A stretch of DNA of 64,000 nt from a virus: IMG/VR virus record IMGVR_UViG_3300007512_001108, positions 10,682-74,681 of that record. One strand, 5' to 3'. This document shows positions 1 to 64,000 of the stretch, one piece after another. The notes under the pieces are model-generated. The model was not told where the DNA came from. It saw only the letters and a program-made list of their open reading frames with translations, and made no database searches. The translations under genes and the position numbers were made by a program. Within the stretch, counting starts at the first letter, position 1, and the number at the start of each line of letters is the position of its first letter.

Positions 1-373
1 AAAGTTGGTCATATGATTTTTGTTCTCTCACATCAGATTCATAGTATTCATTAATTCTTTTCTTTATCAAGAATCTTTCATCATTATATTTTGCATTAAG
101 TCTTGCGAATTGTATAAATTCATCATCGAATTCTTTCTTGCTTTCTTTATCTCTAAATCCAGATTCTGTATCCCATATTTTTATATTAATGTCTTTTAAT
201 TCATCATATAATCTTCCTTTTATTTTTACACCATCATCCTTTAGTGCTTTTTCTAGAATATCCTTTTCTCCTTGAATATAAAATAATCTAGACTCGTCAG
301 AAATTCTTTCCAACTTAATATCCAATATGGTTATCTTATCAAAAATTTCACCAATTGCAACTTCTACTTTCAT
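1..373 (-). CDS. DUF6165-like protein (runs off the window end; absent from the ORF track)
   Basis: Manual translation from ATG at 373: MKVEVAIGEIFDKITILDIKLERI...IWDTESGFRDKE..FDDEFIQFARLNAKYNDERFLIKKRINEYYESDVREQKSY. The GE.DKITIL.IK / W..E...R / ND.R..IK..IN / E.KSY pattern matches DUF6165 as I recall it. ATGA-coupled to the upstream methyltransferase. Confidence 0.7.
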   Translation of the reverse strand, partial: MKVEVAIGEIFDKITILDIKLERISDESRLFYIQGEKDILEKALKDDGVKIKGRLYDELKDINIKIWDTESGFRDKESKKEFDDEFIQFARLNAKYNDERFLIKKRINEYYESDVREQKSYDQL

Positions 374-1014
374 ACTATATCTCCAAACTTATTCTCTTTG
401 TATGCGACCAAATCTTTTTCTTCTATTGATTCTAATTTCCAGTCACTGGGAAGAAGTTCATTCAACTCCAAAAATGAAAAGTTCCAATTTTCACTGTCGT
501 CAATCATTCCTTCCCATTTATAGCGGTCGCATGTTGTTTTTTCTACCTTGTGTGGTGTTCTTGCCAGATAAATGATATTGCAAAATTCAAACATTCTAGA
601 AAAGCACTCCTTTGGTTTCCTTAGCATTGTGAATGTACTATCGAAGTAAATGACATCTTGTTTGTTTCCTATGATGTCCCCAATTCCATCTTCCTCAATG
701 TCAAATAAATGAAATGTTGCTTTCTTGTTTTCTGAAAAATGATTATATGCAAATTCAATTGCACTTGGGTTTACATCAATACCAATATATGTCTTTAAAT
801 TTTCTGGCAAGAAATTCAAAAGTCTACCACAACCACAACCAACATCGACAACAGAGAAGTATTCTTTGGAAAATGTCCTAGACAACCAATTCAAGAATAA
901 TTTATGTGGTTCATTTGAATGAAAATGGCATGGAAGTCCGTCTGAATCTTTTCCATATATTTCCTCAAACACCTCTTCTCTGTACCATTGATTATCTCTT
1001 GCCCGTTCGTTCAA
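370..1014 (-). CDS. Class I SAM-dependent methyltransferase
   Basis: Motif I VVDVGCGCGR, then YIGIDVN and FHLFDIE; lies in the glycan gene run. Confidence 0.8.
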   Translation of the reverse strand: MNERARDNQWYREEVFEEIYGKDSDGLPCHFHSNEPHKLFLNWLSRTFSKEYFSVVDVGCGCGRLLNFLPENLKTYIGIDVNPSAIEFAYNHFSENKKATFHLFDIEEDGIGDIIGNKQDVIYFDSTFTMLRKPKECFSRMFEFCNIIYLARTPHKVEKTTCDRYKWEGMIDDSENWNFSFLELNELLPSDWKLESIEEKDLVAYKENKFGDIV

Positions 1015-1928
1015 ATTATACCCCTTTCTTCTAATTTCATATTTGTTAATCTCTGTAGTAGTTCAAACTTAGAACCTTCTTCAATTGGTAGATGCTTCTT
1101 ACTTGAATTGTGCCAGTGCCAAGCAAATGCTTCAAGATAAAGATTATCATCTGCATAACCATTGTTTGCAAACCAACCTGCTTCTACATTTTCACTAAGT
1201 TCCTTGTCTTTCTTGCTGATTAACCATTCGGTGTTGAAGAAAGGTGATGGGAATATTGTATATTCGTATCCTCTTCTCCAAAGAGATGCAAATAATTCTT
1301 TACCCCAAATGGTAGTACCACCAATAATTGGCATTACTTTAAGTTCTTTAAGAAGTTCATACGAAAATTCACTTTCCTTCTTGAGTGCAATAACCGTTGC
1401 ACATGCACCTTGATTTGCAAAGTCTGTTTCCGAACCCCACTGGTACATATACTCTTGGTCAAGAAGACATTTGAAGTCACGAAGGAAGATAATATCCATA
1501 TCAATCCACACACCACCGTACTTATGAAGTGCAAGCAAACGAAGCAAATCACTTTGTAGATAATGTTTATCATCTTCGGATGTAAGTTTTTGTACCTCAT
1601 CCTCAATGATTGTTCCCTTTGCTTCTTCTAATCCATCCCACACCCTCAAGTCAAGGTATTCTTTATACGGTTGAATTCTAGGATTGTCTTCAATACAATA
1701 ATCTGACCATACTATTAGTTTTGTTTTTTCTAGGTCTTGTGTTGCAAGAAAAGACTTAATGCATTCAAGTTCTTTATCGGTTCTTACTTCGGTATAAACA
1801 TGAAAGTTTGTTACTTCTTCGGGATACTCACAACTACAATCACAAAGTTCATCAAGAAATTCAAGACACGCTTCATAATCTTTATAATATTCTGGGTGTG
1901 TTTTAAAACTCATTTCAATCATCATCAT
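1011..1928 (-). CDS. GT32-like (Och1/alpha-1,4-GT, DxD) glycosyltransferase
   Basis: SDLLRLLALHKYGGVWIDMD is the Gly_transf_sug signature D.LR...L.KYGG.W.D.D; C-terminal AWHWHNS. Confidence 0.85.
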   Translation of the reverse strand: MMMIEMSFKTHPEYYKDYEACLEFLDELCDCSCEYPEEVTNFHVYTEVRTDKELECIKSFLATQDLEKTKLIVWSDYCIEDNPRIQPYKEYLDLRVWDGLEEAKGTIIEDEVQKLTSEDDKHYLQSDLLRLLALHKYGGVWIDMDIIFLRDFKCLLDQEYMYQWGSETDFANQGACATVIALKKESEFSYELLKELKVMPIIGGTTIWGKELFASLWRRGYEYTIFPSPFFNTEWLISKKDKELSENVEAGWFANNGYADDNLYLEAFAWHWHNSSKKHLPIEEGSKFELLQRLTNMKLEERGII

Positions 1929-2751
1929 TTTCCTTTATATAAGACATACAAAAGTCTGTCGCTTGCAGTTTTCTATTTAATAATTTAGAAATGGCGATTG
2001 CTCCAACTAAATCATCTTCTCTGTCCATATCATCAAATATAAACCATACATCTTTATTTATTTGTAGTTTTTCTTCTTTCAAAAGTTCATACATTTTACT
2101 TCTTTTTCCCCCTGCTGGTCCATCTACAAAAATCAAATCATAAGTTTTATCTTTCAAGAACTCATTTACCAAATCAATATCATACCAATCGTCTTTAATG
2201 GGAGCGTGTAAATACTCTGAATCATATTCACCCACCCAATCTTCATCTTCTTCTATTGAAATCATTTTGAAATGTTTTGAGAGAATTTCTGTACCTTTAC
2301 CACTACCAAATTCAAGGATTGTAGAACCCTTTTCAAAATTTGATATAATATATTCTATTGTTTTGTTATTAGCGGTCATTTCCGTTTTATTTATCATCCA
2401 TCCGTGATTTGTCATCATTAACTGATAATGTGGAGTACTTTGTGCGAACATTAATGATTCAGCATCGACTGTATATGTTGGGGAGAATTCATTCTCACAT
2501 ATAGATACACCCAGTTCTTCAATAAACTCCATTGCATTCCTTTCAGACAAAAATAACAAATCTGTAAGTGATATTGTGGATGAACCATCATCTGAAAGAG
2601 TTGGTAATGTTACTACAAGAGTATCTGAAATGTCCTCACCGTGTTCATTTAAAATTCTTTTATCTTTAAACTTAAAAGAATCTTTGTGCATACCTAAAAC
2701 ATTGCGACCGTCCCAAATATATTCATCTTTATTTTCAACATAATCATTCAT
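1915..2751 (-). CDS. Unknown N-terminal domain fused to a class I SAM methyltransferase
   Basis: ILEFGSGKGT, ISIEED, YDLIFVDGP and FIFDD motifs. Probable start is MNDY at 2751, just past the upstream stop; the ORF track starts at 2781. Confidence 0.7.
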   Translation of the reverse strand: MNDYVENKDEYIWDGRNVLGMHKDSFKFKDKRILNEHGEDISDTLVVTLPTLSDDGSSTISLTDLLFLSERNAMEFIEELGVSICENEFSPTYTVDAESLMFAQSTPHYQLMMTNHGWMINKTEMTANNKTIEYIISNFEKGSTILEFGSGKGTEILSKHFKMISIEEDEDWVGEYDSEYLHAPIKDDWYDIDLVNEFLKDKTYDLIFVDGPAGGKRSKMYELLKEEKLQINKDVWFIFDDMDREDDLVGAIAISKLLNRKLQATDFCMSYIKENDDD

Positions 2752-2752
2752 A

Positions 2753-3670
2753 CTAAACCAACTGCTTTTTTTTACATACATCCATTATCTTGTCTGCGTG
2801 TGTTTTTACACTTAGAAACTTTTCTACATTTGATAAGTCATGTTCTTCTGATGATACCCTTTTAAAGAATTCTTCATCTACCTCATCCCAACTTTTTACA
2901 AAATATCCTGGTAGATTATATTCTTCAAATAATCTCTTAACCGTACAATCAATTGTAATTGGAATACACCCCATCAATAAAGATTCATAGAGTCTATGAG
3001 TATCATTTCCGCTTCCTTGAATACAGAGTGTAAATCGATATGAACCAATCAATTTCATATACGGTTCAATTGAAAGTTTACCTTGCATTAGGTGGGTGTA
3101 TTCATTATTCTTTAAACTGTTGATAATATTTTGTCTTTCAGGATTTGTAGATTGGTCGTGCCAAGGAACAAAAAATAAATTTGCTTTTTCTTCAAACGGT
3201 TTTGTTTCTCTTCGTAATTTCTTTAAAACATTTTGATTTGCAGAAAGTCTATTTGGTTCTGCAAATCCTATAGGAAGTGCATGAATCTTTTCGTGTTCTT
3301 CATTTGGAGGATTGGTACAAAACCAATTTTGAAGATATTCGTTCTCTAAAATTTTCTTATAAGATTCTGGATTATCTCCATCTCTTCCAATTTGATAAGC
3401 AGAACATCCTGTTACTAAACTAAAAGGAGTTTTAATTTTATCTAAAAAATTAGATTGAAATTCTTCGTGTATGATAAAATCTGTTTTGGCAAATATAATA
3501 TCATTTTCTTTCATATTTTCTATTTCTGCTGGTTGAAAAAGTTCTTTATCGTGTAGTCGTTTTACTCCCCAGTTTACATAAAATTCTGGTGGATAGTCTA
3601 TACAGTGGTCTGCAACCAATGGCATCCAATTATAACAAACAAGTCCACTTTCTAGTTTAAATTCTGGCAT
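2753..3670 (-). CDS. Exostosin/GT47-like glycosyltransferase
   Basis: C-terminal YRFTLCIQGSGNDTHRLYESLLMGCIPI matches the GT47 F.L.P.G.G.D..R.YEAL..GCIP motif; also WFCTN and IHALPIG. Confidence 0.75.
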   Translation of the reverse strand: MPEFKLESGLVCYNWMPLVADHCIDYPPEFYVNWGVKRLHDKELFQPAEIENMKENDIIFAKTDFIIHEEFQSNFLDKIKTPFSLVTGCSAYQIGRDGDNPESYKKILENEYLQNWFCTNPPNEEHEKIHALPIGFAEPNRLSANQNVLKKLRRETKPFEEKANLFFVPWHDQSTNPERQNIINSLKNNEYTHLMQGKLSIEPYMKLIGSYRFTLCIQGSGNDTHRLYESLLMGCIPITIDCTVKRLFEEYNLPGYFVKSWDEVDEEFFKRVSSEEHDLSNVEKFLSVKTHADKIMDVCKKKQLV

Positions 3671-4394
3671 CGTATTTCACCTCGTTCCATTCTCTTACTG
3701 TGCTGTTTCCCAAATATCCAGAAGCACCTTCTCTAAAATTATGAAAGAACAATTCATCTGTTGTATCTAGAATCTCTACGAGTGACCTAAAGGCACTTTC
3801 CATGCAATGAATTTGTTTTGCTTCTTCTAATACCATTCCAAAATGGAATAGGTTTTCTGTTATATCATTTCTAATAATTTTGATATCTTTTGTTCCTGCG
3901 ATATGTTCCAATTCTTCAATTGGAATCTCAAAACCACGATTGGCATCATCGTGAACAAAAATATATTCTTCGTTGTCTGGATTTAATTTTTCATATACCC
4001 TTTTTTCTTCTTCTTCATCTCTTTCATAGTAAAAATCATCGAATCTTCTTTCGTAGGGTATATCCATTTGTGAATAAAATATTTCTGCACACCCCATTCC
4101 TAATTTTTCTTCTTGTCCCCAAGGATAGTAATCGTGACCAACTTTAATAAAATTAATAATATCGTTTTCTGATATGAAATTACTTATATAATTATATTCG
4201 TCTTCATTGGGAACTTTAATTATATTAATATTTGATTCATCTCTGTACATATATTTTATCATATCAAAATATTTTTCTTTTGCAAATACATTTACGCTAT
4301 CAAAATCATATTCTTCAAGAAAAATTCTTATCATTGCGTTACAGTCTATGTGGTCACCTAATCCCAAATGGTGGTGTACATATAATTCACTCAT
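3657..4394 (-). CDS. Putative GT-B glycosyltransferase (HHLGLGD family)
   Basis: N-terminal HHHLGLGDHI, central YIFVHDD and C-terminal EAKQIHCMESAF resemble GT9/GT11-type architecture; cluster context. Confidence 0.5.
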   Translation of the reverse strand: MSELYVHHHLGLGDHIDCNAMIRIFLEEYDFDSVNVFAKEKYFDMIKYMYRDESNINIIKVPNEDEYNYISNFISENDIINFIKVGHDYYPWGQEEKLGMGCAEIFYSQMDIPYERRFDDFYYERDEEEEKRVYEKLNPDNEEYIFVHDDANRGFEIPIEELEHIAGTKDIKIIRNDITENLFHFGMVLEEAKQIHCMESAFRSLVEILDTTDELFFHNFREGASGYLGNSTVREWNEVKYDARI

Positions 4395-5053
4395 ACCAAA
4401 GCACTCCTTAAAACTTCTCTATGTTCTTCGTTTATATTATCATTTTCATCATATACTTCTCCAATAAATTCAAGATTATTTCTTTTGGTTGGAAATGGTT
4501 TTCTTTCAAAAAACTCATCGTGTACAAATGAATCGTCCTTTACTAGTGGGTAGATATAATCTCTTAAAAATATTTGGTCTACTTGCCAAAAGTCACCCTT
4601 CTCAATAGAATCTATTAGTGATGACATTTCTGATAATGTTCCTTTTTTACATCCCCACATTCCTCCTAGAATGGGTGCGCCGTGCCAAGGATGGTCACGC
4701 ATAATATGAAATCCCTTATCACTTTCCAACCACTCATCTATTGCATCTTTTTCTCTTTGTGTTAGTCTTGAGTCTGTATCTCTTGAAAGTACCACATCAA
4801 CATCATCTTCGGAACAAGGATGAAATCTCCAGAACATTCCAGACCAATCACCATCTTCGTTCATTCTAACGAGTTGTACATTTGGTTTATTCTCTAACTG
4901 TGTTAGTATGTTTTCTGGAACAGATTTTCCGATATAAAATCTACAAATCCATTCTGGAAACAATTCTTCTGCTATATCAGCATTTTTAATTGCACCAATC
5001 GTATACTTGGGATTGTTTCCCCATAAACTAAAAGCAATAATTTTCATAATCAA
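4391..5053 (-). CDS. Conserved putative GT-A glycosyltransferase (FSLWG...RDxDSR...RDHP family)
   Basis: KIIAFSLWGNNPKY, MFWRF, SRDTDSR (DxD), FHIMRDHPWH, ILGGMWG; I recall this family from glycan loci and large viruses. Confidence 0.55.
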   Translation of the reverse strand: MIMKIIAFSLWGNNPKYTIGAIKNADIAEELFPEWICRFYIGKSVPENILTQLENKPNVQLVRMNEDGDWSGMFWRFHPCSEDDVDVVLSRDTDSRLTQREKDAIDEWLESDKGFHIMRDHPWHGAPILGGMWGCKKGTLSEMSSLIDSIEKGDFWQVDQIFLRDYIYPLVKDDSFVHDEFFERKPFPTKRNNLEFIGEVYDENDNINEEHREVLRSALV

Positions 5054-5751
5054 CCTGAAATAATTTCTAAAATACTATCCATATCAAAATTTTTATTCTT
5101 TCTTTCTTCAAAAACCTTTCCATCAATTGCATACATTTCTGCATTTTCATTTCTTGCGTGTAATTCGTCAAATGGTTGGGGTGTCCAATCGTGTCTAAAA
5201 ATACAAACTGGTGAGGTAATTAATTTTCCCATACCTTGACAAACCATAGTCATTTCGTTATCTGCATAAACAGATGTATAATCTGGATGATAGACATAAC
5301 CAAATGCTTTATATAAGTTCCAACCCAAAACAGGTAAAGTCATTAACAAATCTGTTCTTGGTCGTAATCCATCAAAGAATTTAATTGCACCATCCATTGA
5401 TGGAAAATGTTGTTCCATACCTTGCATAATTATATCATCAAAATCTGGGAAACAAGGAATCATATCATCCGAAACCAATAATAAAACATCACCCTCTTCG
5501 TTTTCAAGATTGGCATTACATGCTTCTATTTTTGATTTTGAATCTCCGTAGTGATAAACCAAATCTACATCTAGGTCATCCATCCACTTACGAATTTCAT
5601 CATTGTTCATAGTTTCATCATCATTATCTAAAGTAATGACAAACCGAACATCGTGTTTTCCAGATAGCAAGTCGATACTCTTTCCTAAAATATGTTTAAA
5701 TTTATCAGGACGGTTTCTGGATGCTAACTTGTATATTAATTTTCTTTTCAT
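5050..5751 (-). CDS. GT2-like (GT-A) glycosyltransferase
   Basis: ASRNRP, VITLDNDD, SKIEACN, LLLVSDDM (xDD), YADNE and FRH motifs. Confidence 0.7.
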   Translation of the reverse strand: MKRKLIYKLASRNRPDKFKHILGKSIDLLSGKHDVRFVITLDNDDETMNNDEIRKWMDDLDVDLVYHYGDSKSKIEACNANLENEEGDVLLLVSDDMIPCFPDFDDIIMQGMEQHFPSMDGAIKFFDGLRPRTDLLMTLPVLGWNLYKAFGYVYHPDYTSVYADNEMTMVCQGMGKLITSPVCIFRHDWTPQPFDELHARNENAEMYAIDGKVFEERKNKNFDMDSILEIISG

Positions 5752-5773
5752 AATAAAAATCTCAATTTGTGTT

Positions 5774-6190
5774 TTAGTGTTTATTTCCTATATGATATTT
5801 GGGACACAATTCCCAATCACCCTTTTCTTTGTGTGAAATAATCTTTATTTGTGCTATAGAAGCAACTGGTTCTTCTGTCTGGTCTTGGTCTACAATTTCT
5901 AATAATTCCCAATCCTCTAACAAATTGGCAATAGTATTTCTTCTAGCAATATCATTTTCTTCTATGTTTGTCGGAAGTCCATCCAGTGCAAATAATTCTT
6001 TAAAATGCACAATATAATATTTACCCTTTTTATGAAGGATATGACAGGACTGATATAATTTTTTTTCTTTTCTAGAAGAAACGCCTATTCTTGTTAGGGT
6101 TTCTTTAATTTTTAAGAAGTCTTCTGATTCAAATAATTCAATTTCAACCAAGTCTTCTATTTTTATTTCTGTTTTTTCCATAACTATCAC
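5774..6190 (-). CDS. regA: Translational repressor RegA
   Basis: DFLKIKETLTRIGV..KKLYQSCHILHKKGKYYIVHFKELF..DG and RRNTIA.LL.DW. Confidence 0.97.
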   Translation of the reverse strand: MIVMEKTEIKIEDLVEIELFESEDFLKIKETLTRIGVSSRKEKKLYQSCHILHKKGKYYIVHFKELFALDGLPTNIEENDIARRNTIANLLEDWELLEIVDQDQTEEPVASIAQIKIISHKEKGDWELCPKYHIGNKH

Positions 6191-6230
6191 TTATCCCTTG
6201 TTTTAACTAATCATAGCAATTTTCCTACTT

Positions 6231-6238
6231 TATTTATA
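6231..6238 (-). promoter_or_regulatory. T4-type late promoter motif TATAAATA upstream of regA and the GT cluster
   Basis: Exact TATAAATA in the same AAGTATAAATA context as before gp18, gp19 and gp23; overlaps the epimerase stop codon. Confidence 0.55.
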
Positions 6239-7151
6239 CTTTTTGTGCATTACAGGAAGCAATCCAATCTTCAAGAGAAATAGTTGGTTTCCAATCTAAA
6301 AGCATTTCTGCTTTTTCAATATTTGCCAGAGAGTATCTAACCTCTCCTAATCTTTGTGGGATGTGAATATAGTCTGCGTTTTTCCCTCCAACCATATCCA
6401 CCAATTCTAGAATATTATAATTTTTTCCAGTACCAATATTAATAATTTCACCGAATACTTTATTGTTTTCTGTTGTGGCTGCTTTTATATTTGCTTCTAC
6501 CACATCACCGACATATGTAAAATCTCTTCTTTGTAGTCCATCACCAACCACCGTCATTGGTTCTCCGTCTTCGTATTGACGGAAGAATAATCCTATAACT
6601 GGAGCATATTGTCCTTTTACTGGTTGTTTTTCTCCATACACATTAAAATATCTAAATGTTACAGTTTCCATCCCATACAGGTTGTGAAACATTTTACAAA
6701 GTTCTTCTCCTGCACACTTGGTTATGGAATATGCATTTAAACAATCGGTATTCATATCTTCTATTGAAGGTATTTCATTCTTCACACCATACGAAGCAGA
6801 TGTAGAGGAATATACAAATCTCTTTACGCCATTTTCTTTTGATGCTTGAAGAACATTACAAGTTCCATACACATTTGTTTTTGCAGTAAGTGTTGGATTG
6901 TGTATAGCGGGTTGAATTCTTGCTTCTGCGGCTAAATGAAAAACACAATCAACCCCATTAAAAAGGGGTTCTATTTTATCGTAATCACAAATATCATATT
7001 GATAATTTTCTGAATTTGAGTTCCAATAAAACGATTCGTGACAATCTGTAGATTCATTGTCTATTACAATTACCGAATGTCCTAGTTCTAATAGTCTGTC
7101 AACTATTGTAGAACCAATAAATCCTGCTCCACCTGTAACTAATGCTTTCAT
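6234..7151 (-). CDS. NAD-dependent NDP-sugar epimerase/dehydratase (GalE/WbpP-like extended SDR)
   Basis: LVTGGAGFIGS, VFHLAA, YSSTSASYG, YSITK (YxxxK), RYFNVYG, RDFTYVGDVV. Confidence 0.92.
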   Translation of the reverse strand: MKALVTGGAGFIGSTIVDRLLELGHSVIVIDNESTDCHESFYWNSNSENYQYDICDYDKIEPLFNGVDCVFHLAAEARIQPAIHNPTLTAKTNVYGTCNVLQASKENGVKRFVYSSTSASYGVKNEIPSIEDMNTDCLNAYSITKCAGEELCKMFHNLYGMETVTFRYFNVYGEKQPVKGQYAPVIGLFFRQYEDGEPMTVVGDGLQRRDFTYVGDVVEANIKAATTENNKVFGEIINIGTGKNYNILELVDMVGGKNADYIHIPQRLGEVRYSLANIEKAEMLLDWKPTISLEDWIASCNAQKV

Positions 7152-7531
7152 TTTTTACCACCTGTATATAAATATTTTGTCATTTCTTCAATGTCAGAAT
7201 CTGCAAACATATTTACAACTTCTCTTGCTTTTCTATCAGAATATCCATAATATTCTTTTATTACATTTACCTTTTGACATTCTTCATTCTTTAACCATTT
7301 ACTATAACGCTTTCTTTTTCTAATTATATTTAACAGATAGTCAAAATGCATTTTCTTATCTATTGAAGGACAAGAATTCATTTCATTAACATAAAATATA
7401 GTATCTGGAAAATAAGAAAGACACCTATTAATAACAAAAGGCGTATATTTCTTTTCTACAAACTCATCCTCTGTATCAAGTAATGTTTCCTTTGTGTGAT
7501 TTATTGCTTTTAGATATTCAGATAATTTCAC
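7148..7531 (-). CDS. gp62: Clamp loader small subunit gp62
   Basis: YTPFVINRCLSYFPDTI.Y.NEMN, RKRKRYSKW, KEYYGYS..KA. Confidence 0.93.
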   Translation of the reverse strand: MKLSEYLKAINHTKETLLDTEDEFVEKKYTPFVINRCLSYFPDTIFYVNEMNSCPSIDKKMHFDYLLNIIRKRKRYSKWLKNEECQKVNVIKEYYGYSDRKAREVVNMFADSDIEEMTKYLYTGGKK

Positions 7532-7872
7532 TTAATCTCCACATCATCTCCGATGACAGCAACAATATGTTGTCTTCTTGTTAAAATGAATGGTCCCATA
7601 TCGTGAAACCCTGCGTGTTTATCGTGCAGAATCCTGTCACCCTCTTTGAAATCTACAGGATAATAATTACCATTATCGTCTGGAATTCCTTCTGCTATAG
7701 AAATAACAACACCATCACCAAAACGGTCATGTTCTCTTTCGTTGTATATAATTCCTGCATCGGTCTGGGTTTTCTTTGGAGTTGGTTTAATTGCTACCAT
7801 ATCACCAATAGGTTTGAATGCCTGACCGTCTTCTATTTTAGCACTACCTAGTGCATATCGTTTGTCTACCAT
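7528..7872 (-). CDS. groES: GroES/Cpn10-like co-chaperonin
   Basis: FKPIGDMVAIKP, TDAGII mobile loop, G.VISIAEG, FKEGDRIL, IVAVI. Confidence 0.8.
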   Translation of the reverse strand: MVDKRYALGSAKIEDGQAFKPIGDMVAIKPTPKKTQTDAGIIYNEREHDRFGDGVVISIAEGIPDDNGNYYPVDFKEGDRILHDKHAGFHDMGPFILTRRQHIVAVIGDDVEIK

Positions 7873-7890
7873 AATATAATCCTTTCTTCT

Positions 7891-8844
7891 TTATTTATAC
7901 TCACATTCTAACATCAATTCCGTTAAACAAGCAGTTAAATTAATTTCGTGGTCTGCAACAAATGCTGATTTGTATTGATATTCAGAAATTATTAATACTG
8001 CTTGTGGAATTGACTGCGGTTTAAAGTATTCATATAGCCCATCATATATTTTTCTAAAGATATGAACTTGGTCATTATCTAAATTATCAACTACCCATTT
8101 TCTAACATTTGTGAATTCTTTTTCTTTCATTGATGTTATGAGGTTTTTAATTTTTATCTCACCGATTTGAGTAAGAATGCCAATGTCTATAGAACCTGCA
8201 ACCGAATATCTTTGCAATTCATTAATTACCCTTCGGAAGTCTGGAAAATGTTTCATAATTAATTCTGCTAAAACCTTATCATCCGAAGGTATATTCTCTC
8301 CATCAAGAATGTACTTGATTCTTTCCATAAATTCATTAGCCAATGTAGGTTTTTCTTGCTTTGGTATCTTGAATTCTATACAGGTACATCGAGAATGAAG
8401 TGGTTCTATAATTCTGTTCTTGTAATTGCAAGTAAGAATAAACCTACAATTACCACTGAATTCTTCGATGAATCCACGAAGTGCAGGTTGTGTAGATTGT
8501 GCGTTTGAGTAATCAAATTCGTCAAGTATTACTACTTTCTTTCCACCAGATATAGAAACTGTACTTGCAAAATTACGAATCTTTGTTCGGAGTGTATCGA
8601 TGTTTCCGTCTTCTGAACAGTTAATTACAATATAGTCTGCATCTAACTCCTCGCACATTGCTCTTGCAATTGTTGTTTTACCACATCCTGCTCCACCAGA
8701 TAAAAGAAGATTTTGAACTTCTCCAGAATCAACCATTCGTTGAAATGTTTCTTTGATATCTTCTGGAAGAATACAATCTCCAATAGTCTGTGGTCTGTAC
8801 TTTTCTACCCACAAATATTCTTTAGTTTCTGTTTCTGTAATCAT
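7891..8844 (-). CDS. gp44: Clamp loader large subunit gp44
   Basis: LWVEKYRP, Walker A GGAGCGKT, ILDEFD, SRC motif. Confidence 0.97.
   Translation of the reverse strand: MITETETKEYLWVEKYRPQTIGDCILPEDIKETFQRMVDSGEVQNLLLSGGAGCGKTTIARAMCEELDADYIVINCSEDGNIDTLRTKIRNFASTVSISGGKKVVILDEFDYSNAQSTQPALRGFIEEFSGNCRFILTCNYKNRIIEPLHSRCTCIEFKIPKQEKPTLANEFMERIKYILDGENIPSDDKVLAELIMKHFPDFRRVINELQRYSVAGSIDIGILTQIGEIKIKNLITSMKEKEFTNVRKWVVDNLDNDQVHIFRKIYDGLYEYFKPQSIPQAVLIISEYQYKSAFVADHEINLTACLTELMLECEYK
7892..7899 (-). promoter_or_regulatory. T4-type late promoter motif upstream of groES
   Basis: GTATAAATA about 20 nt upstream of the ATG at 7872; overlaps the gp44 stop codon. Confidence 0.55.
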
Positions 8845-8853
8845 AATATAATC

Positions 8854-9861
8854 CTATTTCGTTGTATCATACGGTGTCCAAACATCTTTTATTGCTTTAT
8901 AATAATTTTCATCATTAAAAATCATATCATCCATTAAAGTTTCAAATGTGTATTCTGGTTTCCATCCTAGTTTTTCGCGAATTTTGGTAGAATCTCCTTT
9001 AAGGTCGTGAAGTTCTTCTGGTCTTAAATATTTTTCATCTAATACAACATAGTCTTTATAATTAAGTTGAAGTCTGTTAAAAACATATTCACAACAATCA
9101 CGAACACTATGTGAAATACCAGTTGCACAACAATAATCTTCTGGTTTATCTTCTTGCAACATCATCCACATTGCTTTTACATAATCCTTTGCGTGTCCCC
9201 AATCTCTTCTTGCTTCAAGATTTCCCATACGAAGTTCTGTTGCTTCTCCTGCTTTAATAGCAATTGCACCCTGTACAATCTTACTGGTTACAAAATTAGA
9301 ACCTCGTCTTGGTGATTCGTGATTGAATAATATACCATTACTAATATGCATACCATAAGAATGTCTATAATTTCTTACTATATTAAATGCATAAACTTTT
9401 GCACATCCATAGGGACTTACAGGTAGCATTGGTGTTGTTTCTCTTTGGTATCCATCATCGTCAATACAGTTTCCAAACATTTCCGAAGAACTTGCTTGAT
9501 AAATTCTTGCATCTGGACATACTAAACGACACGCTTCTATAACTTTTAATACACCAACAGCATCTGCTTCTGCTGTATATATTGGCACATCAAAACTAAT
9601 TCTCACATGAGATTGTGCGGCTAAATTGTATACTTCGTCTGGTTTAACTTTTTGTAATATATTAATTAAAGATGATAGGTCTGTCAAATCACCATAATAT
9701 AAATGAAGTTGGTCATAACAACTATCGAGTCTTGCAGTTTGATTTTCAGCAACTGAATTTCTTTTAAGAATTCCGTGTACCTCATATCCCTTTTCTATAA
9801 GAAATTCTGCGAGATAAGAACCGTCTTGTCCGTTAATACCTGTAATTAATGCTTTTTTCAT
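8854..9861 (-). CDS. gmd: GDP-mannose 4,6-dehydratase
   Basis: ALITGINGQDGSYLAE, YNLAAQSHV, YQASSSEMFG, SPYGCAK, LFNHESPRRG, RDWGHAKDYV. Confidence 0.97.
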   Translation of the reverse strand: MKKALITGINGQDGSYLAEFLIEKGYEVHGILKRNSVAENQTARLDSCYDQLHLYYGDLTDLSSLINILQKVKPDEVYNLAAQSHVRISFDVPIYTAEADAVGVLKVIEACRLVCPDARIYQASSSEMFGNCIDDDGYQRETTPMLPVSPYGCAKVYAFNIVRNYRHSYGMHISNGILFNHESPRRGSNFVTSKIVQGAIAIKAGEATELRMGNLEARRDWGHAKDYVKAMWMMLQEDKPEDYCCATGISHSVRDCCEYVFNRLQLNYKDYVVLDEKYLRPEELHDLKGDSTKIREKLGWKPEYTFETLMDDMIFNDENYYKAIKDVWTPYDTTK

Positions 9862-10766
9862 TTTCTTGCCTTTTCATAATTTTTAATAAACCACTCAATA
9901 CTTTTCTCCAATCCTTCTCTCAATGGAGTAAAATCAAAATCAGGATAATACTTTCTAAACTTTTCGTTTGATGCAGGTTTTCTATACTGTCCTTCTAGTC
10001 TGTCAGACTCGTATATTACTTTACCAGAAAAATCCATAATATCAACAATATTATCTACAATTTCTGAAATAGAAACTTCATCACTGGAAGATAATATCAT
10101 AGGAATTGATTCATTATAAGATTCTAGTGCCATTAGTGCAATTTTACCTACATCCTCCGAATATAAAAATTCTCTCATAGGTTTTCCACTTCCCCAAATG
10201 ACAAAATCAGTATTATCTCTTTTTGCTAAATAACATTTGTGTATTAGTGCAGGTATTACATGACTATCATTTAAATCATAATTGTCATTTGGACCATATA
10301 TGTTACAGGGTATTAGTGTAACAAAATTACATCCGTATTGGTCACGGTATGCTCTACTTTGAACATCTACCATTCTTTTTGCATATGCATATGCGTAATT
10401 AGTATGGTGGGGCTCTCCGTTGTGCATATATTCTTCTTTTAAGGGATAATCTACTTTGTCTGGAAACACACAAGTAGACATAAACGATACTACCTTTTTA
10501 ATTTTACATAGTCTAGCCGCTTCTAGAAGATTTGTATTTATGATAATATTGTGATAAAAGAATTCACCCAATTTATCGCTGTTTGCTTTTAGTCCACCAA
10601 CTTTTCCTGCACAATGGACAATATAATCGATTTTATTCAATGTGATATATCTCACAATATTATCAATGTGCATTAAGTCCATATATTGTCTTGATGGTTT
10701 AAAAGAAGAGTCAATTGTTGAACCAACTAATCCACTTCCTCCAGTTACCAGTAAATTATTTTTCAT
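9858..10766 (-). CDS. fcl: GDP-L-fucose synthase (GDP-4-keto-6-deoxymannose epimerase/reductase)
   Basis: LVTGGSGLVG, HCAGKVGG, STCVFP, YAYAKR, PCNIYGPNDN, SHVIPALIHK, WGSGKPMREF. Likely start is MKNN at 10766; the ORF track gives 10790. Confidence 0.93.
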   Translation of the reverse strand: MKNNLLVTGGSGLVGSTIDSSFKPSRQYMDLMHIDNIVRYITLNKIDYIVHCAGKVGGLKANSDKLGEFFYHNIIINTNLLEAARLCKIKKVVSFMSTCVFPDKVDYPLKEEYMHNGEPHHTNYAYAYAKRMVDVQSRAYRDQYGCNFVTLIPCNIYGPNDNYDLNDSHVIPALIHKCYLAKRDNTDFVIWGSGKPMREFLYSEDVGKIALMALESYNESIPMILSSSDEVSISEIVDNIVDIMDFSGKVIYESDRLEGQYRKPASNEKFRKYYPDFDFTPLREGLEKSIEWFIKNYEKARK

Positions 10767-11445
10767 ATCTTGAATCGGACTCCAACGCAATCCAATAAGA
10801 TAAATCTGTACTTTTATTGGTAAATTTACTTACAACCTTTTCTGTAACTTCGACATTATAATCACCAGGCATAAGTTTTAAATTTTCTACCTTAAAATAA
10901 AATTCGAAATCTTCATTATTACTATTAGTCCCAACTTCAACAGAATAGTTATTTGAAGTAGAATCTTTTTTATCCATTGATACTAATTCAATGATGCTTC
11001 CAGATGAACGCAAACATAAATCTGGAAGTTGAAGAACTGAGGATGCCTTTTGTAATTCTGTAAAATCGTCATTGTTCAATTCAAAAGAAACTACAGTTTC
11101 TGGCATAGTAATAGTTTTATTAATTGTTGTAAGAAGTTTAGGTTCTGAATAATAATATGTTACTTTTGTTCCGTTTGAACCAACTATAGTAACATAATTG
11201 TCCTCAAAATAAAATTCTGGGTCATCAAACAAGGAAATAGTTCCAAGCAATTTATTCAAATCCCAAATACCAAATTGACAATCAAAAGTTTCAGACACGG
11301 TTGCTTGTGCCATAACATTTTTTACTGGAGATATTGTTTTTATTGTATTTCCAGGCTCTACTAAAATGTTAGAATTGATTGTTGAGAAATTCTTTAGAAT
11401 TTCTATTGTTTTCTTCGATAGTTTCATAGCAGTTAGTATTTCCAT
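10756..11445 (-). CDS. gp45: Sliding clamp gp45
   Basis: MKLSKKTIEILKNFSTIN, FGIWDLNKLL, FKVENLKLMPGDY, YWIALE. Confidence 0.96.
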   Translation of the reverse strand: MEILTAMKLSKKTIEILKNFSTINSNILVEPGNTIKTISPVKNVMAQATVSETFDCQFGIWDLNKLLGTISLFDDPEFYFEDNYVTIVGSNGTKVTYYYSEPKLLTTINKTITMPETVVSFELNNDDFTELQKASSVLQLPDLCLRSSGSIIELVSMDKKDSTSNNYSVEVGTNSNNEDFEFYFKVENLKLMPGDYNVEVTEKVVSKFTNKSTDLSYWIALESDSRYEK

Positions 11446-11467
11446 TATTTAAAATTCTCCATTATAT

Positions 11468-11665
11468 TTATTGACTATATTCCATATAATTATCCAAATC
11501 ATCTTCATCATAGTCTTCGTTATCAGTAAATCTTTTCAGGTAATTTTTGTCGTTATGTCTACGCGCTTTTTTCTTATTCCTTTTAGTACCCTTACCACGA
11601 ATATCTTGTATATCCTCGATGGGATTATATTTGTTATTCTTTTTATTTCGTTTTCTAGATGACAT
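11468..11665 (-). CDS. Small hypothetical protein, basic N-terminus and acidic C-terminus
   Basis: 65-aa ORF with a GGAG SD, filling the gap between rnh and gp45. Confidence 0.6.
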   Translation of the reverse strand: MSSRKRNKKNNKYNPIEDIQDIRGKGTKRNKKKARRHNDKNYLKRFTDNEDYDEDDLDNYMEYSQ

Positions 11666-11671
11666 TATACA

Positions 11672-12505
11672 TTAAAACTCCTGTATATTCTCCATTAAAA
11701 TCTTCAATTTGTTAATAATAAAATAATTAAATAATTGACTTCTATTTCCTTCTATCGGTTTTTCCCATTCATTTAATATTTTATCCTCCACCCAATCTGG
11801 TATCTTATTAAAATCTACCAACATCTGATTTCTTTCCCAGTTTTCCAAAGAAGTAAATTCGTTTAAATTTTCCATAATATTAATAATTTTCTTCTCTCCA
11901 CAAGGTTTTTGCCTTTTATCTTTATCCATAAACACATCACTATCTGATAGAATGTTTGGTATTCCGTCCGATGCATCCCCCTTTATTATGTGTTTGATTA
12001 AATATTCTTCTGGATTTTTACACACCAATAGTCCTTTATTTTTTAAACTATATTGAGATACATTTTCATATCTTTGCAATTGTTGAAAATCTTTATCAGA
12101 AGATACAATCATTATCTTTTCATTTTCGTGAAAGTGTTTTGTTAATATTGCAATAATATCATCAGCCTCGATGTGCTTTAAGTATATTGTTTTATATGGA
12201 AATGTTTCTTCAACTTCTTCTCTAATTTTACCTATCAATCCAAAAATTCTATTCCAATCAAAGGAGTCTTCTTTTTGTTTGATTTTTCTTTGTCCTTTGT
12301 AGTATTCAAAAATATCCTTTCTCCAATAATTCCCCCCATCATAGGATAAGACCAACTCTCCATATTCTTTATGAAATTTATTCCTGTAAATCCTTAACGA
12401 ATTTATAACCATATGTCGTATTAAATCTTCTTCTACCTCATCTACATTTTTCATTCTTGCAAATAAGTTATGAAGTATGATTTGATTCATGTCTAATAAT
12501 ATCAT
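11672..12505 (-). CDS. rnh: T4-type RNase H (5'-3' exonuclease)
   Basis: MILLDMNQI, YWRKDIFEYYK, EADDIIA, SSDKDFQQL, KGDASDGIPN. Confidence 0.95.
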   Translation of the reverse strand: MILLDMNQIILHNLFARMKNVDEVEEDLIRHMVINSLRIYRNKFHKEYGELVLSYDGGNYWRKDIFEYYKGQRKIKQKEDSFDWNRIFGLIGKIREEVEETFPYKTIYLKHIEADDIIAILTKHFHENEKIMIVSSDKDFQQLQRYENVSQYSLKNKGLLVCKNPEEYLIKHIIKGDASDGIPNILSDSDVFMDKDKRQKPCGEKKIINIMENLNEFTSLENWERNQMLVDFNKIPDWVEDKILNEWEKPIEGNRSQLFNYFIINKLKILMENIQEF

Positions 12506-12900
12506 TTTTGTTTCTTCATTTCTTCAAATAATATTTGAGTACTTCCTGCTTTACTTTTTTCTTTCAAAAACATTTTACCTTTTGGTATATACTTTTGGGT
12601 TTTCTTCGTTGTTATGGCATTTTTACACGCATTTAATTTTAAATCTGCATGTTTTCTCATATATACCCTATCTTCTTTATTGGTATTTCTTTGAAACCAA
12701 AAATTCTTTTCCAATATCCACTCCCAGATGCACTCACCCTTCCAACAAATTTGCACTCTAATATCTTTATTTCTTTCGAATGCATGCCATTCTTCTTGAT
12801 TTGCCAGTTTATAGGTTTTGACTGTAAAGTTTTTAGATAAAGATTCAAGACCATTTGTGATATAATCTTTATACGATGAGTTGTTCATTATATTTTTCAT
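12502..12900 (-). CDS. Hypothetical protein (probably leaderless)
   Basis: ORF coupled to rnh. The ATG at 12900 follows a consensus -10 box by 6 nt; the ORF-track start at 12918 lies inside the promoter spacer. Confidence 0.6.
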   Translation of the reverse strand: MKNIMNNSSYKDYITNGLESLSKNFTVKTYKLANQEEWHAFERNKDIRVQICWKGECIWEWILEKNFWFQRNTNKEDRVYMRKHADLKLNACKNAITTKKTQKYIPKGKMFLKEKSKAGSTQILFEEMKKQK

Positions 12901-12906
12901 TACTAC

Positions 12907-12934
12907 ATTATACACCATATATTTTTACTGTCAA
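12907..12934 (-). promoter_or_regulatory. Consensus sigma70-type (early) promoter
   Basis: TTGACA (12934-12929), 16-nt spacer, TATAAT (12912-12907). Confidence 0.8.
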
Positions 12935-12935
12935 G

Positions 12936-14540
12936 TTAAGGTTTCCAAAAAACAAATACTGGTTCATATTTCATATACTTACCATCCACTCTGCAATAGT
13001 TTTTACAGGTAGGCTTTCCATCTTCGTCTAATCTATTTTGACCAGGCATTCCTTCTAAAGCCATCTTTAATGTATACTTATATTCCAAACCACAAGACTC
13101 AAGAATGTCTTTGCTGTCCTGTTCTAGTGGAAGGTAATTTCCACTTACCAATAAGTCTGCGATATTCCAAGCCATATGTCTACCAGACTTTAAATATTCT
13201 GCACAAGTTTCTAGTGTTGGTTTTAAGAATCCATCTCTCCAAGATTCATATGAAGAGCCATATTTCTTATATGATTGGTTTTCATCTTCACTATATGCTT
13301 CTCTATTAAAATATGGCGGAGATGTGAATATAAAATCCAATTTTCCTTTATATTTCTGAAAGTCAGGATTGTTTTGAATTACTTCTGAACCCTCTTGAAA
13401 TATTTCGTAAGTGTTAGTTTCTGAAAAGAATGGATTTCCTCTATAAGTTTTGGTATTGTAGAAATCTGCGAGAGAAGAATACTTGCTGTAAGAACCGTCC
13501 CCCATAAAATTATCAGGATTAGGGTCAGTGCCAATATAACGAATCCTACGGTCATCGCGTACACCCATAGCACCGAGGATACGACCACCCCAACCAGCCG
13601 ATGGGTCATAGATGTTAATAACTTCTTGGTCTTTGATATCATTTGTAAACCTTTCATAAATATATTTTGCAGTCATTGGAGGGAAGTTTACCGCAGGTTG
13701 AATAAATCCTATACGGTATGCAGAAAACGCCTTTGGAAACATTTTCTTTCCCTTCTTATATACACGAATATTATATCGCATATCATCAGACATATTTTCA
13801 ATGTCAAATGTAGAATAGTGTCTGTATTGTAACCATCCCTTTTCTTTATATTTCTTTACTTCATCTTGTTTGAGATTTATAATACCATCTTGTTCCACTT
13901 GATGATATCCACTATTTAATCCTTTATTTTCTCTGAATTTTACTTCCTCAAGAATAAAATCATATCCTTTAAAAATCTGTGGTGAAGTAAAAAATGCATG
14001 TATCCAATCATTGGCATTTGCTGTGTCTATAATCGCATATTTGGGTTGATGAACAAATGCACTCTTTGCGTGTTCATATAAACTATCTCTGCGGAAGTGT
14101 CGCAATCCACCTTTTACCATTTTCTCAAGATGTCTATCATCTGCAAACAAATCGTAGATTGAATACCCATTATCTTTCTGTGTATAATTAATTCGTGTCT
14201 GCATCATATTACTAAACCACTGGTCTGCTTCCCCTCCAATCCTTGATTTATTAATAATAACATCGTCTTCTACATCAGACAATTCATCTGTAAAGGCAAA
14301 TTCATGAATTGGAAACTCTGCAATTTTATTAAATTGTTCAATAAGTGCCTCTTCTGTTTTACCTGTTCTTGGTGGACATCCGTTCTTATCCCAAGATGCT
14401 TTTACAACCTTTCTAAACTCTATCACCCATTCTCTAAATTCGTCTGGTGTCATCGCCACCAAATTGTCATATACACAATTGATGTGGGAGTTTATTACAT
14501 CATTATTTCGTTCATAGTAATGTTTTGTTTCTGTCATCAT
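12936..14540 (-). CDS. Large amino-DNA methyltransferase-like protein (N4-C/N6-A)
   Basis: Motif I YDPSAGWGGR, YIGTDPN, motif IV FTSPPYFNRE; long N-terminal region of unknown function. Confidence 0.75.
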   Translation of the reverse strand: MMTETKHYYERNNDVINSHINCVYDNLVAMTPDEFREWVIEFRKVVKASWDKNGCPPRTGKTEEALIEQFNKIAEFPIHEFAFTDELSDVEDDVIINKSRIGGEADQWFSNMMQTRINYTQKDNGYSIYDLFADDRHLEKMVKGGLRHFRRDSLYEHAKSAFVHQPKYAIIDTANANDWIHAFFTSPQIFKGYDFILEEVKFRENKGLNSGYHQVEQDGIINLKQDEVKKYKEKGWLQYRHYSTFDIENMSDDMRYNIRVYKKGKKMFPKAFSAYRIGFIQPAVNFPPMTAKYIYERFTNDIKDQEVINIYDPSAGWGGRILGAMGVRDDRRIRYIGTDPNPDNFMGDGSYSKYSSLADFYNTKTYRGNPFFSETNTYEIFQEGSEVIQNNPDFQKYKGKLDFIFTSPPYFNREAYSEDENQSYKKYGSSYESWRDGFLKPTLETCAEYLKSGRHMAWNIADLLVSGNYLPLEQDSKDILESCGLEYKYTLKMALEGMPGQNRLDEDGKPTCKNYCRVDGKYMKYEPVFVFWKP

Positions 14541-16249
14541 TTTATCCTACTAAAGTTGTTCTTCTTCTCAAACACGATATGATTCTGGAACTTATCAGTC
14601 ATTGTATCAGATTTATGGGAAATTACAAATATATTCGCACGACTTCCGAAGGATGTCAAGAGTTTTAAGAATTCTTCTGTACCAACCGCATCAAGACTTG
14701 AATCAAACACTTCGTCAAGAATCAGCAAGTTGCAGTTTACACTATTCTTCAATCGTGCAATTTCACGCCACGCAAGAAGCAACGACAGGTCTATACGCAA
14801 CCGTTCACCTTCACTAAAACTGTGGTATGTAAACTCATCACGATGGCGACTCTTGATTGTTTCGTTAAAGTTTTCATCGAGATTAAATTGACAAAAGAAA
14901 TCCATATCTGCAAGATACTTGTTGATTAACTTGTTCATAATTGGCAAGTAGTGTTTGATAATCTTTGCTTTGATTCCTGTATCTTTTAGAAGAGTAGAAG
15001 CAATACTATAATAGTGTTTATCCTCGATAAGTTCTTTTCTTCTTTCGACATGTTGTTTTCCTTCACCAATTAATTGATTTAATTCATCTTTTGTTTCTTG
15101 TGTTTCTGTTCCTTCATTCAATACTTCTTCTATTCTGTTTTGCATAGTATTAATATACTGTAGTGAAGAATTAATTTTTGTTTGGTTTTTGTTAATTTCT
15201 ATTTCGATTTTCTCTATATCAAATAAAATAGAATTTATTTCTGTCATTCTTTCACTGGTGTTCATAATATTTTGTGTCAAATCTGAAATCCCATCTTCTA
15301 CTTCTTTTCGTTCGTTTGCTTTATCATTAAACATAGATTTCTTGTGATGTTCTTCGATGTCTTGTTTGCAAGATGGACAAGTATCATTTTCTTCATAGAA
15401 CTTAATATTCTTTTCTATAGATTTAATTTTATTATTTAGTTGTTTTTCCAAACTTTCCATCTTCAGAAGTCTTCTTGGGACATCATCTTTGTCTTTTACC
15501 TCTTCTAAAAGAGATTCAATTTTATCTTGTTCGTCTTTAATTTCTTTTTGTAGTTTCGAAATTTGCTTATTGTTTATTGCTACTTCACTTTTATAATCTT
15601 CTATGGAATCATCAGATTTCTTTTTAAGTGCATTAATTAATTTTTGTTTTTCGTCTACTTTACTTTTTGCTATTTCTATTTTAGTATCAATGTCTTTAAT
15701 ATATTCTTTTGCTGTTTGTAATCTTGCACGAACAAGCGTATTCATAACCGAAAACACATCAATGTCTAGTAAATTTTCAACTACCAATCTTCTATCTGAA
15801 GCACTTAATTGCATAAAGGGAACATAATTTGATGAACCAAGAATAACTACTTGACAAAATGATTTATATGTCATCTTGATAATTTGTTCTTCTAAAATTT
15901 TCTGATAATCTCTTGACTTTGCATCTTGGTCAAGCATTTCACCGTTCTTGAATATTTCAAATTTCTTGGGTTTCAAACTGCGAAATATACGATACTCATC
16001 ATTACCAATAGTAAATGTAATTTCTACTTCACATTCTCTTTCGTTTATTGAATTTATTAATTGTGGTATTTTAATACCACGAAAAGATTTACCAAATAAT
16101 GCATATGTTAATGCATCAAGCATAGTTGACTTCCCTGCACCATTCTCACCAGAAATAAGTGTATTGTGATGTCTGGTTAAATCTACAGTTGTTTTATAAT
16201 TGCCAGTTGAAAGAAAATTCTTCCAACTCAATGTTTGAAATATAATCAT
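14537..16249 (-). CDS. gp46: Recombination ATPase gp46 (Rad50/SbcC-like)
   Basis: WKNFLSTGN, GENGAGKST, CPSC zinc hook, FSEGE signature, ILDEVFD, SHK. Confidence 0.97.
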   Translation of the reverse strand: MIIFQTLSWKNFLSTGNYKTTVDLTRHHNTLISGENGAGKSTMLDALTYALFGKSFRGIKIPQLINSINERECEVEITFTIGNDEYRIFRSLKPKKFEIFKNGEMLDQDAKSRDYQKILEEQIIKMTYKSFCQVVILGSSNYVPFMQLSASDRRLVVENLLDIDVFSVMNTLVRARLQTAKEYIKDIDTKIEIAKSKVDEKQKLINALKKKSDDSIEDYKSEVAINNKQISKLQKEIKDEQDKIESLLEEVKDKDDVPRRLLKMESLEKQLNNKIKSIEKNIKFYEENDTCPSCKQDIEEHHKKSMFNDKANERKEVEDGISDLTQNIMNTSERMTEINSILFDIEKIEIEINKNQTKINSSLQYINTMQNRIEEVLNEGTETQETKDELNQLIGEGKQHVERRKELIEDKHYYSIASTLLKDTGIKAKIIKHYLPIMNKLINKYLADMDFFCQFNLDENFNETIKSRHRDEFTYHSFSEGERLRIDLSLLLAWREIARLKNSVNCNLLILDEVFDSSLDAVGTEEFLKLLTSFGSRANIFVISHKSDTMTDKFQNHIVFEKKNNFSRIK

Positions 16250-17013
16250 TCTGATACTGTGAATATATTACGAATCCGTTCGTTTGCATATTCACATTGC
16301 CTTTCACTTATCTCTGTTCCAACATAAGAACACCCATATTCTATACATCCATTTGCAGTTGTACCTGTTCCCATAAATGGGTCAAATACCAAGAAAGATT
16401 CTTCTTGTTTTGCATAGGTACTTAAAAGTTTCTTTACAAATTCTGTAGAATATGTTGCTTGATTTATATCTTTTGTAGCACCGTCATTGTTTTTCGCATC
16501 AATAAAATTCATAACCGGCGAATAGTACTTCTGACCAGTTTTGCTTATTTTACTTATTTGTTTATTTGTTGTGAAAGAATTAATTTCGTCCTTACGAACA
16601 AAGACAAAAACGAATTCACAGATTCTTTGTAATCTATTTGGACTTGCAGGATATGGAATGGAAGATTTCTTTTTCCATATAATAGTATCTGCAATACAGA
16701 AGTTTGTATTTTTTACTAAGTGTGCAACTAATTCATAAGGAAATGATGGGTTCTCTATAGAATAGGAAAAATTATAAAGAACCACTCCGTTCTCTATAAG
16801 AACGCTGTCAAACTGATTAAATATATCGGTAGTCCACTCTAAGTACTCTTCTGGTTCTTTCCAATCATCATACTCATCATATCTTCCAGAATCAGCATCA
16901 CCGCCAGGTCTTTTTGTCATATTATATGGTGGACTAGTAAGAATTAAATTGACCTTATCATCACAATCCTTCATAAATTTCACACAGTCCATATTATATA
17001 TTTTATTCTTTAT
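16246..17013 (-). CDS. Beta-class N4-C/N6-A DNA methyltransferase
   Basis: ILTSPPYN (motif IV) precedes FDPFMGTGTT (motif I). First ATG is at 16992, but the frame extends to ATA at 17013, giving (I/M)KNKIYNMDC. Confidence 0.85.
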   Translation of the reverse strand: MKNKIYNMDCVKFMKDCDDKVNLILTSPPYNMTKRPGGDADSGRYDEYDDWKEPEEYLEWTTDIFNQFDSVLIENGVVLYNFSYSIENPSFPYELVAHLVKNTNFCIADTIIWKKKSSIPYPASPNRLQRICEFVFVFVRKDEINSFTTNKQISKISKTGQKYYSPVMNFIDAKNNDGATKDINQATYSTEFVKKLLSTYAKQEESFLVFDPFMGTGTTANGCIEYGCSYVGTEISERQCEYANERIRNIFTVSE

Positions 17014-18056
17014 AATGATAAACTCTCCATATACAAATCTTTAATAATCTCTTTCATTTTCGCCTTATCTTTTACTTCATCAATCAAATCTATTTCATTA
17101 TTAATTAGTGTAACAGTATCTTGTGCTAAGTCAACTATTTCTTCTTTAGTCCATTCGGAATCTATAATTTCCTCCACAATAGTAATTTTGGCAACTCCAC
17201 AGTCATAAAGTCTATCCATAAATCTTTCAAAAGAATAGGGATGTTTTTTATTTTCAACATATAATTTAATATAAGAATCTTTAAGATGATTGCAGTCATA
17301 TTTCTCTATGTCTATAGGTCCATCTTCGTCATTATATGTTACAGAGTGAAACATCTTATATGGATTTTTAATAAATTCTATTTCTCTTAAATCTGTATCG
17401 AATATATGAAATCCTTTTGTTTCTTTTAAGTCTGCAAATGTAATTTGATATTGTGTTCCCATATAATATATGTTACCGTGTTCTTGGCGACAATGGAAAT
17501 GTCCTGTATATACCTGTTCATATCTGTCAAATAACTTTGCATCCATTCCACCGTCATATTTAACACCTCTCATCACATCATATCCTTGTAGTTCAAGATG
17601 TCCTATGAGAACTGGAGCAGATGCTGTTTTAATAAAATCTACAGATGTATCATAATTTTCTTTATTTACCCAAGGAAGTAATGCAATATCTAATCCATCA
17701 AAATTTACTACGGTAGGTTCTTCATATAAAATTAAATCGTTTCCAAACAATTCTCGAATTGAATTAATTACATTTGTATTTCGATAGTAGACATCGTGGT
17801 TTCCAAGTATACAATGTAATTTAATATCTTCATCCTTCAACCTATCCATAAACTTTGTTCTGACTTGATTAAGGATATTAAAGTTGACAAACTTTCGTCT
17901 GTCCATTAAATCACCTGCATGAATTACTGTTTTTATGTTGTGTTCTTTGATATATGGAAAAAATACATTATCAAAAAACTTCATAAAGTAATCAAAAAAT
18001 AGTTGTGAGTCACCTCTTGCACCAAAGTGCGTATCATTTAGAATTGCAATTCGCAT
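17010..18056 (-). CDS. gp47: Recombination nuclease gp47 (Mre11/SbcD-like)
   Basis: DTHFG, GDLMDRRK, GNHD, GHLE, GHFH metallophosphoesterase motifs. Confidence 0.97.
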   Translation of the reverse strand: MRIAILNDTHFGARGDSQLFFDYFMKFFDNVFFPYIKEHNIKTVIHAGDLMDRRKFVNFNILNQVRTKFMDRLKDEDIKLHCILGNHDVYYRNTNVINSIRELFGNDLILYEEPTVVNFDGLDIALLPWVNKENYDTSVDFIKTASAPVLIGHLELQGYDVMRGVKYDGGMDAKLFDRYEQVYTGHFHCRQEHGNIYYMGTQYQITFADLKETKGFHIFDTDLREIEFIKNPYKMFHSVTYNDEDGPIDIEKYDCNHLKDSYIKLYVENKKHPYSFERFMDRLYDCGVAKITIVEEIIDSEWTKEEIVDLAQDTVTLINNEIDLIDEVKDKAKMKEIIKDLYMESLSL

Positions 18057-18646
18057 TATTCATCATCCATAAATTTTTCTAATTTGCTTTCTTTCTTTTT
18101 CTTCTTCTTTTTTGTTTCTTTCTTTTTCTTTTTCTTGGGGGTAAAATTTTCTATATCTGTTTCTGTTAAGTTTAATATTTTTGCATATGGGTCTTTCACT
18201 TCTTTTTCACTGTCTGCAAAATAATTTTCCTTATACCACTTTTTATGAGTGCCATCTATATCTGTCAATTCCATCATTTTATATTTAATAAAATTCTGCT
18301 TCTTCTCTTTTTGTATTCTTCTTAGGAATGCATAGTATATAATTTGAGTAAAATACGAAAACGGATTAGTAGATTTTTCTGGGTCAAAATTGTGTGCATA
18401 CATTAAACAGTTTTCAATTCCATCACCTATCATTTCTTCTTTAAAGGGATAATTTATAAAGTTTGGTCTAAAAGATAAATGTTGTGCAATTTTTAGAAAA
18501 CAATCTCCGATATATTCTCCAACAGGTGGTCTAGGTTCTTCAGACCCTTCCGCTTCATTCACAAGTTTTTTCCATTCTGACATTGCAACAAAAAATTCTT
18601 TATTATCTACATAATGATTTACATCTTTTTTATTCTTTTCACTCAT
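18056..18646 (-). CDS. gp55: Late transcription sigma factor gp55
   Basis: HYVDNKEF, CFLKIA..LS.RPNF.NY, DGIENC, NPFSYFTQI.YYAFLRRIQKEK; C-terminal LEKFM resembles a clamp-binding motif. Confidence 0.96.
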   Translation of the reverse strand: MSEKNKKDVNHYVDNKEFFVAMSEWKKLVNEAEGSEEPRPPVGEYIGDCFLKIAQHLSFRPNFINYPFKEEMIGDGIENCLMYAHNFDPEKSTNPFSYFTQIIYYAFLRRIQKEKKQNFIKYKMMELTDIDGTHKKWYKENYFADSEKEVKDPYAKILNLTETDIENFTPKKKKKKETKKKKKKKESKLEKFMDDE

Positions 18647-18664
18647 ATCTTTTCATATTCTTTC

Positions 18665-19318
18665 CTATTCTAAATAATCTTCTGGATGTGGACTCCAATC
18701 TTTCCAATCTTTTCCATATTCTGGGTCATTATCATCTCTAAACGGCTCCCAATCTTCTTTAAGTTCTCCTCCCATTATACTCTCTAAATCAAAGTTTTCA
18801 AGTAAACCTTCTGAAATCATTTGAAAAAATATTTCTGGTGGAATCGCAAGATTGACTACTATAGAATTTGGTTCTATAAGTTGACTGTAATCTACTTTTT
18901 CTTCTTTTGGCACAAAACCATTTGATTTTGATTCTCTTGACTGTAGTATTTCTTGCATTATTTTTAATTTTTCTATTGGGTCTTCGGTTTTTTCCATTCT
19001 GTCTAACTGTTCTTTTAATCTATCTTCTTTGGTTTTTTCAATATTATATAAATCTACCAACTCAATTTCTGGTGTTAAAAACATAGCAATCCAATCACGA
19101 GGAATGGTTGTGATTTGGTCTTTTGAAAACTGTAACCAATTTCTAAACATCAAAATGTCCTTTTGTTTATCGCCTTCAAATAGGGACTTAACCTGCATTT
19201 GCATCGGTCTTTCTATTATAAGGTCTTTTCCTCTTTTACCTTTTATTCTGGTAATTACATCTTGACCACTTCTCAAACGAAGTATTCTATATGAACTTGG
19301 GACTTTTTGGGATTTCAT
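18665..19318 (-). CDS. Hypothetical protein between uvsW and gp55
   Basis: 217-aa ORF; the N-terminal ILRLRSGQDVI..I....LIIERP resembles the Sm-like proteins at this locus in T4-likes. Confidence 0.55.
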   Translation of the reverse strand: MKSQKVPSSYRILRLRSGQDVITRIKGKRGKDLIIERPMQMQVKSLFEGDKQKDILMFRNWLQFSKDQITTIPRDWIAMFLTPEIELVDLYNIEKTKEDRLKEQLDRMEKTEDPIEKLKIMQEILQSRESKSNGFVPKEEKVDYSQLIEPNSIVVNLAIPPEIFFQMISEGLLENFDLESIMGGELKEDWEPFRDDNDPEYGKDWKDWSPHPEDYLE

Positions 19319-19329
19319 TTTCTCTCCAT

Positions 19330-20838
19330 TTATAATCTTACTACCACTGGATTATAATTAAATTTTTCAGACTTGTATATTTTTATTCTTTCAGAAAAAT
19401 GCCTCAAGGTGTGATTTTTATAAGACTTCCAAGACAAATCGTCACCTATATCATATAATTTGGCAATTCCTTTGTTTTTTGATTTCCGTAATTGTCTACC
19501 GATACTTTGCAGTACCCTAATTCTAGATTTTGAGGGGGATGCAAATATGATATTGTTAAGTTTTCTGATAGAAATTCCTGTACTAAAAGTACCATATGAT
19601 GCAACGATAATGGCATCATCATTCTTTTCAACAATATGTCTAATTTCTTCTCTAACCTCAACATTTGTTCCTCCATACACAAAAAATACTTTTCTGTTCG
19701 AGTGAACTTTATCTTTTAACATACTATATAGGACTTTTCCGTGTTCGTCTACAAACTGGAACAATATAAGTGTATTACCCTTTAAATTAGAAGCCATATC
19801 TGTTATAAAATTATTTCTTTTTTTATTGGTTATTAACCATTTCATCTCATCTTGATATTTTGCTCGTTTGACCTCTTTCTTTTCTTCATCTTCATATTTA
19901 AGAACTATAGTATCTATTTCTAATTGAGAAAGCAATTCTTTGTCCATTAATTCTTTTGTTGTTACTACATCATATACAGGTCCGAATAAACCTTCGATTA
20001 CCAACTTATGTGTTTGTGTTCCGTCTAGAGTCCCTGTAGTCCCCACACGGTACGGACAATCGGTTAATTTCGTCATTAGGGTTGTGAGGGACTTGGATTT
20101 AAATAAATGACATTCATCTCCAAAAACCGCACCATATTGGTCAAAATATTCCTTTGGTAGTTTGTATATGCTTTGCCAAGTTGAAATAACTACCTTACAA
20201 GACTTACAGGTTTTATCCCTTCCCGCAAAGACAATATGTGTATCCTTTTCTACATCAAAGGTGTGGTCTATTTGAGAATATTCTGCAAAATCTGAATACA
20301 TTTGAGATACCAACGAAGTGGTAGGAACTATAATTAATATCTTTTTATCCTTTGGGATTTTCTTCATATAGTATCTGATAAGGGAATATATTATTAAACT
20401 TTTTCCTGATGCGGTAGGAGAAAGAAGCAAACATCTGTCATTGTTTATTGCGTGTGTAATGGCATTAACTTGATGGTCGTGAGAAACAATCATTTCATCG
20501 GATGCGATTGGTTGCAATTCGATATCAACATATTTTCTAGTTTCTTCAGTTGTAATAGAATTTTGATTTTGAAACTCTTCTGGTTTTATAATTTGTATAT
20601 TATAACTTCTATCTTCTGCAAACTTATAAATGTAATTTAGAAGTCCTGCATATATGGTTTGTCCGTATACATTATATAATTTAATAGTACCGTCCCACAT
20701 TTTATTTTTATATTGTGGCATAAACTTATAGCCAGGAACTTTAAAGGTAAAGAAATCAGATAACTCTTTTGCGATTCCCCTTTCACATCTAACCTTTATG
20801 TTTACCGTATCTACTTTTTCTATGATTAAATCACTCAT
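19330..20838 (-). CDS. uvsW: UvsW helicase
   Basis: SPTASGKS, IIVPTTSLV.QM, STWQS, DECH, GTTGT, LQSIGR. Confidence 0.97.
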   Translation of the reverse strand: MSDLIIEKVDTVNIKVRCERGIAKELSDFFTFKVPGYKFMPQYKNKMWDGTIKLYNVYGQTIYAGLLNYIYKFAEDRSYNIQIIKPEEFQNQNSITTEETRKYVDIELQPIASDEMIVSHDHQVNAITHAINNDRCLLLSPTASGKSLIIYSLIRYYMKKIPKDKKILIIVPTTSLVSQMYSDFAEYSQIDHTFDVEKDTHIVFAGRDKTCKSCKVVISTWQSIYKLPKEYFDQYGAVFGDECHLFKSKSLTTLMTKLTDCPYRVGTTGTLDGTQTHKLVIEGLFGPVYDVVTTKELMDKELLSQLEIDTIVLKYEDEEKKEVKRAKYQDEMKWLITNKKRNNFITDMASNLKGNTLILFQFVDEHGKVLYSMLKDKVHSNRKVFFVYGGTNVEVREEIRHIVEKNDDAIIVASYGTFSTGISIRKLNNIIFASPSKSRIRVLQSIGRQLRKSKNKGIAKLYDIGDDLSWKSYKNHTLRHFSERIKIYKSEKFNYNPVVVRL

Positions 20839-20854
20839 ATCATTACACTATGTA

Positions 20855-21370
20855 TTATGGAAAAAAGGGTTTTCCGTCAAAATTTATGGATACTGCTCCA
20901 TCGAATATAGAACCTTCCCAATATGCACAGACAATTCCAGATTCTTTTAACATCTGAATTCCGTTTTCACAAGAATCTTTCCATCTATCTGGCATAATAT
21001 CTAATAGATTCTTGTGTCCTATTACCTTTGTAATTCCCGATTGTATGATTGCTCTTGCACAATCACAACAAGAATACCAAGGACAACACATCCACAATCC
21101 TTGTGTTGGCATTCCTCGTTCTACTGCTTTGTATATCACATTTCTTTCTGCGTGTTCTACAAAACAATACTTATTTGGTCTTTCCCACCTTTCTGGTTTA
21201 TCGTGTACACCTCTTGGTAATCCATTACATTCTCCTAGCAGTATACCCTTACTTTGATGTATAAGGATTGCACCATTTTGTGTAGAAGGGTCTATGCTGT
21301 GTGTTGCATGAATATATGCCTGTTTTAGATATACTTCATTCATTATGTCTGTGTTTGGATTATACGCCAC
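20855..21370 (-). CDS. cd: dCMP deaminase
   Basis: S.DPSTQNGA, NGLPRG, EHAERN, CCDCARAIIQSGI zinc-deaminase motifs. Confidence 0.85.
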   Translation of the reverse strand: MAYNPNTDIMNEVYLKQAYIHATHSIDPSTQNGAILIHQSKGILLGECNGLPRGVHDKPERWERPNKYCFVEHAERNVIYKAVERGMPTQGLWMCCPWYSCCDCARAIIQSGITKVIGHKNLLDIMPDRWKDSCENGIQMLKESGIVCAYWEGSIFDGAVSINFDGKPFFP

Positions 21371-21794
21371 TTACAAATTTTCTCCACTCTATTGCATTAC
21401 GAATCTTCCAGTGTCTTGTATTTAATTCTTTAATTATAGATTCTAAGTATTCTATTTTTTCTTTTTGATAATCTACCTTATGGGATATTGTAATAATCTC
21501 ATCATCAGATTCTAAATACTTGTCTATATCCGTCTTTAATATTTTTAAAGGGAATGCCTCAAGACCCAATTCATTAAGTGTATCTTCATCTAATTTACCA
21601 GTATAATACTCCCACTTAATTCGTATAGACTTTTTAAGTTCACTAGTAAGTTTGGAAAGTAATAACTTTTCATCGTGATAGATGTTAAGATATTTGTTGT
21701 GTAGTTGTGGCAACTTTAAAGATTCCAAATCTAATGCTGTGTAATCAATAGAACAGTCTTCTTTTGCCATCTTTCGTATTTCTTCTAATTTCAT
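21360..21794 (-). CDS. uvsY: Recombination mediator UvsY
   Basis: D.SID...LD.ESLK.PQLH.KY, WEYYTGK, R.W.IRNAIEW.KF; start MKLEE at 21794 behind a GGAG SD. Confidence 0.93.
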   Translation of the reverse strand: MKLEEIRKMAKEDCSIDYTALDLESLKLPQLHNKYLNIYHDEKLLLSKLTSELKKSIRIKWEYYTGKLDEDTLNELGLEAFPLKILKTDIDKYLESDDEIITISHKVDYQKEKIEYLESIIKELNTRHWKIRNAIEWRKFVSGV

Positions 21795-21818
21795 AATATT
21801 ACTCCAATGTGTATACAA

Positions 21819-21846
21819 AGTATAACACAAAAAAATTAAAAATCAA
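21819..21846 (-). promoter_or_regulatory. sigma70-type promoter with extended -10 upstream of uvsY
   Basis: TTGATT (21846-21841), 16-nt spacer ending TGT, then TATACT (21824-21819). Confidence 0.6.
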
Positions 21847-22425
21847 TCATAATTTTTTAATATCGTATGAAGTAAATGCAAAAGTGGCACTGCCTATAAC
21901 TGGTTCTGAATCATCTGTAGTACTTGTGAAGTTTATACCAGAAAGTGATTTTGGAAAAATATCTTTAAATTCTATTTCTAAATTTGGCTTCATTGCGCTA
22001 TTTAATATAATCAATCTAGCATCTGAAAAATGGGTTGTTGGTTCTGTTTCAAACTCATCATAGTCTTCTACATTTTTAAGACTTCTCATCCAATTGAAAA
22101 TCTCTCTCCAGTTTTCCATATCTTCATCTACAATAAAACTTATTTCTAAATCGCCGTATGTAAATGAATTGCCAGGATGTTTGATTGGAATAAATACCGT
22201 TGGTTGTTCCATTTCTCCAAGATTAACATCTGGAATGTTTGCCGCTTGACAAAAATAAGTTATATTAGGAGTTCTGGTAAGAAGAAATCTAAATCCTGTA
22301 GTTAACAATGGATTTGGATTGGATATATTTCTATCATTGATATCCAAAGGAACACCACCAAAGTGAGTTGCTCTTTCAACAATTCCAAAATAATCTGCTT
22401 GTGTAATCTTTTTTGCCTTTGCCAT
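21847..22425 (-). CDS. gp3: Tail tube terminator/completion protein gp3
   Basis: N.L...GFRF...R.P...YFCQAANIP, FIVDEDMENW.EI..WM, F.DIFP.SLSG. Confidence 0.9.
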   Translation of the reverse strand: MAKAKKITQADYFGIVERATHFGGVPLDINDRNISNPNPLLTTGFRFLLTRTPNITYFCQAANIPDVNLGEMEQPTVFIPIKHPGNSFTYGDLEISFIVDEDMENWREIFNWMRSLKNVEDYDEFETEPTTHFSDARLIILNSAMKPNLEIEFKDIFPKSLSGINFTSTTDDSEPVIGSATFAFTSYDIKKL

Positions 22426-22450
22426 ATAATAATTCTCCTATAGTATGTAT

Positions 22451-22484
22451 AAAAGAAAAAGGGAGTCCCCAAAAGGACTCCCTT
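22451..22484 (-). terminator. Rho-independent terminator after gp23
   Basis: AAGGGAGTCC-TTTTGG-GGACTCCCTT 10-bp stem followed by TTTCTTTT on the minus strand. Confidence 0.9.
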
Positions 22485-22509
22485 ATCTTATTCCTTAACA
22501 ACTACTGTA

Positions 22510-23970
22510 TTAGGAGTTCAAACCGTGAAGGTTATCTACTCTAAAGATACGGTAGTATTGGTTGTTTCGGATTGCACCCTGAGTGTGTGGGTCAGAGTCA
22601 TTTACGAATGGGTTGTTTACCATTCCGTAACGAGTTTTAAACCCGATTTTTGGTTGGAAAGTGTTTTCCCCAACGGCACGAACCATTTGTAGTGGAACAT
22701 ATGGACAGTAGAACATACCAGCATCATACGGGCTAGTTCCACGATATCCTACACATACAAAGTCTTTTGCAAGTGTGGAAATACCAGTTCCTGAATATGG
22801 GTCAACATAAACTTTAATCTTACCACCACCAACTGTACCGACAAAAGTGTTACCTGTGTCATCTACATTTGCGACTGCTTGGTCACCACCAGAAAGTTGC
22901 ATCCAACCACTCATTGCAAGAGCGGAAGCAACATCTGCGGAACAAAGGATAAAGTTACCTTTTCCTCTACGAGTTTCTTTTGCAATAGTATTGCATTCTC
23001 GTTCGATTTGGAATTGAAGACCACGGAATCGTTCAGCACTCCATCGACCATCTGAATCTTGGTCTAGGTCATAAATACCACCAAGTGCGGTTGCGGATGT
23101 TGAACCTGCAGCGGGTGCGGCAGAGAAACCATCGTTAGCACCACGACCTGCGTAGTATAGGTCTTGCTGTTGGCAACCCAACTTAGCATTGATGTAGATT
23201 GTACGAACTACTTCTCGGTTAATTTCAGCAAGAATTTCGTTGCTAAGAATGTTAGCAAGTTCTGTTTCTGCATCCAAACCGTGGACTGCTTTCAAGTCCT
23301 GTGCGAGTTCAGTTGTATATTCTGCTTTCAACGCACGGGTTTTAGCAGCGACTGCTGTTCTTTCGATGCTGAATGCCATTTGTTGGAAACTTGATGCGTT
23401 CAAGTTTTCAGCGGCTGATGTTGACATTGCTGGGTTTACACCGTAATCAGCACCAACTGTACCACCACCTGTACCAACTGCACCTAATGTAATACCTTCG
23501 GAGAATAGTGGGTCACCACCGCCTCGGTTATTACCTGTACCTGTTGCTGCCCAACCACCGTGATTACCTGCTGAAGCACCACCGAATGATGTTCGTGCTT
23601 CGTTGTATAGTGCTTCGTCATATGGTTGACCATCATACTTAGCCTTCATTGCAAAGATAAGTCCTGTAGGACCTGTCATTGGTTGAACACCACATACATC
23701 GTATGCGATTAGGTTAGGCATTGCTCGTCTAACAAGTGAGATAAGAATTGGGTCGTATCCCTGCATGTTTGAGTTTGAGTTATTTGTAGCGAGTCCAAGT
23801 CCACCACCAACTGCGTTGCTGACTTCGTTAATTGCTACTTCTTGATTTTCCAATAAAATTGCAGTAACTCTCTTCTTATAAGTATCTTCAATCTTTGGCA
23901 TATCGTTATGCTCAATGATTGGCGACCACTTTTCTTGAAGTTGTTCTGCAGCGACTAAAGTAGGGTCCAT
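22510..23970 (-). CDS. gp23: Major capsid protein gp23
   Basis: LISLVRRAMPNLIAYDVCGVQPMTGPTGLIFAM, RALKAEYT.ELAQDLKAVHGLDAE.EL, FQPKIGFKTRYG. Confidence 0.99.
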   Translation of the reverse strand: MDPTLVAAEQLQEKWSPIIEHNDMPKIEDTYKKRVTAILLENQEVAINEVSNAVGGGLGLATNNSNSNMQGYDPILISLVRRAMPNLIAYDVCGVQPMTGPTGLIFAMKAKYDGQPYDEALYNEARTSFGGASAGNHGGWAATGTGNNRGGGDPLFSEGITLGAVGTGGGTVGADYGVNPAMSTSAAENLNASSFQQMAFSIERTAVAAKTRALKAEYTTELAQDLKAVHGLDAETELANILSNEILAEINREVVRTIYINAKLGCQQQDLYYAGRGANDGFSAAPAAGSTSATALGGIYDLDQDSDGRWSAERFRGLQFQIERECNTIAKETRRGKGNFILCSADVASALAMSGWMQLSGGDQAVANVDDTGNTFVGTVGGGKIKVYVDPYSGTGISTLAKDFVCVGYRGTSPYDAGMFYCPYVPLQMVRAVGENTFQPKIGFKTRYGMVNNPFVNDSDPHTQGAIRNNQYYRIFRVDNLHGLNS

Positions 23971-24042
23971 TGCATTTCTCCTCTGTTTGTTAAATTCTAA
24001 CTTTACTACTTGTTATAGTTTAATTAAAAACTGTTTGCGACT

Positions 24043-24050
24043 TATTTATA
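24043..24050 (-). promoter_or_regulatory. T4-type late promoter for gp23
   Basis: Intergenic AAGTATAAATA. Confidence 0.8.
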
Positions 24051-24062
24051 CTTTCTTGACAT

Positions 24063-25316
24063 TCAAGAGAGTTTGTTGTATGACGAATGTTTTGAGATTG
24101 CTCTCATATAATCTGCCATTTGTCCTTTTACTTCACCTTTACTTTCTTTTTCTGTTTCTTCTGTAAGTACAGTTTCTTCAAAGTTTGATGATTCAGGATT
24201 AGTTTTGTTGAAATATGATTCTTTAAGAAGATTTAATTTTTCTTTATATGTTTCTTCTGTATCATATTCGATACCTTCTGCTAGTGAACGAAGTTTTTCA
24301 ACTTCTGTGTCTACTAGACCCACACATACTTCTGTGAATGCTTTAGAACAAACATTTTCTAGAAGTTCTTTCTTTAATTCGATATTCTTTTCGATTTGCT
24401 CATTAAGTTGAGTTTCCATATCAGTAATCTTAGTTAAGGATGACTCAACAATATCATACTTTTCGTCTGGAATTTCAACATAGTGTTGTTCGAACAAATC
24501 TTTAAGACCATTAATGAAACTTTCAGAAACTTCTGAACGAATACCACTATCTACTGCTAGTTCGTTTTCTTTCATCCATTCCTCTACAACATAGTTTAGA
24601 TAATCATCTAATTTAGTTGTTAACTCTTCATTAAGTTTTTCAACTTCTTCTGTAAGAGCAGTTTCGTATTGTGTGTTAAGGTCTTCTTGAATTGCTTTAA
24701 CTTGTTCGTTAACAGCGGCTTCAAAGATAGTTGTTGCTTTGGTTCGGAATTCTTCACTTAGGTCTTCCCCAGAGAACAATGCAGATACTGCTTCTTTAGT
24801 ACCCTTCATTGTTTCTTTAGTAGCATCACCAGTCTTAGATGGTTTCATCTTTGGTTCTTTTGCTTTCTTTTTACCTTTAGGGGTAGGAGTTGCCTTTTTA
24901 CCTTCAGCATCTTGGTTATCATCGACATCTAGGATAGTTTCTGATTCGTCAATTTCTTCATCATCGTCTTTCCCGTTCTTGCCGTTTTTACCATTCTTAC
25001 CGTTCTTCTTTAACCAAGGGGGTAGTTTACCTTCATCGACTTCATCTTCGTCATCATCATCATCTTCGTCATCGTCTTCGTCTTCATTAGTTGATTTAGA
25101 TTTTGATTCTTTGACTTCATCTTCGTCATCGTCATCGTCATCATCTTCAGCATCATCATCTTCATTAGTTGCTTTGGATTTTGCTTCTTCGAGTTCGAGG
25201 TCTTCTAGAATTTCTTCTGCTACTTCTTCGGTTGTATCGTCAGCACTTTCTGAAATAGGTGCTGTGTCCCGTTCCAAAATTTCCCTTGCTACTTGAATTG
25301 CATCTTTATAGCCCAT
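24063..25316 (-). CDS. gp22: Prohead core scaffold gp22 with long acidic N-terminal extension
   Basis: LSEEFRTKATTIFEAAV, LDDYLNYVVEEWM.ENELA, ESFINGLK.LF..HY; position between gp21 and gp23. Confidence 0.93.
   Translation of the reverse strand: MGYKDAIQVAREILERDTAPISESADDTTEEVAEEILEDLELEEAKSKATNEDDDAEDDDDDDDEDEVKESKSKSTNEDEDDDEDDDDDEDEVDEGKLPPWLKKNGKNGKNGKNGKDDDEEIDESETILDVDDNQDAEGKKATPTPKGKKKAKEPKMKPSKTGDATKETMKGTKEAVSALFSGEDLSEEFRTKATTIFEAAVNEQVKAIQEDLNTQYETALTEEVEKLNEELTTKLDDYLNYVVEEWMKENELAVDSGIRSEVSESFINGLKDLFEQHYVEIPDEKYDIVESSLTKITDMETQLNEQIEKNIELKKELLENVCSKAFTEVCVGLVDTEVEKLRSLAEGIEYDTEETYKEKLNLLKESYFNKTNPESSNFEETVLTEETEKESKGEVKGQMADYMRAISKHSSYNKLS
24965..25190 (-). repeat. Coding tandem repeats in gp22: 2x KSK.TNE(D/E)n-EDEV and 4x KNG
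   Basis: Visible tcatcgtc/tcttcattagttg repeats and ccgttctt/ccgttttt/ccattctt 9-bp units. Confidence 0.8.
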
Positions 25317-25381
25317 TTGACTAACTCCTTTTAATTTCTTTGTATCTATCTATTAAAGATAAAAATTAACTATTATCCTAC

Positions 25382-25389
25382 TATTTATA
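25382..25389 (-). promoter_or_regulatory. T4-type late promoter for gp22
   Basis: GTATAAATA overlapping the gp21 stop codon. Confidence 0.65.
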
Positions 25390-26050
25390 CATTTCTAATT
25401 TTAGAGAGGAAGTTTTTGAACACATCTAACTTCTTTTCTTCCAACTCTTGTTTTGATTCCCTAGATGCTCTATTTATCATAGAACAATACGAATTTAAGT
25501 CCTGTTCTTTTAATATTCCATTATCCCAAATCCACGCTTTACCTTCCATAATGCCATTTACAAAGGCATCAGGTGCGGATGGGTCTGCAACAATATCGAT
25601 TGCAGAAAGCATAAAGTCTTTTTGAACTTCATTTATGCCATTTACTTGTTTGAGTGTTCCCATACCTCTAGAAGAAACACCTAATTTGACTCCACCCTCC
25701 ATTAGATTTTTTACAATTTTACCATATGGAGTTTCTAAAATCTTTGCTTTACCTATAATATTATCTCCATCTGCTTTTAATGATTCAACTAGATGAGATA
25801 CTCTTTCTAGATTTACTGTAGGTCCTTCTGGGTGACCTAATTCACCCATTGCTCTACCTTCTTTTACATAATCGTTTTGATATCTTTTTGCTTCTTTCAT
25901 AAGAACGGATTTTGGATATATTCTACCGTTTCTATTTTTTTGTTCAGATTGCATAAAAATACCTTCAATGTAGTATTCTTTTACTCCATTTTTTTTATCT
26001 TCTACAAGAAATTTAATATCTTCTGCGTGTTCTGTGATTAGTTTTAACAT
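25385..26050 (-). CDS. gp21: Prohead protease gp21
   Basis: YIEGIFMQSE..NRNGR.YP, GELGHP, GVSSRGMG, DIVADPSAPDAFV. Confidence 0.97.
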   Translation of the reverse strand: MLKLITEHAEDIKFLVEDKKNGVKEYYIEGIFMQSEQKNRNGRIYPKSVLMKEAKRYQNDYVKEGRAMGELGHPEGPTVNLERVSHLVESLKADGDNIIGKAKILETPYGKIVKNLMEGGVKLGVSSRGMGTLKQVNGINEVQKDFMLSAIDIVADPSAPDAFVNGIMEGKAWIWDNGILKEQDLNSYCSMINRASRESKQELEEKKLDVFKNFLSKIRNV

Positions 26051-26502
26051 TATGCTTCTGCTCTTTTTCGTTGTTTTTCTTTCTTCATCTGAACGGAGAG
26101 GTCACGAATCTTTTCTTGACTTGCAGCCATTTTTTCTTTTTCTTTTGCAATATCTAATTCAGCGCCTTCATCAACACCCGTTTCTTTTTCTTTGTCGGAC
26201 TTCCAGTTTTTATCCACATAATTATAGAATTCTTTCTTCTTATCACCTTCAAGTTTATCTGGTGCTGTTACTCCAAATTTTTTCAATGCTGATTTGAAAA
26301 ACTTTTGATATTCGTCACCATCATCATCGGATTCGTGTTGAACACTTTCATTACCATTGTTACAACCACATCCTTCGGACATTTCTTTTTTATCTTGGAT
26401 AGATTCTTCAATCTTCAAATACAAAGCATCAAAGATGGTTTCTGTTGCATCTTTATAGTTTCCTTCTTTGACATTATTAAGTAAATCTGTTAATTGAGCC
26501 AT
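26050..26502 (-). CDS. Probable prohead core protein (gp68 position)
   Basis: Charged protein between portal and protease; contains a YQKFFKSALKKFGV..KKKEFYNYVDKNW module. Confidence 0.5.
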   Translation of the reverse strand: MAQLTDLLNNVKEGNYKDATETIFDALYLKIEESIQDKKEMSEGCGCNNGNESVQHESDDDGDEYQKFFKSALKKFGVTAPDKLEGDKKKEFYNYVDKNWKSDKEKETGVDEGAELDIAKEKEKMAASQEKIRDLSVQMKKEKQRKRAEA

Positions 26503-26511
26503 CTCTATCTC

Positions 26512-27087
26512 CTAGTTTATGTGTCCTAATAGGGTTTCAACAATATCTGAAGATTCAGAAATCTTATTGATGAATTGTTCTCTTTCATCACTATTTAGTG
26601 AATCGTGTATTTCTGCCAACAAATTTGCTTCGTTTTTAGTAATAAACATAGAACTTCCATCTTCAAAAATAATTTGTTCTCCATCTTCGCTATTTAAGAT
26701 GTCAGAAAGTGATTCAGAAACTGTTCCTTTCATGTCTTTTGCAACAAGACTCAACATTTGGAGCATTTCTTTATCCTTTATTCCTTTAACATCTACAGTC
26801 TTTCCTTTTACTTTGATTAAATTCTTTTTAACTCCTACTTCAGTGGCAGCACTTACGAATTTCTTTACATCTGATGGACTTTTGAAAGTGTATGTTCCTT
26901 CATCCAGTTCAACGGATTCTTTTATTTCCTCTTTATTTTCTGGTTTAATAAGAGAAGAAGAAATTTCTTTCTTTCGATTTTCTAGTTTATTAGATATTCT
27001 GTCTACAACCATATCATTAAGATGACTTGTAAATTTTGCGCCATCTTTATTTATTACGGATTTTAATAAATTCTTAACATTAGACAT
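26512..27087 (-). CDS. Probable prohead core protein (gp67/gp68 position)
   Basis: Directly after the portal; helical charged N-terminus and several [ILV]xE motifs like gp21 cleavage sites (IKE, LDE, VSE, ISE). Confidence 0.5.
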   Translation of the reverse strand: MSNVKNLLKSVINKDGAKFTSHLNDMVVDRISNKLENRKKEISSSLIKPENKEEIKESVELDEGTYTFKSPSDVKKFVSAATEVGVKKNLIKVKGKTVDVKGIKDKEMLQMLSLVAKDMKGTVSESLSDILNSEDGEQIIFEDGSSMFITKNEANLLAEIHDSLNSDEREQFINKISESSDIVETLLGHIN

Positions 27088-27098
27088 TTGTGTTCTCC

Positions 27099-28643
27099 CT
27101 AAAATTGGTCTTCTTCGTCTTCATCTCCAATAATACCAGAAGATTTTTCTTGTTTGATTTGCGAGTCAATATTCTTAACTTCTTCATCTGTTTGACGAAG
27201 TATGTTCTTTCTTATGTATTCTACTGAGTAGTACTTACCTATATATTCATCCATTGTTTGCAACGCCTCTAGTCTATCTCGTAAAACTTCACTTTCTTTT
27301 AATTCTGTAAAATATGAGTCTTTTGTCCAATTAAAATTCACATCTTGATAGATTCTATTCCAATCATCCTTAGTCATTATGCCTTTTACTATTAATTGAA
27401 CTCGGAGTGCATTCATAAACAATTCTGAAAATTTATTTCGAAGTCTTCCTATAAACTTGAAGAATTTCAATTCATCTCTAGTAATTTCCGCAGACCGTCC
27501 CATATTGAAACCGTTTTCTGCTTCTAGTCTACTAACAGGAATACCCAATGAACGATATAGTTTCTTCTTGAAGTATTCGACATCTTCCATTTCTCCAAGA
27601 TTTTGACCACCGTCAAGAGTAGAGATTTCAGTTCCCCTACCACCTTCTCTTCGTGGCATCCAGAAGTCTTCCATCATAGACATGTGTCGTTTATCGTCAC
27701 GAATCTGTCCAGTATCACTATCGTATACTAACTTATTACGATAACGATTCATAATATCACGAAGATATTGTTCTGCTTTATTCTTTGGAAGATTACCAAC
27801 ATCAACATAGAAAACTCTTCGTTCTGGTGCCCTAGAGATGCGGTAAATAACTACTGCATCTTCAATCATTCGTAATTGATTGAGAGGTTTAATTGCTTTA
27901 TGTAAGTGACCTAATATTCTTTTTCTTCCTGCATCATATAATCCACTATGAGTATAACTAACAGAATCTAAAGATACTTTAATACCTTCTACCGAGTGTG
28001 TGAGTGTATTAGTTCCAGAATAACTTGCCACATTTTCGTTATATACATAAAATTCTTCTACACGGTCTACCACTTCAGAGTTAGAACCAGTAACATTTGG
28101 TTTTTTGTGTATTTTTCTTACTTTTCTAATATTAAGTGAATCTACTGGTCGCATTTCGATGATACCTTTTTTAGAATTTTCATCTAAAATAATATGGTAG
28201 TATAATCTACCATCAATGTACCACCTTCGAAACATTTGATATCCCTTATTTTTAAAATTAAGAAGACGAAGAACTTCATCAAATTCTAATTGCATCTTAG
28301 ATTTAATAGAATCTGGCAAATCCACTTCATCTAAAACAATACTTACTGATTGCTTTTTATCATCGTAAATAACAGAATCGTTTGAAATGTCTTCGATTGC
28401 TTGTTCAATCTCTGCATGAGATGACATATCTCTGTATTTTTGGATAAGGTCAATTTCAGTTTTGAGTGTTCCCTCAAAATCTATATAAGAACCAAAATAT
28501 CCGCCACCTGCTAATGTAATAGCACCATCATCGTAGTCAGGGGGAGCGAAAGATTTTGCTTTTCTTTCTTCTTCTCCTGATTTCAGTGATGGTGCCGCTT
28601 TACCTTTTCTGCTAATAGAAAATCCAAAAATATCAATTGCCAT
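27099..28643 (-). CDS. gp20: Portal protein gp20
   Basis: FRRWYIDGR, LHKAIKPLNQLRMIEDAVVIYRISRAPERRVFYVDVGN, EDFWMPRREGGRGTEI. Confidence 0.99.
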   Translation of the reverse strand: MAIDIFGFSISRKGKAAPSLKSGEEERKAKSFAPPDYDDGAITLAGGGYFGSYIDFEGTLKTEIDLIQKYRDMSSHAEIEQAIEDISNDSVIYDDKKQSVSIVLDEVDLPDSIKSKMQLEFDEVLRLLNFKNKGYQMFRRWYIDGRLYYHIILDENSKKGIIEMRPVDSLNIRKVRKIHKKPNVTGSNSEVVDRVEEFYVYNENVASYSGTNTLTHSVEGIKVSLDSVSYTHSGLYDAGRKRILGHLHKAIKPLNQLRMIEDAVVIYRISRAPERRVFYVDVGNLPKNKAEQYLRDIMNRYRNKLVYDSDTGQIRDDKRHMSMMEDFWMPRREGGRGTEISTLDGGQNLGEMEDVEYFKKKLYRSLGIPVSRLEAENGFNMGRSAEITRDELKFFKFIGRLRNKFSELFMNALRVQLIVKGIMTKDDWNRIYQDVNFNWTKDSYFTELKESEVLRDRLEALQTMDEYIGKYYSVEYIRKNILRQTDEEVKNIDSQIKQEKSSGIIGDEDEEDQF

Positions 28644-28665
28644 AATATAAAATCCTTAAAATAAG

Positions 28666-29256
28666 TTAAGTGAGTGCGTCTACAATACCAGAGATAGCAT
28701 TTGTAATCCAATTTCCCCCACCTACACCGAATGCAGTGTTTGAAGTCCAGTATGAATATTGCATTGTTACTGTAAACTCTGACAGTGAATCTGTTGTTTC
28801 GTGATTTAAATCAATTGCAGCGATTTCACTTGGCCAGCAACCGATAAAGTTGTAACCTTTGACTTGATTTCCTTTTCTATCCAATCCATATACTTGCCAA
28901 TCTTGATAGATTTCTGCACCTAATGGTGCGCCTTCTACAGAGTTATTTGTTTCGTGTGTGTTGATTAATGAACTCCACGCTTCAAATTTATCTCGTAGTT
29001 TATATTCTCCGTCTGCAAGAATTGTGATTGTCCATTCTGCGAATGTTCTGTCGCCTGGAACTTTAACCTTTCTTCCACGCCAAGGAACTTCAATTACTCC
29101 AACTGTTGAAGCAGGAAGTTGTGCGGCTTTAACCAAAAATGGTATTTTTTCATCTTGACCAGTGCCTGGAAAACTCCCATTCACTTCAAAAAGGTGTGGT
29201 CTAACACCACCTTTGAGAAACTGTCCAGCGAAATTTGCGATGTTATTAGTTGCCAT
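28666..29256 (-). CDS. gp19: Tail tube protein gp19
   Basis: GGVRPHLFEV, KAAQLPAS, GR.VKVPGDRTFAEWTIT, WPSEI..IDL, EFTVT.QYSYW. Confidence 0.96.
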   Translation of the reverse strand: MATNNIANFAGQFLKGGVRPHLFEVNGSFPGTGQDEKIPFLVKAAQLPASTVGVIEVPWRGRKVKVPGDRTFAEWTITILADGEYKLRDKFEAWSSLINTHETNNSVEGAPLGAEIYQDWQVYGLDRKGNQVKGYNFIGCWPSEIAAIDLNHETTDSLSEFTVTMQYSYWTSNTAFGVGGGNWITNAISGIVDALT

Positions 29257-29295
29257 TTGTTTTTAACTCCTTTGGTAGATTGATTCTTCTACTTC

Positions 29296-29303
29296 TATTT
29301 ATA
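29296..29303 (-). promoter_or_regulatory. T4-type late promoter for gp19
   Basis: Intergenic AAGTATAAATA. Confidence 0.8.
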
Positions 29304-29318
29304 CTTAATTTGTTGAAT

Positions 29319-31370
29319 TTATCCACCAACTTCACTAAAATCTACACCTGTTTTTGTTGCAATGAAATTCAACTGAATATAGTTGATTGACCTTGCTGGC
29401 TTAATGTAAATATCTCCAACAAATTCGTTTCTATCTATTACTTCACCAGTGTTATTGGTTTCGTCACACACAACCTTGAAGTCGTAAATACCTCTTCGTG
29501 ACATAATTGTACGAAGGAAGGGTATTACCATATTTCTAAATTGTGCCCTTGTGAACTCATCATTAAATTCAAAGAGTAGATATTTTGAAGCAGTTGCAAT
29601 TGCTTTTTCAAGAACAATAAAGAGTCGTCTTACATTGATTCTATCGAATGCACTTGGTTTTGCTTGCATCGTCTTATCTCCAAACAATACTGTACCTTCG
29701 CCGGGGAAGGAAACTACTGAATTGACTTCTGATTTGTAGAGTTCATCACGGTGTGCTTTTCGTGGTTCGAATGCTAACTTAACAACTCCACGAATTTGAC
29801 CCCTATTGAATCCTGCGGGTGAGAACCACGCTTCTTGTTCTGTTTCTGTTCTTGCACAAAGTCCTGCAATATCACCGTTAAGTGGTACATATCGGAGAAC
29901 ATCATTGTAACGGTCAAGCATTACCTTGAATCCACTATCGAGTACTGCATATGAACTGCTCTTGTTTAGAGTATTGTTTCTCCAATCTCTAACAGTTGTT
30001 GCGGCTACACCTGCTGTTTGGTTCTGAACTAATCCTGCGGGGTCGCCAGAAGACTTAATGGGTGAAAGGAATGCAATGCAATCCTTACGCTTGTCACACA
30101 TATCAATGATTATTTTTTGTACGGTTGCGTCAGATGCTCCACCCAAGATGAGAGAAACATCTACTGATTCAGCATCTTCAAACTCTAAGAATGAAGTTAC
30201 AAGAGCGGCATTGGCGAGGTCATTTCCTCCCTGTGTATAGTCGTCTGCACTAACACCACCAGATAATCCCTGTAAACTCACAGCATTTCCTACGGGAGCA
30301 GTGAAGTTACCTGGCGCACCTCCAGAAAATCCACCCATATTTCGAGTAATTTCGGGGAATGTTGCTGTAATGTCTCCAGTACCAACACCCCCAATTGTGG
30401 CTGCGGCCCATATGTAACGAGACCTATCATTGATTACATCTTTATAGTAGTTTGGACTTCCATCGAAACCTCTTGCATCTGTTGCTTTTGATACACCTTC
30501 GAAGACTTCTAGAACTTCTCCTGCGTTTCCTGTCCATGTACCATCACCGTCAATGACTGCGATGTTCATTTCATCGTTTGTACCACCCGCAGCCGCACAT
30601 TGGGCACTTGTTGCAGGTGTTGTGTTAAATACCCTTGCATATCTACTTTCGACTTCGAATGTTGTTCCGATTGCTCTTGCAGAGTAGAGACCTGGTGAGA
30701 ATTTCAGTTCATTGCCGGGAGTGGAAGGATTTCCGCCCATTGAAACCCCAGATAGTGATTCTGTGACAGTATGAACATCTCCGTTGGAGAAAATAATTCT
30801 GTCTCCCTTAAAGAAGTCAATATGTCCATTTCCTGACCCCACTGCGGCAGCACTACTAAACCCACCAGAGACTGAAGTTTCACCAAGAGCGAGGGCCGCT
30901 GAAAGACCAAGACATTGATTATGTCCTGAACCACCACCTGTTCTACCGTTGTCGTCAAAAACAACTACACGAAGAGAATTGCCGGGTGCGCCTGGATACT
31001 TAGCAACAAATTCTGCCGCTCGGAGAGCATGGGCACCTGTTGCGGCATCAAATTGCTTTCTGTTCTTTATAATACCGTCTGCACCCGATGTGTTTGCATT
31101 TTTTGCTTTTGTACCCACTGAACGAACTACCTGTAGGTTATTTCCGTAACCCAAGAAGTTTGCGGCGGTGAACCACCAGTTATATGTTGCATCGTTTGGG
31201 TCACCAAATACTTGACGAAGATTGTTTTCGCTATCAACTAGAACTCTCTCATCAACTGGTCCCCACTGAAAACCACCTGCCATTCCTGCATTTGTTGTTG
31301 CAACTGCGGGAACAATTGTTGTCAAATCTCTTTCTGTGACATTTACTCCTGGACTAACTTGAAATCCCAT
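29319..31370 (-). CDS. gp18: Tail sheath protein gp18
   Basis: SPGVNVTERDLT, FQWGPV, WFSPAGFNRG, FDRINVRRLF, FEFNDEFTR, IKPARSINYI.LNF. Confidence 0.99.
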   Translation of the reverse strand: MGFQVSPGVNVTERDLTTIVPAVATTNAGMAGGFQWGPVDERVLVDSENNLRQVFGDPNDATYNWWFTAANFLGYGNNLQVVRSVGTKAKNANTSGADGIIKNRKQFDAATGAHALRAAEFVAKYPGAPGNSLRVVVFDDNGRTGGGSGHNQCLGLSAALALGETSVSGGFSSAAAVGSGNGHIDFFKGDRIIFSNGDVHTVTESLSGVSMGGNPSTPGNELKFSPGLYSARAIGTTFEVESRYARVFNTTPATSAQCAAAGGTNDEMNIAVIDGDGTWTGNAGEVLEVFEGVSKATDARGFDGSPNYYKDVINDRSRYIWAAATIGGVGTGDITATFPEITRNMGGFSGGAPGNFTAPVGNAVSLQGLSGGVSADDYTQGGNDLANAALVTSFLEFEDAESVDVSLILGGASDATVQKIIIDMCDKRKDCIAFLSPIKSSGDPAGLVQNQTAGVAATTVRDWRNNTLNKSSSYAVLDSGFKVMLDRYNDVLRYVPLNGDIAGLCARTETEQEAWFSPAGFNRGQIRGVVKLAFEPRKAHRDELYKSEVNSVVSFPGEGTVLFGDKTMQAKPSAFDRINVRRLFIVLEKAIATASKYLLFEFNDEFTRAQFRNMVIPFLRTIMSRRGIYDFKVVCDETNNTGEVIDRNEFVGDIYIKPARSINYIQLNFIATKTGVDFSEVGG

Positions 31371-31450
31371 TGTATTTCTCCTTTGTAATTTCTTTCATAA
31401 ATAAGGCATTCTGCCATTATATTATTATTTTATACTGTTGTATTCAAGAG

Positions 31451-31458
31451 TATTTATA
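31451..31458 (-). promoter_or_regulatory. T4-type late promoter for gp18
   Basis: Intergenic AAGTATAAATA. Confidence 0.8.
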
Positions 31459-31470
31459 CTTTCTTGTATT

Positions 31471-33571
<2,101 letters not shown>

Positions 33572-33572
33572 A

Positions 33573-34451
33573 CTATATTGTTGCTCCTAGTATATCAATG
33601 TATGGTGCGCCGCATATTCCACCTGCATCACCACTACCAAAGATGTAAACATTTGAATCTGCTGAGTATCCAGTAACTCTATCGGATGATGCACCAGAAG
33701 GACCAGTTACAGTTATATCAACTCTAGATAATGCACCTGTACCACCTTCGAATGTTGAACCAGTAGGACCAAAGATATAATCTACACCACCAGAACCACC
33801 GTAATTGAAAAATACTGATTTTGTTTTGAGTATGTTTCCAGAAGTTCTTCCTTCTCCGTAGATATTTGTCTTTGCTGTAAAGTTTAAAGTCCATGTTATA
33901 TTTCTTCTTGAATCAAAATCTCCTTCATAATCCTCTTCGGAATTTACTCCACTAAGAACAATAGGAATATCTTGTTTTTGGTTTAATTCATTTATATTAA
34001 TTGTTATATTAAACTCTGGAGTAAAGTATGGAAGTACTTGTTCTATAAATTGTAATCCGTCATCTGTGTTTCTTACCAGACAATAAACGGAGAAATCTAC
34101 ATTATATGGAACTTCTGAATAATTATATTTTCTCTGCCAGTTATCCCCCGAAACACCCATAACTTTTCTTTGCATCGTGTTTCTTTTTCTACCAGAATCA
34201 AAATTAATTCCCGTAATTTCAAAACCCAATCTTGGTAATGTCATTTCAACTTTTGTTTCATCAGAAAGTGAACTTGGTTGATTAATTCTAGCAAGAAATT
34301 TTTCTTTTGGTCCATACGACAATGGTAAGCGAATATATTCTTTTATTGTTCCATTACTATTATATCGTGCAATACGAATATCATTAAATAACGAACCAAA
34401 CGATATTACTAACTTCCGCAAAGAACTATGATAAAAATGAGAACCAAACAT
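33573..34451 (-). CDS. gp15: Tail sheath stabilizer/terminator gp15
   Basis: FYH..LRK.V..FG.LFN.I, PLSYGPKEKFLAR, LPR.GFEI, EQVLPYF.P; Gly/Ser/Thr-rich C-terminal extension. Confidence 0.95.
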   Translation of the reverse strand: MFGSHFYHSSLRKLVISFGSLFNDIRIARYNSNGTIKEYIRLPLSYGPKEKFLARINQPSSLSDETKVEMTLPRLGFEITGINFDSGRKRNTMQRKVMGVSGDNWQRKYNYSEVPYNVDFSVYCLVRNTDDGLQFIEQVLPYFTPEFNITININELNQKQDIPIVLSGVNSEEDYEGDFDSRRNITWTLNFTAKTNIYGEGRTSGNILKTKSVFFNYGGSGGVDYIFGPTGSTFEGGTGALSRVDITVTGPSGASSDRVTGYSADSNVYIFGSGDAGGICGAPYIDILGATI

Positions 34452-35389
34452 TATGAGTAATTACCTTCCGAGAATGGGTCGATGTCTGTAAAGTCAAAAA
34501 TACCATCACTATCTATCTCAAATTCAATTAATTCATTATCACCTGCAACATCTGCTGTTCCTTCAGTCGGAACAATGATAGTTGTGGTTGTGCTTGTGGA
34601 TAGTAAGTATTCTGCGGAACTGCCTTGTCCAATAATAGAATCGTTTGCTCCACCAACATTAACAGAACCTGATATTCCAGAGATATAAAGTAGACTGTTT
34701 GTTGAGTCCCAATCTACTACCTTTGCTGTTACATCTGCACTTGTAGAACCACTTGCAAGAACAGCAGAATCGGCAGTTTGTCCACTTACTTGATATACAG
34801 TTTCTCCTTCATAGAAGTTTGTATATGTTGAAGAACTTATACGAGTTCCCAAAGTAAGTTTAACTGAAAATTCTTTTCTGTTATCTTCGACAGAATCAAT
34901 ATCACTAAATCCAGTATCGATTTGTTCCTGACTGTAAGTAAAGAGTTCACATGATAGTTTATATGTGTAAAGTTTTCCTAATTGATAAAATGGATTTTCG
35001 TGTTCTACGAATTTTATTTCAAATAATCCTTTTGAAAGTGGAAAATAAATTAAATCACCTTCTCTTGGTTTTGTTGTAACCGAAGACATTACCTCTTCAA
35101 ATCTTTTCTTTGAAACTATTAATGATACTGTATCTTTTATTTCCAATCCAAATTTAGAATAAAAATCACCTTCTCCACCAAAACCATCTACACTTTCTAA
35201 ATACATTTCAAGTTGATTACCCTCTGTAAACTTGGATAATGTATCTTCTCCAAAAAGAGTATCTTCATTTACAAGTGTTCTAGGAATATAGACCATATCC
35301 AAACCATGAATCTTTATAGATTCAATTGTTAAATCTTCTACGACATTTCTCTCTGAGGTTTGTCTGGTAAAATAAGAATTAGTTGCCAT
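34451..35389 (-). CDS. gp14: Neck protein gp14
   Basis: ESIKIHG....YIPR, GDFYSKFG, PREGDLIYFP, FEIKFVEHENPFYQLGK, terminal DF...DPF. Confidence 0.95.
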   Translation of the reverse strand: MATNSYFTRQTSERNVVEDLTIESIKIHGLDMVYIPRTLVNEDTLFGEDTLSKFTEGNQLEMYLESVDGFGGEGDFYSKFGLEIKDTVSLIVSKKRFEEVMSSVTTKPREGDLIYFPLSKGLFEIKFVEHENPFYQLGKLYTYKLSCELFTYSQEQIDTGFSDIDSVEDNRKEFSVKLTLGTRISSSTYTNFYEGETVYQVSGQTADSAVLASGSTSADVTAKVVDWDSTNSLLYISGISGSVNVGGANDSIIGQGSSAEYLLSTSTTTTIIVPTEGTADVAGDNELIEFEIDSDGIFDFTDIDPFSEGNYS

Positions 35390-35402
35390 TTATTAGTCCT
35401 AA

Positions 35403-36158
35403 TTATCCTGTCATAAAGTGTGGTGGAAGTTCATATCTTAATTGAACTTCTTCTTCTATCTTTTCAATTTCTGCTTGCGCTTGCTCAAATATTTGTGTAC
35501 CATTAAATGAAACACCGCCAGGAAGTTGAATGTTTTCAAATTTAGATAGATTTGCACCCCATTGTCTTTTTATTTGTGCTGTAATATATTGCTTTAGTAG
35601 ACGGTCTTTATAAATTTCCGTATATGTTTCTGGGTCTAATACAGTATATGCTTCTATCATTATATAATCATTAGTATCAATGTCTTCATTCCAATCCATA
35701 TCGACATATAGTCTATTTGTTACTCTACTAAATCTTATTTGTTTTTCTGGGTCTAACTGTTGTTCAATCAAAGAAAGATGTCTTTTAATTGAATCGTAGT
35801 AAGCAAGATTGCTTAGTCCACTTCTTAATCCATAAAAATCATTTAATGCCATTTGATATCTAACATCAAACATATTTACAGAACCCCCAGAAGAAAATTG
35901 GAATATTCTTGATACGCTTATTATAGAAGAGTCTACACTATCCATATTAATATACTCATTGGTTTTATCTGATGCTGTTACTTGATGCTTATAAAACATC
36001 TTTTCTACACCATCAAAATGATATTCCGCAAAGAATTGCAATGAATCATCTAATCTGTCTTCTATTTGAGAGTCATCCACATTAATTTCTATAACTGGAT
36101 ACCCCAATCTTCGGAGAGCATAGTCTTTTAATTGTTGTCTTGAAGCAGGTTGTGCCAT
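35403..36158 (-). CDS. gp13: Neck protein gp13
   Basis: P.SR..LKDYALRRLG.PVIEINVD..Q, YHFDG, QWG.NLSKF....LPGGV. Confidence 0.96.
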   Translation of the reverse strand: MAQPASRQQLKDYALRRLGYPVIEINVDDSQIEDRLDDSLQFFAEYHFDGVEKMFYKHQVTASDKTNEYINMDSVDSSIISVSRIFQFSSGGSVNMFDVRYQMALNDFYGLRSGLSNLAYYDSIKRHLSLIEQQLDPEKQIRFSRVTNRLYVDMDWNEDIDTNDYIMIEAYTVLDPETYTEIYKDRLLKQYITAQIKRQWGANLSKFENIQLPGGVSFNGTQIFEQAQAEIEKIEEEVQLRYELPPHFMTG

Positions 36159-36160
36159 AT

Positions 36161-36203
36161 ATTTCTCCTAATTATTATTTCCTCTTATATATTTAGGAGA
36201 TAT
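36161..36203 (-). promoter_or_regulatory. Putative RBS-sequestering hairpin with an embedded late-promoter variant upstream of gp13
   Basis: TCTCCTAA (36200-36193) is complementary to TTAGGAGA (36171-36164, the SD); CTAAATA overlaps the 5' arm. Confidence 0.5.
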
Positions 36204-36219
36204 TTGTTTCCTAGAGTAA

Positions 36220-36531
36220 CTATTTATCCTCATTTTTTACTCTGTTGATATACTCTTTTCTTTCTTCTTCCTTGATTCTCTCATGTTGCTCTAAATATAA
36301 TAATTCAGATAATCTATTAATATATCTATCTCCTTCTTTCCAAGGAATAGGTTTGTTCATTTGTAGGTGTTTTGTGGTTAATTTATTTGTTTTTTCTTGA
36401 ACATATCTCCTAGAAATCACATTTTCTGGAAGATTATAGTCTGGTTCTAACTTTTTAAATAAATCAATAGAAAATCTGTACTCATTATTAATCACAATTA
36501 CACCGTCTGGTGTGTGCATAAAAGAACCCAT
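36220..36531 (-). CDS. Hypothetical protein
   Basis: 103-aa ORF with a GGAG SD. Confidence 0.6.
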   Translation of the reverse strand: MGSFMHTPDGVIVINNEYRFSIDLFKKLEPDYNLPENVISRRYVQEKTNKLTTKHLQMNKPIPWKEGDRYINRLSELLYLEQHERIKEEERKEYINRVKNEDK

Positions 36532-36555
36532 AAAATAAACTCCATATTAACTTTA

Positions 36556-38415
36556 TTATTTACCACCGCCAGATTCTTGGGCTATTCCAGAACCTGGGTC
36601 AAATTTAGAACCACTCGGTACACCAGTTCCACTTTCAAATCCTGAAACTTTACCTTCATCAATTCCACTTGCAGTTAGGTGTATTTCGGAAATCTGTGTA
36701 TATGATTGACCATCAGCAGTACCTGCTGAATCTACTTCACATTCTGCGAGAAGAACATTTTCTGTTAGATTATTTCTGAATGTCCAAACATCTTGATATA
36801 GTGCATAAATATGACCACCAGAAAATCCTACACAATTTCCCAAACAATCTTGAAGGATAAAGTTTCCTCCAGTACCAGCAGTTCCTCCTAATGTTTCTAG
36901 ATAAGAAACATGTTCGGAAAGTCTTTGAACCGTAATGTCATTTGGAGATAAACAAAATCCAGTTGTATGTGTTCCGTGGAAACTAGGTGCGCCGTGACCA
37001 AGACTACCGTGAGGTCCGAAAAGATTTGGGAAATCTCCACTGTTTGCACTACTTCCACTTAGACCAACCAATCCCATATATTCTTTGCGGGATTGTCTAA
37101 ACTGTGCCTGCTTTGTTGATAACTTTTGTGTATCAGACATAAGAGTACCACCTGTACAGGATACTTGATAAACTCCAGCACCATCAAATCCTTCAACATA
37201 TCCATTCTCATAATCAAATCCACCAGTAGCATTTCCAGTCAAAATAATATCTCTGACACCTAATACTTTATTCGTTCCGTCCCAATATGTTACATTTGCT
37301 TTTAATCTTTCATAATTATCAACAGAGAATAATGCACAACCACTTGGTCCATTAAATCTCATCAGTGCAAGTGTGGATTGGTTATCCATAGTTGCTTGAA
37401 TTCCAGCAGTAACATAGGTTGCTCCAGAGAATCCTCTACAAACCGTACCACCCGATGGTCCCATTTGTAGATGGAAGTCATCAATAAATCCACTAAATGC
37501 CAATGCACCACTTTGACCTGCACCAATAGAAAGTGGTTGGTCGGTACGAAGCAATTCATTTATCACTCCTGAACTAATTCCAGTTTCATTTCTGGTATTA
37601 TCATAATAAGGAATGACTTCAGAAACATTACTACCATACCATCTACTCTTATAAATGATTGCAACATGATGCCATTTGTTTATCACTGGAACTCCAGCAG
37701 TAACAGTTATAGAATGTGCCCAAGCAGTCGGAGTATCTCCCATATTATTAAAATCAAATTTTAATGAAGTGCTACCATTGTCATAATATAGTTTCCAAGA
37801 ATTTCCTGTTCCACCTGCGGCACTACTTCCGTGCATTGCTAAAATTTTATCAGCAGATGGTGTAGCAGTAAGGTAAAAATACATTTGTAATAAAACATCA
37901 CCACTATATCCACCACTAACTCCTGCACCCGATGCACCAGAACCACCACCAATATGTCCACCTGGTCCTGCAAGTGTTAAGCCAGGAATATCATGTAGGA
38001 GAAGAACACCACCAGTTGTTCCAGAGTCAAGACCCTTGAATTTGACAGATGATGTTCCAAATTTCTTTATTGCACGGTCATAGACAGGTTTTGTTGAATT
38101 ACCTCTATTTCTTGTTTCTACTGTTGTTACATTTTGATATACTATTTCGTTCCAACCATATTTTCCACAACCAGTAATACCGGCAGTTAGTCCTCCAGTA
38201 CAACCTGTTCCCATACTACCTGTTTGCATGTGTATTTTTTGTTCGATTCTTGGGTCTGTTCTTTTCTCATTGAATGTTGGAGGATTACCCAAAGTGGATT
38301 CTGGAACTACGACAACAGATTGACCAGCAACCAATATATCTTCTGTAGATATTCTTTCGTCTAATATATTGACTACTTTTCCGTTTGAATCTAAAATTAC
38401 ATTTTTATTTGCCAT
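36556..38415 (-). CDS. Virion protein with a LamG/concanavalin-A-like domain
   Basis: KKFGTSS..F, NKWHHVAI, LSIGA, FSGFIDDF and LMRFNG are typical phage LamG motifs. Confidence 0.7.
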   Translation of the reverse strand: MANKNVILDSNGKVVNILDERISTEDILVAGQSVVVVPESTLGNPPTFNEKRTDPRIEQKIHMQTGSMGTGCTGGLTAGITGCGKYGWNEIVYQNVTTVETRNRGNSTKPVYDRAIKKFGTSSVKFKGLDSGTTGGVLLLHDIPGLTLAGPGGHIGGGSGASGAGVSGGYSGDVLLQMYFYLTATPSADKILAMHGSSAAGGTGNSWKLYYDNGSTSLKFDFNNMGDTPTAWAHSITVTAGVPVINKWHHVAIIYKSRWYGSNVSEVIPYYDNTRNETGISSGVINELLRTDQPLSIGAGQSGALAFSGFIDDFHLQMGPSGGTVCRGFSGATYVTAGIQATMDNQSTLALMRFNGPSGCALFSVDNYERLKANVTYWDGTNKVLGVRDIILTGNATGGFDYENGYVEGFDGAGVYQVSCTGGTLMSDTQKLSTKQAQFRQSRKEYMGLVGLSGSSANSGDFPNLFGPHGSLGHGAPSFHGTHTTGFCLSPNDITVQRLSEHVSYLETLGGTAGTGGNFILQDCLGNCVGFSGGHIYALYQDVWTFRNNLTENVLLAECEVDSAGTADGQSYTQISEIHLTASGIDEGKVSGFESGTGVPSGSKFDPGSGIAQESGGGK

Positions 38416-38440
38416 TTGTATTCCTTAATACTTGTCTTTA

Positions 38441-41197
38441 TTAAAACCCACTTACATGGGAGTTGCTGTGGTTTTCGAGAAGTATATTCATAAATCTGGT
38501 GCTTTCTGTTAAATTAGTGCCATCATGAAGGTCTTCATTGTGGATGGTCCAACCATCCGTCCCTCCCTCGTTAGCGTTGACTGTAATCCAAGGTGATGAG
38601 AAAGAGTGAGATGAATTGTTTGTAACAGAAAATACATTTTGGATGTGTCGAGTACGACCTTCAATCCAATGAACAAATGGAGTATATCCCAAACTATCCC
38701 AATTCACATTCCAACCATATGTGACATTTTCTGCAATGGAATTTCTTGCTTGTAGTATTCCACCATATGAAGCGTCGAACCCACTAGATGACATATTCAT
38801 TGCTTTACTATCTACTGCTTCGATTTCTCCCCACTGAGTCCGATATCCCATCAATGCATTATGAGCAAGACATCTGCTAACATGCACATGAGAGTTTCGA
38901 TAAGAAGAAAAACATGCATGACCAAAATTTCCCGAAAGAGATTGGGCCGCCTGAATAGAACTAGAAGAAGATGCATTGAAACCATTTCCAAATGCACTGT
39001 TACTTGATGTGTTGAAATCCAAACTTCCTTCAGAGGGGTGAGTATCCGCTGCTATTGTAGAGGTACTATCCTTGGATTCTATTCCTAATGTTAATCCTTG
39101 TGCGTTGCAGTCATATACTAAATCACCCATATCGGTATCATATTGAATTCTCCATTTGCATAAATGGTCATAAAGAACCAAATTTGCATAGCCTGGTTGA
39201 CCCGAATTTGGCGTCCAGTTCCTTACAATTCCTACTGTTTCTCCGACATGTCCGTCTTGGTTGGTATCAACCAATGCAACAACATCACCCGATTTAAAAC
39301 TTGAATCTCTATATCCTGCTATCCAATTATCATTTCCTTCTGTCCAATTGTTGTTTAACATTAAATTAACTACTGGACAACCACCGAATCCTGCAATCGA
39401 CCTTCTGGATTCTAATGATGAATTATAATTGGCATTATTGCATACTCTTTCAACACCAGTAACAACACTCCTGTCTGCTAGACCTCTGCTTCCTGCATTA
39501 ATATTAATACCATATTCACAATTACTTATAACAATATCATTGAGATTCGCTTCAGATTTTTCTGTAACTTCTACACCCATGTTGAATCCATTAATACCGA
39601 CATTACTTATTGTGATATCCGTACCGTATGGTTTTCTTGTTCTATATCTTGAATATCTTGTTTCGGATGCACTTCCACCTGTTTTTCCTAAATTGTAAGA
39701 TAGAGAACCATTGTTACTTATACGGATTCCAGAATGTAACGACCTATTCTTTCCATCTTCATTTATAAAATCACCAGATGTATTTGCAATACCTCCTGAT
39801 AATCCATTATGGTGTTTATTAAATTGTTGCCATTTTCCTTCTAGAACGAGGTCTTGAATAAATCCAAAATCTCCACCATCTATTTCAATTCCACCTTTCT
39901 CTGCATCTGTAAATTCAAATATAGTTCTAACATGCGTTAGTTCTAATCTGTTTAGACTCATGTGGTAATTTTCACTTGGTCGCATATCAAGCATTTTTAA
40001 TTGCTTATCCGCATGAGTAGTTTCACCAAATGAATAAAAGTCTTCTGTCGGTACTACAATTGTACCATCCGTAGGGTCGGTAGTCCAACCTTCTGCGGTA
40101 TTTCCGAATCTTGTTGGATAAGTTCCTGTTGGTAAGAAGTCATTTAATTGGATGCAGTTTATTGGAGGGAATGGACCACTATAGTAATCACCTTGACCGT
40201 GATGTGGTGGGTGTATACTACCTCCATCGACATCTCCGTGTGCTGAAGGAATATCCCATTCGAGCCACTCAGCACTTTCAGCATAATCACCAGCAGCGTA
40301 ACCACCAAACCAAAGTGGTCGGGTGCCATCAATATCTTCGGAAACCTTCGAAGTATATGAGGATGAGGCAAAGTCAAACATAGTAGGATAATTATAATAT
40401 TTACAAATATAATTTACTCCACCAAGTCCGTTGACGGTATCTTCCTCAATGTTTGAACTAATTATATGCGCTCCGAGAAGTGCTACTCTTCGTGTCGATT
40501 GTTTATTTTTGAAACTGGACGATTCGGTATTTGCAACTCCAGTGGCTGCAACCTGTCCATCTGCTCCCCAATCTTCGTGAACAGTATCATAATTATCTTT
40601 ATGTGCAAAGGTTACATCTCGTACAAGAACATAATCACCCGATACTCCATTTTCTACACCTATTCCTTTTTTTCCTGATGCGTCACTGGGGTCTATTTTA
40701 TTTCCGACTGCGGCTGATTCCCAATCTATTGGATTCAAATGAACTCCTGCTTCATAGAATCTACAAGCAGATGTTCCGTGAAGAGTATTCAGGGTGGATG
40801 TTGCCGCACCATCTGCGGGTGTTGCTGTACCGTCCGCACCAAGATTTGAATGTGAACTTCTCCACCTCGAACACTTTGCAAGGATATAATCTTTTGTTTC
40901 TTCTCCACGAATTCCAATTCTTGCACCTTGCGGGTGTCGTACTTCTATTGGTTTATTAAAAGTATATCTTCCTGCCGCACATTTAATAGTTGCAAAACCA
41001 TTTTCTGTAATGAAATGATTTTGAAGATAGAACATTGCACGATGCGGAGATTTAAAAGGTTTTGCGAGCGTTCCTTTTCCTGTAGTATCATTACCTGCTG
41101 TAAGACTAACATATACAGTAAAGTTGGGGTCGTCTATGATACCAACTGTACTATCGGAAATTGATGTTCCTGATGGACTAAAATATTCTGTTGCCAT
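38441..41197 (-). CDS. Tailspike-like protein with probable right-handed beta-helix (pectin-lyase-like)
   Basis: N-terminal VYVS...GND..G.GT..KPFKS...A motif, I..AAGRY, repeated G/N/S/I beta-helix-type rungs in the C-terminal half. Confidence 0.6.
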   Translation of the reverse strand: MATEYFSPSGTSISDSTVGIIDDPNFTVYVSLTAGNDTTGKGTLAKPFKSPHRAMFYLQNHFITENGFATIKCAAGRYTFNKPIEVRHPQGARIGIRGEETKDYILAKCSRWRSSHSNLGADGTATPADGAATSTLNTLHGTSACRFYEAGVHLNPIDWESAAVGNKIDPSDASGKKGIGVENGVSGDYVLVRDVTFAHKDNYDTVHEDWGADGQVAATGVANTESSSFKNKQSTRRVALLGAHIISSNIEEDTVNGLGGVNYICKYYNYPTMFDFASSSYTSKVSEDIDGTRPLWFGGYAAGDYAESAEWLEWDIPSAHGDVDGGSIHPPHHGQGDYYSGPFPPINCIQLNDFLPTGTYPTRFGNTAEGWTTDPTDGTIVVPTEDFYSFGETTHADKQLKMLDMRPSENYHMSLNRLELTHVRTIFEFTDAEKGGIEIDGGDFGFIQDLVLEGKWQQFNKHHNGLSGGIANTSGDFINEDGKNRSLHSGIRISNNGSLSYNLGKTGGSASETRYSRYRTRKPYGTDITISNVGINGFNMGVEVTEKSEANLNDIVISNCEYGININAGSRGLADRSVVTGVERVCNNANYNSSLESRRSIAGFGGCPVVNLMLNNNWTEGNDNWIAGYRDSSFKSGDVVALVDTNQDGHVGETVGIVRNWTPNSGQPGYANLVLYDHLCKWRIQYDTDMGDLVYDCNAQGLTLGIESKDSTSTIAADTHPSEGSLDFNTSSNSAFGNGFNASSSSSIQAAQSLSGNFGHACFSSYRNSHVHVSRCLAHNALMGYRTQWGEIEAVDSKAMNMSSSGFDASYGGILQARNSIAENVTYGWNVNWDSLGYTPFVHWIEGRTRHIQNVFSVTNNSSHSFSSPWITVNANEGGTDGWTIHNEDLHDGTNLTESTRFMNILLENHSNSHVSGF

Positions 41198-41229
41198 TTA
41201 TAAGTTTCCTCTTATAGTATATAGTCGTA

Positions 41230-42447
41230 TTAGTTTGTATCTACCGTTAATTCTGCATTGCTTGTATAATGAAAGAAATGCCAACCAGTCGCATATACAG
41301 AGGCCATATGGAATCCATGTTGACCAATTCCCGTTGCGTAAATCACCGCGTCGGTGGTTTCATTACTACCCTTTCCAATGACACCTCTCGAACTCCATAT
41401 TTCAATAGTTGGTTCTTCTTTTCTTTTTGAAACTCTGAACTCAACTTTCGCAGATTTTGCAGTCGTGTCGGCATAAGGATGAAACAATTGAATATTTTCT
41501 CTTGCATATCCACCAGGGTCTTCGGTATATGGAACTGTGGATCCCGGTGTAGTATCCAAATTATAACTCTTTTCATAATACCTTTGACACAATGCTATTT
41601 CTGTCATAGGATTCGTCTTGTCAAATTCTGTAGACCTGCTTCCCTGTTCTAATTGTATTTGTGAAAAACTAATGTTTCCCAAGGCTGCCGCTTCGGATGG
41701 TCCACCCAATTCCATTGAAGCACCGTGTACACCGTTTGAATGTAATACTAGTTGTACTTGCAATGCATCATCTCCAGAAGTTCCAACTGCTGGTTGTCCT
41801 TCTACACTTGGAACATTGAATGATGTCTTATATTGCCTCCAAGTATTATCTAATGTAAATCCTGTATTTCCAGTACTTCCTTTTATTAATGATGGAGTAT
41901 CGCCGGCAGTTCTCCCTGCAAAACATTGTTTGAGAACAGGTGCGACTCTTTGGTTTGAGATATCACTTTTTGCCCAGAAGGAAAGTATACATGTTTTACC
42001 TTCTAATGTTTGTACATCATCAATATCTTGAACGAGTGCAAGGTATGTACCGTTTGTTGTCGCACCTGCACCAGTGAATCCTCCGTAACTGGCAAACGCT
42101 GTTGCTGCCCCGTCCACAACATGACTACCCATAGCATCTACTGTGTTTCCAACATAAATATTCAAATACCATTTGCTTGCTCGGTCTGCTCCAGAAGGAT
42201 AACCCAAAGGCATTAAACCACGGAATATAGAGAGAGGTGGAGCGGTAACACCATTTACTGCTTGTGAATAAACTCTCCATCTGTCTGCAACAAAAGAGTT
42301 TTGAAGACAAGTTGTTGAAGCCTTACCAGTAACACCAACACTAGCAGTAACACCGCGTTGCCATATATTGAAGTCACCATTGATGAGTTCATTTCTATTG
42401 TCTTGGACTCCTATTGGTCCGTGGAGAGTTAATGCACTATTTGCCAT
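41230..42447 (-). CDS. Tail-fibre-associated protein with a carbohydrate-binding-like jelly-roll domain
   Basis: RNELINGDFNIWQRG...ADRW...LSFWAKS...W..Y...F...QIQLEQGS..T.F...E..LCQRYY module. Confidence 0.65.
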   Translation of the reverse strand: MANSALTLHGPIGVQDNRNELINGDFNIWQRGVTASVGVTGKASTTCLQNSFVADRWRVYSQAVNGVTAPPLSIFRGLMPLGYPSGADRASKWYLNIYVGNTVDAMGSHVVDGAATAFASYGGFTGAGATTNGTYLALVQDIDDVQTLEGKTCILSFWAKSDISNQRVAPVLKQCFAGRTAGDTPSLIKGSTGNTGFTLDNTWRQYKTSFNVPSVEGQPAVGTSGDDALQVQLVLHSNGVHGASMELGGPSEAAALGNISFSQIQLEQGSRSTEFDKTNPMTEIALCQRYYEKSYNLDTTPGSTVPYTEDPGGYARENIQLFHPYADTTAKSAKVEFRVSKRKEEPTIEIWSSRGVIGKGSNETTDAVIYATGIGQHGFHMASVYATGWHFFHYTSNAELTVDTN

Positions 42448-42460
42448 TGTAATTAATCCT

Positions 42461-45400
42461 TTATAACCTTACAAGTACTACACTAAAGAAGTATGAAACT
42501 GGGTCATTTGAACTACCTCTTCTTGGTTTAAATGTTAGAGTGGTTGTTGATTTAGTAGGTCCTGCAACGAAATACATATCGTTATCTGCATCTGCGGCTG
42601 GGTTTGCAGTAATCATCGGTACAAAATTAGCAGTACCACAATTATGTGTAATCGTTATTGTTCCAGAAGAAAGAGCAATTGCTGATATTCCTCCATTTTT
42701 AAATTCATTATCTAACGATGATGCATCAGCATCACCATCTACGGTTAGTGTAAAGTGACACGCTCCGACTATTCCTTGTCTTCCCCAAACTCCTACGCCT
42801 GTATTGTTTTTGTTAAGAAGAACATCACCACTATTACCTGTGCTTCCTGTAGAGTCTACGACTGCGAGTCCGCCACCACCCGAAACAGGAAGTTCTGCTC
42901 CACCAGCAGTGACACCGATTTGAACTATACCATTACTGTGAATAATCATTGCGGATGTATTTCCACCAGAGTGTCCTACAAAGAAATCTACAGTTCCGCC
43001 ACCTGCACCTGTATGTCTAAACTCTGCATGATTATTTAAAGTTATTCCCATAAACAATCCTGCGACAGCATCAAAGTTTGAACCGCCACCACCATCTACA
43101 TCTGTTGTAGTACCAATTTGAATGTGACTCGCATTTTCTTTGTATAGTTGTAAGAGAGATTCTTTGTTTGCTTCTCCACCAGTGCCACTGTAGAATAGAG
43201 AATGACCCGCAGAAACTCCAATTCCACCACCAGTAGTTGTACCGACATTTACAGTAAAGTTGCTGTCGATACCACCAGATTTACCAAATGCAATTTCACC
43301 AGTTGTGTTTACTATTGCAAATGTATTTCCACCTGCGGATAAATGAAGTTGGTCACTTCCACCAATCCAACCGATTCTTGATTTTTCAGAACCCGCTTCC
43401 ATTAATGAAAGGTATGAATCTTTTGTGTTTGCGGCATCGAGTGCAATATATGAAGCAAGTGCTGATGACTTCAAAGAAACCCAAGCGGCTGCCGCAGTCA
43501 AACCTGCAATGAGTGCGTTTTGCATGTTGCTTCCTTCAACCGCACCAAGATATAAAGAGTCAGCAGTAACTGCTCCACGGAATATACCACCACCACCAAC
43601 TTCTAATGTTGCACCGAAAGCCGCATTGGTGCCACCAGTTGCAACTCCAACATTTTTATCAAAACTAATACCTGTTGCATCAGTACCTGTAAGGAAGTTT
43701 GTAGAAGATGGGAATGCTGTCCATATTGCAGTTGTAATACCTGTTCCATTTTCGTCCTTGAGCATAAGTATATCACCAGAGTTACCACCAGTGACAGGGA
43801 AGTTATATCCACCGTACTCATTACCTGTTATTCCAAGTTCACTAGCATATATTCCGAATGTACCACCTGCACCATTTTCATGATGAGTATAAATATCACC
43901 ACTTGCTCTAATAGTACCAGAAACATCTAGAGATGCACCAACAGCAAATCCACCGCCTATTGCTAAACCTTGTTGTGTAAGTCTATGTTTTTCTTTTGGA
44001 AGGTCAGTACCTCCACCACCTCCCCATAGGAAGGAAATTCCACCACTACCCGCACCACCAGTTGGAGCAGAGTTCCATATTACTGTCATATCACCAGAGT
44101 GTCCAAAGTGAGAACCTGTTGAACCTGTCTGTCCTACACCACCACCTTGGAAGAATGCATATGAAGCATTTCCTGCTGTTCCTAGAACCATTAAAGTGTC
44201 TTGTAAATCAAGAGTTAATCCTCCAGTATAACCGAGTGAAAGACCCAAATATACTTTACCATCTGTACTAAACCTCATTGCTTCTTGTGTAGAACCATCT
44301 GTTCCTTGTGAAGTGTGAATTACAACATCTTCATTATCTTTTGAACCTATTCCCTGAATAACAGGTGAGAATTTTTCATATTCTGCATCTGTAGAATTAT
44401 AACGAACCATTTCGTCATTTGCAGGGTCACCGTCATTAACATTGCTCAACCCTTCCATAGAAACTGTTAAGTCAATACCATCAATGAGTGATGCTCTTGC
44501 TTCGGAAGAAATTCTAATAATGTAATGTGTTACAAGATATGGTTGAAGGTTGTTGTGTGGTTGGTCATTTCCAAAAGTCGATAACCCCGAAACCAAGTCG
44601 TCTGGTACATTGGCTTTCAGTGCATGTCCACTTTCCACCGCGGAATCTGTATCTACAAACGATTCTGGTGGGATGTAAAGGTTAAGAGAACCACCGAATG
44701 TAAATTGGTCCGAGCCCCTTTGAGCATGATGAGTTATATCTTGGTTGTTCCCGGATGCGGGGCCACCGAGTTTGTCTGGGTCGCTGTCAACAAAGTGGAA
44801 GTTGTTCATCTCTTGTGTCACTGTAAATTGGCTATAATCTATCCCACTATTGAAATGATTAATTGCGGGTTGGTCTATAACATGATTGTGGTCATTGATG
44901 TCTAGTTCTGAATAATTAACTGATACATCACCGTGATTATGTGATGGAATCTCGGCTTCACTAAGTGTATGGGTTCTTTCACCACCATACTGTCCTCTTT
45001 CGAAATAATCATCTACTCCACCAGTTTCTCCTTCTCCCATCGGAATTCTCGAACGAAGGTCTGGTTTCTTTACAGAGTGAACACTTACACTTTCAATAGA
45101 ATGAGTAGACGATCCTTCGGCTACAGTAACTACACCATCTCCATCGCTGGATGTAGTTTCGAATTGTGCTTTTTTATTTGTTATTTCTGTTATGATTTTA
45201 CCAGTAGTGGAATCGTGTGTGATATTATCTACTATCATTTCCTTACTGTTATTATCCCAACTAATTATGACAGCATCTGCTTGCGTTCCATCGTCAAATG
45301 TTTGCTTAATATCTTCACCAACAAGACTTGAAGTATTGTTATATGTTGATGGCATTTTAAATTTTTGCCAAGAACCATATCTCCAACTTACTGCTGTATA

Positions 45401-45982
45401 ATAATCTGCATGTCTGGTTGCATCAAGTGTACTACCATCACAAAGTGACCATTGTGCAGGAATACCAGAAGTATTTCCTGCATATGCTTGAATTGCACCT
45501 ACTGGCATTAAACCGTTAAGACTTACTGTTGCTTCACCACCAATAACAGTACCGAGGTAATTCATCACGACACCTCTTTGTGCGCCACCCGAAAGTTTTC
45601 CTCTTCTGGTTAAAACTGGTTTAATAACATGTCCACCTACTGTTGGTGCGGTTGAACTTACATGACCTGCTGAAATTCCAGAAAGGAAATAACATTCATC
45701 AGCAGTTGTTCCTGTGTCTGGGAAATTCGATATATCTATTTCACCTTGATATACAATAGTAAAGTTATTTGCATCTGCAACTTTTTCGATTATACCAGCA
45801 ACTTCTGCTTCTTTTGGAGATGTGGCATATGCTAATGTAAATCCACCATTACCGCTTGATGCAGTGGGGTCAAACCGAACAACACTACCAGCAGTAAATC
45901 CATGTGAAGTCTGCTCAATATTATTTCTAATAGATTTACCATCTAGGACGCCTGTCACCAATTTTAATGCACTTGTTACCAT
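42461..45982 (-). CDS. Tail fibre protein with tail-collar domain and HxH needle motifs
   Basis: Collar MPVGAIQAYAG..IP.QW.LCDGS...PDLRSR.PMG; GGE.THTLSEAEIPSHNH ... PHNNLQPYLVTHYIIR. Confidence 0.75.
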   Translation of the reverse strand: MVTSALKLVTGVLDGKSIRNNIEQTSHGFTAGSVVRFDPTASSGNGGFTLAYATSPKEAEVAGIIEKVADANNFTIVYQGEIDISNFPDTGTTADECYFLSGISAGHVSSTAPTVGGHVIKPVLTRRGKLSGGAQRGVVMNYLGTVIGGEATVSLNGLMPVGAIQAYAGNTSGIPAQWSLCDGSTLDATRHADYYTAVSWRYGSWQKFKMPSTYNNTSSLVGEDIKQTFDDGTQADAVIISWDNNSKEMIVDNITHDSTTGKIITEITNKKAQFETTSSDGDGVVTVAEGSSTHSIESVSVHSVKKPDLRSRIPMGEGETGGVDDYFERGQYGGERTHTLSEAEIPSHNHGDVSVNYSELDINDHNHVIDQPAINHFNSGIDYSQFTVTQEMNNFHFVDSDPDKLGGPASGNNQDITHHAQRGSDQFTFGGSLNLYIPPESFVDTDSAVESGHALKANVPDDLVSGLSTFGNDQPHNNLQPYLVTHYIIRISSEARASLIDGIDLTVSMEGLSNVNDGDPANDEMVRYNSTDAEYEKFSPVIQGIGSKDNEDVVIHTSQGTDGSTQEAMRFSTDGKVYLGLSLGYTGGLTLDLQDTLMVLGTAGNASYAFFQGGGVGQTGSTGSHFGHSGDMTVIWNSAPTGGAGSGGISFLWGGGGGTDLPKEKHRLTQQGLAIGGGFAVGASLDVSGTIRASGDIYTHHENGAGGTFGIYASELGITGNEYGGYNFPVTGGNSGDILMLKDENGTGITTAIWTAFPSSTNFLTGTDATGISFDKNVGVATGGTNAAFGATLEVGGGGIFRGAVTADSLYLGAVEGSNMQNALIAGLTAAAAWVSLKSSALASYIALDAANTKDSYLSLMEAGSEKSRIGWIGGSDQLHLSAGGNTFAIVNTTGEIAFGKSGGIDSNFTVNVGTTTGGGIGVSAGHSLFYSGTGGEANKESLLQLYKENASHIQIGTTTDVDGGGGSNFDAVAGLFMGITLNNHAEFRHTGAGGGTVDFFVGHSGGNTSAMIIHSNGIVQIGVTAGGAELPVSGGGGLAVVDSTGSTGNSGDVLLNKNNTGVGVWGRQGIVGACHFTLTVDGDADASSLDNEFKNGGISAIALSSGTITITHNCGTANFVPMITANPAADADNDMYFVAGPTKSTTTLTFKPRRGSSNDPVSYFFSVVLVRL

Positions 45983-46001
45983 TTATTCTTTATCTCCGAT
46001 A

Positions 46002-46009
46002 TATTTATA
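46002..46009 (-). promoter_or_regulatory. T4-type late promoter motif upstream of the collar-domain fibre gene
   Basis: TATAAATA overlapping the upstream stop, about 20 nt before the ATG at 45982. Confidence 0.55.
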
Positions 46010-49000
46010 TCTCTGCATCCGCTGTCCAATGCCAAATCCAGTCTTCGTCTGTTACACTGTTACCGTCTGGGTTTGACCACATTGTTGCCGAACCATTAGA
46101 ATTACCTGACTGCAACATTCCATATCCATTTTTAGTTATTCTGCCTTTTATAACTCTTATATAAGTTGCGCCATTGATTACTGTACCGTCTGGATATTCT
46201 GTATTCCAATCATCGTCACTTTCAATACCATTAATTTTGTCTACAGTTCCTTCTTTTGAGTATACTTCTACAGTAGGTGGACATCTCATTTCAACTTTGA
46301 AGTCGGTATTTCCTTGTAAACCAGAAGAGATAGTACTATCGAATCTTCGTACAAATCCACCGATATCGTGTAACACTTCCGTACCTGCAATAGTTTGAGG
46401 TTCATATGTTTTTTGATAATATCTTTGACATCGTTTAAGTTCATCTTCTGGAGTTCTTAAATCGAATTCTGTTCTTGATGCACCTCTTTCAAATTGTACT
46501 TGTGCAATATCAATCTCACCATTCCAACTTCTTGCTTTTGAATCAGTACCAGAAGCATATTCGTCATAACTTCCGTGAATTGGGCGAATACCTAATCCAA
46601 TGAATCCTTGTCCTGGAATTACAGCAGCGACATTAGCGGTTGCTGTTGTTGCACCCTGACAACCCCAATCTTCTACTGCTTGATTTAATTGACTGTTTGC
46701 TAAATGATTTCCTGCACTCACTCCTACAATTGCAGGAACATCAAATGTGTATGAATACTTTGTCCAACTATCATTCAAATCAAAGTGTGGACTTCGAAGT
46801 GGTTCGTACATTCTCCAGTTAGCACCAACACCACCTTCACCGGCTGCTCTTACAGAAGAAGAGGATGCGTAATCTCCAGTTCCTGAAGCATATCCACGAA
46901 GTTCTGCTCTCACATATCCAAGTGTTGCTTTAGTTCCTGCACTCCTTCTTGCCCAGAATGAAACTGTTGCTTTTTCTGCGTGTATACTGTCCACACCTTC
47001 TATTCTTTGTTCGATTGCAGGACCTGGTATTGTACCATCATAAGTGGTTACATTATTTGTTAATTTTAAATAATATTTTGCTGGTTTTGATTGACTTCTT
47101 GAAAGTACATCATCTACTTTTGCAAAGTCAAATTCATGTCTTGACAGACCCCCGCGAGTAGCAGTACCTCTCCAATTATAATGGTTATACATTCTCCATC
47201 TATCTGCTAAATGATTTTGTGGGACTTCAATCCTTTGGTTGATAACGGGGTGTCCTCCACCAAGAAAAGTAGAATCCCACTCAAACCAATCTGCACTCTT
47301 TCCACCAGTTGTTATTCCTTGAAGTCTTTGCCAATAATCAAAATTGCCATTAATTAATAAGTTTCTTCCTGCATCTACAACACATCCTGCACCACCACCG
47401 AATTCTTTTACGGAATGAACTGTTGCTTCTGTAATATATCCAGATACTGCAACTCTTACATCAGCAGAAGTAGATTCTGCCCAATCTGAACTTACAGATA
47501 CTTTAGGAAGAGTAACAGTTCCAACATCTCCTGTACCGATTGGAACTATTGTTTCACTGACGGATGATGGAATTCCTTTACTTAATGGATATACTCTACC
47601 ATCTGCTGAAGTATATTCAAGGTGTCCTATACTTTGTGCCTGTGTAGCAATGAAAGACCATGAATCCCGAATGCTATCAGTGGAGTTGTTTGTCGAAGAC
47701 CCCGCCCAAACCCACACCTTGGTCGGAATTTCTGCCAAGGATGAATCTTTTGTCAAGTTGGCCGAAGTACCAAGGCCAACTGCTTCACTTATCTTGAAAC
47801 CCCACCTAAGGGTCGTGGTGTCTACGGTGTTTCCGTCATACGCGTCAAAATTAGAATTGAGGGTACTCGGTACAAATTCAATTGGAAGGCCTGGTGTGAA
47901 TCCATAACTGTAAGCGGCGCATTCAGTACTTGGGGCTGCTAAATCGATGCAAGTCCAAGCCGCGTTGAAATGTCCATCCAAGGGGTCCGTTGTATCCAGC
48001 AATGCAGCGTCCCAGATACTCTCTCCCATATTACATGTCTCATGACCAACGGAATGTGCTGGTGAGATATGAGCGCCAGATGCAACCTTTACAGCACCAA
48101 CTTGGCTCGACTCACCCAGAGTTAAACTACCTTCACTCCAAGTTTTTAGAATAAGAGAAGTTGCACCTGTTGTGATACCGAGTACACTATGTACATCTAT
48201 TTCGTTTTCTGTTGTCAAAGATATTGCAGAAGTGTTTGCATATCCTCCCACACCAGTTATTGCATCTTTTATATTGTCTGAAAATAGTACAACATTAGAT
48301 GCAGTAATACCTGAAGTAAGACCACTTCCTCCTCCTCCACCACCTCCTCCTGCACATCCTGCACCACTACCAATAACTTCACCCTTATAGTTTACAAGAA
48401 TTAATTCTGTTGTGGAAATTGCAACTGCCCACGGTTTCTTTACATGTCCAGTTGTCTGTGGTGGGTATGTCACCAAACTGTCGCCAGAATTTCCCATTCC
48501 CCCTCTACCTTCTGGTGCAGTGTTTGCAGAAAGGAAATATACTTGTCCTATATCTAGAGGAACTAGAGCAGAATTATCTGCAACCGATACTTTACCATTA
48601 AGTGCCATATAAAATTTATTTGGGTCACCTGCGACATTAACATCACCTATAATACCGATTACTTCTGCTTCTTCTTCGCTGTTTGCTTGTCCCCTTCTCC
48701 ATACACCATTAGTATATGTGGTTGCATCATCAACAGTTCCTGTAGAACCTGCTGTTCCTGACCATCCATAATACTCTGATGGTTCAAACCTTACTAAGTC
48801 ACCAACAACAAAGTCATTTACTTGGTTAATTAAAATTCTATTAGATACTTGTGCAGTAATATCATCTGCTTCGTTTGGAATAAGACTTCCACGATAATTT
48901 ACTATTACACCTCTATCTCCTGCATTTCCTAATGCAGAAATATTATCTAAAGCAACAAGAAGAGGTTTAGCAACATTTCCTGCATCTTGTGGTGCAGACT

Positions 49001-50072
49001 CTCTTAACTTTCCACCACTTGCATAATCTAAGAAGTAACAACTTCCTGGATTTAATGTTAATCCTGTTGTAGTAGCACTTGTAAAATCTCCTACTATTTC
49101 TCCGTGATATGCAACATCGATTGTAATTCCCTGTATACCCGTTACAAGACCTACCGTTTCTGCTCCTGCTTCACTATTTGCTATACCAAATGTCCATCCG
49201 ACTGCACTGTCATATCTGACTGCCATACCAAAAGAAAATCCGTGATTGGTTGGAGCAGTAACTCTTCTTTTAACTGCTCCGTTTATAATATCCGTATATG
49301 CATTACTTGCACCATAATGAGCAAATTGAATATGGTCAAAAGAATTCCCTGCGGTATTCTGTGTCATTAGTTTAATGTCACCATAATTTTGTGTGGCACC
49401 AGTGACACCACTTGATACGAGTGGTGCTACCATAGTAGCACCTCTTCCTTTGGTGAACATCAATCCTTCAGAATCACCATCAATTCTATTTGTTTCTATT
49501 CTAAATGAATTGTCTAGTGGATAAACCCAAGCACCTGTTGTTAATCCAACATGTGGACCTTCTACCCACCACATACCAATTACACCACCGCCAGCAGTAT
49601 TACCTACAGTAGCACCTGCTTGTGTTGGTTTCCATAAAAGATTTGCATTATTTCCATCAGAACGAAGAATTTCTAAACCACCACCCCCTTGTGTGGTAAT
49701 ATATGAATCCGCTGCACCACTACCACCACCAGAAGCACCTGCTGTACCTAAAGATGCACCAGTACCACCGATAGAAATTATATAATCATCTATGGTAAGT
49801 TTCTTTGCATTTATGATTGTATATTCACTATTAAATGAAACTGGTCCTGAGAAAGTAACACCCCTCGAAACTTCACCAGAATGTTCGACAACCATTTCAC
49901 CATCGGTTTTCATTCCAACAGAGATACCATCTCCACTCTTTCCAGTATATACTTTCATACGATTCAATTTATTAATAATCGAATCGTTACTTATATTTCT
50001 CCACTCATTGAAAGTATCACCTAAAGTGATTTGTGGTATTTGATAATTGGTGCTATGTGGTCCTGTTGCCAT
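46005..50072 (-). CDS. Large tail fibre-like structural protein
   Basis: N-terminal DTFNEWR..SN motif of T4-like fibres, two A.S..EAE..G repeats, poly-Gly linker, C-terminal RNLLINGNF..WQR...CQRYY module. Confidence 0.7.
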   Translation of the reverse strand: MATGPHSTNYQIPQITLGDTFNEWRNISNDSIINKLNRMKVYTGKSGDGISVGMKTDGEMVVEHSGEVSRGVTFSGPVSFNSEYTIINAKKLTIDDYIISIGGTGASLGTAGASGGGSGAADSYITTQGGGGLEILRSDGNNANLLWKPTQAGATVGNTAGGGVIGMWWVEGPHVGLTTGAWVYPLDNSFRIETNRIDGDSEGLMFTKGRGATMVAPLVSSGVTGATQNYGDIKLMTQNTAGNSFDHIQFAHYGASNAYTDIINGAVKRRVTAPTNHGFSFGMAVRYDSAVGWTFGIANSEAGAETVGLVTGIQGITIDVAYHGEIVGDFTSATTTGLTLNPGSCYFLDYASGGKLRESAPQDAGNVAKPLLVALDNISALGNAGDRGVIVNYRGSLIPNEADDITAQVSNRILINQVNDFVVGDLVRFEPSEYYGWSGTAGSTGTVDDATTYTNGVWRRGQANSEEEAEVIGIIGDVNVAGDPNKFYMALNGKVSVADNSALVPLDIGQVYFLSANTAPEGRGGMGNSGDSLVTYPPQTTGHVKKPWAVAISTTELILVNYKGEVIGSGAGCAGGGGGGGGSGLTSGITASNVVLFSDNIKDAITGVGGYANTSAISLTTENEIDVHSVLGITTGATSLILKTWSEGSLTLGESSQVGAVKVASGAHISPAHSVGHETCNMGESIWDAALLDTTDPLDGHFNAAWTCIDLAAPSTECAAYSYGFTPGLPIEFVPSTLNSNFDAYDGNTVDTTTLRWGFKISEAVGLGTSANLTKDSSLAEIPTKVWVWAGSSTNNSTDSIRDSWSFIATQAQSIGHLEYTSADGRVYPLSKGIPSSVSETIVPIGTGDVGTVTLPKVSVSSDWAESTSADVRVAVSGYITEATVHSVKEFGGGAGCVVDAGRNLLINGNFDYWQRLQGITTGGKSADWFEWDSTFLGGGHPVINQRIEVPQNHLADRWRMYNHYNWRGTATRGGLSRHEFDFAKVDDVLSRSQSKPAKYYLKLTNNVTTYDGTIPGPAIEQRIEGVDSIHAEKATVSFWARRSAGTKATLGYVRAELRGYASGTGDYASSSSVRAAGEGGVGANWRMYEPLRSPHFDLNDSWTKYSYTFDVPAIVGVSAGNHLANSQLNQAVEDWGCQGATTATANVAAVIPGQGFIGLGIRPIHGSYDEYASGTDSKARSWNGEIDIAQVQFERGASRTEFDLRTPEDELKRCQRYYQKTYEPQTIAGTEVLHDIGGFVRRFDSTISSGLQGNTDFKVEMRCPPTVEVYSKEGTVDKINGIESDDDWNTEYPDGTVINGATYIRVIKGRITKNGYGMLQSGNSNGSATMWSNPDGNSVTDEDWIWHWTADAEI

Positions 50073-50078
50073 TTATTA

Positions 50079-50270
50079 TTATTTCCCTTTTAATTCTGAT
50101 ATCATTTTCTTTAATTCAGAAATTTCTTCCTTTAGACTATGTATTTCATTTTCAGTATTATTAATCCTCTGAAGTTCATTTTTTCTAATTCTATGATGTT
50201 TTAATGCATTTTTATCCTTTTTCAAAATTGCATTAGAATATGAATCTCTTATATAATCACTTCTATTCAT
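50079..50270 (-). CDS. Small hypothetical protein
   Basis: RDSYSNAIL motif plus a C-terminal coiled coil, typical of the gene after vrlC-like genes in marine T4-likes. Confidence 0.65.
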   Translation of the reverse strand: MNRSDYIRDSYSNAILKKDKNALKHHRIRKNELQRINNTENEIHSLKEEISELKKMISELKGK

Positions 50271-50272
50271 AA

Positions 50273-53200
50273 TTAACTGTCGAGAGCAACTACTCTCAAA
50301 TCCTTTACTACTGGAACAACAGAAACAGGCGTTCCGTCATCGTTTATTCTTCTATACATACAAATCTTAATTGCAAATGATTTAATTCTATCTACATCCT
50401 CTGTTGGAATTGAATCGGTTGGTAGAGTATATGAAACTTCTCTAAAATCAAATTCATTTTCTGATACAAATTGGTCAGAAGAATTTTCTACATCCATCTT
50501 CACATATCCCTTATCATTAAAATCTGTTTCATCTGATTTTGATGTAAACTTTGTATATACTTCTATATTAACATCATCTCCACCAGCGCCTTGTTGATTT
50601 AAATCTAAAAATACTTTTAAGTTCTTTGCTTCAAAGTCATCTTCTAATGTGACTCTTCTTGTAATGTATTTTGCGATAGAACCAGATGCAGAACCAAATG
50701 CGTTTGATTCATCATTATCTGTACCATCAGTTGAGGATAATTTATTATTAACCTTATTTTCTACACAAACGAAATTCAAATATTTTGCATCTAATACAGG
50801 ACTTACATCTGTAATTTCTGATGATGTATCCGATGCCAAAGTTATTTCAAAACTATCTGTTGTTGGTGCTGTATCTGCTAATAGTGTTGAACTTGATATT
50901 GCTGTATTTGATTTTCCAGAAATAATATTTGTATTACTGTCAAATACTGCTGTATTTGTTACAGATGTTCCAGATGGAACTACAGTACTATGATTTAATT
51001 GATATTCATCAATAACTACATTAGAACCTTGAGTTTTGTGTTGAAGTTTTAATGTCTTGGAACTATTGACTCCTTTAAATGAACATCTATTAATTTTATA
51101 TTTTAGATTTATCATAGAATCTGGTTCTGCTTCTCTGCTGTTTGTTGGTTTGAATAAAGGTCCACTATGAATCGGTAGACTAATTCTTTCTAAACCATCA
51201 ATAGCATCTTCACCAACTTCTCCTACATGTAATTTATAGTTACCACTGTTTGCAGAAACTGATAATGCATATTCTCCCGGTTCTAGGTAAACATAAGAAC
51301 CAAATTTAAAGTTTTCTGCATTTACTCCAGAAGATGAATCATAGGTAACACCACTCTTCCATACTTCAGAGAAAGGTACAACCAAAGACGGTGATGGTAC
51401 TCCATTAATAGTTGGTCTAATATCAACCTTTACAGGAATACTTGAATCTATATCTGAAAAATATAAATCTACTGATTCTAAAAATAGTCCTTTTGGATGT
51501 GATACTTCATCGACATAAAATATTTGAGATAGTGGGTCAATCCAATTAGTATATTTTGAAATGTCAAGAGATTTTCTTCTCATATATGGATTTTTAATTA
51601 TTTGTTCACTCTTAACTGTTTGTCTTCTTAAAAGAGCAGGACGAGTAGAAAGAATATTTCCTTCTCTGTTATTTGATGCTCCATTTGCATATAATATACC
51701 ATCGGAGCAAGTAGTAGCATTTGTTAATTTTCCATTTGTATCGTCTATAAATCTAAATATCTTTTCACCACTTTCAAAGGTATTGGAAGGAATTGTGAAT
51801 AATATATCTCCCAATTTTCCGTTTGCATCTGTTATGAATGGTCCAGAAATAATACCTCCTGTGGAACAATGTGCATCTACATTTACTCCATCAAAGAAAC
51901 AATTAACACCTGTATTTGGTTTTAGTCCATATGCATTTAAAGTAATTCCTTGAGATTCTATAAATGGAATAACACTAACATCAATTACTTTACTTCCAAT
52001 AACTTTCTGTATATGGTCTGGAAGGAATTTATTAGAAAGTCCAATTCTATTCTTTTCTTCTCTTGTTGTTGAAGTATCTCTCGTGACCGATGAAACATTA
52101 GTTTCATTTCTATTGCGAACTACAGGAACTCCAGTATCTTTTACTCTTGCTTGTGAAAGGAAAGATTTTCCTCTTCTATCATCTAAGTCATCTACAACAT
52201 CAACTCCATACCAATTTGTATTCCAGTCATTCCACTGAGTGCCAAATCCTCTTAATGAATTTACTGTAGAAACTTTCCAGTTATCATTTTCTCCTTGAGA
52301 ATTTACCTTTACAATGGGTCTTGATGATGTATCAAACCAATTTATAGTTGGAGATTCCATTGATACTGTACCTAACCAGTTTGCAACAGCAAATGGATTT
52401 GCTTGAATGGTAGTACTGCTTGATGGTTGTTCAATATATGATACTGCCTCTTTATTTTTATATGTAATTAATCCATCAGAACTTAATTCTAAATTATCTG
52501 GAATACTGGCAAACTCTAATCCCACATTTACTGGAACAAAAGATGGTCGTAAATGTCCCTTTTCATAATCTATAGAACAACTATAATCGACATGTGATAC
52601 ATCACCTATATTATGTCCTTTAAATCCATCTACCAAAATACCATTTTTAAATGCTGGGTCTGTTGTGCTGTCTACACTATAAATTACTCTAGAATCAATT
52701 TCATTTTCTAGTAAAGAAAGTGTTGTAAAGTATTCTAAATCATTTACTCTATTTTCTATTTTACCCAAATCTTTCATTGTATGTCTTTTATTATCTACAA
52801 ATTTAATTCCAACATCTTCTGGGTTATGGGTATATGCAGGAATTGTAAGGGTATATAATGTCATTAAACTTTCTGTATCTGCTGGTACTTTTGGAACTAA
52901 TGCGTCTACACCTTTAATTACATCAAATGCAACATCTCCGTTTAATGAATTTTTCAATACAACTTTATCGATTCTTGAAAGATAGTATGTGTAATTTGTT
53001 TTTATACTTGACCTTGTTCTAGTGTCTGGAATTCTACTTGTATTTTCTATAGTAAAAGTATTCCAATCAATAGGGTCTTCTGGAAATTCTGGTTTTATGT
53101 GTCTAAAGTCTAGAACATTAGCAAGAGAATATGTTTTCTTTAGATTCTTGCTTGTATACAGTGGAATGTTTCCATAAGTAAATCCGTTTGCACTGTATGA

Positions 53201-55510
53201 ATCTACTGTGAATGGACCTGGGCCACCTTCGTGTTGGAAATAATGATAACTTGCTTTAAACAAAAATCCACCAGTTGCTTCTGTGTAGACATTTCTTTTA
53301 TTTTCTTTTACCCATAGTCTTGCAGGTAGATATGCATTATCTCTTTGTCCGTTATCAAACAAGAAATCGTTAGATGGGTCAAAAGGAGTACTTTCACCTT
53401 CGGTAGTTGTACTTCCTGTTACTCCTAAAATTTCATAAACATCTGCATCTGGTAATTCAAAATAAATTTGTCCGTCTGTCGATGTTTTTCTTGTTAGTTC
53501 TGTTTCCGTAGAACTTGATAATCGTTTTGTTCTTCTTCCTATTGTATGTGTACCTAATGTATCATTATATACTATAGTTGCTTGAACAATATATTCATCA
53601 CCTTCTTCGTGTGTATTGCCGTCAGCATCTAAATTATCTAAACTTAAAGTTGTTCTATTAGTATCAACATTTACTGTTGCATTAACGAGTGTAGTATCGG
53701 GTAATGAAGAAGTATCTGAAGTTGTATCTGCTTTCCATACAGTATATTTGCTTATGTCCTCTACATCATCATCAAATTTGAATGTTGCAAATCCATCATT
53801 CGAATCTGTTTCTCCGATGGAAATTTTATAATTATTATAATCATCATCATCACCATCCTCACCTGTTCCTGTTATTGCAAACTTATAAGTCTTCTTAAAG
53901 GAATAAGATAATCTGTCAAAATTCTTTACAGCACTTCCTTCTCCTACAGGAAATACTAATATATTATTATCTCTATTGTATACTACATTATTAACATTAA
54001 ATAATGTTTCATGGTTAACCGATGGGCCATCGGATGCTTTAGTTCTAATTACTGAAACAGTTTCGAGAGAATCAAAACCAGATTCAAATTGTATATCATA
54101 GACATAGATTCTATAACCACCTCCTTCACTGTTTTCTTTTTCTACTTTATGAATTTTTGCAGTTGCAATAAATGGTTCACTGTCTGCCTCTGTTGCTAAT
54201 ACAACTTCCATAGGTGCTTTATTTATATCACCTCTAGAAAATAACCAAGCAATACCTTTTTTTCTACTAGCAGGAATACTTCCTATAAAATAGTTTCCGT
54301 GTACCGCATCAAATGTACTTCCTGTATATGTTGATGTTGTTCTTGCTTTATCTACTGTAACATATTCTGTTGATAGCGATTCAAATTCGTGTCCAAACAC
54401 ATATGCTTTTCCTGACTTTAATCCTACAGAAAGTTTATCTTCACTACCACCATCTTCTAATAAGTTTATTCCTCTGTTGTTTCCACTTTTTAAATTTTCT
54501 CTGATATCAATTTCAAAAGGTTTTACTGTATAAGAACCAGATTCATCGTGTGTTCTACGAGCAAGAGTATTTTCCAATTCTGCATAATTTGTTTTAATTA
54601 ATTTATATGTAATACTACCTTCATCATATTTAAGAAGTTCTATAAAGTTTTTATCTGAACCAGTAAATCCACCTTTAAAGTCCATATTTAATTTTACACG
54701 ATATCTGTCTGCGCCAGGTGCATTAAAATTATAAGAACCAGATGAAGGGTCACGCAAAGTATTATCTTCTGATGTACTTATATTTCCTCTGTCTATATCA
54801 AATCCAACTCTTGCGGTAGGATTCCTAAAATATCTTTGAGTATCTGCTGGTTCTGATGCACCATCTGAAGTATATCCATAAGGAACTACTGAACTTTGTT
54901 GACTTTTTACAAAGAATCCATCTACAAAGAAAACTCCTTCATCAACAGAAACTAAATTGGCTTCTCCATTAATTTCAGCACCAGTAATTCCATCAGCATA
55001 TTGAACCGCTCCGCTTATACCTGCCATTTTAATTTTATAAACTTCTGATTCATAACTAGAATCTAATAAATTACCTTGTTGGAAATCAGAACCATTTACA
55101 AATTCTACAAAAAGTATTTTAAAGTTATCTTTTCCGTTAGTGTCCTCATCTATCATGTGTACTATTTTTGCTCTAGATTCAAGACCACTAGAACCAGTAC
55201 CAGTTAAATCATATCCAATTAATTTAGTAGAATCTATAGTTTTTTCTACACCAGATGCATCTGTGTGTTTTGGTTCGACACGAATAAAGGAAATTGGTCT
55301 GGTAGTAATACCTGCACCCAATACTCTTGCTCCGTCTTCAAATACATGATTTCCAAATCTTTCAATTTGGTTTTGAAGTATGGTCTGTGCTTGAGTTAAT
55401 TCTCTTGCTTGAACAGCATAACCTGGCCTAAACAACATGCGAAGGAAATTTTTATCCTCATCATAGTCATCATAATATGGGCTTATATTGAATAGTGATT
55501 GATTTGCCAT
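50273..55510 (-). CDS. VrlC/DUF4815-like large baseplate structural protein
   Basis: FNISPYYDDY, LFRPGYAVQARELTQ.Q, APGADR, LARRTHDESGSY.V.PF, FKNGILVDGF, YITRRV.L, DLRVVAL. Confidence 0.85.
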   Translation of the reverse strand: MANQSLFNISPYYDDYDEDKNFLRMLFRPGYAVQARELTQAQTILQNQIERFGNHVFEDGARVLGAGITTRPISFIRVEPKHTDASGVEKTIDSTKLIGYDLTGTGSSGLESRAKIVHMIDEDTNGKDNFKILFVEFVNGSDFQQGNLLDSSYESEVYKIKMAGISGAVQYADGITGAEINGEANLVSVDEGVFFVDGFFVKSQQSSVVPYGYTSDGASEPADTQRYFRNPTARVGFDIDRGNISTSEDNTLRDPSSGSYNFNAPGADRYRVKLNMDFKGGFTGSDKNFIELLKYDEGSITYKLIKTNYAELENTLARRTHDESGSYTVKPFEIDIRENLKSGNNRGINLLEDGGSEDKLSVGLKSGKAYVFGHEFESLSTEYVTVDKARTTSTYTGSTFDAVHGNYFIGSIPASRKKGIAWLFSRGDINKAPMEVVLATEADSEPFIATAKIHKVEKENSEGGGYRIYVYDIQFESGFDSLETVSVIRTKASDGPSVNHETLFNVNNVVYNRDNNILVFPVGEGSAVKNFDRLSYSFKKTYKFAITGTGEDGDDDDYNNYKISIGETDSNDGFATFKFDDDVEDISKYTVWKADTTSDTSSLPDTTLVNATVNVDTNRTTLSLDNLDADGNTHEEGDEYIVQATIVYNDTLGTHTIGRRTKRLSSSTETELTRKTSTDGQIYFELPDADVYEILGVTGSTTTEGESTPFDPSNDFLFDNGQRDNAYLPARLWVKENKRNVYTEATGGFLFKASYHYFQHEGGPGPFTVDSYSANGFTYGNIPLYTSKNLKKTYSLANVLDFRHIKPEFPEDPIDWNTFTIENTSRIPDTRTRSSIKTNYTYYLSRIDKVVLKNSLNGDVAFDVIKGVDALVPKVPADTESLMTLYTLTIPAYTHNPEDVGIKFVDNKRHTMKDLGKIENRVNDLEYFTTLSLLENEIDSRVIYSVDSTTDPAFKNGILVDGFKGHNIGDVSHVDYSCSIDYEKGHLRPSFVPVNVGLEFASIPDNLELSSDGLITYKNKEAVSYIEQPSSSTTIQANPFAVANWLGTVSMESPTINWFDTSSRPIVKVNSQGENDNWKVSTVNSLRGFGTQWNDWNTNWYGVDVVDDLDDRRGKSFLSQARVKDTGVPVVRNRNETNVSSVTRDTSTTREEKNRIGLSNKFLPDHIQKVIGSKVIDVSVIPFIESQGITLNAYGLKPNTGVNCFFDGVNVDAHCSTGGIISGPFITDANGKLGDILFTIPSNTFESGEKIFRFIDDTNGKLTNATTCSDGILYANGASNNREGNILSTRPALLRRQTVKSEQIIKNPYMRRKSLDISKYTNWIDPLSQIFYVDEVSHPKGLFLESVDLYFSDIDSSIPVKVDIRPTINGVPSPSLVVPFSEVWKSGVTYDSSSGVNAENFKFGSYVYLEPGEYALSVSANSGNYKLHVGEVGEDAIDGLERISLPIHSGPLFKPTNSREAEPDSMINLKYKINRCSFKGVNSSKTLKLQHKTQGSNVVIDEYQLNHSTVVPSGTSVTNTAVFDSNTNIISGKSNTAISSSTLLADTAPTTDSFEITLASDTSSEITDVSPVLDAKYLNFVCVENKVNNKLSSTDGTDNDESNAFGSASGSIAKYITRRVTLEDDFEAKNLKVFLDLNQQGAGGDDVNIEVYTKFTSKSDETDFNDKGYVKMDVENSSDQFVSENEFDFREVSYTLPTDSIPTEDVDRIKSFAIKICMYRRINDDGTPVSVVPVVKDLRVVALDS

Positions 55511-55532
55511 TATTTGAATCTACTCCGTTTAT

Positions 55533-58064
55533 TTAAAATCCTATAACTACTTTAAGTTCTTCATTTTGTTCTATACTTCTAGAAACTGGTCTTATATTCT
55601 GTATGTATAATACTTCTCCCGAACCATTTACAATTTCTGAACCAGAAACTCCAGATACAAATTCATCTAAGAAACCATTTAATAAATAAGTTTGTCCATA
55701 TGTAGATGTATCTGCACCCGCTGTATGTCCAGTGAATCCACCTTTTAATTCGGTTAAGTGTAATTCACCAGTAAATCCTCCAAAAGTGAACCATTCTAAA
55801 ACTCTTCCTTCTACGACATTACCTCCAGTTCCTTGAGATATAATAGCATCTGCCGTAAAACTAGTTGTTGAAAATGTTACATCCCCTGAAATTTGTGATT
55901 TCTTTTCCACAATCATCTTTGTAGATGTTCTATAAACAGGATTTGCATTTTCATCATTTTCTGTAATAGACATATCTACTATTCTTCCATAATTTTGTTT
56001 GTTTCCTGAATCAAAAGTAACAAATGCCATTGTGCCACCAAATGCTCCACCAGCAGTAGATTCGGTTGAAAATTGTTTTATTAGTTCTCCACCCTTATCT
56101 TCAAACCTATTAAATGTAATATATGCGGCTGTTCCTCCACGAACATAATCAGCAGTTGATGATTCTGTAAAACTATTTTTAGTAACTTTAATAATCAGTT
56201 CTTTGTTTACACTGTCCCAAGATTCTACTGTTCCTTGTGCGGTTGAACCTGATACTCCCATAGCGGTTGTAGTAGTTTCAATTGGTCTATCGGGATTATT
56301 TAAATCTGGTGCATTGTGTTGCGTTACAATTTCTCCAACTTGAAAATCTGCACTACTACCAGACCCTTGAGTTGCTCCATTTAAAATTGCTGTTCCGTCT
56401 ATTGTACTTCCAGAAGCACCAAAAATATATCTTACTAATTTTTCGTCTACACTTCCGTCCATAAAATTACCTTCAATATCGGTAATTTCCATAATTCCAG
56501 ATGAGGTTGCTCCTACATCGGTTCTGAACTCTACAATTCTTGCTGTTGCAAACGATTCCTGACCCATAATATAATTGTTTTGTTTATATGTCGATGTATC
56601 TAATTCTGTATTTGTTATGTTTGTTACATATGAATATGGTGCTGTTACACCAAATGGTTTGGATATTTTAACTTCTGTAGATTTTTTATATTCTGTTCCA
56701 GCAGTTCTTCCAGTACCATCATTAAGCATAGGATTTTTAATAATTCCAAATTGCCTAAATTGATTTGAAGTTCTTAGTTTCCCAGATTCGTCCTGTTTAA
56801 TTTCCATTACAATCATAACTTTTGAAGATTGTAATTCTTTAATAGGATTATTTCCGTGACCGCCCTTTGGTCCAATTATTGCTCTTGCAGTTGAAGGTGT
56901 ACCTGAGTTTGGTAATCTTGAACTAAAATCTACCGTTGCAGTTGTATAATCCTTTCCTCTAGAAATAATATTGACACCTATTATCTCTCTTTGGTCATTT
57001 ACTTCTGTTCTTGCTACTGCTCCATCACCATCTCCATAAATTTCTACAGGAGGTAATAGTCTAAATTTTGTTGGTGGGTCTGTAGCATATAAATCTCTAT
57101 CGAATGGTCTATCAAGAACAACAAATGGGCCGTGAGGGAAAACATCTGTATCAGGATTAACATATGGTCCTGTACCTTGATTTGAATCATAAAATGCTAT
57201 AATTTTTCTCTTTTGACCAACATCTGGTCCTCTTCCTTGTGAAGTATATACCTCATAATTTAATAGAGAATCAGAATTAAAGAAAGTTAATTGCTCTGCA
57301 TCAAACGGATGTTGTTTAAGTAATGATAATGTAAGACCGGCATATGTGTTTGTTCCATCATTAGCACCATCAGACGATTCAGAAGTAAATCCAACACTAC
57401 CCACTACTTTATTTGCAACTGTGTGGTGGTCTGCACCAGCACTAATTGCTGTTGCCATTTTATAATGACCATTATCTTTAGCGACTATTATTTTATCGAT
57501 TGCCCCATTAACTGACATCTGTTGTGAAACTAATTGTTTTGCATTTTCATCTTCTAGTGCATTAGTTACATATTCTACTGGAATATATTCATCAGTTAAA
57601 AATCTTCTTGCGTTTTCTGTTACTTTACCCAAGAACTTCCATTTATATCCGTCATCACCAGATGCTTTAATTTCTGGTTCTGTGTGAGTTGGTTTTGATG
57701 TTGATTTACTTCCTCCACCATTATCGATGCATTTATATAAATTATATTCATCCGTCATCACATAATACTGTGAAGTGGATAAGTCTACTGTATCATCATA
57801 TTGTGTGTATGATGCTCCAGAAATCCAATCATATCTTGTAATGACATGAAACGCATTTACTCTTTCTATTCGTTTCATTCCTAATGCATTTCTATATGCA
57901 GAAAATTCTGCCTGAACAGAACCTGTCAAGGTATCTGGACTATTATCATCATCCCAAGCATCGACTTTTCCAAAGAATATAAAATACTGATTGTCTGTAT
58001 CAGCATTAAAATCATTTATTAAATCTCTTGCGAAATGATTTTTAAAAGTTTTTTGTAATCCCAT
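55533..58064 (-). CDS. gp8: Baseplate wedge subunit gp8 (extended)
   Basis: R.DW.SG..Y..YDD, YYVMTDEYNLYKCIDN, DGYKWKFL, GGHG.NP..EL, FRQFGIIKNP, SGEVLYI.N.RP..R...Q.EE.KVVI.F. Confidence 0.88.
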   Translation of the reverse strand: MGLQKTFKNHFARDLINDFNADTDNQYFIFFGKVDAWDDDNSPDTLTGSVQAEFSAYRNALGMKRIERVNAFHVITRYDWISGASYTQYDDTVDLSTSQYYVMTDEYNLYKCIDNGGGSKSTSKPTHTEPEIKASGDDGYKWKFLGKVTENARRFLTDEYIPVEYVTNALEDENAKQLVSQQMSVNGAIDKIIVAKDNGHYKMATAISAGADHHTVANKVVGSVGFTSESSDGANDGTNTYAGLTLSLLKQHPFDAEQLTFFNSDSLLNYEVYTSQGRGPDVGQKRKIIAFYDSNQGTGPYVNPDTDVFPHGPFVVLDRPFDRDLYATDPPTKFRLLPPVEIYGDGDGAVARTEVNDQREIIGVNIISRGKDYTTATVDFSSRLPNSGTPSTARAIIGPKGGHGNNPIKELQSSKVMIVMEIKQDESGKLRTSNQFRQFGIIKNPMLNDGTGRTAGTEYKKSTEVKISKPFGVTAPYSYVTNITNTELDTSTYKQNNYIMGQESFATARIVEFRTDVGATSSGIMEITDIEGNFMDGSVDEKLVRYIFGASGSTIDGTAILNGATQGSGSSADFQVGEIVTQHNAPDLNNPDRPIETTTTAMGVSGSTAQGTVESWDSVNKELIIKVTKNSFTESSTADYVRGGTAAYITFNRFEDKGGELIKQFSTESTAGGAFGGTMAFVTFDSGNKQNYGRIVDMSITENDENANPVYRTSTKMIVEKKSQISGDVTFSTTSFTADAIISQGTGGNVVEGRVLEWFTFGGFTGELHLTELKGGFTGHTAGADTSTYGQTYLLNGFLDEFVSGVSGSEIVNGSGEVLYIQNIRPVSRSIEQNEELKVVIGF

Positions 58065-58091
58065 TTAATATATTTCCTTAGAATCTATGTA

Positions 58092-60707
58092 TTATATATG
58101 CGTTAAATTTGGACTTCCAGAAGTACTTCCGTAAGGAACACTATAATTATTTGAGTCTGAACTAGAACCTCCGTAATATAACGAATCTGAAGATGGGTCA
58201 GAATGGAAGTGCATTCCAACTGCCATTTTTAAGAAGGTTTTTAGTGGTACTCTATCGAAAGACATTCCTGAATCTATACCAAGAGTCCAACCCCCTGCAA
58301 TATATTGTCCACTAAATCCTCTTGTGTTTGGATGATGATATACTTCCCAATAGTTATATGCCGTTGCTCCTGCACAAATCCCTGCAAGACCTGTTGCTCT
58401 ATAAAATTCTTGTGCGGCGGTATAACCTTCTGCACCCGCTGTTCCTAGAGGAAGTTTTCTTGTATCGTGCTGGATAAGTCCTGCCAAAGTTGTTCCGTCT
58501 GTCAATGATTCAGATACAATTCCATTTCCTTCTAGAATAGTAATAATTTCAGCAGTTAGTCCATTTCCGTTTGTTTGCCCAACCAGTTCACCAAACTCTC
58601 CTCCCGCAGAGGGACCACACCAACCACTTGGAAACATTTCTGGTGTGCTTCGAAGATGCATAACACCAATTGTCATTCCTGCTGTTCCTTGATATACATC
58701 CCACGACAATACTTCTCCACTTGCACCCGATGTATCACCACTAACCTGAATACCAACAGGAAAACTTCCAGCAGTTAAACTTGGTCCTCGAACAATGAGT
58801 TTACCACCAGTATCTCCATAACAATGATAGTCGGTTGTTGAGCCAGGATTATATCCGAAAAAATATAAATCTCCTGTTGCACTCGCATTTCCATTCTCAC
58901 TTCCTCCAGTAAAGGTAGTTTCACCATTAACCTCCTCAACACCAGTTATTAAAGTTATTGCTGTATTGCTAGCAGTTCCACCAGCAGTTTGAGTTAGTGT
59001 AAAATTTGCTTGTGTTTCATCAGCGATGGTATCGACAGTAGTGGGAAAAATTGTCATATCTAATTCGCCCGCGTCAATTGCGGTTTTACAAGAGATGTAG
59101 AGAGCCTGTGTGGCCTTTCTGACGCTATTAATATCTCTGGTGTTGACTATCCATGTGTGGTCACCTCCATCGGAAGAAGTATCTCCAAAGTTCTTAGTAG
59201 GGTCTGTGTGGAAGGTTACAGTTGAACCATCAGTATTTCTCAATATAAAATTTGTACCATCCTCATCGTCCAAAGCCGCAGTTCCTATAATTGTCGCTGT
59301 AGCGTATGTACTCGCTGCACCAGACCATCCATGCACCGAACCAGGTCCGCTTGCGGGGGAGGTTACTCCATTACTTCTAAGGTCAGTTGTTGATAGCGGT
59401 CTGTAGGGAGAGTAGTGTCCAACAATTGGCATTTCATATGATTGATGTTCACCATGAAACGGTTGGTCACTTTGTAATGATTTTAAAATAGAAACATCAC
59501 CAAATACTTTTAATCCTGCTGGATGAATAAGTTTCTTTAAAACTTCTTTATATGTGTCTAGAGATATTTCTGCCTTTAAAACATAGGAATAATTTTGATA
59601 ATAGTTTCCGTCTTGAAGTTTCTTATTAGAACTTAATTTACCATCATTATTTTTATAATATCCCGGATATTTAATAAGTGCTTGTGGATTCATCGTTGCG
59701 GTTGCTGTACCATCCCCTCCTTCAAAAACTACATTTAAAGGTTCTACATAATTAACTCCAGCATTATCAACAACTGCTCCTTTAACTGCACCCTTTAGAG
59801 AAACATCTAAAACTCTACCAGTTCCCCCTTCCCCCATATCTGTGGTATTTTTTTCAAAGTTTTCGTCTGGTTTTGCTTTATCACCTATACTGTAACCACT
59901 TCCTTCATTTGTTATTACTAAATTAGAAAAAAGTCCATATATAATTTCTGTAATTTCTGTACCATCAGATAATATACACCTTAGAGTTTCTCCAGATTTA
60001 AATTCTCCAACAATATTATTAATAAACAGTTCAGTAACTTCGTGGGCACCAATATTATATTGATGCACTCTATAACATCTAGCGGACGCATCTACTTGTC
60101 CTGTACCCGAATTAATTTGTTCTATTTTTGTATTTGCTATTTTAAAATTTTTAGTACCATTTAAACTAGTAACTTTAATTGCTTCTTCTTCTGTCCATTG
60201 TCCTGACGATGCTCTTAATATATCCTTTTTTGGATAATAGAAATCACAAGCACTGTCATATAATAGACGAAACAAAAGTTCATATGATTTTTCAGAACCT
60301 TTTGTCTGATAAAAATCTTTTATATTTTTTAACATAGTTGTTTCATCAACTACATTTCCGTCTATGTCTGTTGCTAACTTTTCTGGAAAGTTTAAAAGAA
60401 ATTGTCTTTTAAAATGAATAACATATTCATCAATGGTTTTATCAATATCAGAAATGTCTTGGAGCATTTGTGTTCTACCAAATACATTTACTTTTTGTTC
60501 CAACCACTCATAATACGCTTGGATAAAATTTACAAATAATGGATGTTCTGCTTCAACAAATTCTGGCAACTGATTAGGAATGTGGGGTGATATTCCATCA
60601 ACAACTGAAAGTGTTTCTGGTGCAAATGTTGCACCAATCTTTTCTTCTAGAGAATAATAAGGACCAGTTCCTGTATCACCTATTCTTAGTAGCAGACTTA
60701 ATGACAT
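58092..60707 (-). CDS. gp7: Baseplate wedge subunit gp7-like
   Basis: QLPEFV...HP.FV.F..AYYEWLE, IKDFY..KGSE.SY..LFR.LY, LQDGNYYQNYSYV, LIHPAG. Confidence 0.85.
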   Translation of the reverse strand: MSLSLLLRIGDTGTGPYYSLEEKIGATFAPETLSVVDGISPHIPNQLPEFVEAEHPLFVNFIQAYYEWLEQKVNVFGRTQMLQDISDIDKTIDEYVIHFKRQFLLNFPEKLATDIDGNVVDETTMLKNIKDFYQTKGSEKSYELLFRLLYDSACDFYYPKKDILRASSGQWTEEEAIKVTSLNGTKNFKIANTKIEQINSGTGQVDASARCYRVHQYNIGAHEVTELFINNIVGEFKSGETLRCILSDGTEITEIIYGLFSNLVITNEGSGYSIGDKAKPDENFEKNTTDMGEGGTGRVLDVSLKGAVKGAVVDNAGVNYVEPLNVVFEGGDGTATATMNPQALIKYPGYYKNNDGKLSSNKKLQDGNYYQNYSYVLKAEISLDTYKEVLKKLIHPAGLKVFGDVSILKSLQSDQPFHGEHQSYEMPIVGHYSPYRPLSTTDLRSNGVTSPASGPGSVHGWSGAASTYATATIIGTAALDDEDGTNFILRNTDGSTVTFHTDPTKNFGDTSSDGGDHTWIVNTRDINSVRKATQALYISCKTAIDAGELDMTIFPTTVDTIADETQANFTLTQTAGGTASNTAITLITGVEEVNGETTFTGGSENGNASATGDLYFFGYNPGSTTDYHCYGDTGGKLIVRGPSLTAGSFPVGIQVSGDTSGASGEVLSWDVYQGTAGMTIGVMHLRSTPEMFPSGWCGPSAGGEFGELVGQTNGNGLTAEIITILEGNGIVSESLTDGTTLAGLIQHDTRKLPLGTAGAEGYTAAQEFYRATGLAGICAGATAYNYWEVYHHPNTRGFSGQYIAGGWTLGIDSGMSFDRVPLKTFLKMAVGMHFHSDPSSDSLYYGGSSSDSNNYSVPYGSTSGSPNLTHI

Positions 60708-60723
60708 TTAAAATTCTCCTATA

Positions 60724-62625
60724 TCAATATCCACTACTGGTACTGGTTGATTTATTTTCTATAGTATTGGTTGTTCCTACTACAGATTCTTTTCCAAGTT
60801 CTTCTACTTTAATATTTACAGAACTTGAATTAGCAGAATCTATCATTAATAATGTATTTCTACTAGAAATTACATTTAAATCTTTTGATTCAATTGTAAA
60901 TTTTATAAGGGAACTGCTATCGTCTTGTACGGGATTAAAAGATACCAAATTTATAGAACCATTGACATAATCTACTGTTCCGATTTTAGTTATTTTAATT
61001 CTAATTCCTGCCTGTGAGGTGGTATAAATGTTTAGATTTCCATTACCATCATCTAAAATATAAGAATCAACAGAAATTCCATTAGAATCTTTATATTTAA
61101 ATCTGGAACTTGAAACCGTGCCTTCCATATGACCGTCATGCGGGTGATAAATTTCATTATAGAAATTAATTATATAACCTGCTGCCGAACCGATATTAGG
61201 TTCTAATTTTTTTTGTAGTTTTATTTTAGTTTCGTTACTGACTATAGAATCATCCAACCTATCGATTCTTGAACATAATTTTGAATAATAAAAATTATTT
61301 CCAAACTTTTCTAATTTAGAATCCGAATAATCCAATATATCAAGTTTTATTGCTGTCGAAAGTGTTTCTGCACTTATTATAGTTTTAGAAGGGTCAAATG
61401 TAACGGTAGAATCTACTAATATATAAAGATAATCTGGGTCAATTATTTCTGGCAGAATACTTACAATATTATTTCCTTTAAGTATACTAGTTTTAATTGA
61501 TTCTTTTTCTGCAATACTCAAAGATTCTCCAGAATTTGGTTTAATTGAAATAAACACTTTTCCATATTCTGGTGGAATTGCATCTTCTCCTCCATAAACA
61601 AACACAGATTCAACATCACCGTACTGTGTTGCTATAAGAGTTTTATAATCTTCTGTTGTAACTGCTCGGTCTTGTGCTTGATATGAACGAGGAGCATAAT
61701 ATTTAATAGAACTAACTGTTTCTGGAGAACCACCACCTTGAGAGTATGATGTCACATCTACATTTGCATTTGCATCTCCGAGTCCAAATGACCTTCTACT
61801 ATTTCTAACATCATACTTTCCTATGTTATTTGCACCAAATCCAGCCGTTTCTAAATAACTTATAGTTACAACATTTCCGTGAGATGGTTTCTTTCCTACA
61901 ATACCATCTCCAAAATAAACTTCATATCTTCCATCTTCTACTTCCTGTAAGAAATAAACTTCAGAACCAGAAGTTAATCCTGTGTAGTTGGTTGATAAAT
62001 CCCAAGGAGTATAGTATCCTGTGCTATCCGTTGTAGAATTAGAAACCCTAATAAACAAATGAGAGGTATCAAAACTATTAGATGGGATAATAAACTTTGG
62101 ACTAGTTTCTGCGACATTATCAAAAAGAAAACTATTTGTTCTATAAGAACCCTCATATACAGTAGCAGTTGCTCCTGCTAATACACCACCAGAACCTCCT
62201 GTTGCTCCTATGGTAATTACATCTGTGTTTATAAAATTATAAGATTCGTTGTTTTGATTCGTTGCAGAAAATATTGTACCTATAGGAAGAAATGATGGTT
62301 CTGTCCCTGCATCATATGTGATATGAACTTCTGCTCTTGATGCTTTTGTTGAAGATGGTGTGTATCCTAATTCCTTTGCTCTAGAAACTACTGCGTTTCT
62401 TGTTACTGCACTATCCAAGAACATTTCATTTGCAACCATATTCGCATAGAATCCAGAATAGTGTGTATTGTATGATAGAACATCCAAAAGAACGGATAGT
62501 GCCGCACCATCAAAGTCATAATCTTTGAATTGGTTTTGACCTCTTAAATAGGTTTTTAGATTTTCTTTTATTTCAAAAAAGTCTAGTTCTGTTATTGGTG
62601 TATTTAAATTTCCGCCTGTTGCCAT
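60724..62625 (-). CDS. gp6: Baseplate wedge subunit gp6
   Basis: ELDF..IK.NLK.YL, DYDFDG, LLDVLSYNTHY, ANEMFLDSA, YEVYFGDG, QDRAVT..DY, PPEYGKVFI. Confidence 0.96.
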   Translation of the reverse strand: MATGGNLNTPITELDFFEIKENLKTYLRGQNQFKDYDFDGAALSVLLDVLSYNTHYSGFYANMVANEMFLDSAVTRNAVVSRAKELGYTPSSTKASRAEVHITYDAGTEPSFLPIGTIFSATNQNNESYNFINTDVITIGATGGSGGVLAGATATVYEGSYRTNSFLFDNVAETSPKFIIPSNSFDTSHLFIRVSNSTTDSTGYYTPWDLSTNYTGLTSGSEVYFLQEVEDGRYEVYFGDGIVGKKPSHGNVVTISYLETAGFGANNIGKYDVRNSRRSFGLGDANANVDVTSYSQGGGSPETVSSIKYYAPRSYQAQDRAVTTEDYKTLIATQYGDVESVFVYGGEDAIPPEYGKVFISIKPNSGESLSIAEKESIKTSILKGNNIVSILPEIIDPDYLYILVDSTVTFDPSKTIISAETLSTAIKLDILDYSDSKLEKFGNNFYYSKLCSRIDRLDDSIVSNETKIKLQKKLEPNIGSAAGYIINFYNEIYHPHDGHMEGTVSSSRFKYKDSNGISVDSYILDDGNGNLNIYTTSQAGIRIKITKIGTVDYVNGSINLVSFNPVQDDSSSLIKFTIESKDLNVISSRNTLLMIDSANSSSVNIKVEELGKESVVGTTNTIENKSTSTSSGY

Positions 62626-63014
62626 TATCTTGTTCTCTCTAATACCGTTGTTAAGGATAATACTTCTGGTTGATTTTGTATGGAAAATGAAATTGTAACT
62701 TCTATCGCATTATGACCGTGGTTCTCTACAACATCTACACCTAAAAGTTTAATTCTGGGTTCATACGCATTTAAAACATTTTCAATATGAGATTTTAAGA
62801 GAACACCTGTCATCGGAGTAATATTCTCAAATAACAATTCATTTACTCTACCCGAAAGAGATGGTTGAAATGGTCTTTCATATTTATTGGTTAATACCAA
62901 AGACCTAACAGATTTTTTTATTGCTTCTTCATTATACTTTAGCACCAAATCTCCAGACACTGGATGTGCATTGAAATCAAAATCTATATCGATGTATCTT
63001 TTACCTTCTATCAT
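62625..63014 (-). CDS. gp25: Baseplate wedge subunit gp25
   Basis: Y.DIDFDF..HPV.GD, AIKKSVR.LVLT...ERPFQP, LLFE, YEPR, LERTR. Confidence 0.95.
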   Translation of the reverse strand: MIEGKRYIDIDFDFNAHPVSGDLVLKYNEEAIKKSVRSLVLTNKYERPFQPSLSGRVNELLFENITPMTGVLLKSHIENVLNAYEPRIKLLGVDVVENHGHNAIEVTISFSIQNQPEVLSLTTVLERTR

Positions 63015-63033
63015 ATACTATATATACCTACTT

Positions 63034-63678
63034 TTATGATTTTTTGCCAGATTGTTCTTCTAATATAATTTCTATTATATTTCTAGAATTTTCTAAAAAT
63101 GAAGACATTTTAGTTTCATCTACTTCATCTGCTTTCGACCAACTACACCACTGACACATTACATATCCTATAATGTCTTTATTTTTTGTTAATGGAAGAA
63201 AAGAAAATGCTATAACATTACTTGATTGTAAGAATTTTTTACACCAAGAATCTTCTAAACTATCTACCATATGAAATTCTGCATTGTTTTCTTTAAGTAA
63301 ATTTAATCCATCTATACACATTGATATTGGTATGTCTTTCTTTCTGTATAATTCTGAAGAAGTACCTGTAGCAAGAGATTCGTGTGTAAGGGTCATTTTT
63401 GTCATAGAAATTCCATCTAAAAACTGACCTCCATTATGGAATTGAACAATTTGTGTTCTTGCACAATCTGTTTGTACTCTTAATTCTGTAAGACTTTCGT
63501 GTAATCTTGTATGAATATTACAATTAAATCCTTCTGGATAGTCTGTGGGTTTAGAAAATATAGAATGTTTTTTTATTTTATTATGATAAGGAAGAACAAA
63601 CATAATAAATCCTGCTATTATCGCTGCAAGAGCCATTCCTACTGTTACCAATGATTCGAATGTATCGAGATTTTGCAT
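63034..63678 (-). CDS. Single-TM plus GAF-like protein, candidate T4 gp t-type holin
   Basis: One hydrophobic helix (res. ~10-30) followed by a soluble domain (QFHNGG, FLPL....IIGYVMCQW); 214 aa; late motif upstream. Confidence 0.45.
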   Translation of the reverse strand: MQNLDTFESLVTVGMALAAIIAGFIMFVLPYHNKIKKHSIFSKPTDYPEGFNCNIHTRLHESLTELRVQTDCARTQIVQFHNGGQFLDGISMTKMTLTHESLATGTSSELYRKKDIPISMCIDGLNLLKENNAEFHMVDSLEDSWCKKFLQSSNVIAFSFLPLTKNKDIIGYVMCQWCSWSKADEVDETKMSSFLENSRNIIEIILEEQSGKKS

Positions 63679-63720
63679 TTTCTTTATTGTTCCTTAAAAA
63701 TTTATGAGGTGTGCTTTATT

Positions 63721-63728
63721 TATTTATA
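63721..63728 (-). promoter_or_regulatory. T4-type late promoter motif
   Basis: Intergenic TATAAATA upstream of the ATG at 63678. Confidence 0.6.
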
Positions 63729-63739
63729 ATCATTGGTTT

Positions 63740-64000
63740 CTAAAATACACTAATACTTTCGGATGATTTGTACTTATTTAATCCAATATCATCTGCTGTT
63801 GAACCGAACCATGTAAATGGAGTTGGTACTCCATTTCCTATACCAGTAAAAGTTGCAGTTGGAGTAAAGTCAAAGTTGGCTGCATCGGTGTAATTTGGAT
63901 TGGTTGCGGAAATATAGTTATACATTGAAAGGTGGTCGGTTGCACCAACAAATTTCTCACCAGCACTGTTTCCATAAAATGCGTTATTATAGTGCCTTGA
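63740..64000 (-). CDS. C-terminal end of a probable structural protein (partial)
   Basis: The frame is open to the window edge: SRHYNNAFYGNSAGEKFVGATDHLSMYNYISATNPNYTDAANFDFTP...; the ORF-track start at 63925 is an internal Met. Confidence 0.55.
   Translation of the reverse strand, partial: SRHYNNAFYGNSAGEKFVGATDHLSMYNYISATNPNYTDAANFDFTPTATFTGIGNGVPTPFTWFGSTADDIGLNKYKSSESISVF

Follow-up and report, generated by a model that had tools for sequence, protein, structure and literature searches.

Excess of G-x-[ST] motifs in fibre, baseplate and neck proteins of a T4-like phage lineage that carries a putative GT2-TPR protein glycosyltransferase

Genes and features of the window

We analyzed a stretch of 64,000 nucleotides from an uncultured marine T4-like phage (IMG/VR record IMGVR_UViG_3300007512_001108, positions 10,682 to 74,681), referred to as the window. 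For positions and assignments of its features see Table 1.

The window contains one part of a glycan cluster, with one gene each for DUF6165, SAM methyltransferase, GT32-like Gly_transf_sug and GT47-like proteins and with four ORFs of unknown family. Upstream, beyond the window, the cluster goes on with genes for two DegT aminotransferases, another GT47-like protein and a UDP-sugar dehydrogenase and with a gene combining a GT2 domain with TPRs, two genes away from that of a 1412-aa fibre. In the related genome G006 the ends of the cluster are kept (54% identity for the homolog of ORF 5050-5751, 56% for the GT2-TPR gene) and the interior genes differ. The NAD-dependent sugar epimerase/dehydratase of Table 1 is 56% identical in G006 and adjoins the GT2-TPR gene there. 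DNA-methylase-like genes are also present in the window.

The T4 late-promoter consensus TATAAATA precedes regA and the glycosyltransferase run. Further coding-strand copies lie a short way before gp23, gp22, gp19, gp18, the 1173-aa fibre (20 nt upstream of the gene) and ORF 63034-63678; the total for this word in the window is not above chance (11 vs 8.9). The late-promoter-like copy before regA and the glycosyltransferase run would speak for a role of the cluster in virion glycosylation as proposed below.

Table 1. Positions and assignments of the features discussed in the text.
Feature	Position	Strand	Basis or context
GT2-TPR gene, far end of glycan cluster, 4 kb upstream of window	G000:5323-6672, L086		Pfam GT2 + TPR domains
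Glycan cluster, part inside window	2..5751	-	Pfam scans
TATAAATA, T4 late-promoter consensus	6231..6238	-	41 nt upstream of regA + GT run
NAD-dependent sugar epimerase/dehydratase	6234..7151	-	Pfam PF01370, E 5e-61
GDP-mannose 4,6-dehydratase (Gmd)	8854-9861	-	Pfam PF16363, E 8e-121
Fcl-like epimerase/reductase	9858-10790	-	Pfam PF01370
gp23, major head protein	22510..23970	-	PHROG 138
gp18, tail sheath	29319..31370	-	PHROG 23
gp15, tail sheath stabiliser, 292 aa	33573..34451	-	PHROG 227
Gly-rich neck-region protein, 619 aa, ConA/Laminin_G_3 fold (LamG-like)	36556..38415	-	Pfam PF13385, residues 177-316
Tail-fibre protein, 405 aa	41230..42447	-	PHROG 4492
Tail or fibre protein, 1173 aa	42461..45982	-	PHROG 8763
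Tail-fibre protein, 1355 aa	46005..50072	-	PHROG 4492 C-terminal domain
gp8-like baseplate wedge protein, 843 aa	55533..58064	-	PHROG 438
gp7-like baseplate wedge protein, 871 aa	58092..60707	-	PHROG 17744
gp6, baseplate wedge	60724..62625	-	PHROG 219

Motif statistics

A preliminary description of this DNA had listed G-x-[ST] words in the gp15 tail, a gp6 loop (IGATGGSGGVLAGATA), gp7, gp8, gp14, gp18 and gp23, and we found these words as quoted. The recurrence that it described is a real excess over shuffled sequences. The structural proteins contain 299 G-x-[ST] where whole-protein shuffles predict 224 (z +5.7), and shuffling within windows of 10, 20 or 40 residues gave 1.28-1.31x with z between 5.4 and 5.7 (299 vs ~231). 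The sharpest word is G-x-[ST]-G, with 71 occurrences against 28-31 in the local shuffles (2.3-2.6x, z 7.5-8.5). The control spacings in the same proteins are flat (G-[ST] 1.03x, G-x-x-[ST] 0.99x), and N-x-[ST] shows no enrichment over whole-protein shuffles (0.87x). Cross-correlation around glycine revealed a short-range signal only, with Ser/Thr at +2 and -1 and Gly at +3 and +4, and no period-3 run. Codon usage is similar within and beyond the motif, which places the signal at the level of the protein rather than of a DNA word.

Gly makes up 10-15% of the motif-rich proteins, and Ser and Thr together 18%, so that an artefact of chance or composition has to be considered. We regard it as highly improbable, and it is contradicted by the excess that survives shuffles preserving composition within 10-40 residues (z 5.4 to 8.5), by the flat neighboring spacings and by the fibres of phages Mosig and Melnitz, which are equally Gly-rich and show no excess.

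The non-structural proteins of the window carry 41 G-x-[ST] for 37 expected from whole-protein shuffles. In the protein-by-protein count they stand at 1.06x and do not avoid the motif, and this counts against reading it as an acceptor site.

Proteins with and without an excess

The excess in the window is confined to seven proteins: three fibres, gp7, gp8, the gp15 tail and the 619-aa lectin-fold neck protein. The last is the densest carrier (30 G-x-[ST] vs 17.8, p 0.0005); across 35 homologs its motif positions are seldom conserved (mean 0.13) and the density is kept at 2.8-4.9 per 100 aa. The C-terminal tail of gp15 (residues 206-292, nt 33576-33836) holds eight words, GGSG, GPTG, GSTF, GGTG, GPSG, GASS, GYSA and GATI, and G-x-[ST]-[GA] occurs six times in gp15 for 1.2 expected (p 0.001). 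The gp15 tails of relatives with the GT2-TPR gene are likewise rich in G-x-[ST]; those of T4 and cyanophages are acidic, with no such motif. In gp7, 32 motifs face 19.7 expected (p 0.0015), and its orthologs behave alike (37 vs 21.5 in G006, 15 vs 9.5 in G014). For gp8 it is G-x-[ST]-[GA] that is in excess (11 vs 3.2, p 0.001); G-x-[ST] alone is not significant in this protein (20 vs 16.4), and the G006 ortholog has 27 for 16.

Among the fibres, whose modules have domains such as PHROG 4492 in common and whose counts are therefore partly non-independent, we counted 16 vs 8.1 in the 405-aa protein (p 0.002), 48 vs 32.9 in the 1173-aa protein (p 0.0025; G-x-[ST]-[GA] 18 vs 8.4, p 0.001) and 46 vs 32.1 in the 1355-aa protein (p 0.002). 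Three triplets in a row occur just once in the window, in the 405-aa fibre (GSTGNTGFT). Just beyond the window, the 1412-aa fibre reaches 81 vs 45, and 30 vs 8.6 for G-x-[ST]-G.

Capsid, sheath and gp6 are without statistical excess (gp23 9 vs 8.3, p 0.45; gp18 14 vs 12.4, p 0.36; gp6 9 vs 10.2), which counts against an acceptor-site reading. Nor are the counts significant in the VrlC-like 1745-aa protein (23 vs 21.7), gp14, the 918-aa protein, gp19, gp20 and gp13. The motif had been ascribed to most outer virion proteins. The excess covers the seven proteins named above and does not extend to gp23, gp18, gp6, gp14 or VrlC; since gp23, gp18 and gp6 lack an excess, a coat over most of the outer virion is unsupported. 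The sheath orthologs of relatives give 1.65x on counts that are not independent, and 13 of the 14 gp18 motifs lie in the stretch that BLASTP aligns to T4 gp18 residues about 119-345.

Alignments bore out the suggestion that the words fall in lineage-specific tails and insertions, namely the gp15 tail, an insertion in gp23 and the gp6 loop. The gp23 insertion of 24 residues (about residues 274-297, nt 23080-23151) holds GFS and GST; it is found in the window and partly in G006 and is absent from seven other T4-like phages aligned. The gp6 loop GATGGSGGVLAGAT (residues 139-154, nt 62164-62211) is a small lineage-specific insertion in the alignment with G006, G012, G014 and T4. In the two proteins modeled, most motifs fall in coil or in segments of low confidence; the models themselves are poor (mean pLDDT 53 and 63), which weighs against the acceptor-site reading. 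The gp15 tail has a pLDDT of 28-42, compared with 75-89 for the core.

Distribution among T4-like phages

The motif excess tracks the GT2-TPR gene, being present in all four T4-like phages with it and in none of eight without, although the bearers may form a single clade, in which case the contrast might reflect just one evolutionary event. The excess is restricted to this one lineage and is common to three related uncultured genomes. Orthologs in G006, with a gp15 46% identical to ours, reach 1.41x (z 5.6), and G-x-[ST]-G stands at 3.5x in G012 and 2.6x in G014. At 25-46% identity between orthologs, the motif positions turn over and the density is conserved. The eight isolates, which include HTVC008M, S-SKS1 and Melnitz (nearest by capsid protein) as well as two gmd-bearing cyanophages, show no excess (0.76-1.34x, abs(z) < 1).

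Each of the four related contigs spanning the region carries the GT2-TPR gene, which is 53-73% identical across aligned relatives of the clade. IMG/VR contains at least 529 matches to it, of which the best 80 have 47-62% identity, and a match was found neither among the T4-like isolates of the phage collection nor in four control genomes searched directly.

A cluster that includes the GT2-TPR gene could act on a target other than the virion, such as envelope polysaccharide or LPS of the host, a flagellin- or pilin-type host protein, or phage DNA, in which case the motif excess would have nothing to do with it. Sugar and glycosyltransferase genes of cyanophages are usually read as modifying the host cell surface (PMC9602691), DNA-hypermodifying phage glycosyltransferases are known, the window has DNA-methylase-like genes, and GmaR, discussed below, targets a cellular protein. 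The gmd/fcl-bearing cyanophages, however, have neither the GT2-TPR gene nor the motif, the excess is limited to virion proteins (1.06x in the non-structural ones), and the conserved neighbors of the enzyme family are G-x-T proteins. We consider a non-virion target quite improbable.

The GT2-TPR enzyme and its homologs

By its sequence the GT2-TPR product belongs to the GmaR/SunS/SgtA type, where the comparison with SgtA is one of architecture and not of alignment. A profile of the phage enzyme searched against the whole PDB matched GmaR (E 2.4e-10), SunS (E 1e-4) and, besides these, only a designed TPR protein. The likeness to GmaR and SunS is limited to the N-terminal ~100 residues of the GT domain, a point against the acceptor-site reading. 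GmaR of Listeria monocytogenes, a flagellin O-GlcNAc transferase with a GT2 domain followed by TPRs (PMC9638930), and SunS of Bacillus SP-beta, the sublancin S-glycosyltransferase, act on protein or peptide rather than on a lipid-linked glycan. Unlike the phage enzyme, GmaR has an extra anti-repressor domain and flagellin as its target, and the target of SunS is a Cys in a bacteriocin.

A close parallel is SgtA of C. difficile, a GT-A domain with four TPRs. This O-GlcNAc transferase of the collagen-like exosporium glycoprotein BclA3 transfers beta-O-GlcNAc to Thr and likewise to Ser of short synthetic peptides (DGATG..., DGASG..., ...IGPTGA...) (PMC7157674). In both enzymes TPRs follow an N-terminal GT-A/GT2 domain, and both are soluble and cytoplasmic. 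The SgtA acceptors resemble the candidate sites in having Thr or Ser at +2 of one Gly and directly before another (GPTG, GATG, GASG), and they are used when presented in short non-helical peptides. In the SgtA system, too, the enzyme gene adjoins a gene for a G-x-T-rich surface fibre, and other enzymes add further sugars. The T4-like phage differs in its large variable cluster (Gmd, Fcl-like, DegT, GT47-like, GT32-like, methyltransferases). BclA3 moreover carries long (GPT)n collagen arrays, whereas the phage words are mostly single or double and scattered over folded virion proteins of several folds. That the known substrates (BclA3 with its (GXT)n arrays, GmaR flagellin, the SunS peptide) are unlike such scattered single sites counts against the acceptor-site reading.

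Bacterial homologs of the enzyme are often paired with (G-x-T)n proteins. A (G-x-[ST])n-rich ORF lies within 8 kb in 35 of 80 loci and in none of 40 control regions drawn from these genomes (p 3e-8); where full flanks were available, it was within 1.5 kb of the homolog in 20 of 23 cases. In Tunturi_5, an unrelated jumbo phage, a homolog of 35% identity is encoded 4 kb from the sole (GPT/GAT)n fibre. Two megaphages with homologs of 27-31% identity have no motif-rich ORF within 20 kb, which again weighs against an acceptor site.

The pairing of the homologs in bacteria and Tunturi_5 with a single adjacent repeat protein also suits a narrower explanation, in which the enzyme modifies just one or a few fibres, such as the adjacent 1412-aa protein, and the words in gp7, gp8, gp15 and the 619-aa protein are an unmodified structural or compositional habit of Gly-rich loops in this lineage. 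The excess is strongest in that neighboring fibre, the shared fibre domains (PHROG 4492) and the lack of excess in gp23, gp18 and gp6 point the same way, and we take this explanation to be unlikely but serious. It does not readily accommodate the excess in unrelated folds (gp7, gp8, the gp15 tail, the lectin-fold protein), its recurrence in divergent orthologs despite shifting positions, or its lack in the orthologs of the eight enzyme-less phages. SgtA, furthermore, accepts single isolated sites in short peptides (PMC7157674).

Proposed mechanism

On balance we lean towards a reading in which G-x-[ST]-[G/A] serves as acceptor for a cytoplasmic protein O-glycosyltransferase that the phage encodes, the GT2-TPR enzyme. 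The earlier proposal of an acceptor for the phage glycosyltransferase cluster is thereby narrowed: enzyme type, bacterial pairing and the distribution among T4-like phages fit this one enzyme, whereas in ACG-2014f and DSL-LC03 neither gmd/fcl nor a glycosyltransferase cluster alone predicts the motif. The excess of G-x-[ST]-G, together with an enzyme of a type that glycosylates such sites encoded by a cluster of sugar genes, suggests that parts of the virion, namely fibre, baseplate-rim and neck proteins, are probably sugar-coated.

Glycosylation by virus-encoded enzymes has precedents. In chlorovirus PBCV-1, viral glycosyltransferases, methyltransferases and a GDP-sugar pathway (GMD, GMER) build the glycan of a virion protein in the cytoplasm. 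PBCV-1 is a eukaryotic virus whose glycans are N-linked at atypical Asn sites, and it is not known to have a GT2-TPR enzyme or a G-x-[ST] motif; in the present phage N-x-[ST] is not enriched. Glycosylation of the PBCV-1 capsid is the subject of a review (PMC4691112). Mycobacteriophage virions reportedly are glycosylated at the C-termini of capsid and tail-tube proteins (Freeman et al. 2023, cited in PMC12582341). There, as proposed here, a phage would decorate its virion proteins with glycosyltransferases of its own; host, phage family and enzyme type differ, and gp23 and gp19 of our phage are without motif excess.

We propose the following sequence of events. Late in infection, the GT2-TPR enzyme would add a first sugar, which by analogy with SgtA and GmaR may be a HexNAc, to Ser or Thr of G-x-[ST]-G words in loops and tails that are exposed and flexible. 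These would belong to the fibres, including the adjacent 1412-aa protein, to the baseplate rim (gp7, gp8) and to the neck (gp15 tail, 619-aa lectin-fold protein). In the next step the remaining glycosyltransferases, together with the methyltransferases and the GDP-sugar enzymes (Gmd, Fcl-like, the two DegT aminotransferases) could extend this sugar.

Motif enrichment in the structural proteins

We compared the number of candidate O-glycosylation sequons, G-x-[ST], in the structural proteins with the number expected from shuffled sequences (given as observed vs. expected). The motif words quoted in the preliminary description were found in the sequence. Relative to whole-protein shuffles the structural proteins contain 299 vs. 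224 motifs (z +5.7), and the controls suggested there, G-[ST] and G-x-x-[ST], were flat in the same proteins (1.03x and 0.99x). The ratio for G-x-[ST] in the non-structural proteins was 1.10x. No excess of the canonical N-glycosylation sequon N-x-[ST] was observed in the structural proteins (117 vs. 133.8, ratio 0.87). Since patches rich in Gly, Ser and Thr can inflate such counts, the test was rerun with local shuffles restricted to windows of 10, 20 or 40 residues. The G-x-[ST] excess was still 1.28–1.31x (z 5.4–5.7). The core word G-x-[ST]-G occurs 71 times vs. 28–31 (2.3–2.6x, z 7.5–8.5).

Cross-correlation showed Ser/Thr to be enriched relative to Gly at positions +2 and -1 only, and Gly at +3 and +4 only. 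These peaks define the motif unit as a short G-x-[ST]-[G/A] word rather than a collagen-like array. Collagen-like periodicity was rejected for the proteins of the window, as the period-3 signal ends at +3; in the structural proteins a G-to-S/T signal was lacking at +5 and +8, as was a G-to-G signal at +6 and +9. The long arrays of collagen-like (Gly-X-Y)n proteins are not shared by the motif-bearing proteins: in the structural proteins of the window we found no long Gly-X-Y array and a single run of three G-x-[ST] triplets. A cause at the DNA level was likewise rejected, because the codon use of Gly and Ser/Thr is equal within and outside the motif.

The motif had been described as spread across most outer virion proteins. 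Tested protein by protein this did not hold; seven proteins were significant, whereas gp23, gp18, gp6, gp14, VrlC, the 918-aa protein, gp19, gp20 and gp13 were not.

Structural proteins of the window with a significant motif excess
Protein	Motif	Observed	Expected
619-aa protein	G-x-[ST]	30	17.8
405-aa fibre	G-x-[ST]	16	8.1
1173-aa fibre	G-x-[ST]	48	32.9
1355-aa fibre	G-x-[ST]	46	32.1
gp7	G-x-[ST]	32	19.7
gp15	G-x-[ST]-[GA]	6	1.2
gp8	G-x-[ST]-[GA]	11	3.2

Location and conservation of the motifs

In gp15 of relatives that carry the glycosyltransferase, the tail consists of a conserved G-[IV]-[ST]-G-P-S-G-A-S block accompanied by floating G-x-T words. T4 and cyanophages have acidic gp15 tails that do not contain the motif. 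The gp15 of Pelagibacter phage Mosig (L081:20001-21599) is annotated with 532 aa, about twice the usual length, and its extension is not rich in G-x-[ST] (7 vs. 10). In the 619-aa family merely 13% of the motif positions stay in the same aligned column, and the motif density lies between 2.8 and 4.9 per 100 residues in 35 of 35 homologs. The motifs in this family thus turn over while their density is maintained.

Alignments bore out the expectation that some motifs lie in lineage-specific insertions. A 24-residue insertion in gp23 with GFS and GST is found only in this phage and, in part, in its uncultured relative G006, and the gp6 loop is an insertion as well. In gp18, 13 of the 14 motifs fall within the part that aligns with residues of about 119–345 in T4 gp18, a stretch that forms the outward-facing domains of the T4 sheath. 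The AlphaFold models of gp15 and the 619-aa protein are weak (mean pLDDT 63 and 53); the core of gp15 is confident, and its residues 206–292 have a pLDDT of 28–42. In both models 80% of the motif Ser/Thr residues are located in coil, which at this quality is a rough statement about coil and low-confidence regions.

The GT2-TPR glycosyltransferase

The candidate enzyme, referred to as GT2-TPR, combines a GT-A glycosyltransferase domain with tetratricopeptide repeats (TPRs). The GT2 domain was assigned by Pfam PF00535 (E 6.6e-8, residues 16–113). The motifs D45-T-G-S-x-D50 and D105-A-D-D108 are invariant across eight clade members, so that the nucleotide-sugar and DxD motifs are intact. The Pfam matches TPR_14, TPR_2 and ANAPC3 at residues 213–259 are all below the curated cut-offs, and designed TPR proteins match the enzyme at residues 196–320. 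A search of all PDB sequences with a profile of the eight clade members returned as sole enzymes GmaR (E 2.4e-10) and SunS, the sublancin S-glycosyltransferase (E 1e-4), with matches spanning just about 100 residues of the profile. The other PDB match was one designed TPR protein.

Positions of the main features (window coordinates, or coordinates of the whole contig G000, locus L086)
Feature	Position	Strand	Description
1412-aa fibre-like protein	L086:561-4799 (G000)	-	5.9 kb before window start; two genes from GT2-TPR gene
GT2-TPR gene	G000:5323-6672 (L086)		just outside window; 449 aa; Pfam GT2 residues 16–113, TPRs around 213–259
Replication genes interspersed with sugar genes	1-22425	-	sugar genes Gmd, Fcl-like enzyme, epimerase
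Structural module	22510-63678	-	in order: gp23, gp22, gp21, gp20, gp19, gp18, gp17, gp16, gp15, gp14, gp13, 619-aa protein, 918-aa protein, three fibres, 1745-aa VrlC-like protein, gp8, gp7, gp6, gp25

SgtA from C. difficile is a protein of 358 aa with a GT-A domain (residues 1–260) and four TPRs, and its gene adjoins that of the collagen-like protein BclA3 (PMC7157674). The enzyme transfers β-O-GlcNAc onto Thr and, just as well, onto Ser residues of short synthetic BclA3 peptides, and accepts single-site peptides with G-A-T-G, G-A-S-G and G-P-T-G contexts (PMC7157674). In GmaR, the O-GlcNAc transferase of Listeria flagellin, the GT domain is followed by TPRs (PMC9638930), the same domain order as in the phage enzyme. 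The GT-A domain, the TPR region after it and the neighbourhood of G-x-T proteins are thus features that the phage enzyme has in common with the SgtA/GmaR/SunS type. A published sgtA primer encodes MITISLCMI, which resembles TITLCMIVK of the phage clade over this short peptide.

The GT2-TPR gene is highly conserved and has at least 529 matches in IMG/VR, with identities of 53–73% among the aligned clade members and 47–62% in the best 80 loci. More than 3500 metagenomic proteins, many from Tara samples, are related to it at E 1e-5 or better. In profile scans of IMG/VR, the best 80 of the at least 529 matches belonged to the same clade and included no independent phage lineage. In-frame stop codons were observed within the matches of G001 and G002, the records behind loci L004 and L005 (one TAG each), and of G015 (one TAA); these could reflect an error in sequencing, a gene that is no longer intact, or recoding.

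(G-x-T)n proteins next to members of the enzyme family

We analyzed 80 bacterial loci from several phyla containing a GT2-TPR homolog (best 30–41% identical) together with 40 control regions drawn from the same genomes. In 35 of the 80 loci a (G-x-[ST])n-rich ORF lay within 8 kb of the homolog, compared to none of the 40 controls (Fisher p 3e-8); in 20 of 23 bacterial cases with full flanks the distance was at most 1.5 kb. The link of the enzyme family to (G-x-T)n proteins, seen in Actinomycetota, Bacillota, Chloroflexota and Pseudomonadota, carries the SgtA-BclA3 pairing well past spore formers.

In many Streptomyces genomes (among loci L195-L274) the homolog directly adjoins a secreted-looking (GPT/GAT)n-array protein. 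Two or three such array genes stand in tandem in the bacterial loci L195, L232, L248 and L254. These arrangements suggest that pairs of the SgtA-BclA type are widespread beyond spore-forming Bacillota.

Among phages, the unrelated jumbo phage Tunturi_5 encodes a homolog (35% identical) 4 kb from the sole (GPT/GAT)n ORF of its 309-kb genome, a fibre, which fits the pairing of enzyme and (G-x-T)n protein. Two megaphages with weaker homologs contain no motif-rich ORF closer than 20 kb to the homolog, a neutral result. In the phage studied here, the nearby 1412-aa fibre has 81 vs. 45 G-x-[ST] motifs, and its 30 vs. 8.6 G-x-[ST]-G words are a stronger excess than in any other protein of the genome. 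This neighbour fits the main rival reading, according to which one or a few fibres are the only substrates and the remaining motif words are unmodified. On the other side, the significant proteins of the window include gp7, gp8 and gp15 in addition to three fibres. The 1412-aa fibre itself has a short collagen-like GPxGPx N-terminus (GPGTPGPRGPEGPTGPAG) and repeated internal modules.

Distribution among T4-like phages

Eight T4-like isolates were tested: T4, the Pelagibacter phages Mosig and HTVC008M, the Methylophilales phage Melnitz and the Synechococcus phages S-T4, S-SKS1, ACG-2014f and DSL-LC03. None showed an excess of G-x-[ST]-G in its structural proteins (ratios 0.76–1.34, |z| < 1 in all). 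With all eight flat, the motif is rejected as a generic trait of T4-like structural proteins. No match to GT2-TPR was found in the genomes of Mosig, S-T4, ACG-2014f and DSL-LC03, and the T4-like isolates in the phage collection gave none either. All four of the related contigs covering the region carry the gene, as do five more long contigs; the related contigs without it all stop short of the region where it would stand. The contrast of four phages with the gene and eight without may reflect a single clade and is therefore weaker than its numbers imply.

Both ACG-2014f and DSL-LC03 carry gmd and are motif-negative; hence the motif is not predicted by sugar genes alone. As a predictor, sugar genes were not discriminating, PF01370 and gmd being present in motif-negative cyanophages. 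Uncultured relatives, on the other hand, do share the excess. Of these, G006 is complete (147 kb), syntenic with the present genome and 46% identical in gp15. Its structural block contains 235 vs. 167 motifs (z 5.6), with the excess in the same orthologs (gp7, gp8, VrlC, one fibre, gp15 and gp18). Relatives found via gp15 show an excess in gp15, the 619-aa family and gp18, counts that are not independent of each other. In the more distant contigs G012 and G014 the G-x-[ST]-G excess is 3.5x and 2.6x.

The ends of the glycan cluster, including GT2-TPR, are conserved between G006 and this genome, and the interior genes differ. Between positions 1-5751 of the window and 52618-69260 of G006 (L089-L090), the conserved genes are a homolog of ORF 5050-5751, an epimerase and GT2-TPR. 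Most interior GT-like ORFs are without a counterpart in G006, as in cassette-like O-antigen loci.

Proposed mechanism

These data are best explained if G-x-[ST]-[G/A] serves as acceptor site for the SgtA/GmaR-like GT2-TPR enzyme of the phage. Late in infection, the enzyme would prime Ser/Thr residues in exposed loops and tails of the fibres, the baseplate rim and the neck with a first sugar, which by analogy with SgtA and GmaR may be a HexNAc. The rest of the glycan cluster would then extend the primed glycan. A cluster directed at the host surface or at DNA is a less likely alternative. Our broader reading is tentative and somewhat on the doubtful side: T4-like phages of a very abundant marine and freshwater clade with no cultured member may carry, on the structures used for host recognition and on the neck, a coat of O-glycans at a defined four-residue sequon, primed by a conserved SgtA-like enzyme and finished by rapidly diversifying, cassette-like enzymes, so that related phages would show different glycans on the same sequon.

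To our knowledge, virion glycosylation in tailed phages is established for mycobacteriophages only. Their major capsid and tail-tube proteins are reportedly glycosylated on C-terminal extensions. This pattern is absent here: gp23 and gp19 contain 9 vs. 8.3 and 0 vs. 2.3 G-x-[ST] motifs and, unlike the mycobacteriophage type, have no Ser/Thr-rich C-terminal extension. Virion glycosylation in mycobacteriophages is known from work cited in PMC12582341 (Freeman et al. 2023). We found no report of sequon-type virion glycosylation in T4-like phages in the literature searched.

If true, the system would amount to a phage version of O-antigen variation that bears on adsorption, on stability, or on how hosts and grazers recognize the particles, and the T4-like clade concerned is common in ocean metagenomes. 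Given a defined sequon and a candidate priming enzyme, the "LPS-like" sugar gene clusters found in aquatic phages would gain a function that can be tested. The sequon would predict which virion parts carry the modification and, together with the enzyme, allow a simple assay on peptides. If fibres and baseplate carry glycans, this could alter host range, particle stability and the reading of viral metaproteomes, the latter because standard searches miss modified peptides.

Genome layout and accompanying genes

The contig belongs to a T4-like myophage and is 74.7 kb long; the window makes up its final 64 kb. All genes of the window are located on the minus strand, and the run of glycosyltransferase and methyltransferase genes extends past the window start. 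NCBIfam gave no informative names for the remaining genes of the glycan cluster. The word TATAAATA precedes regA and the GT run, and likewise six structural genes; its overall count is not above chance. In the region 5774-11445 the replisome genes 45, 44, 62 and regA are mixed with fcl, gmd, a GroES-like gene (7528-7872) and an epimerase gene, and regA is not followed by a DNA polymerase gene. Judged by the capsid protein, the closest isolate is Pelagibacter phage HTVC008M, with merely 53% identity. The gp46-like gene is flanked by two N6/N4 DNA-methylase-like genes (12936-14540 and 16246-16992), the first of which is a weak Pfam match.
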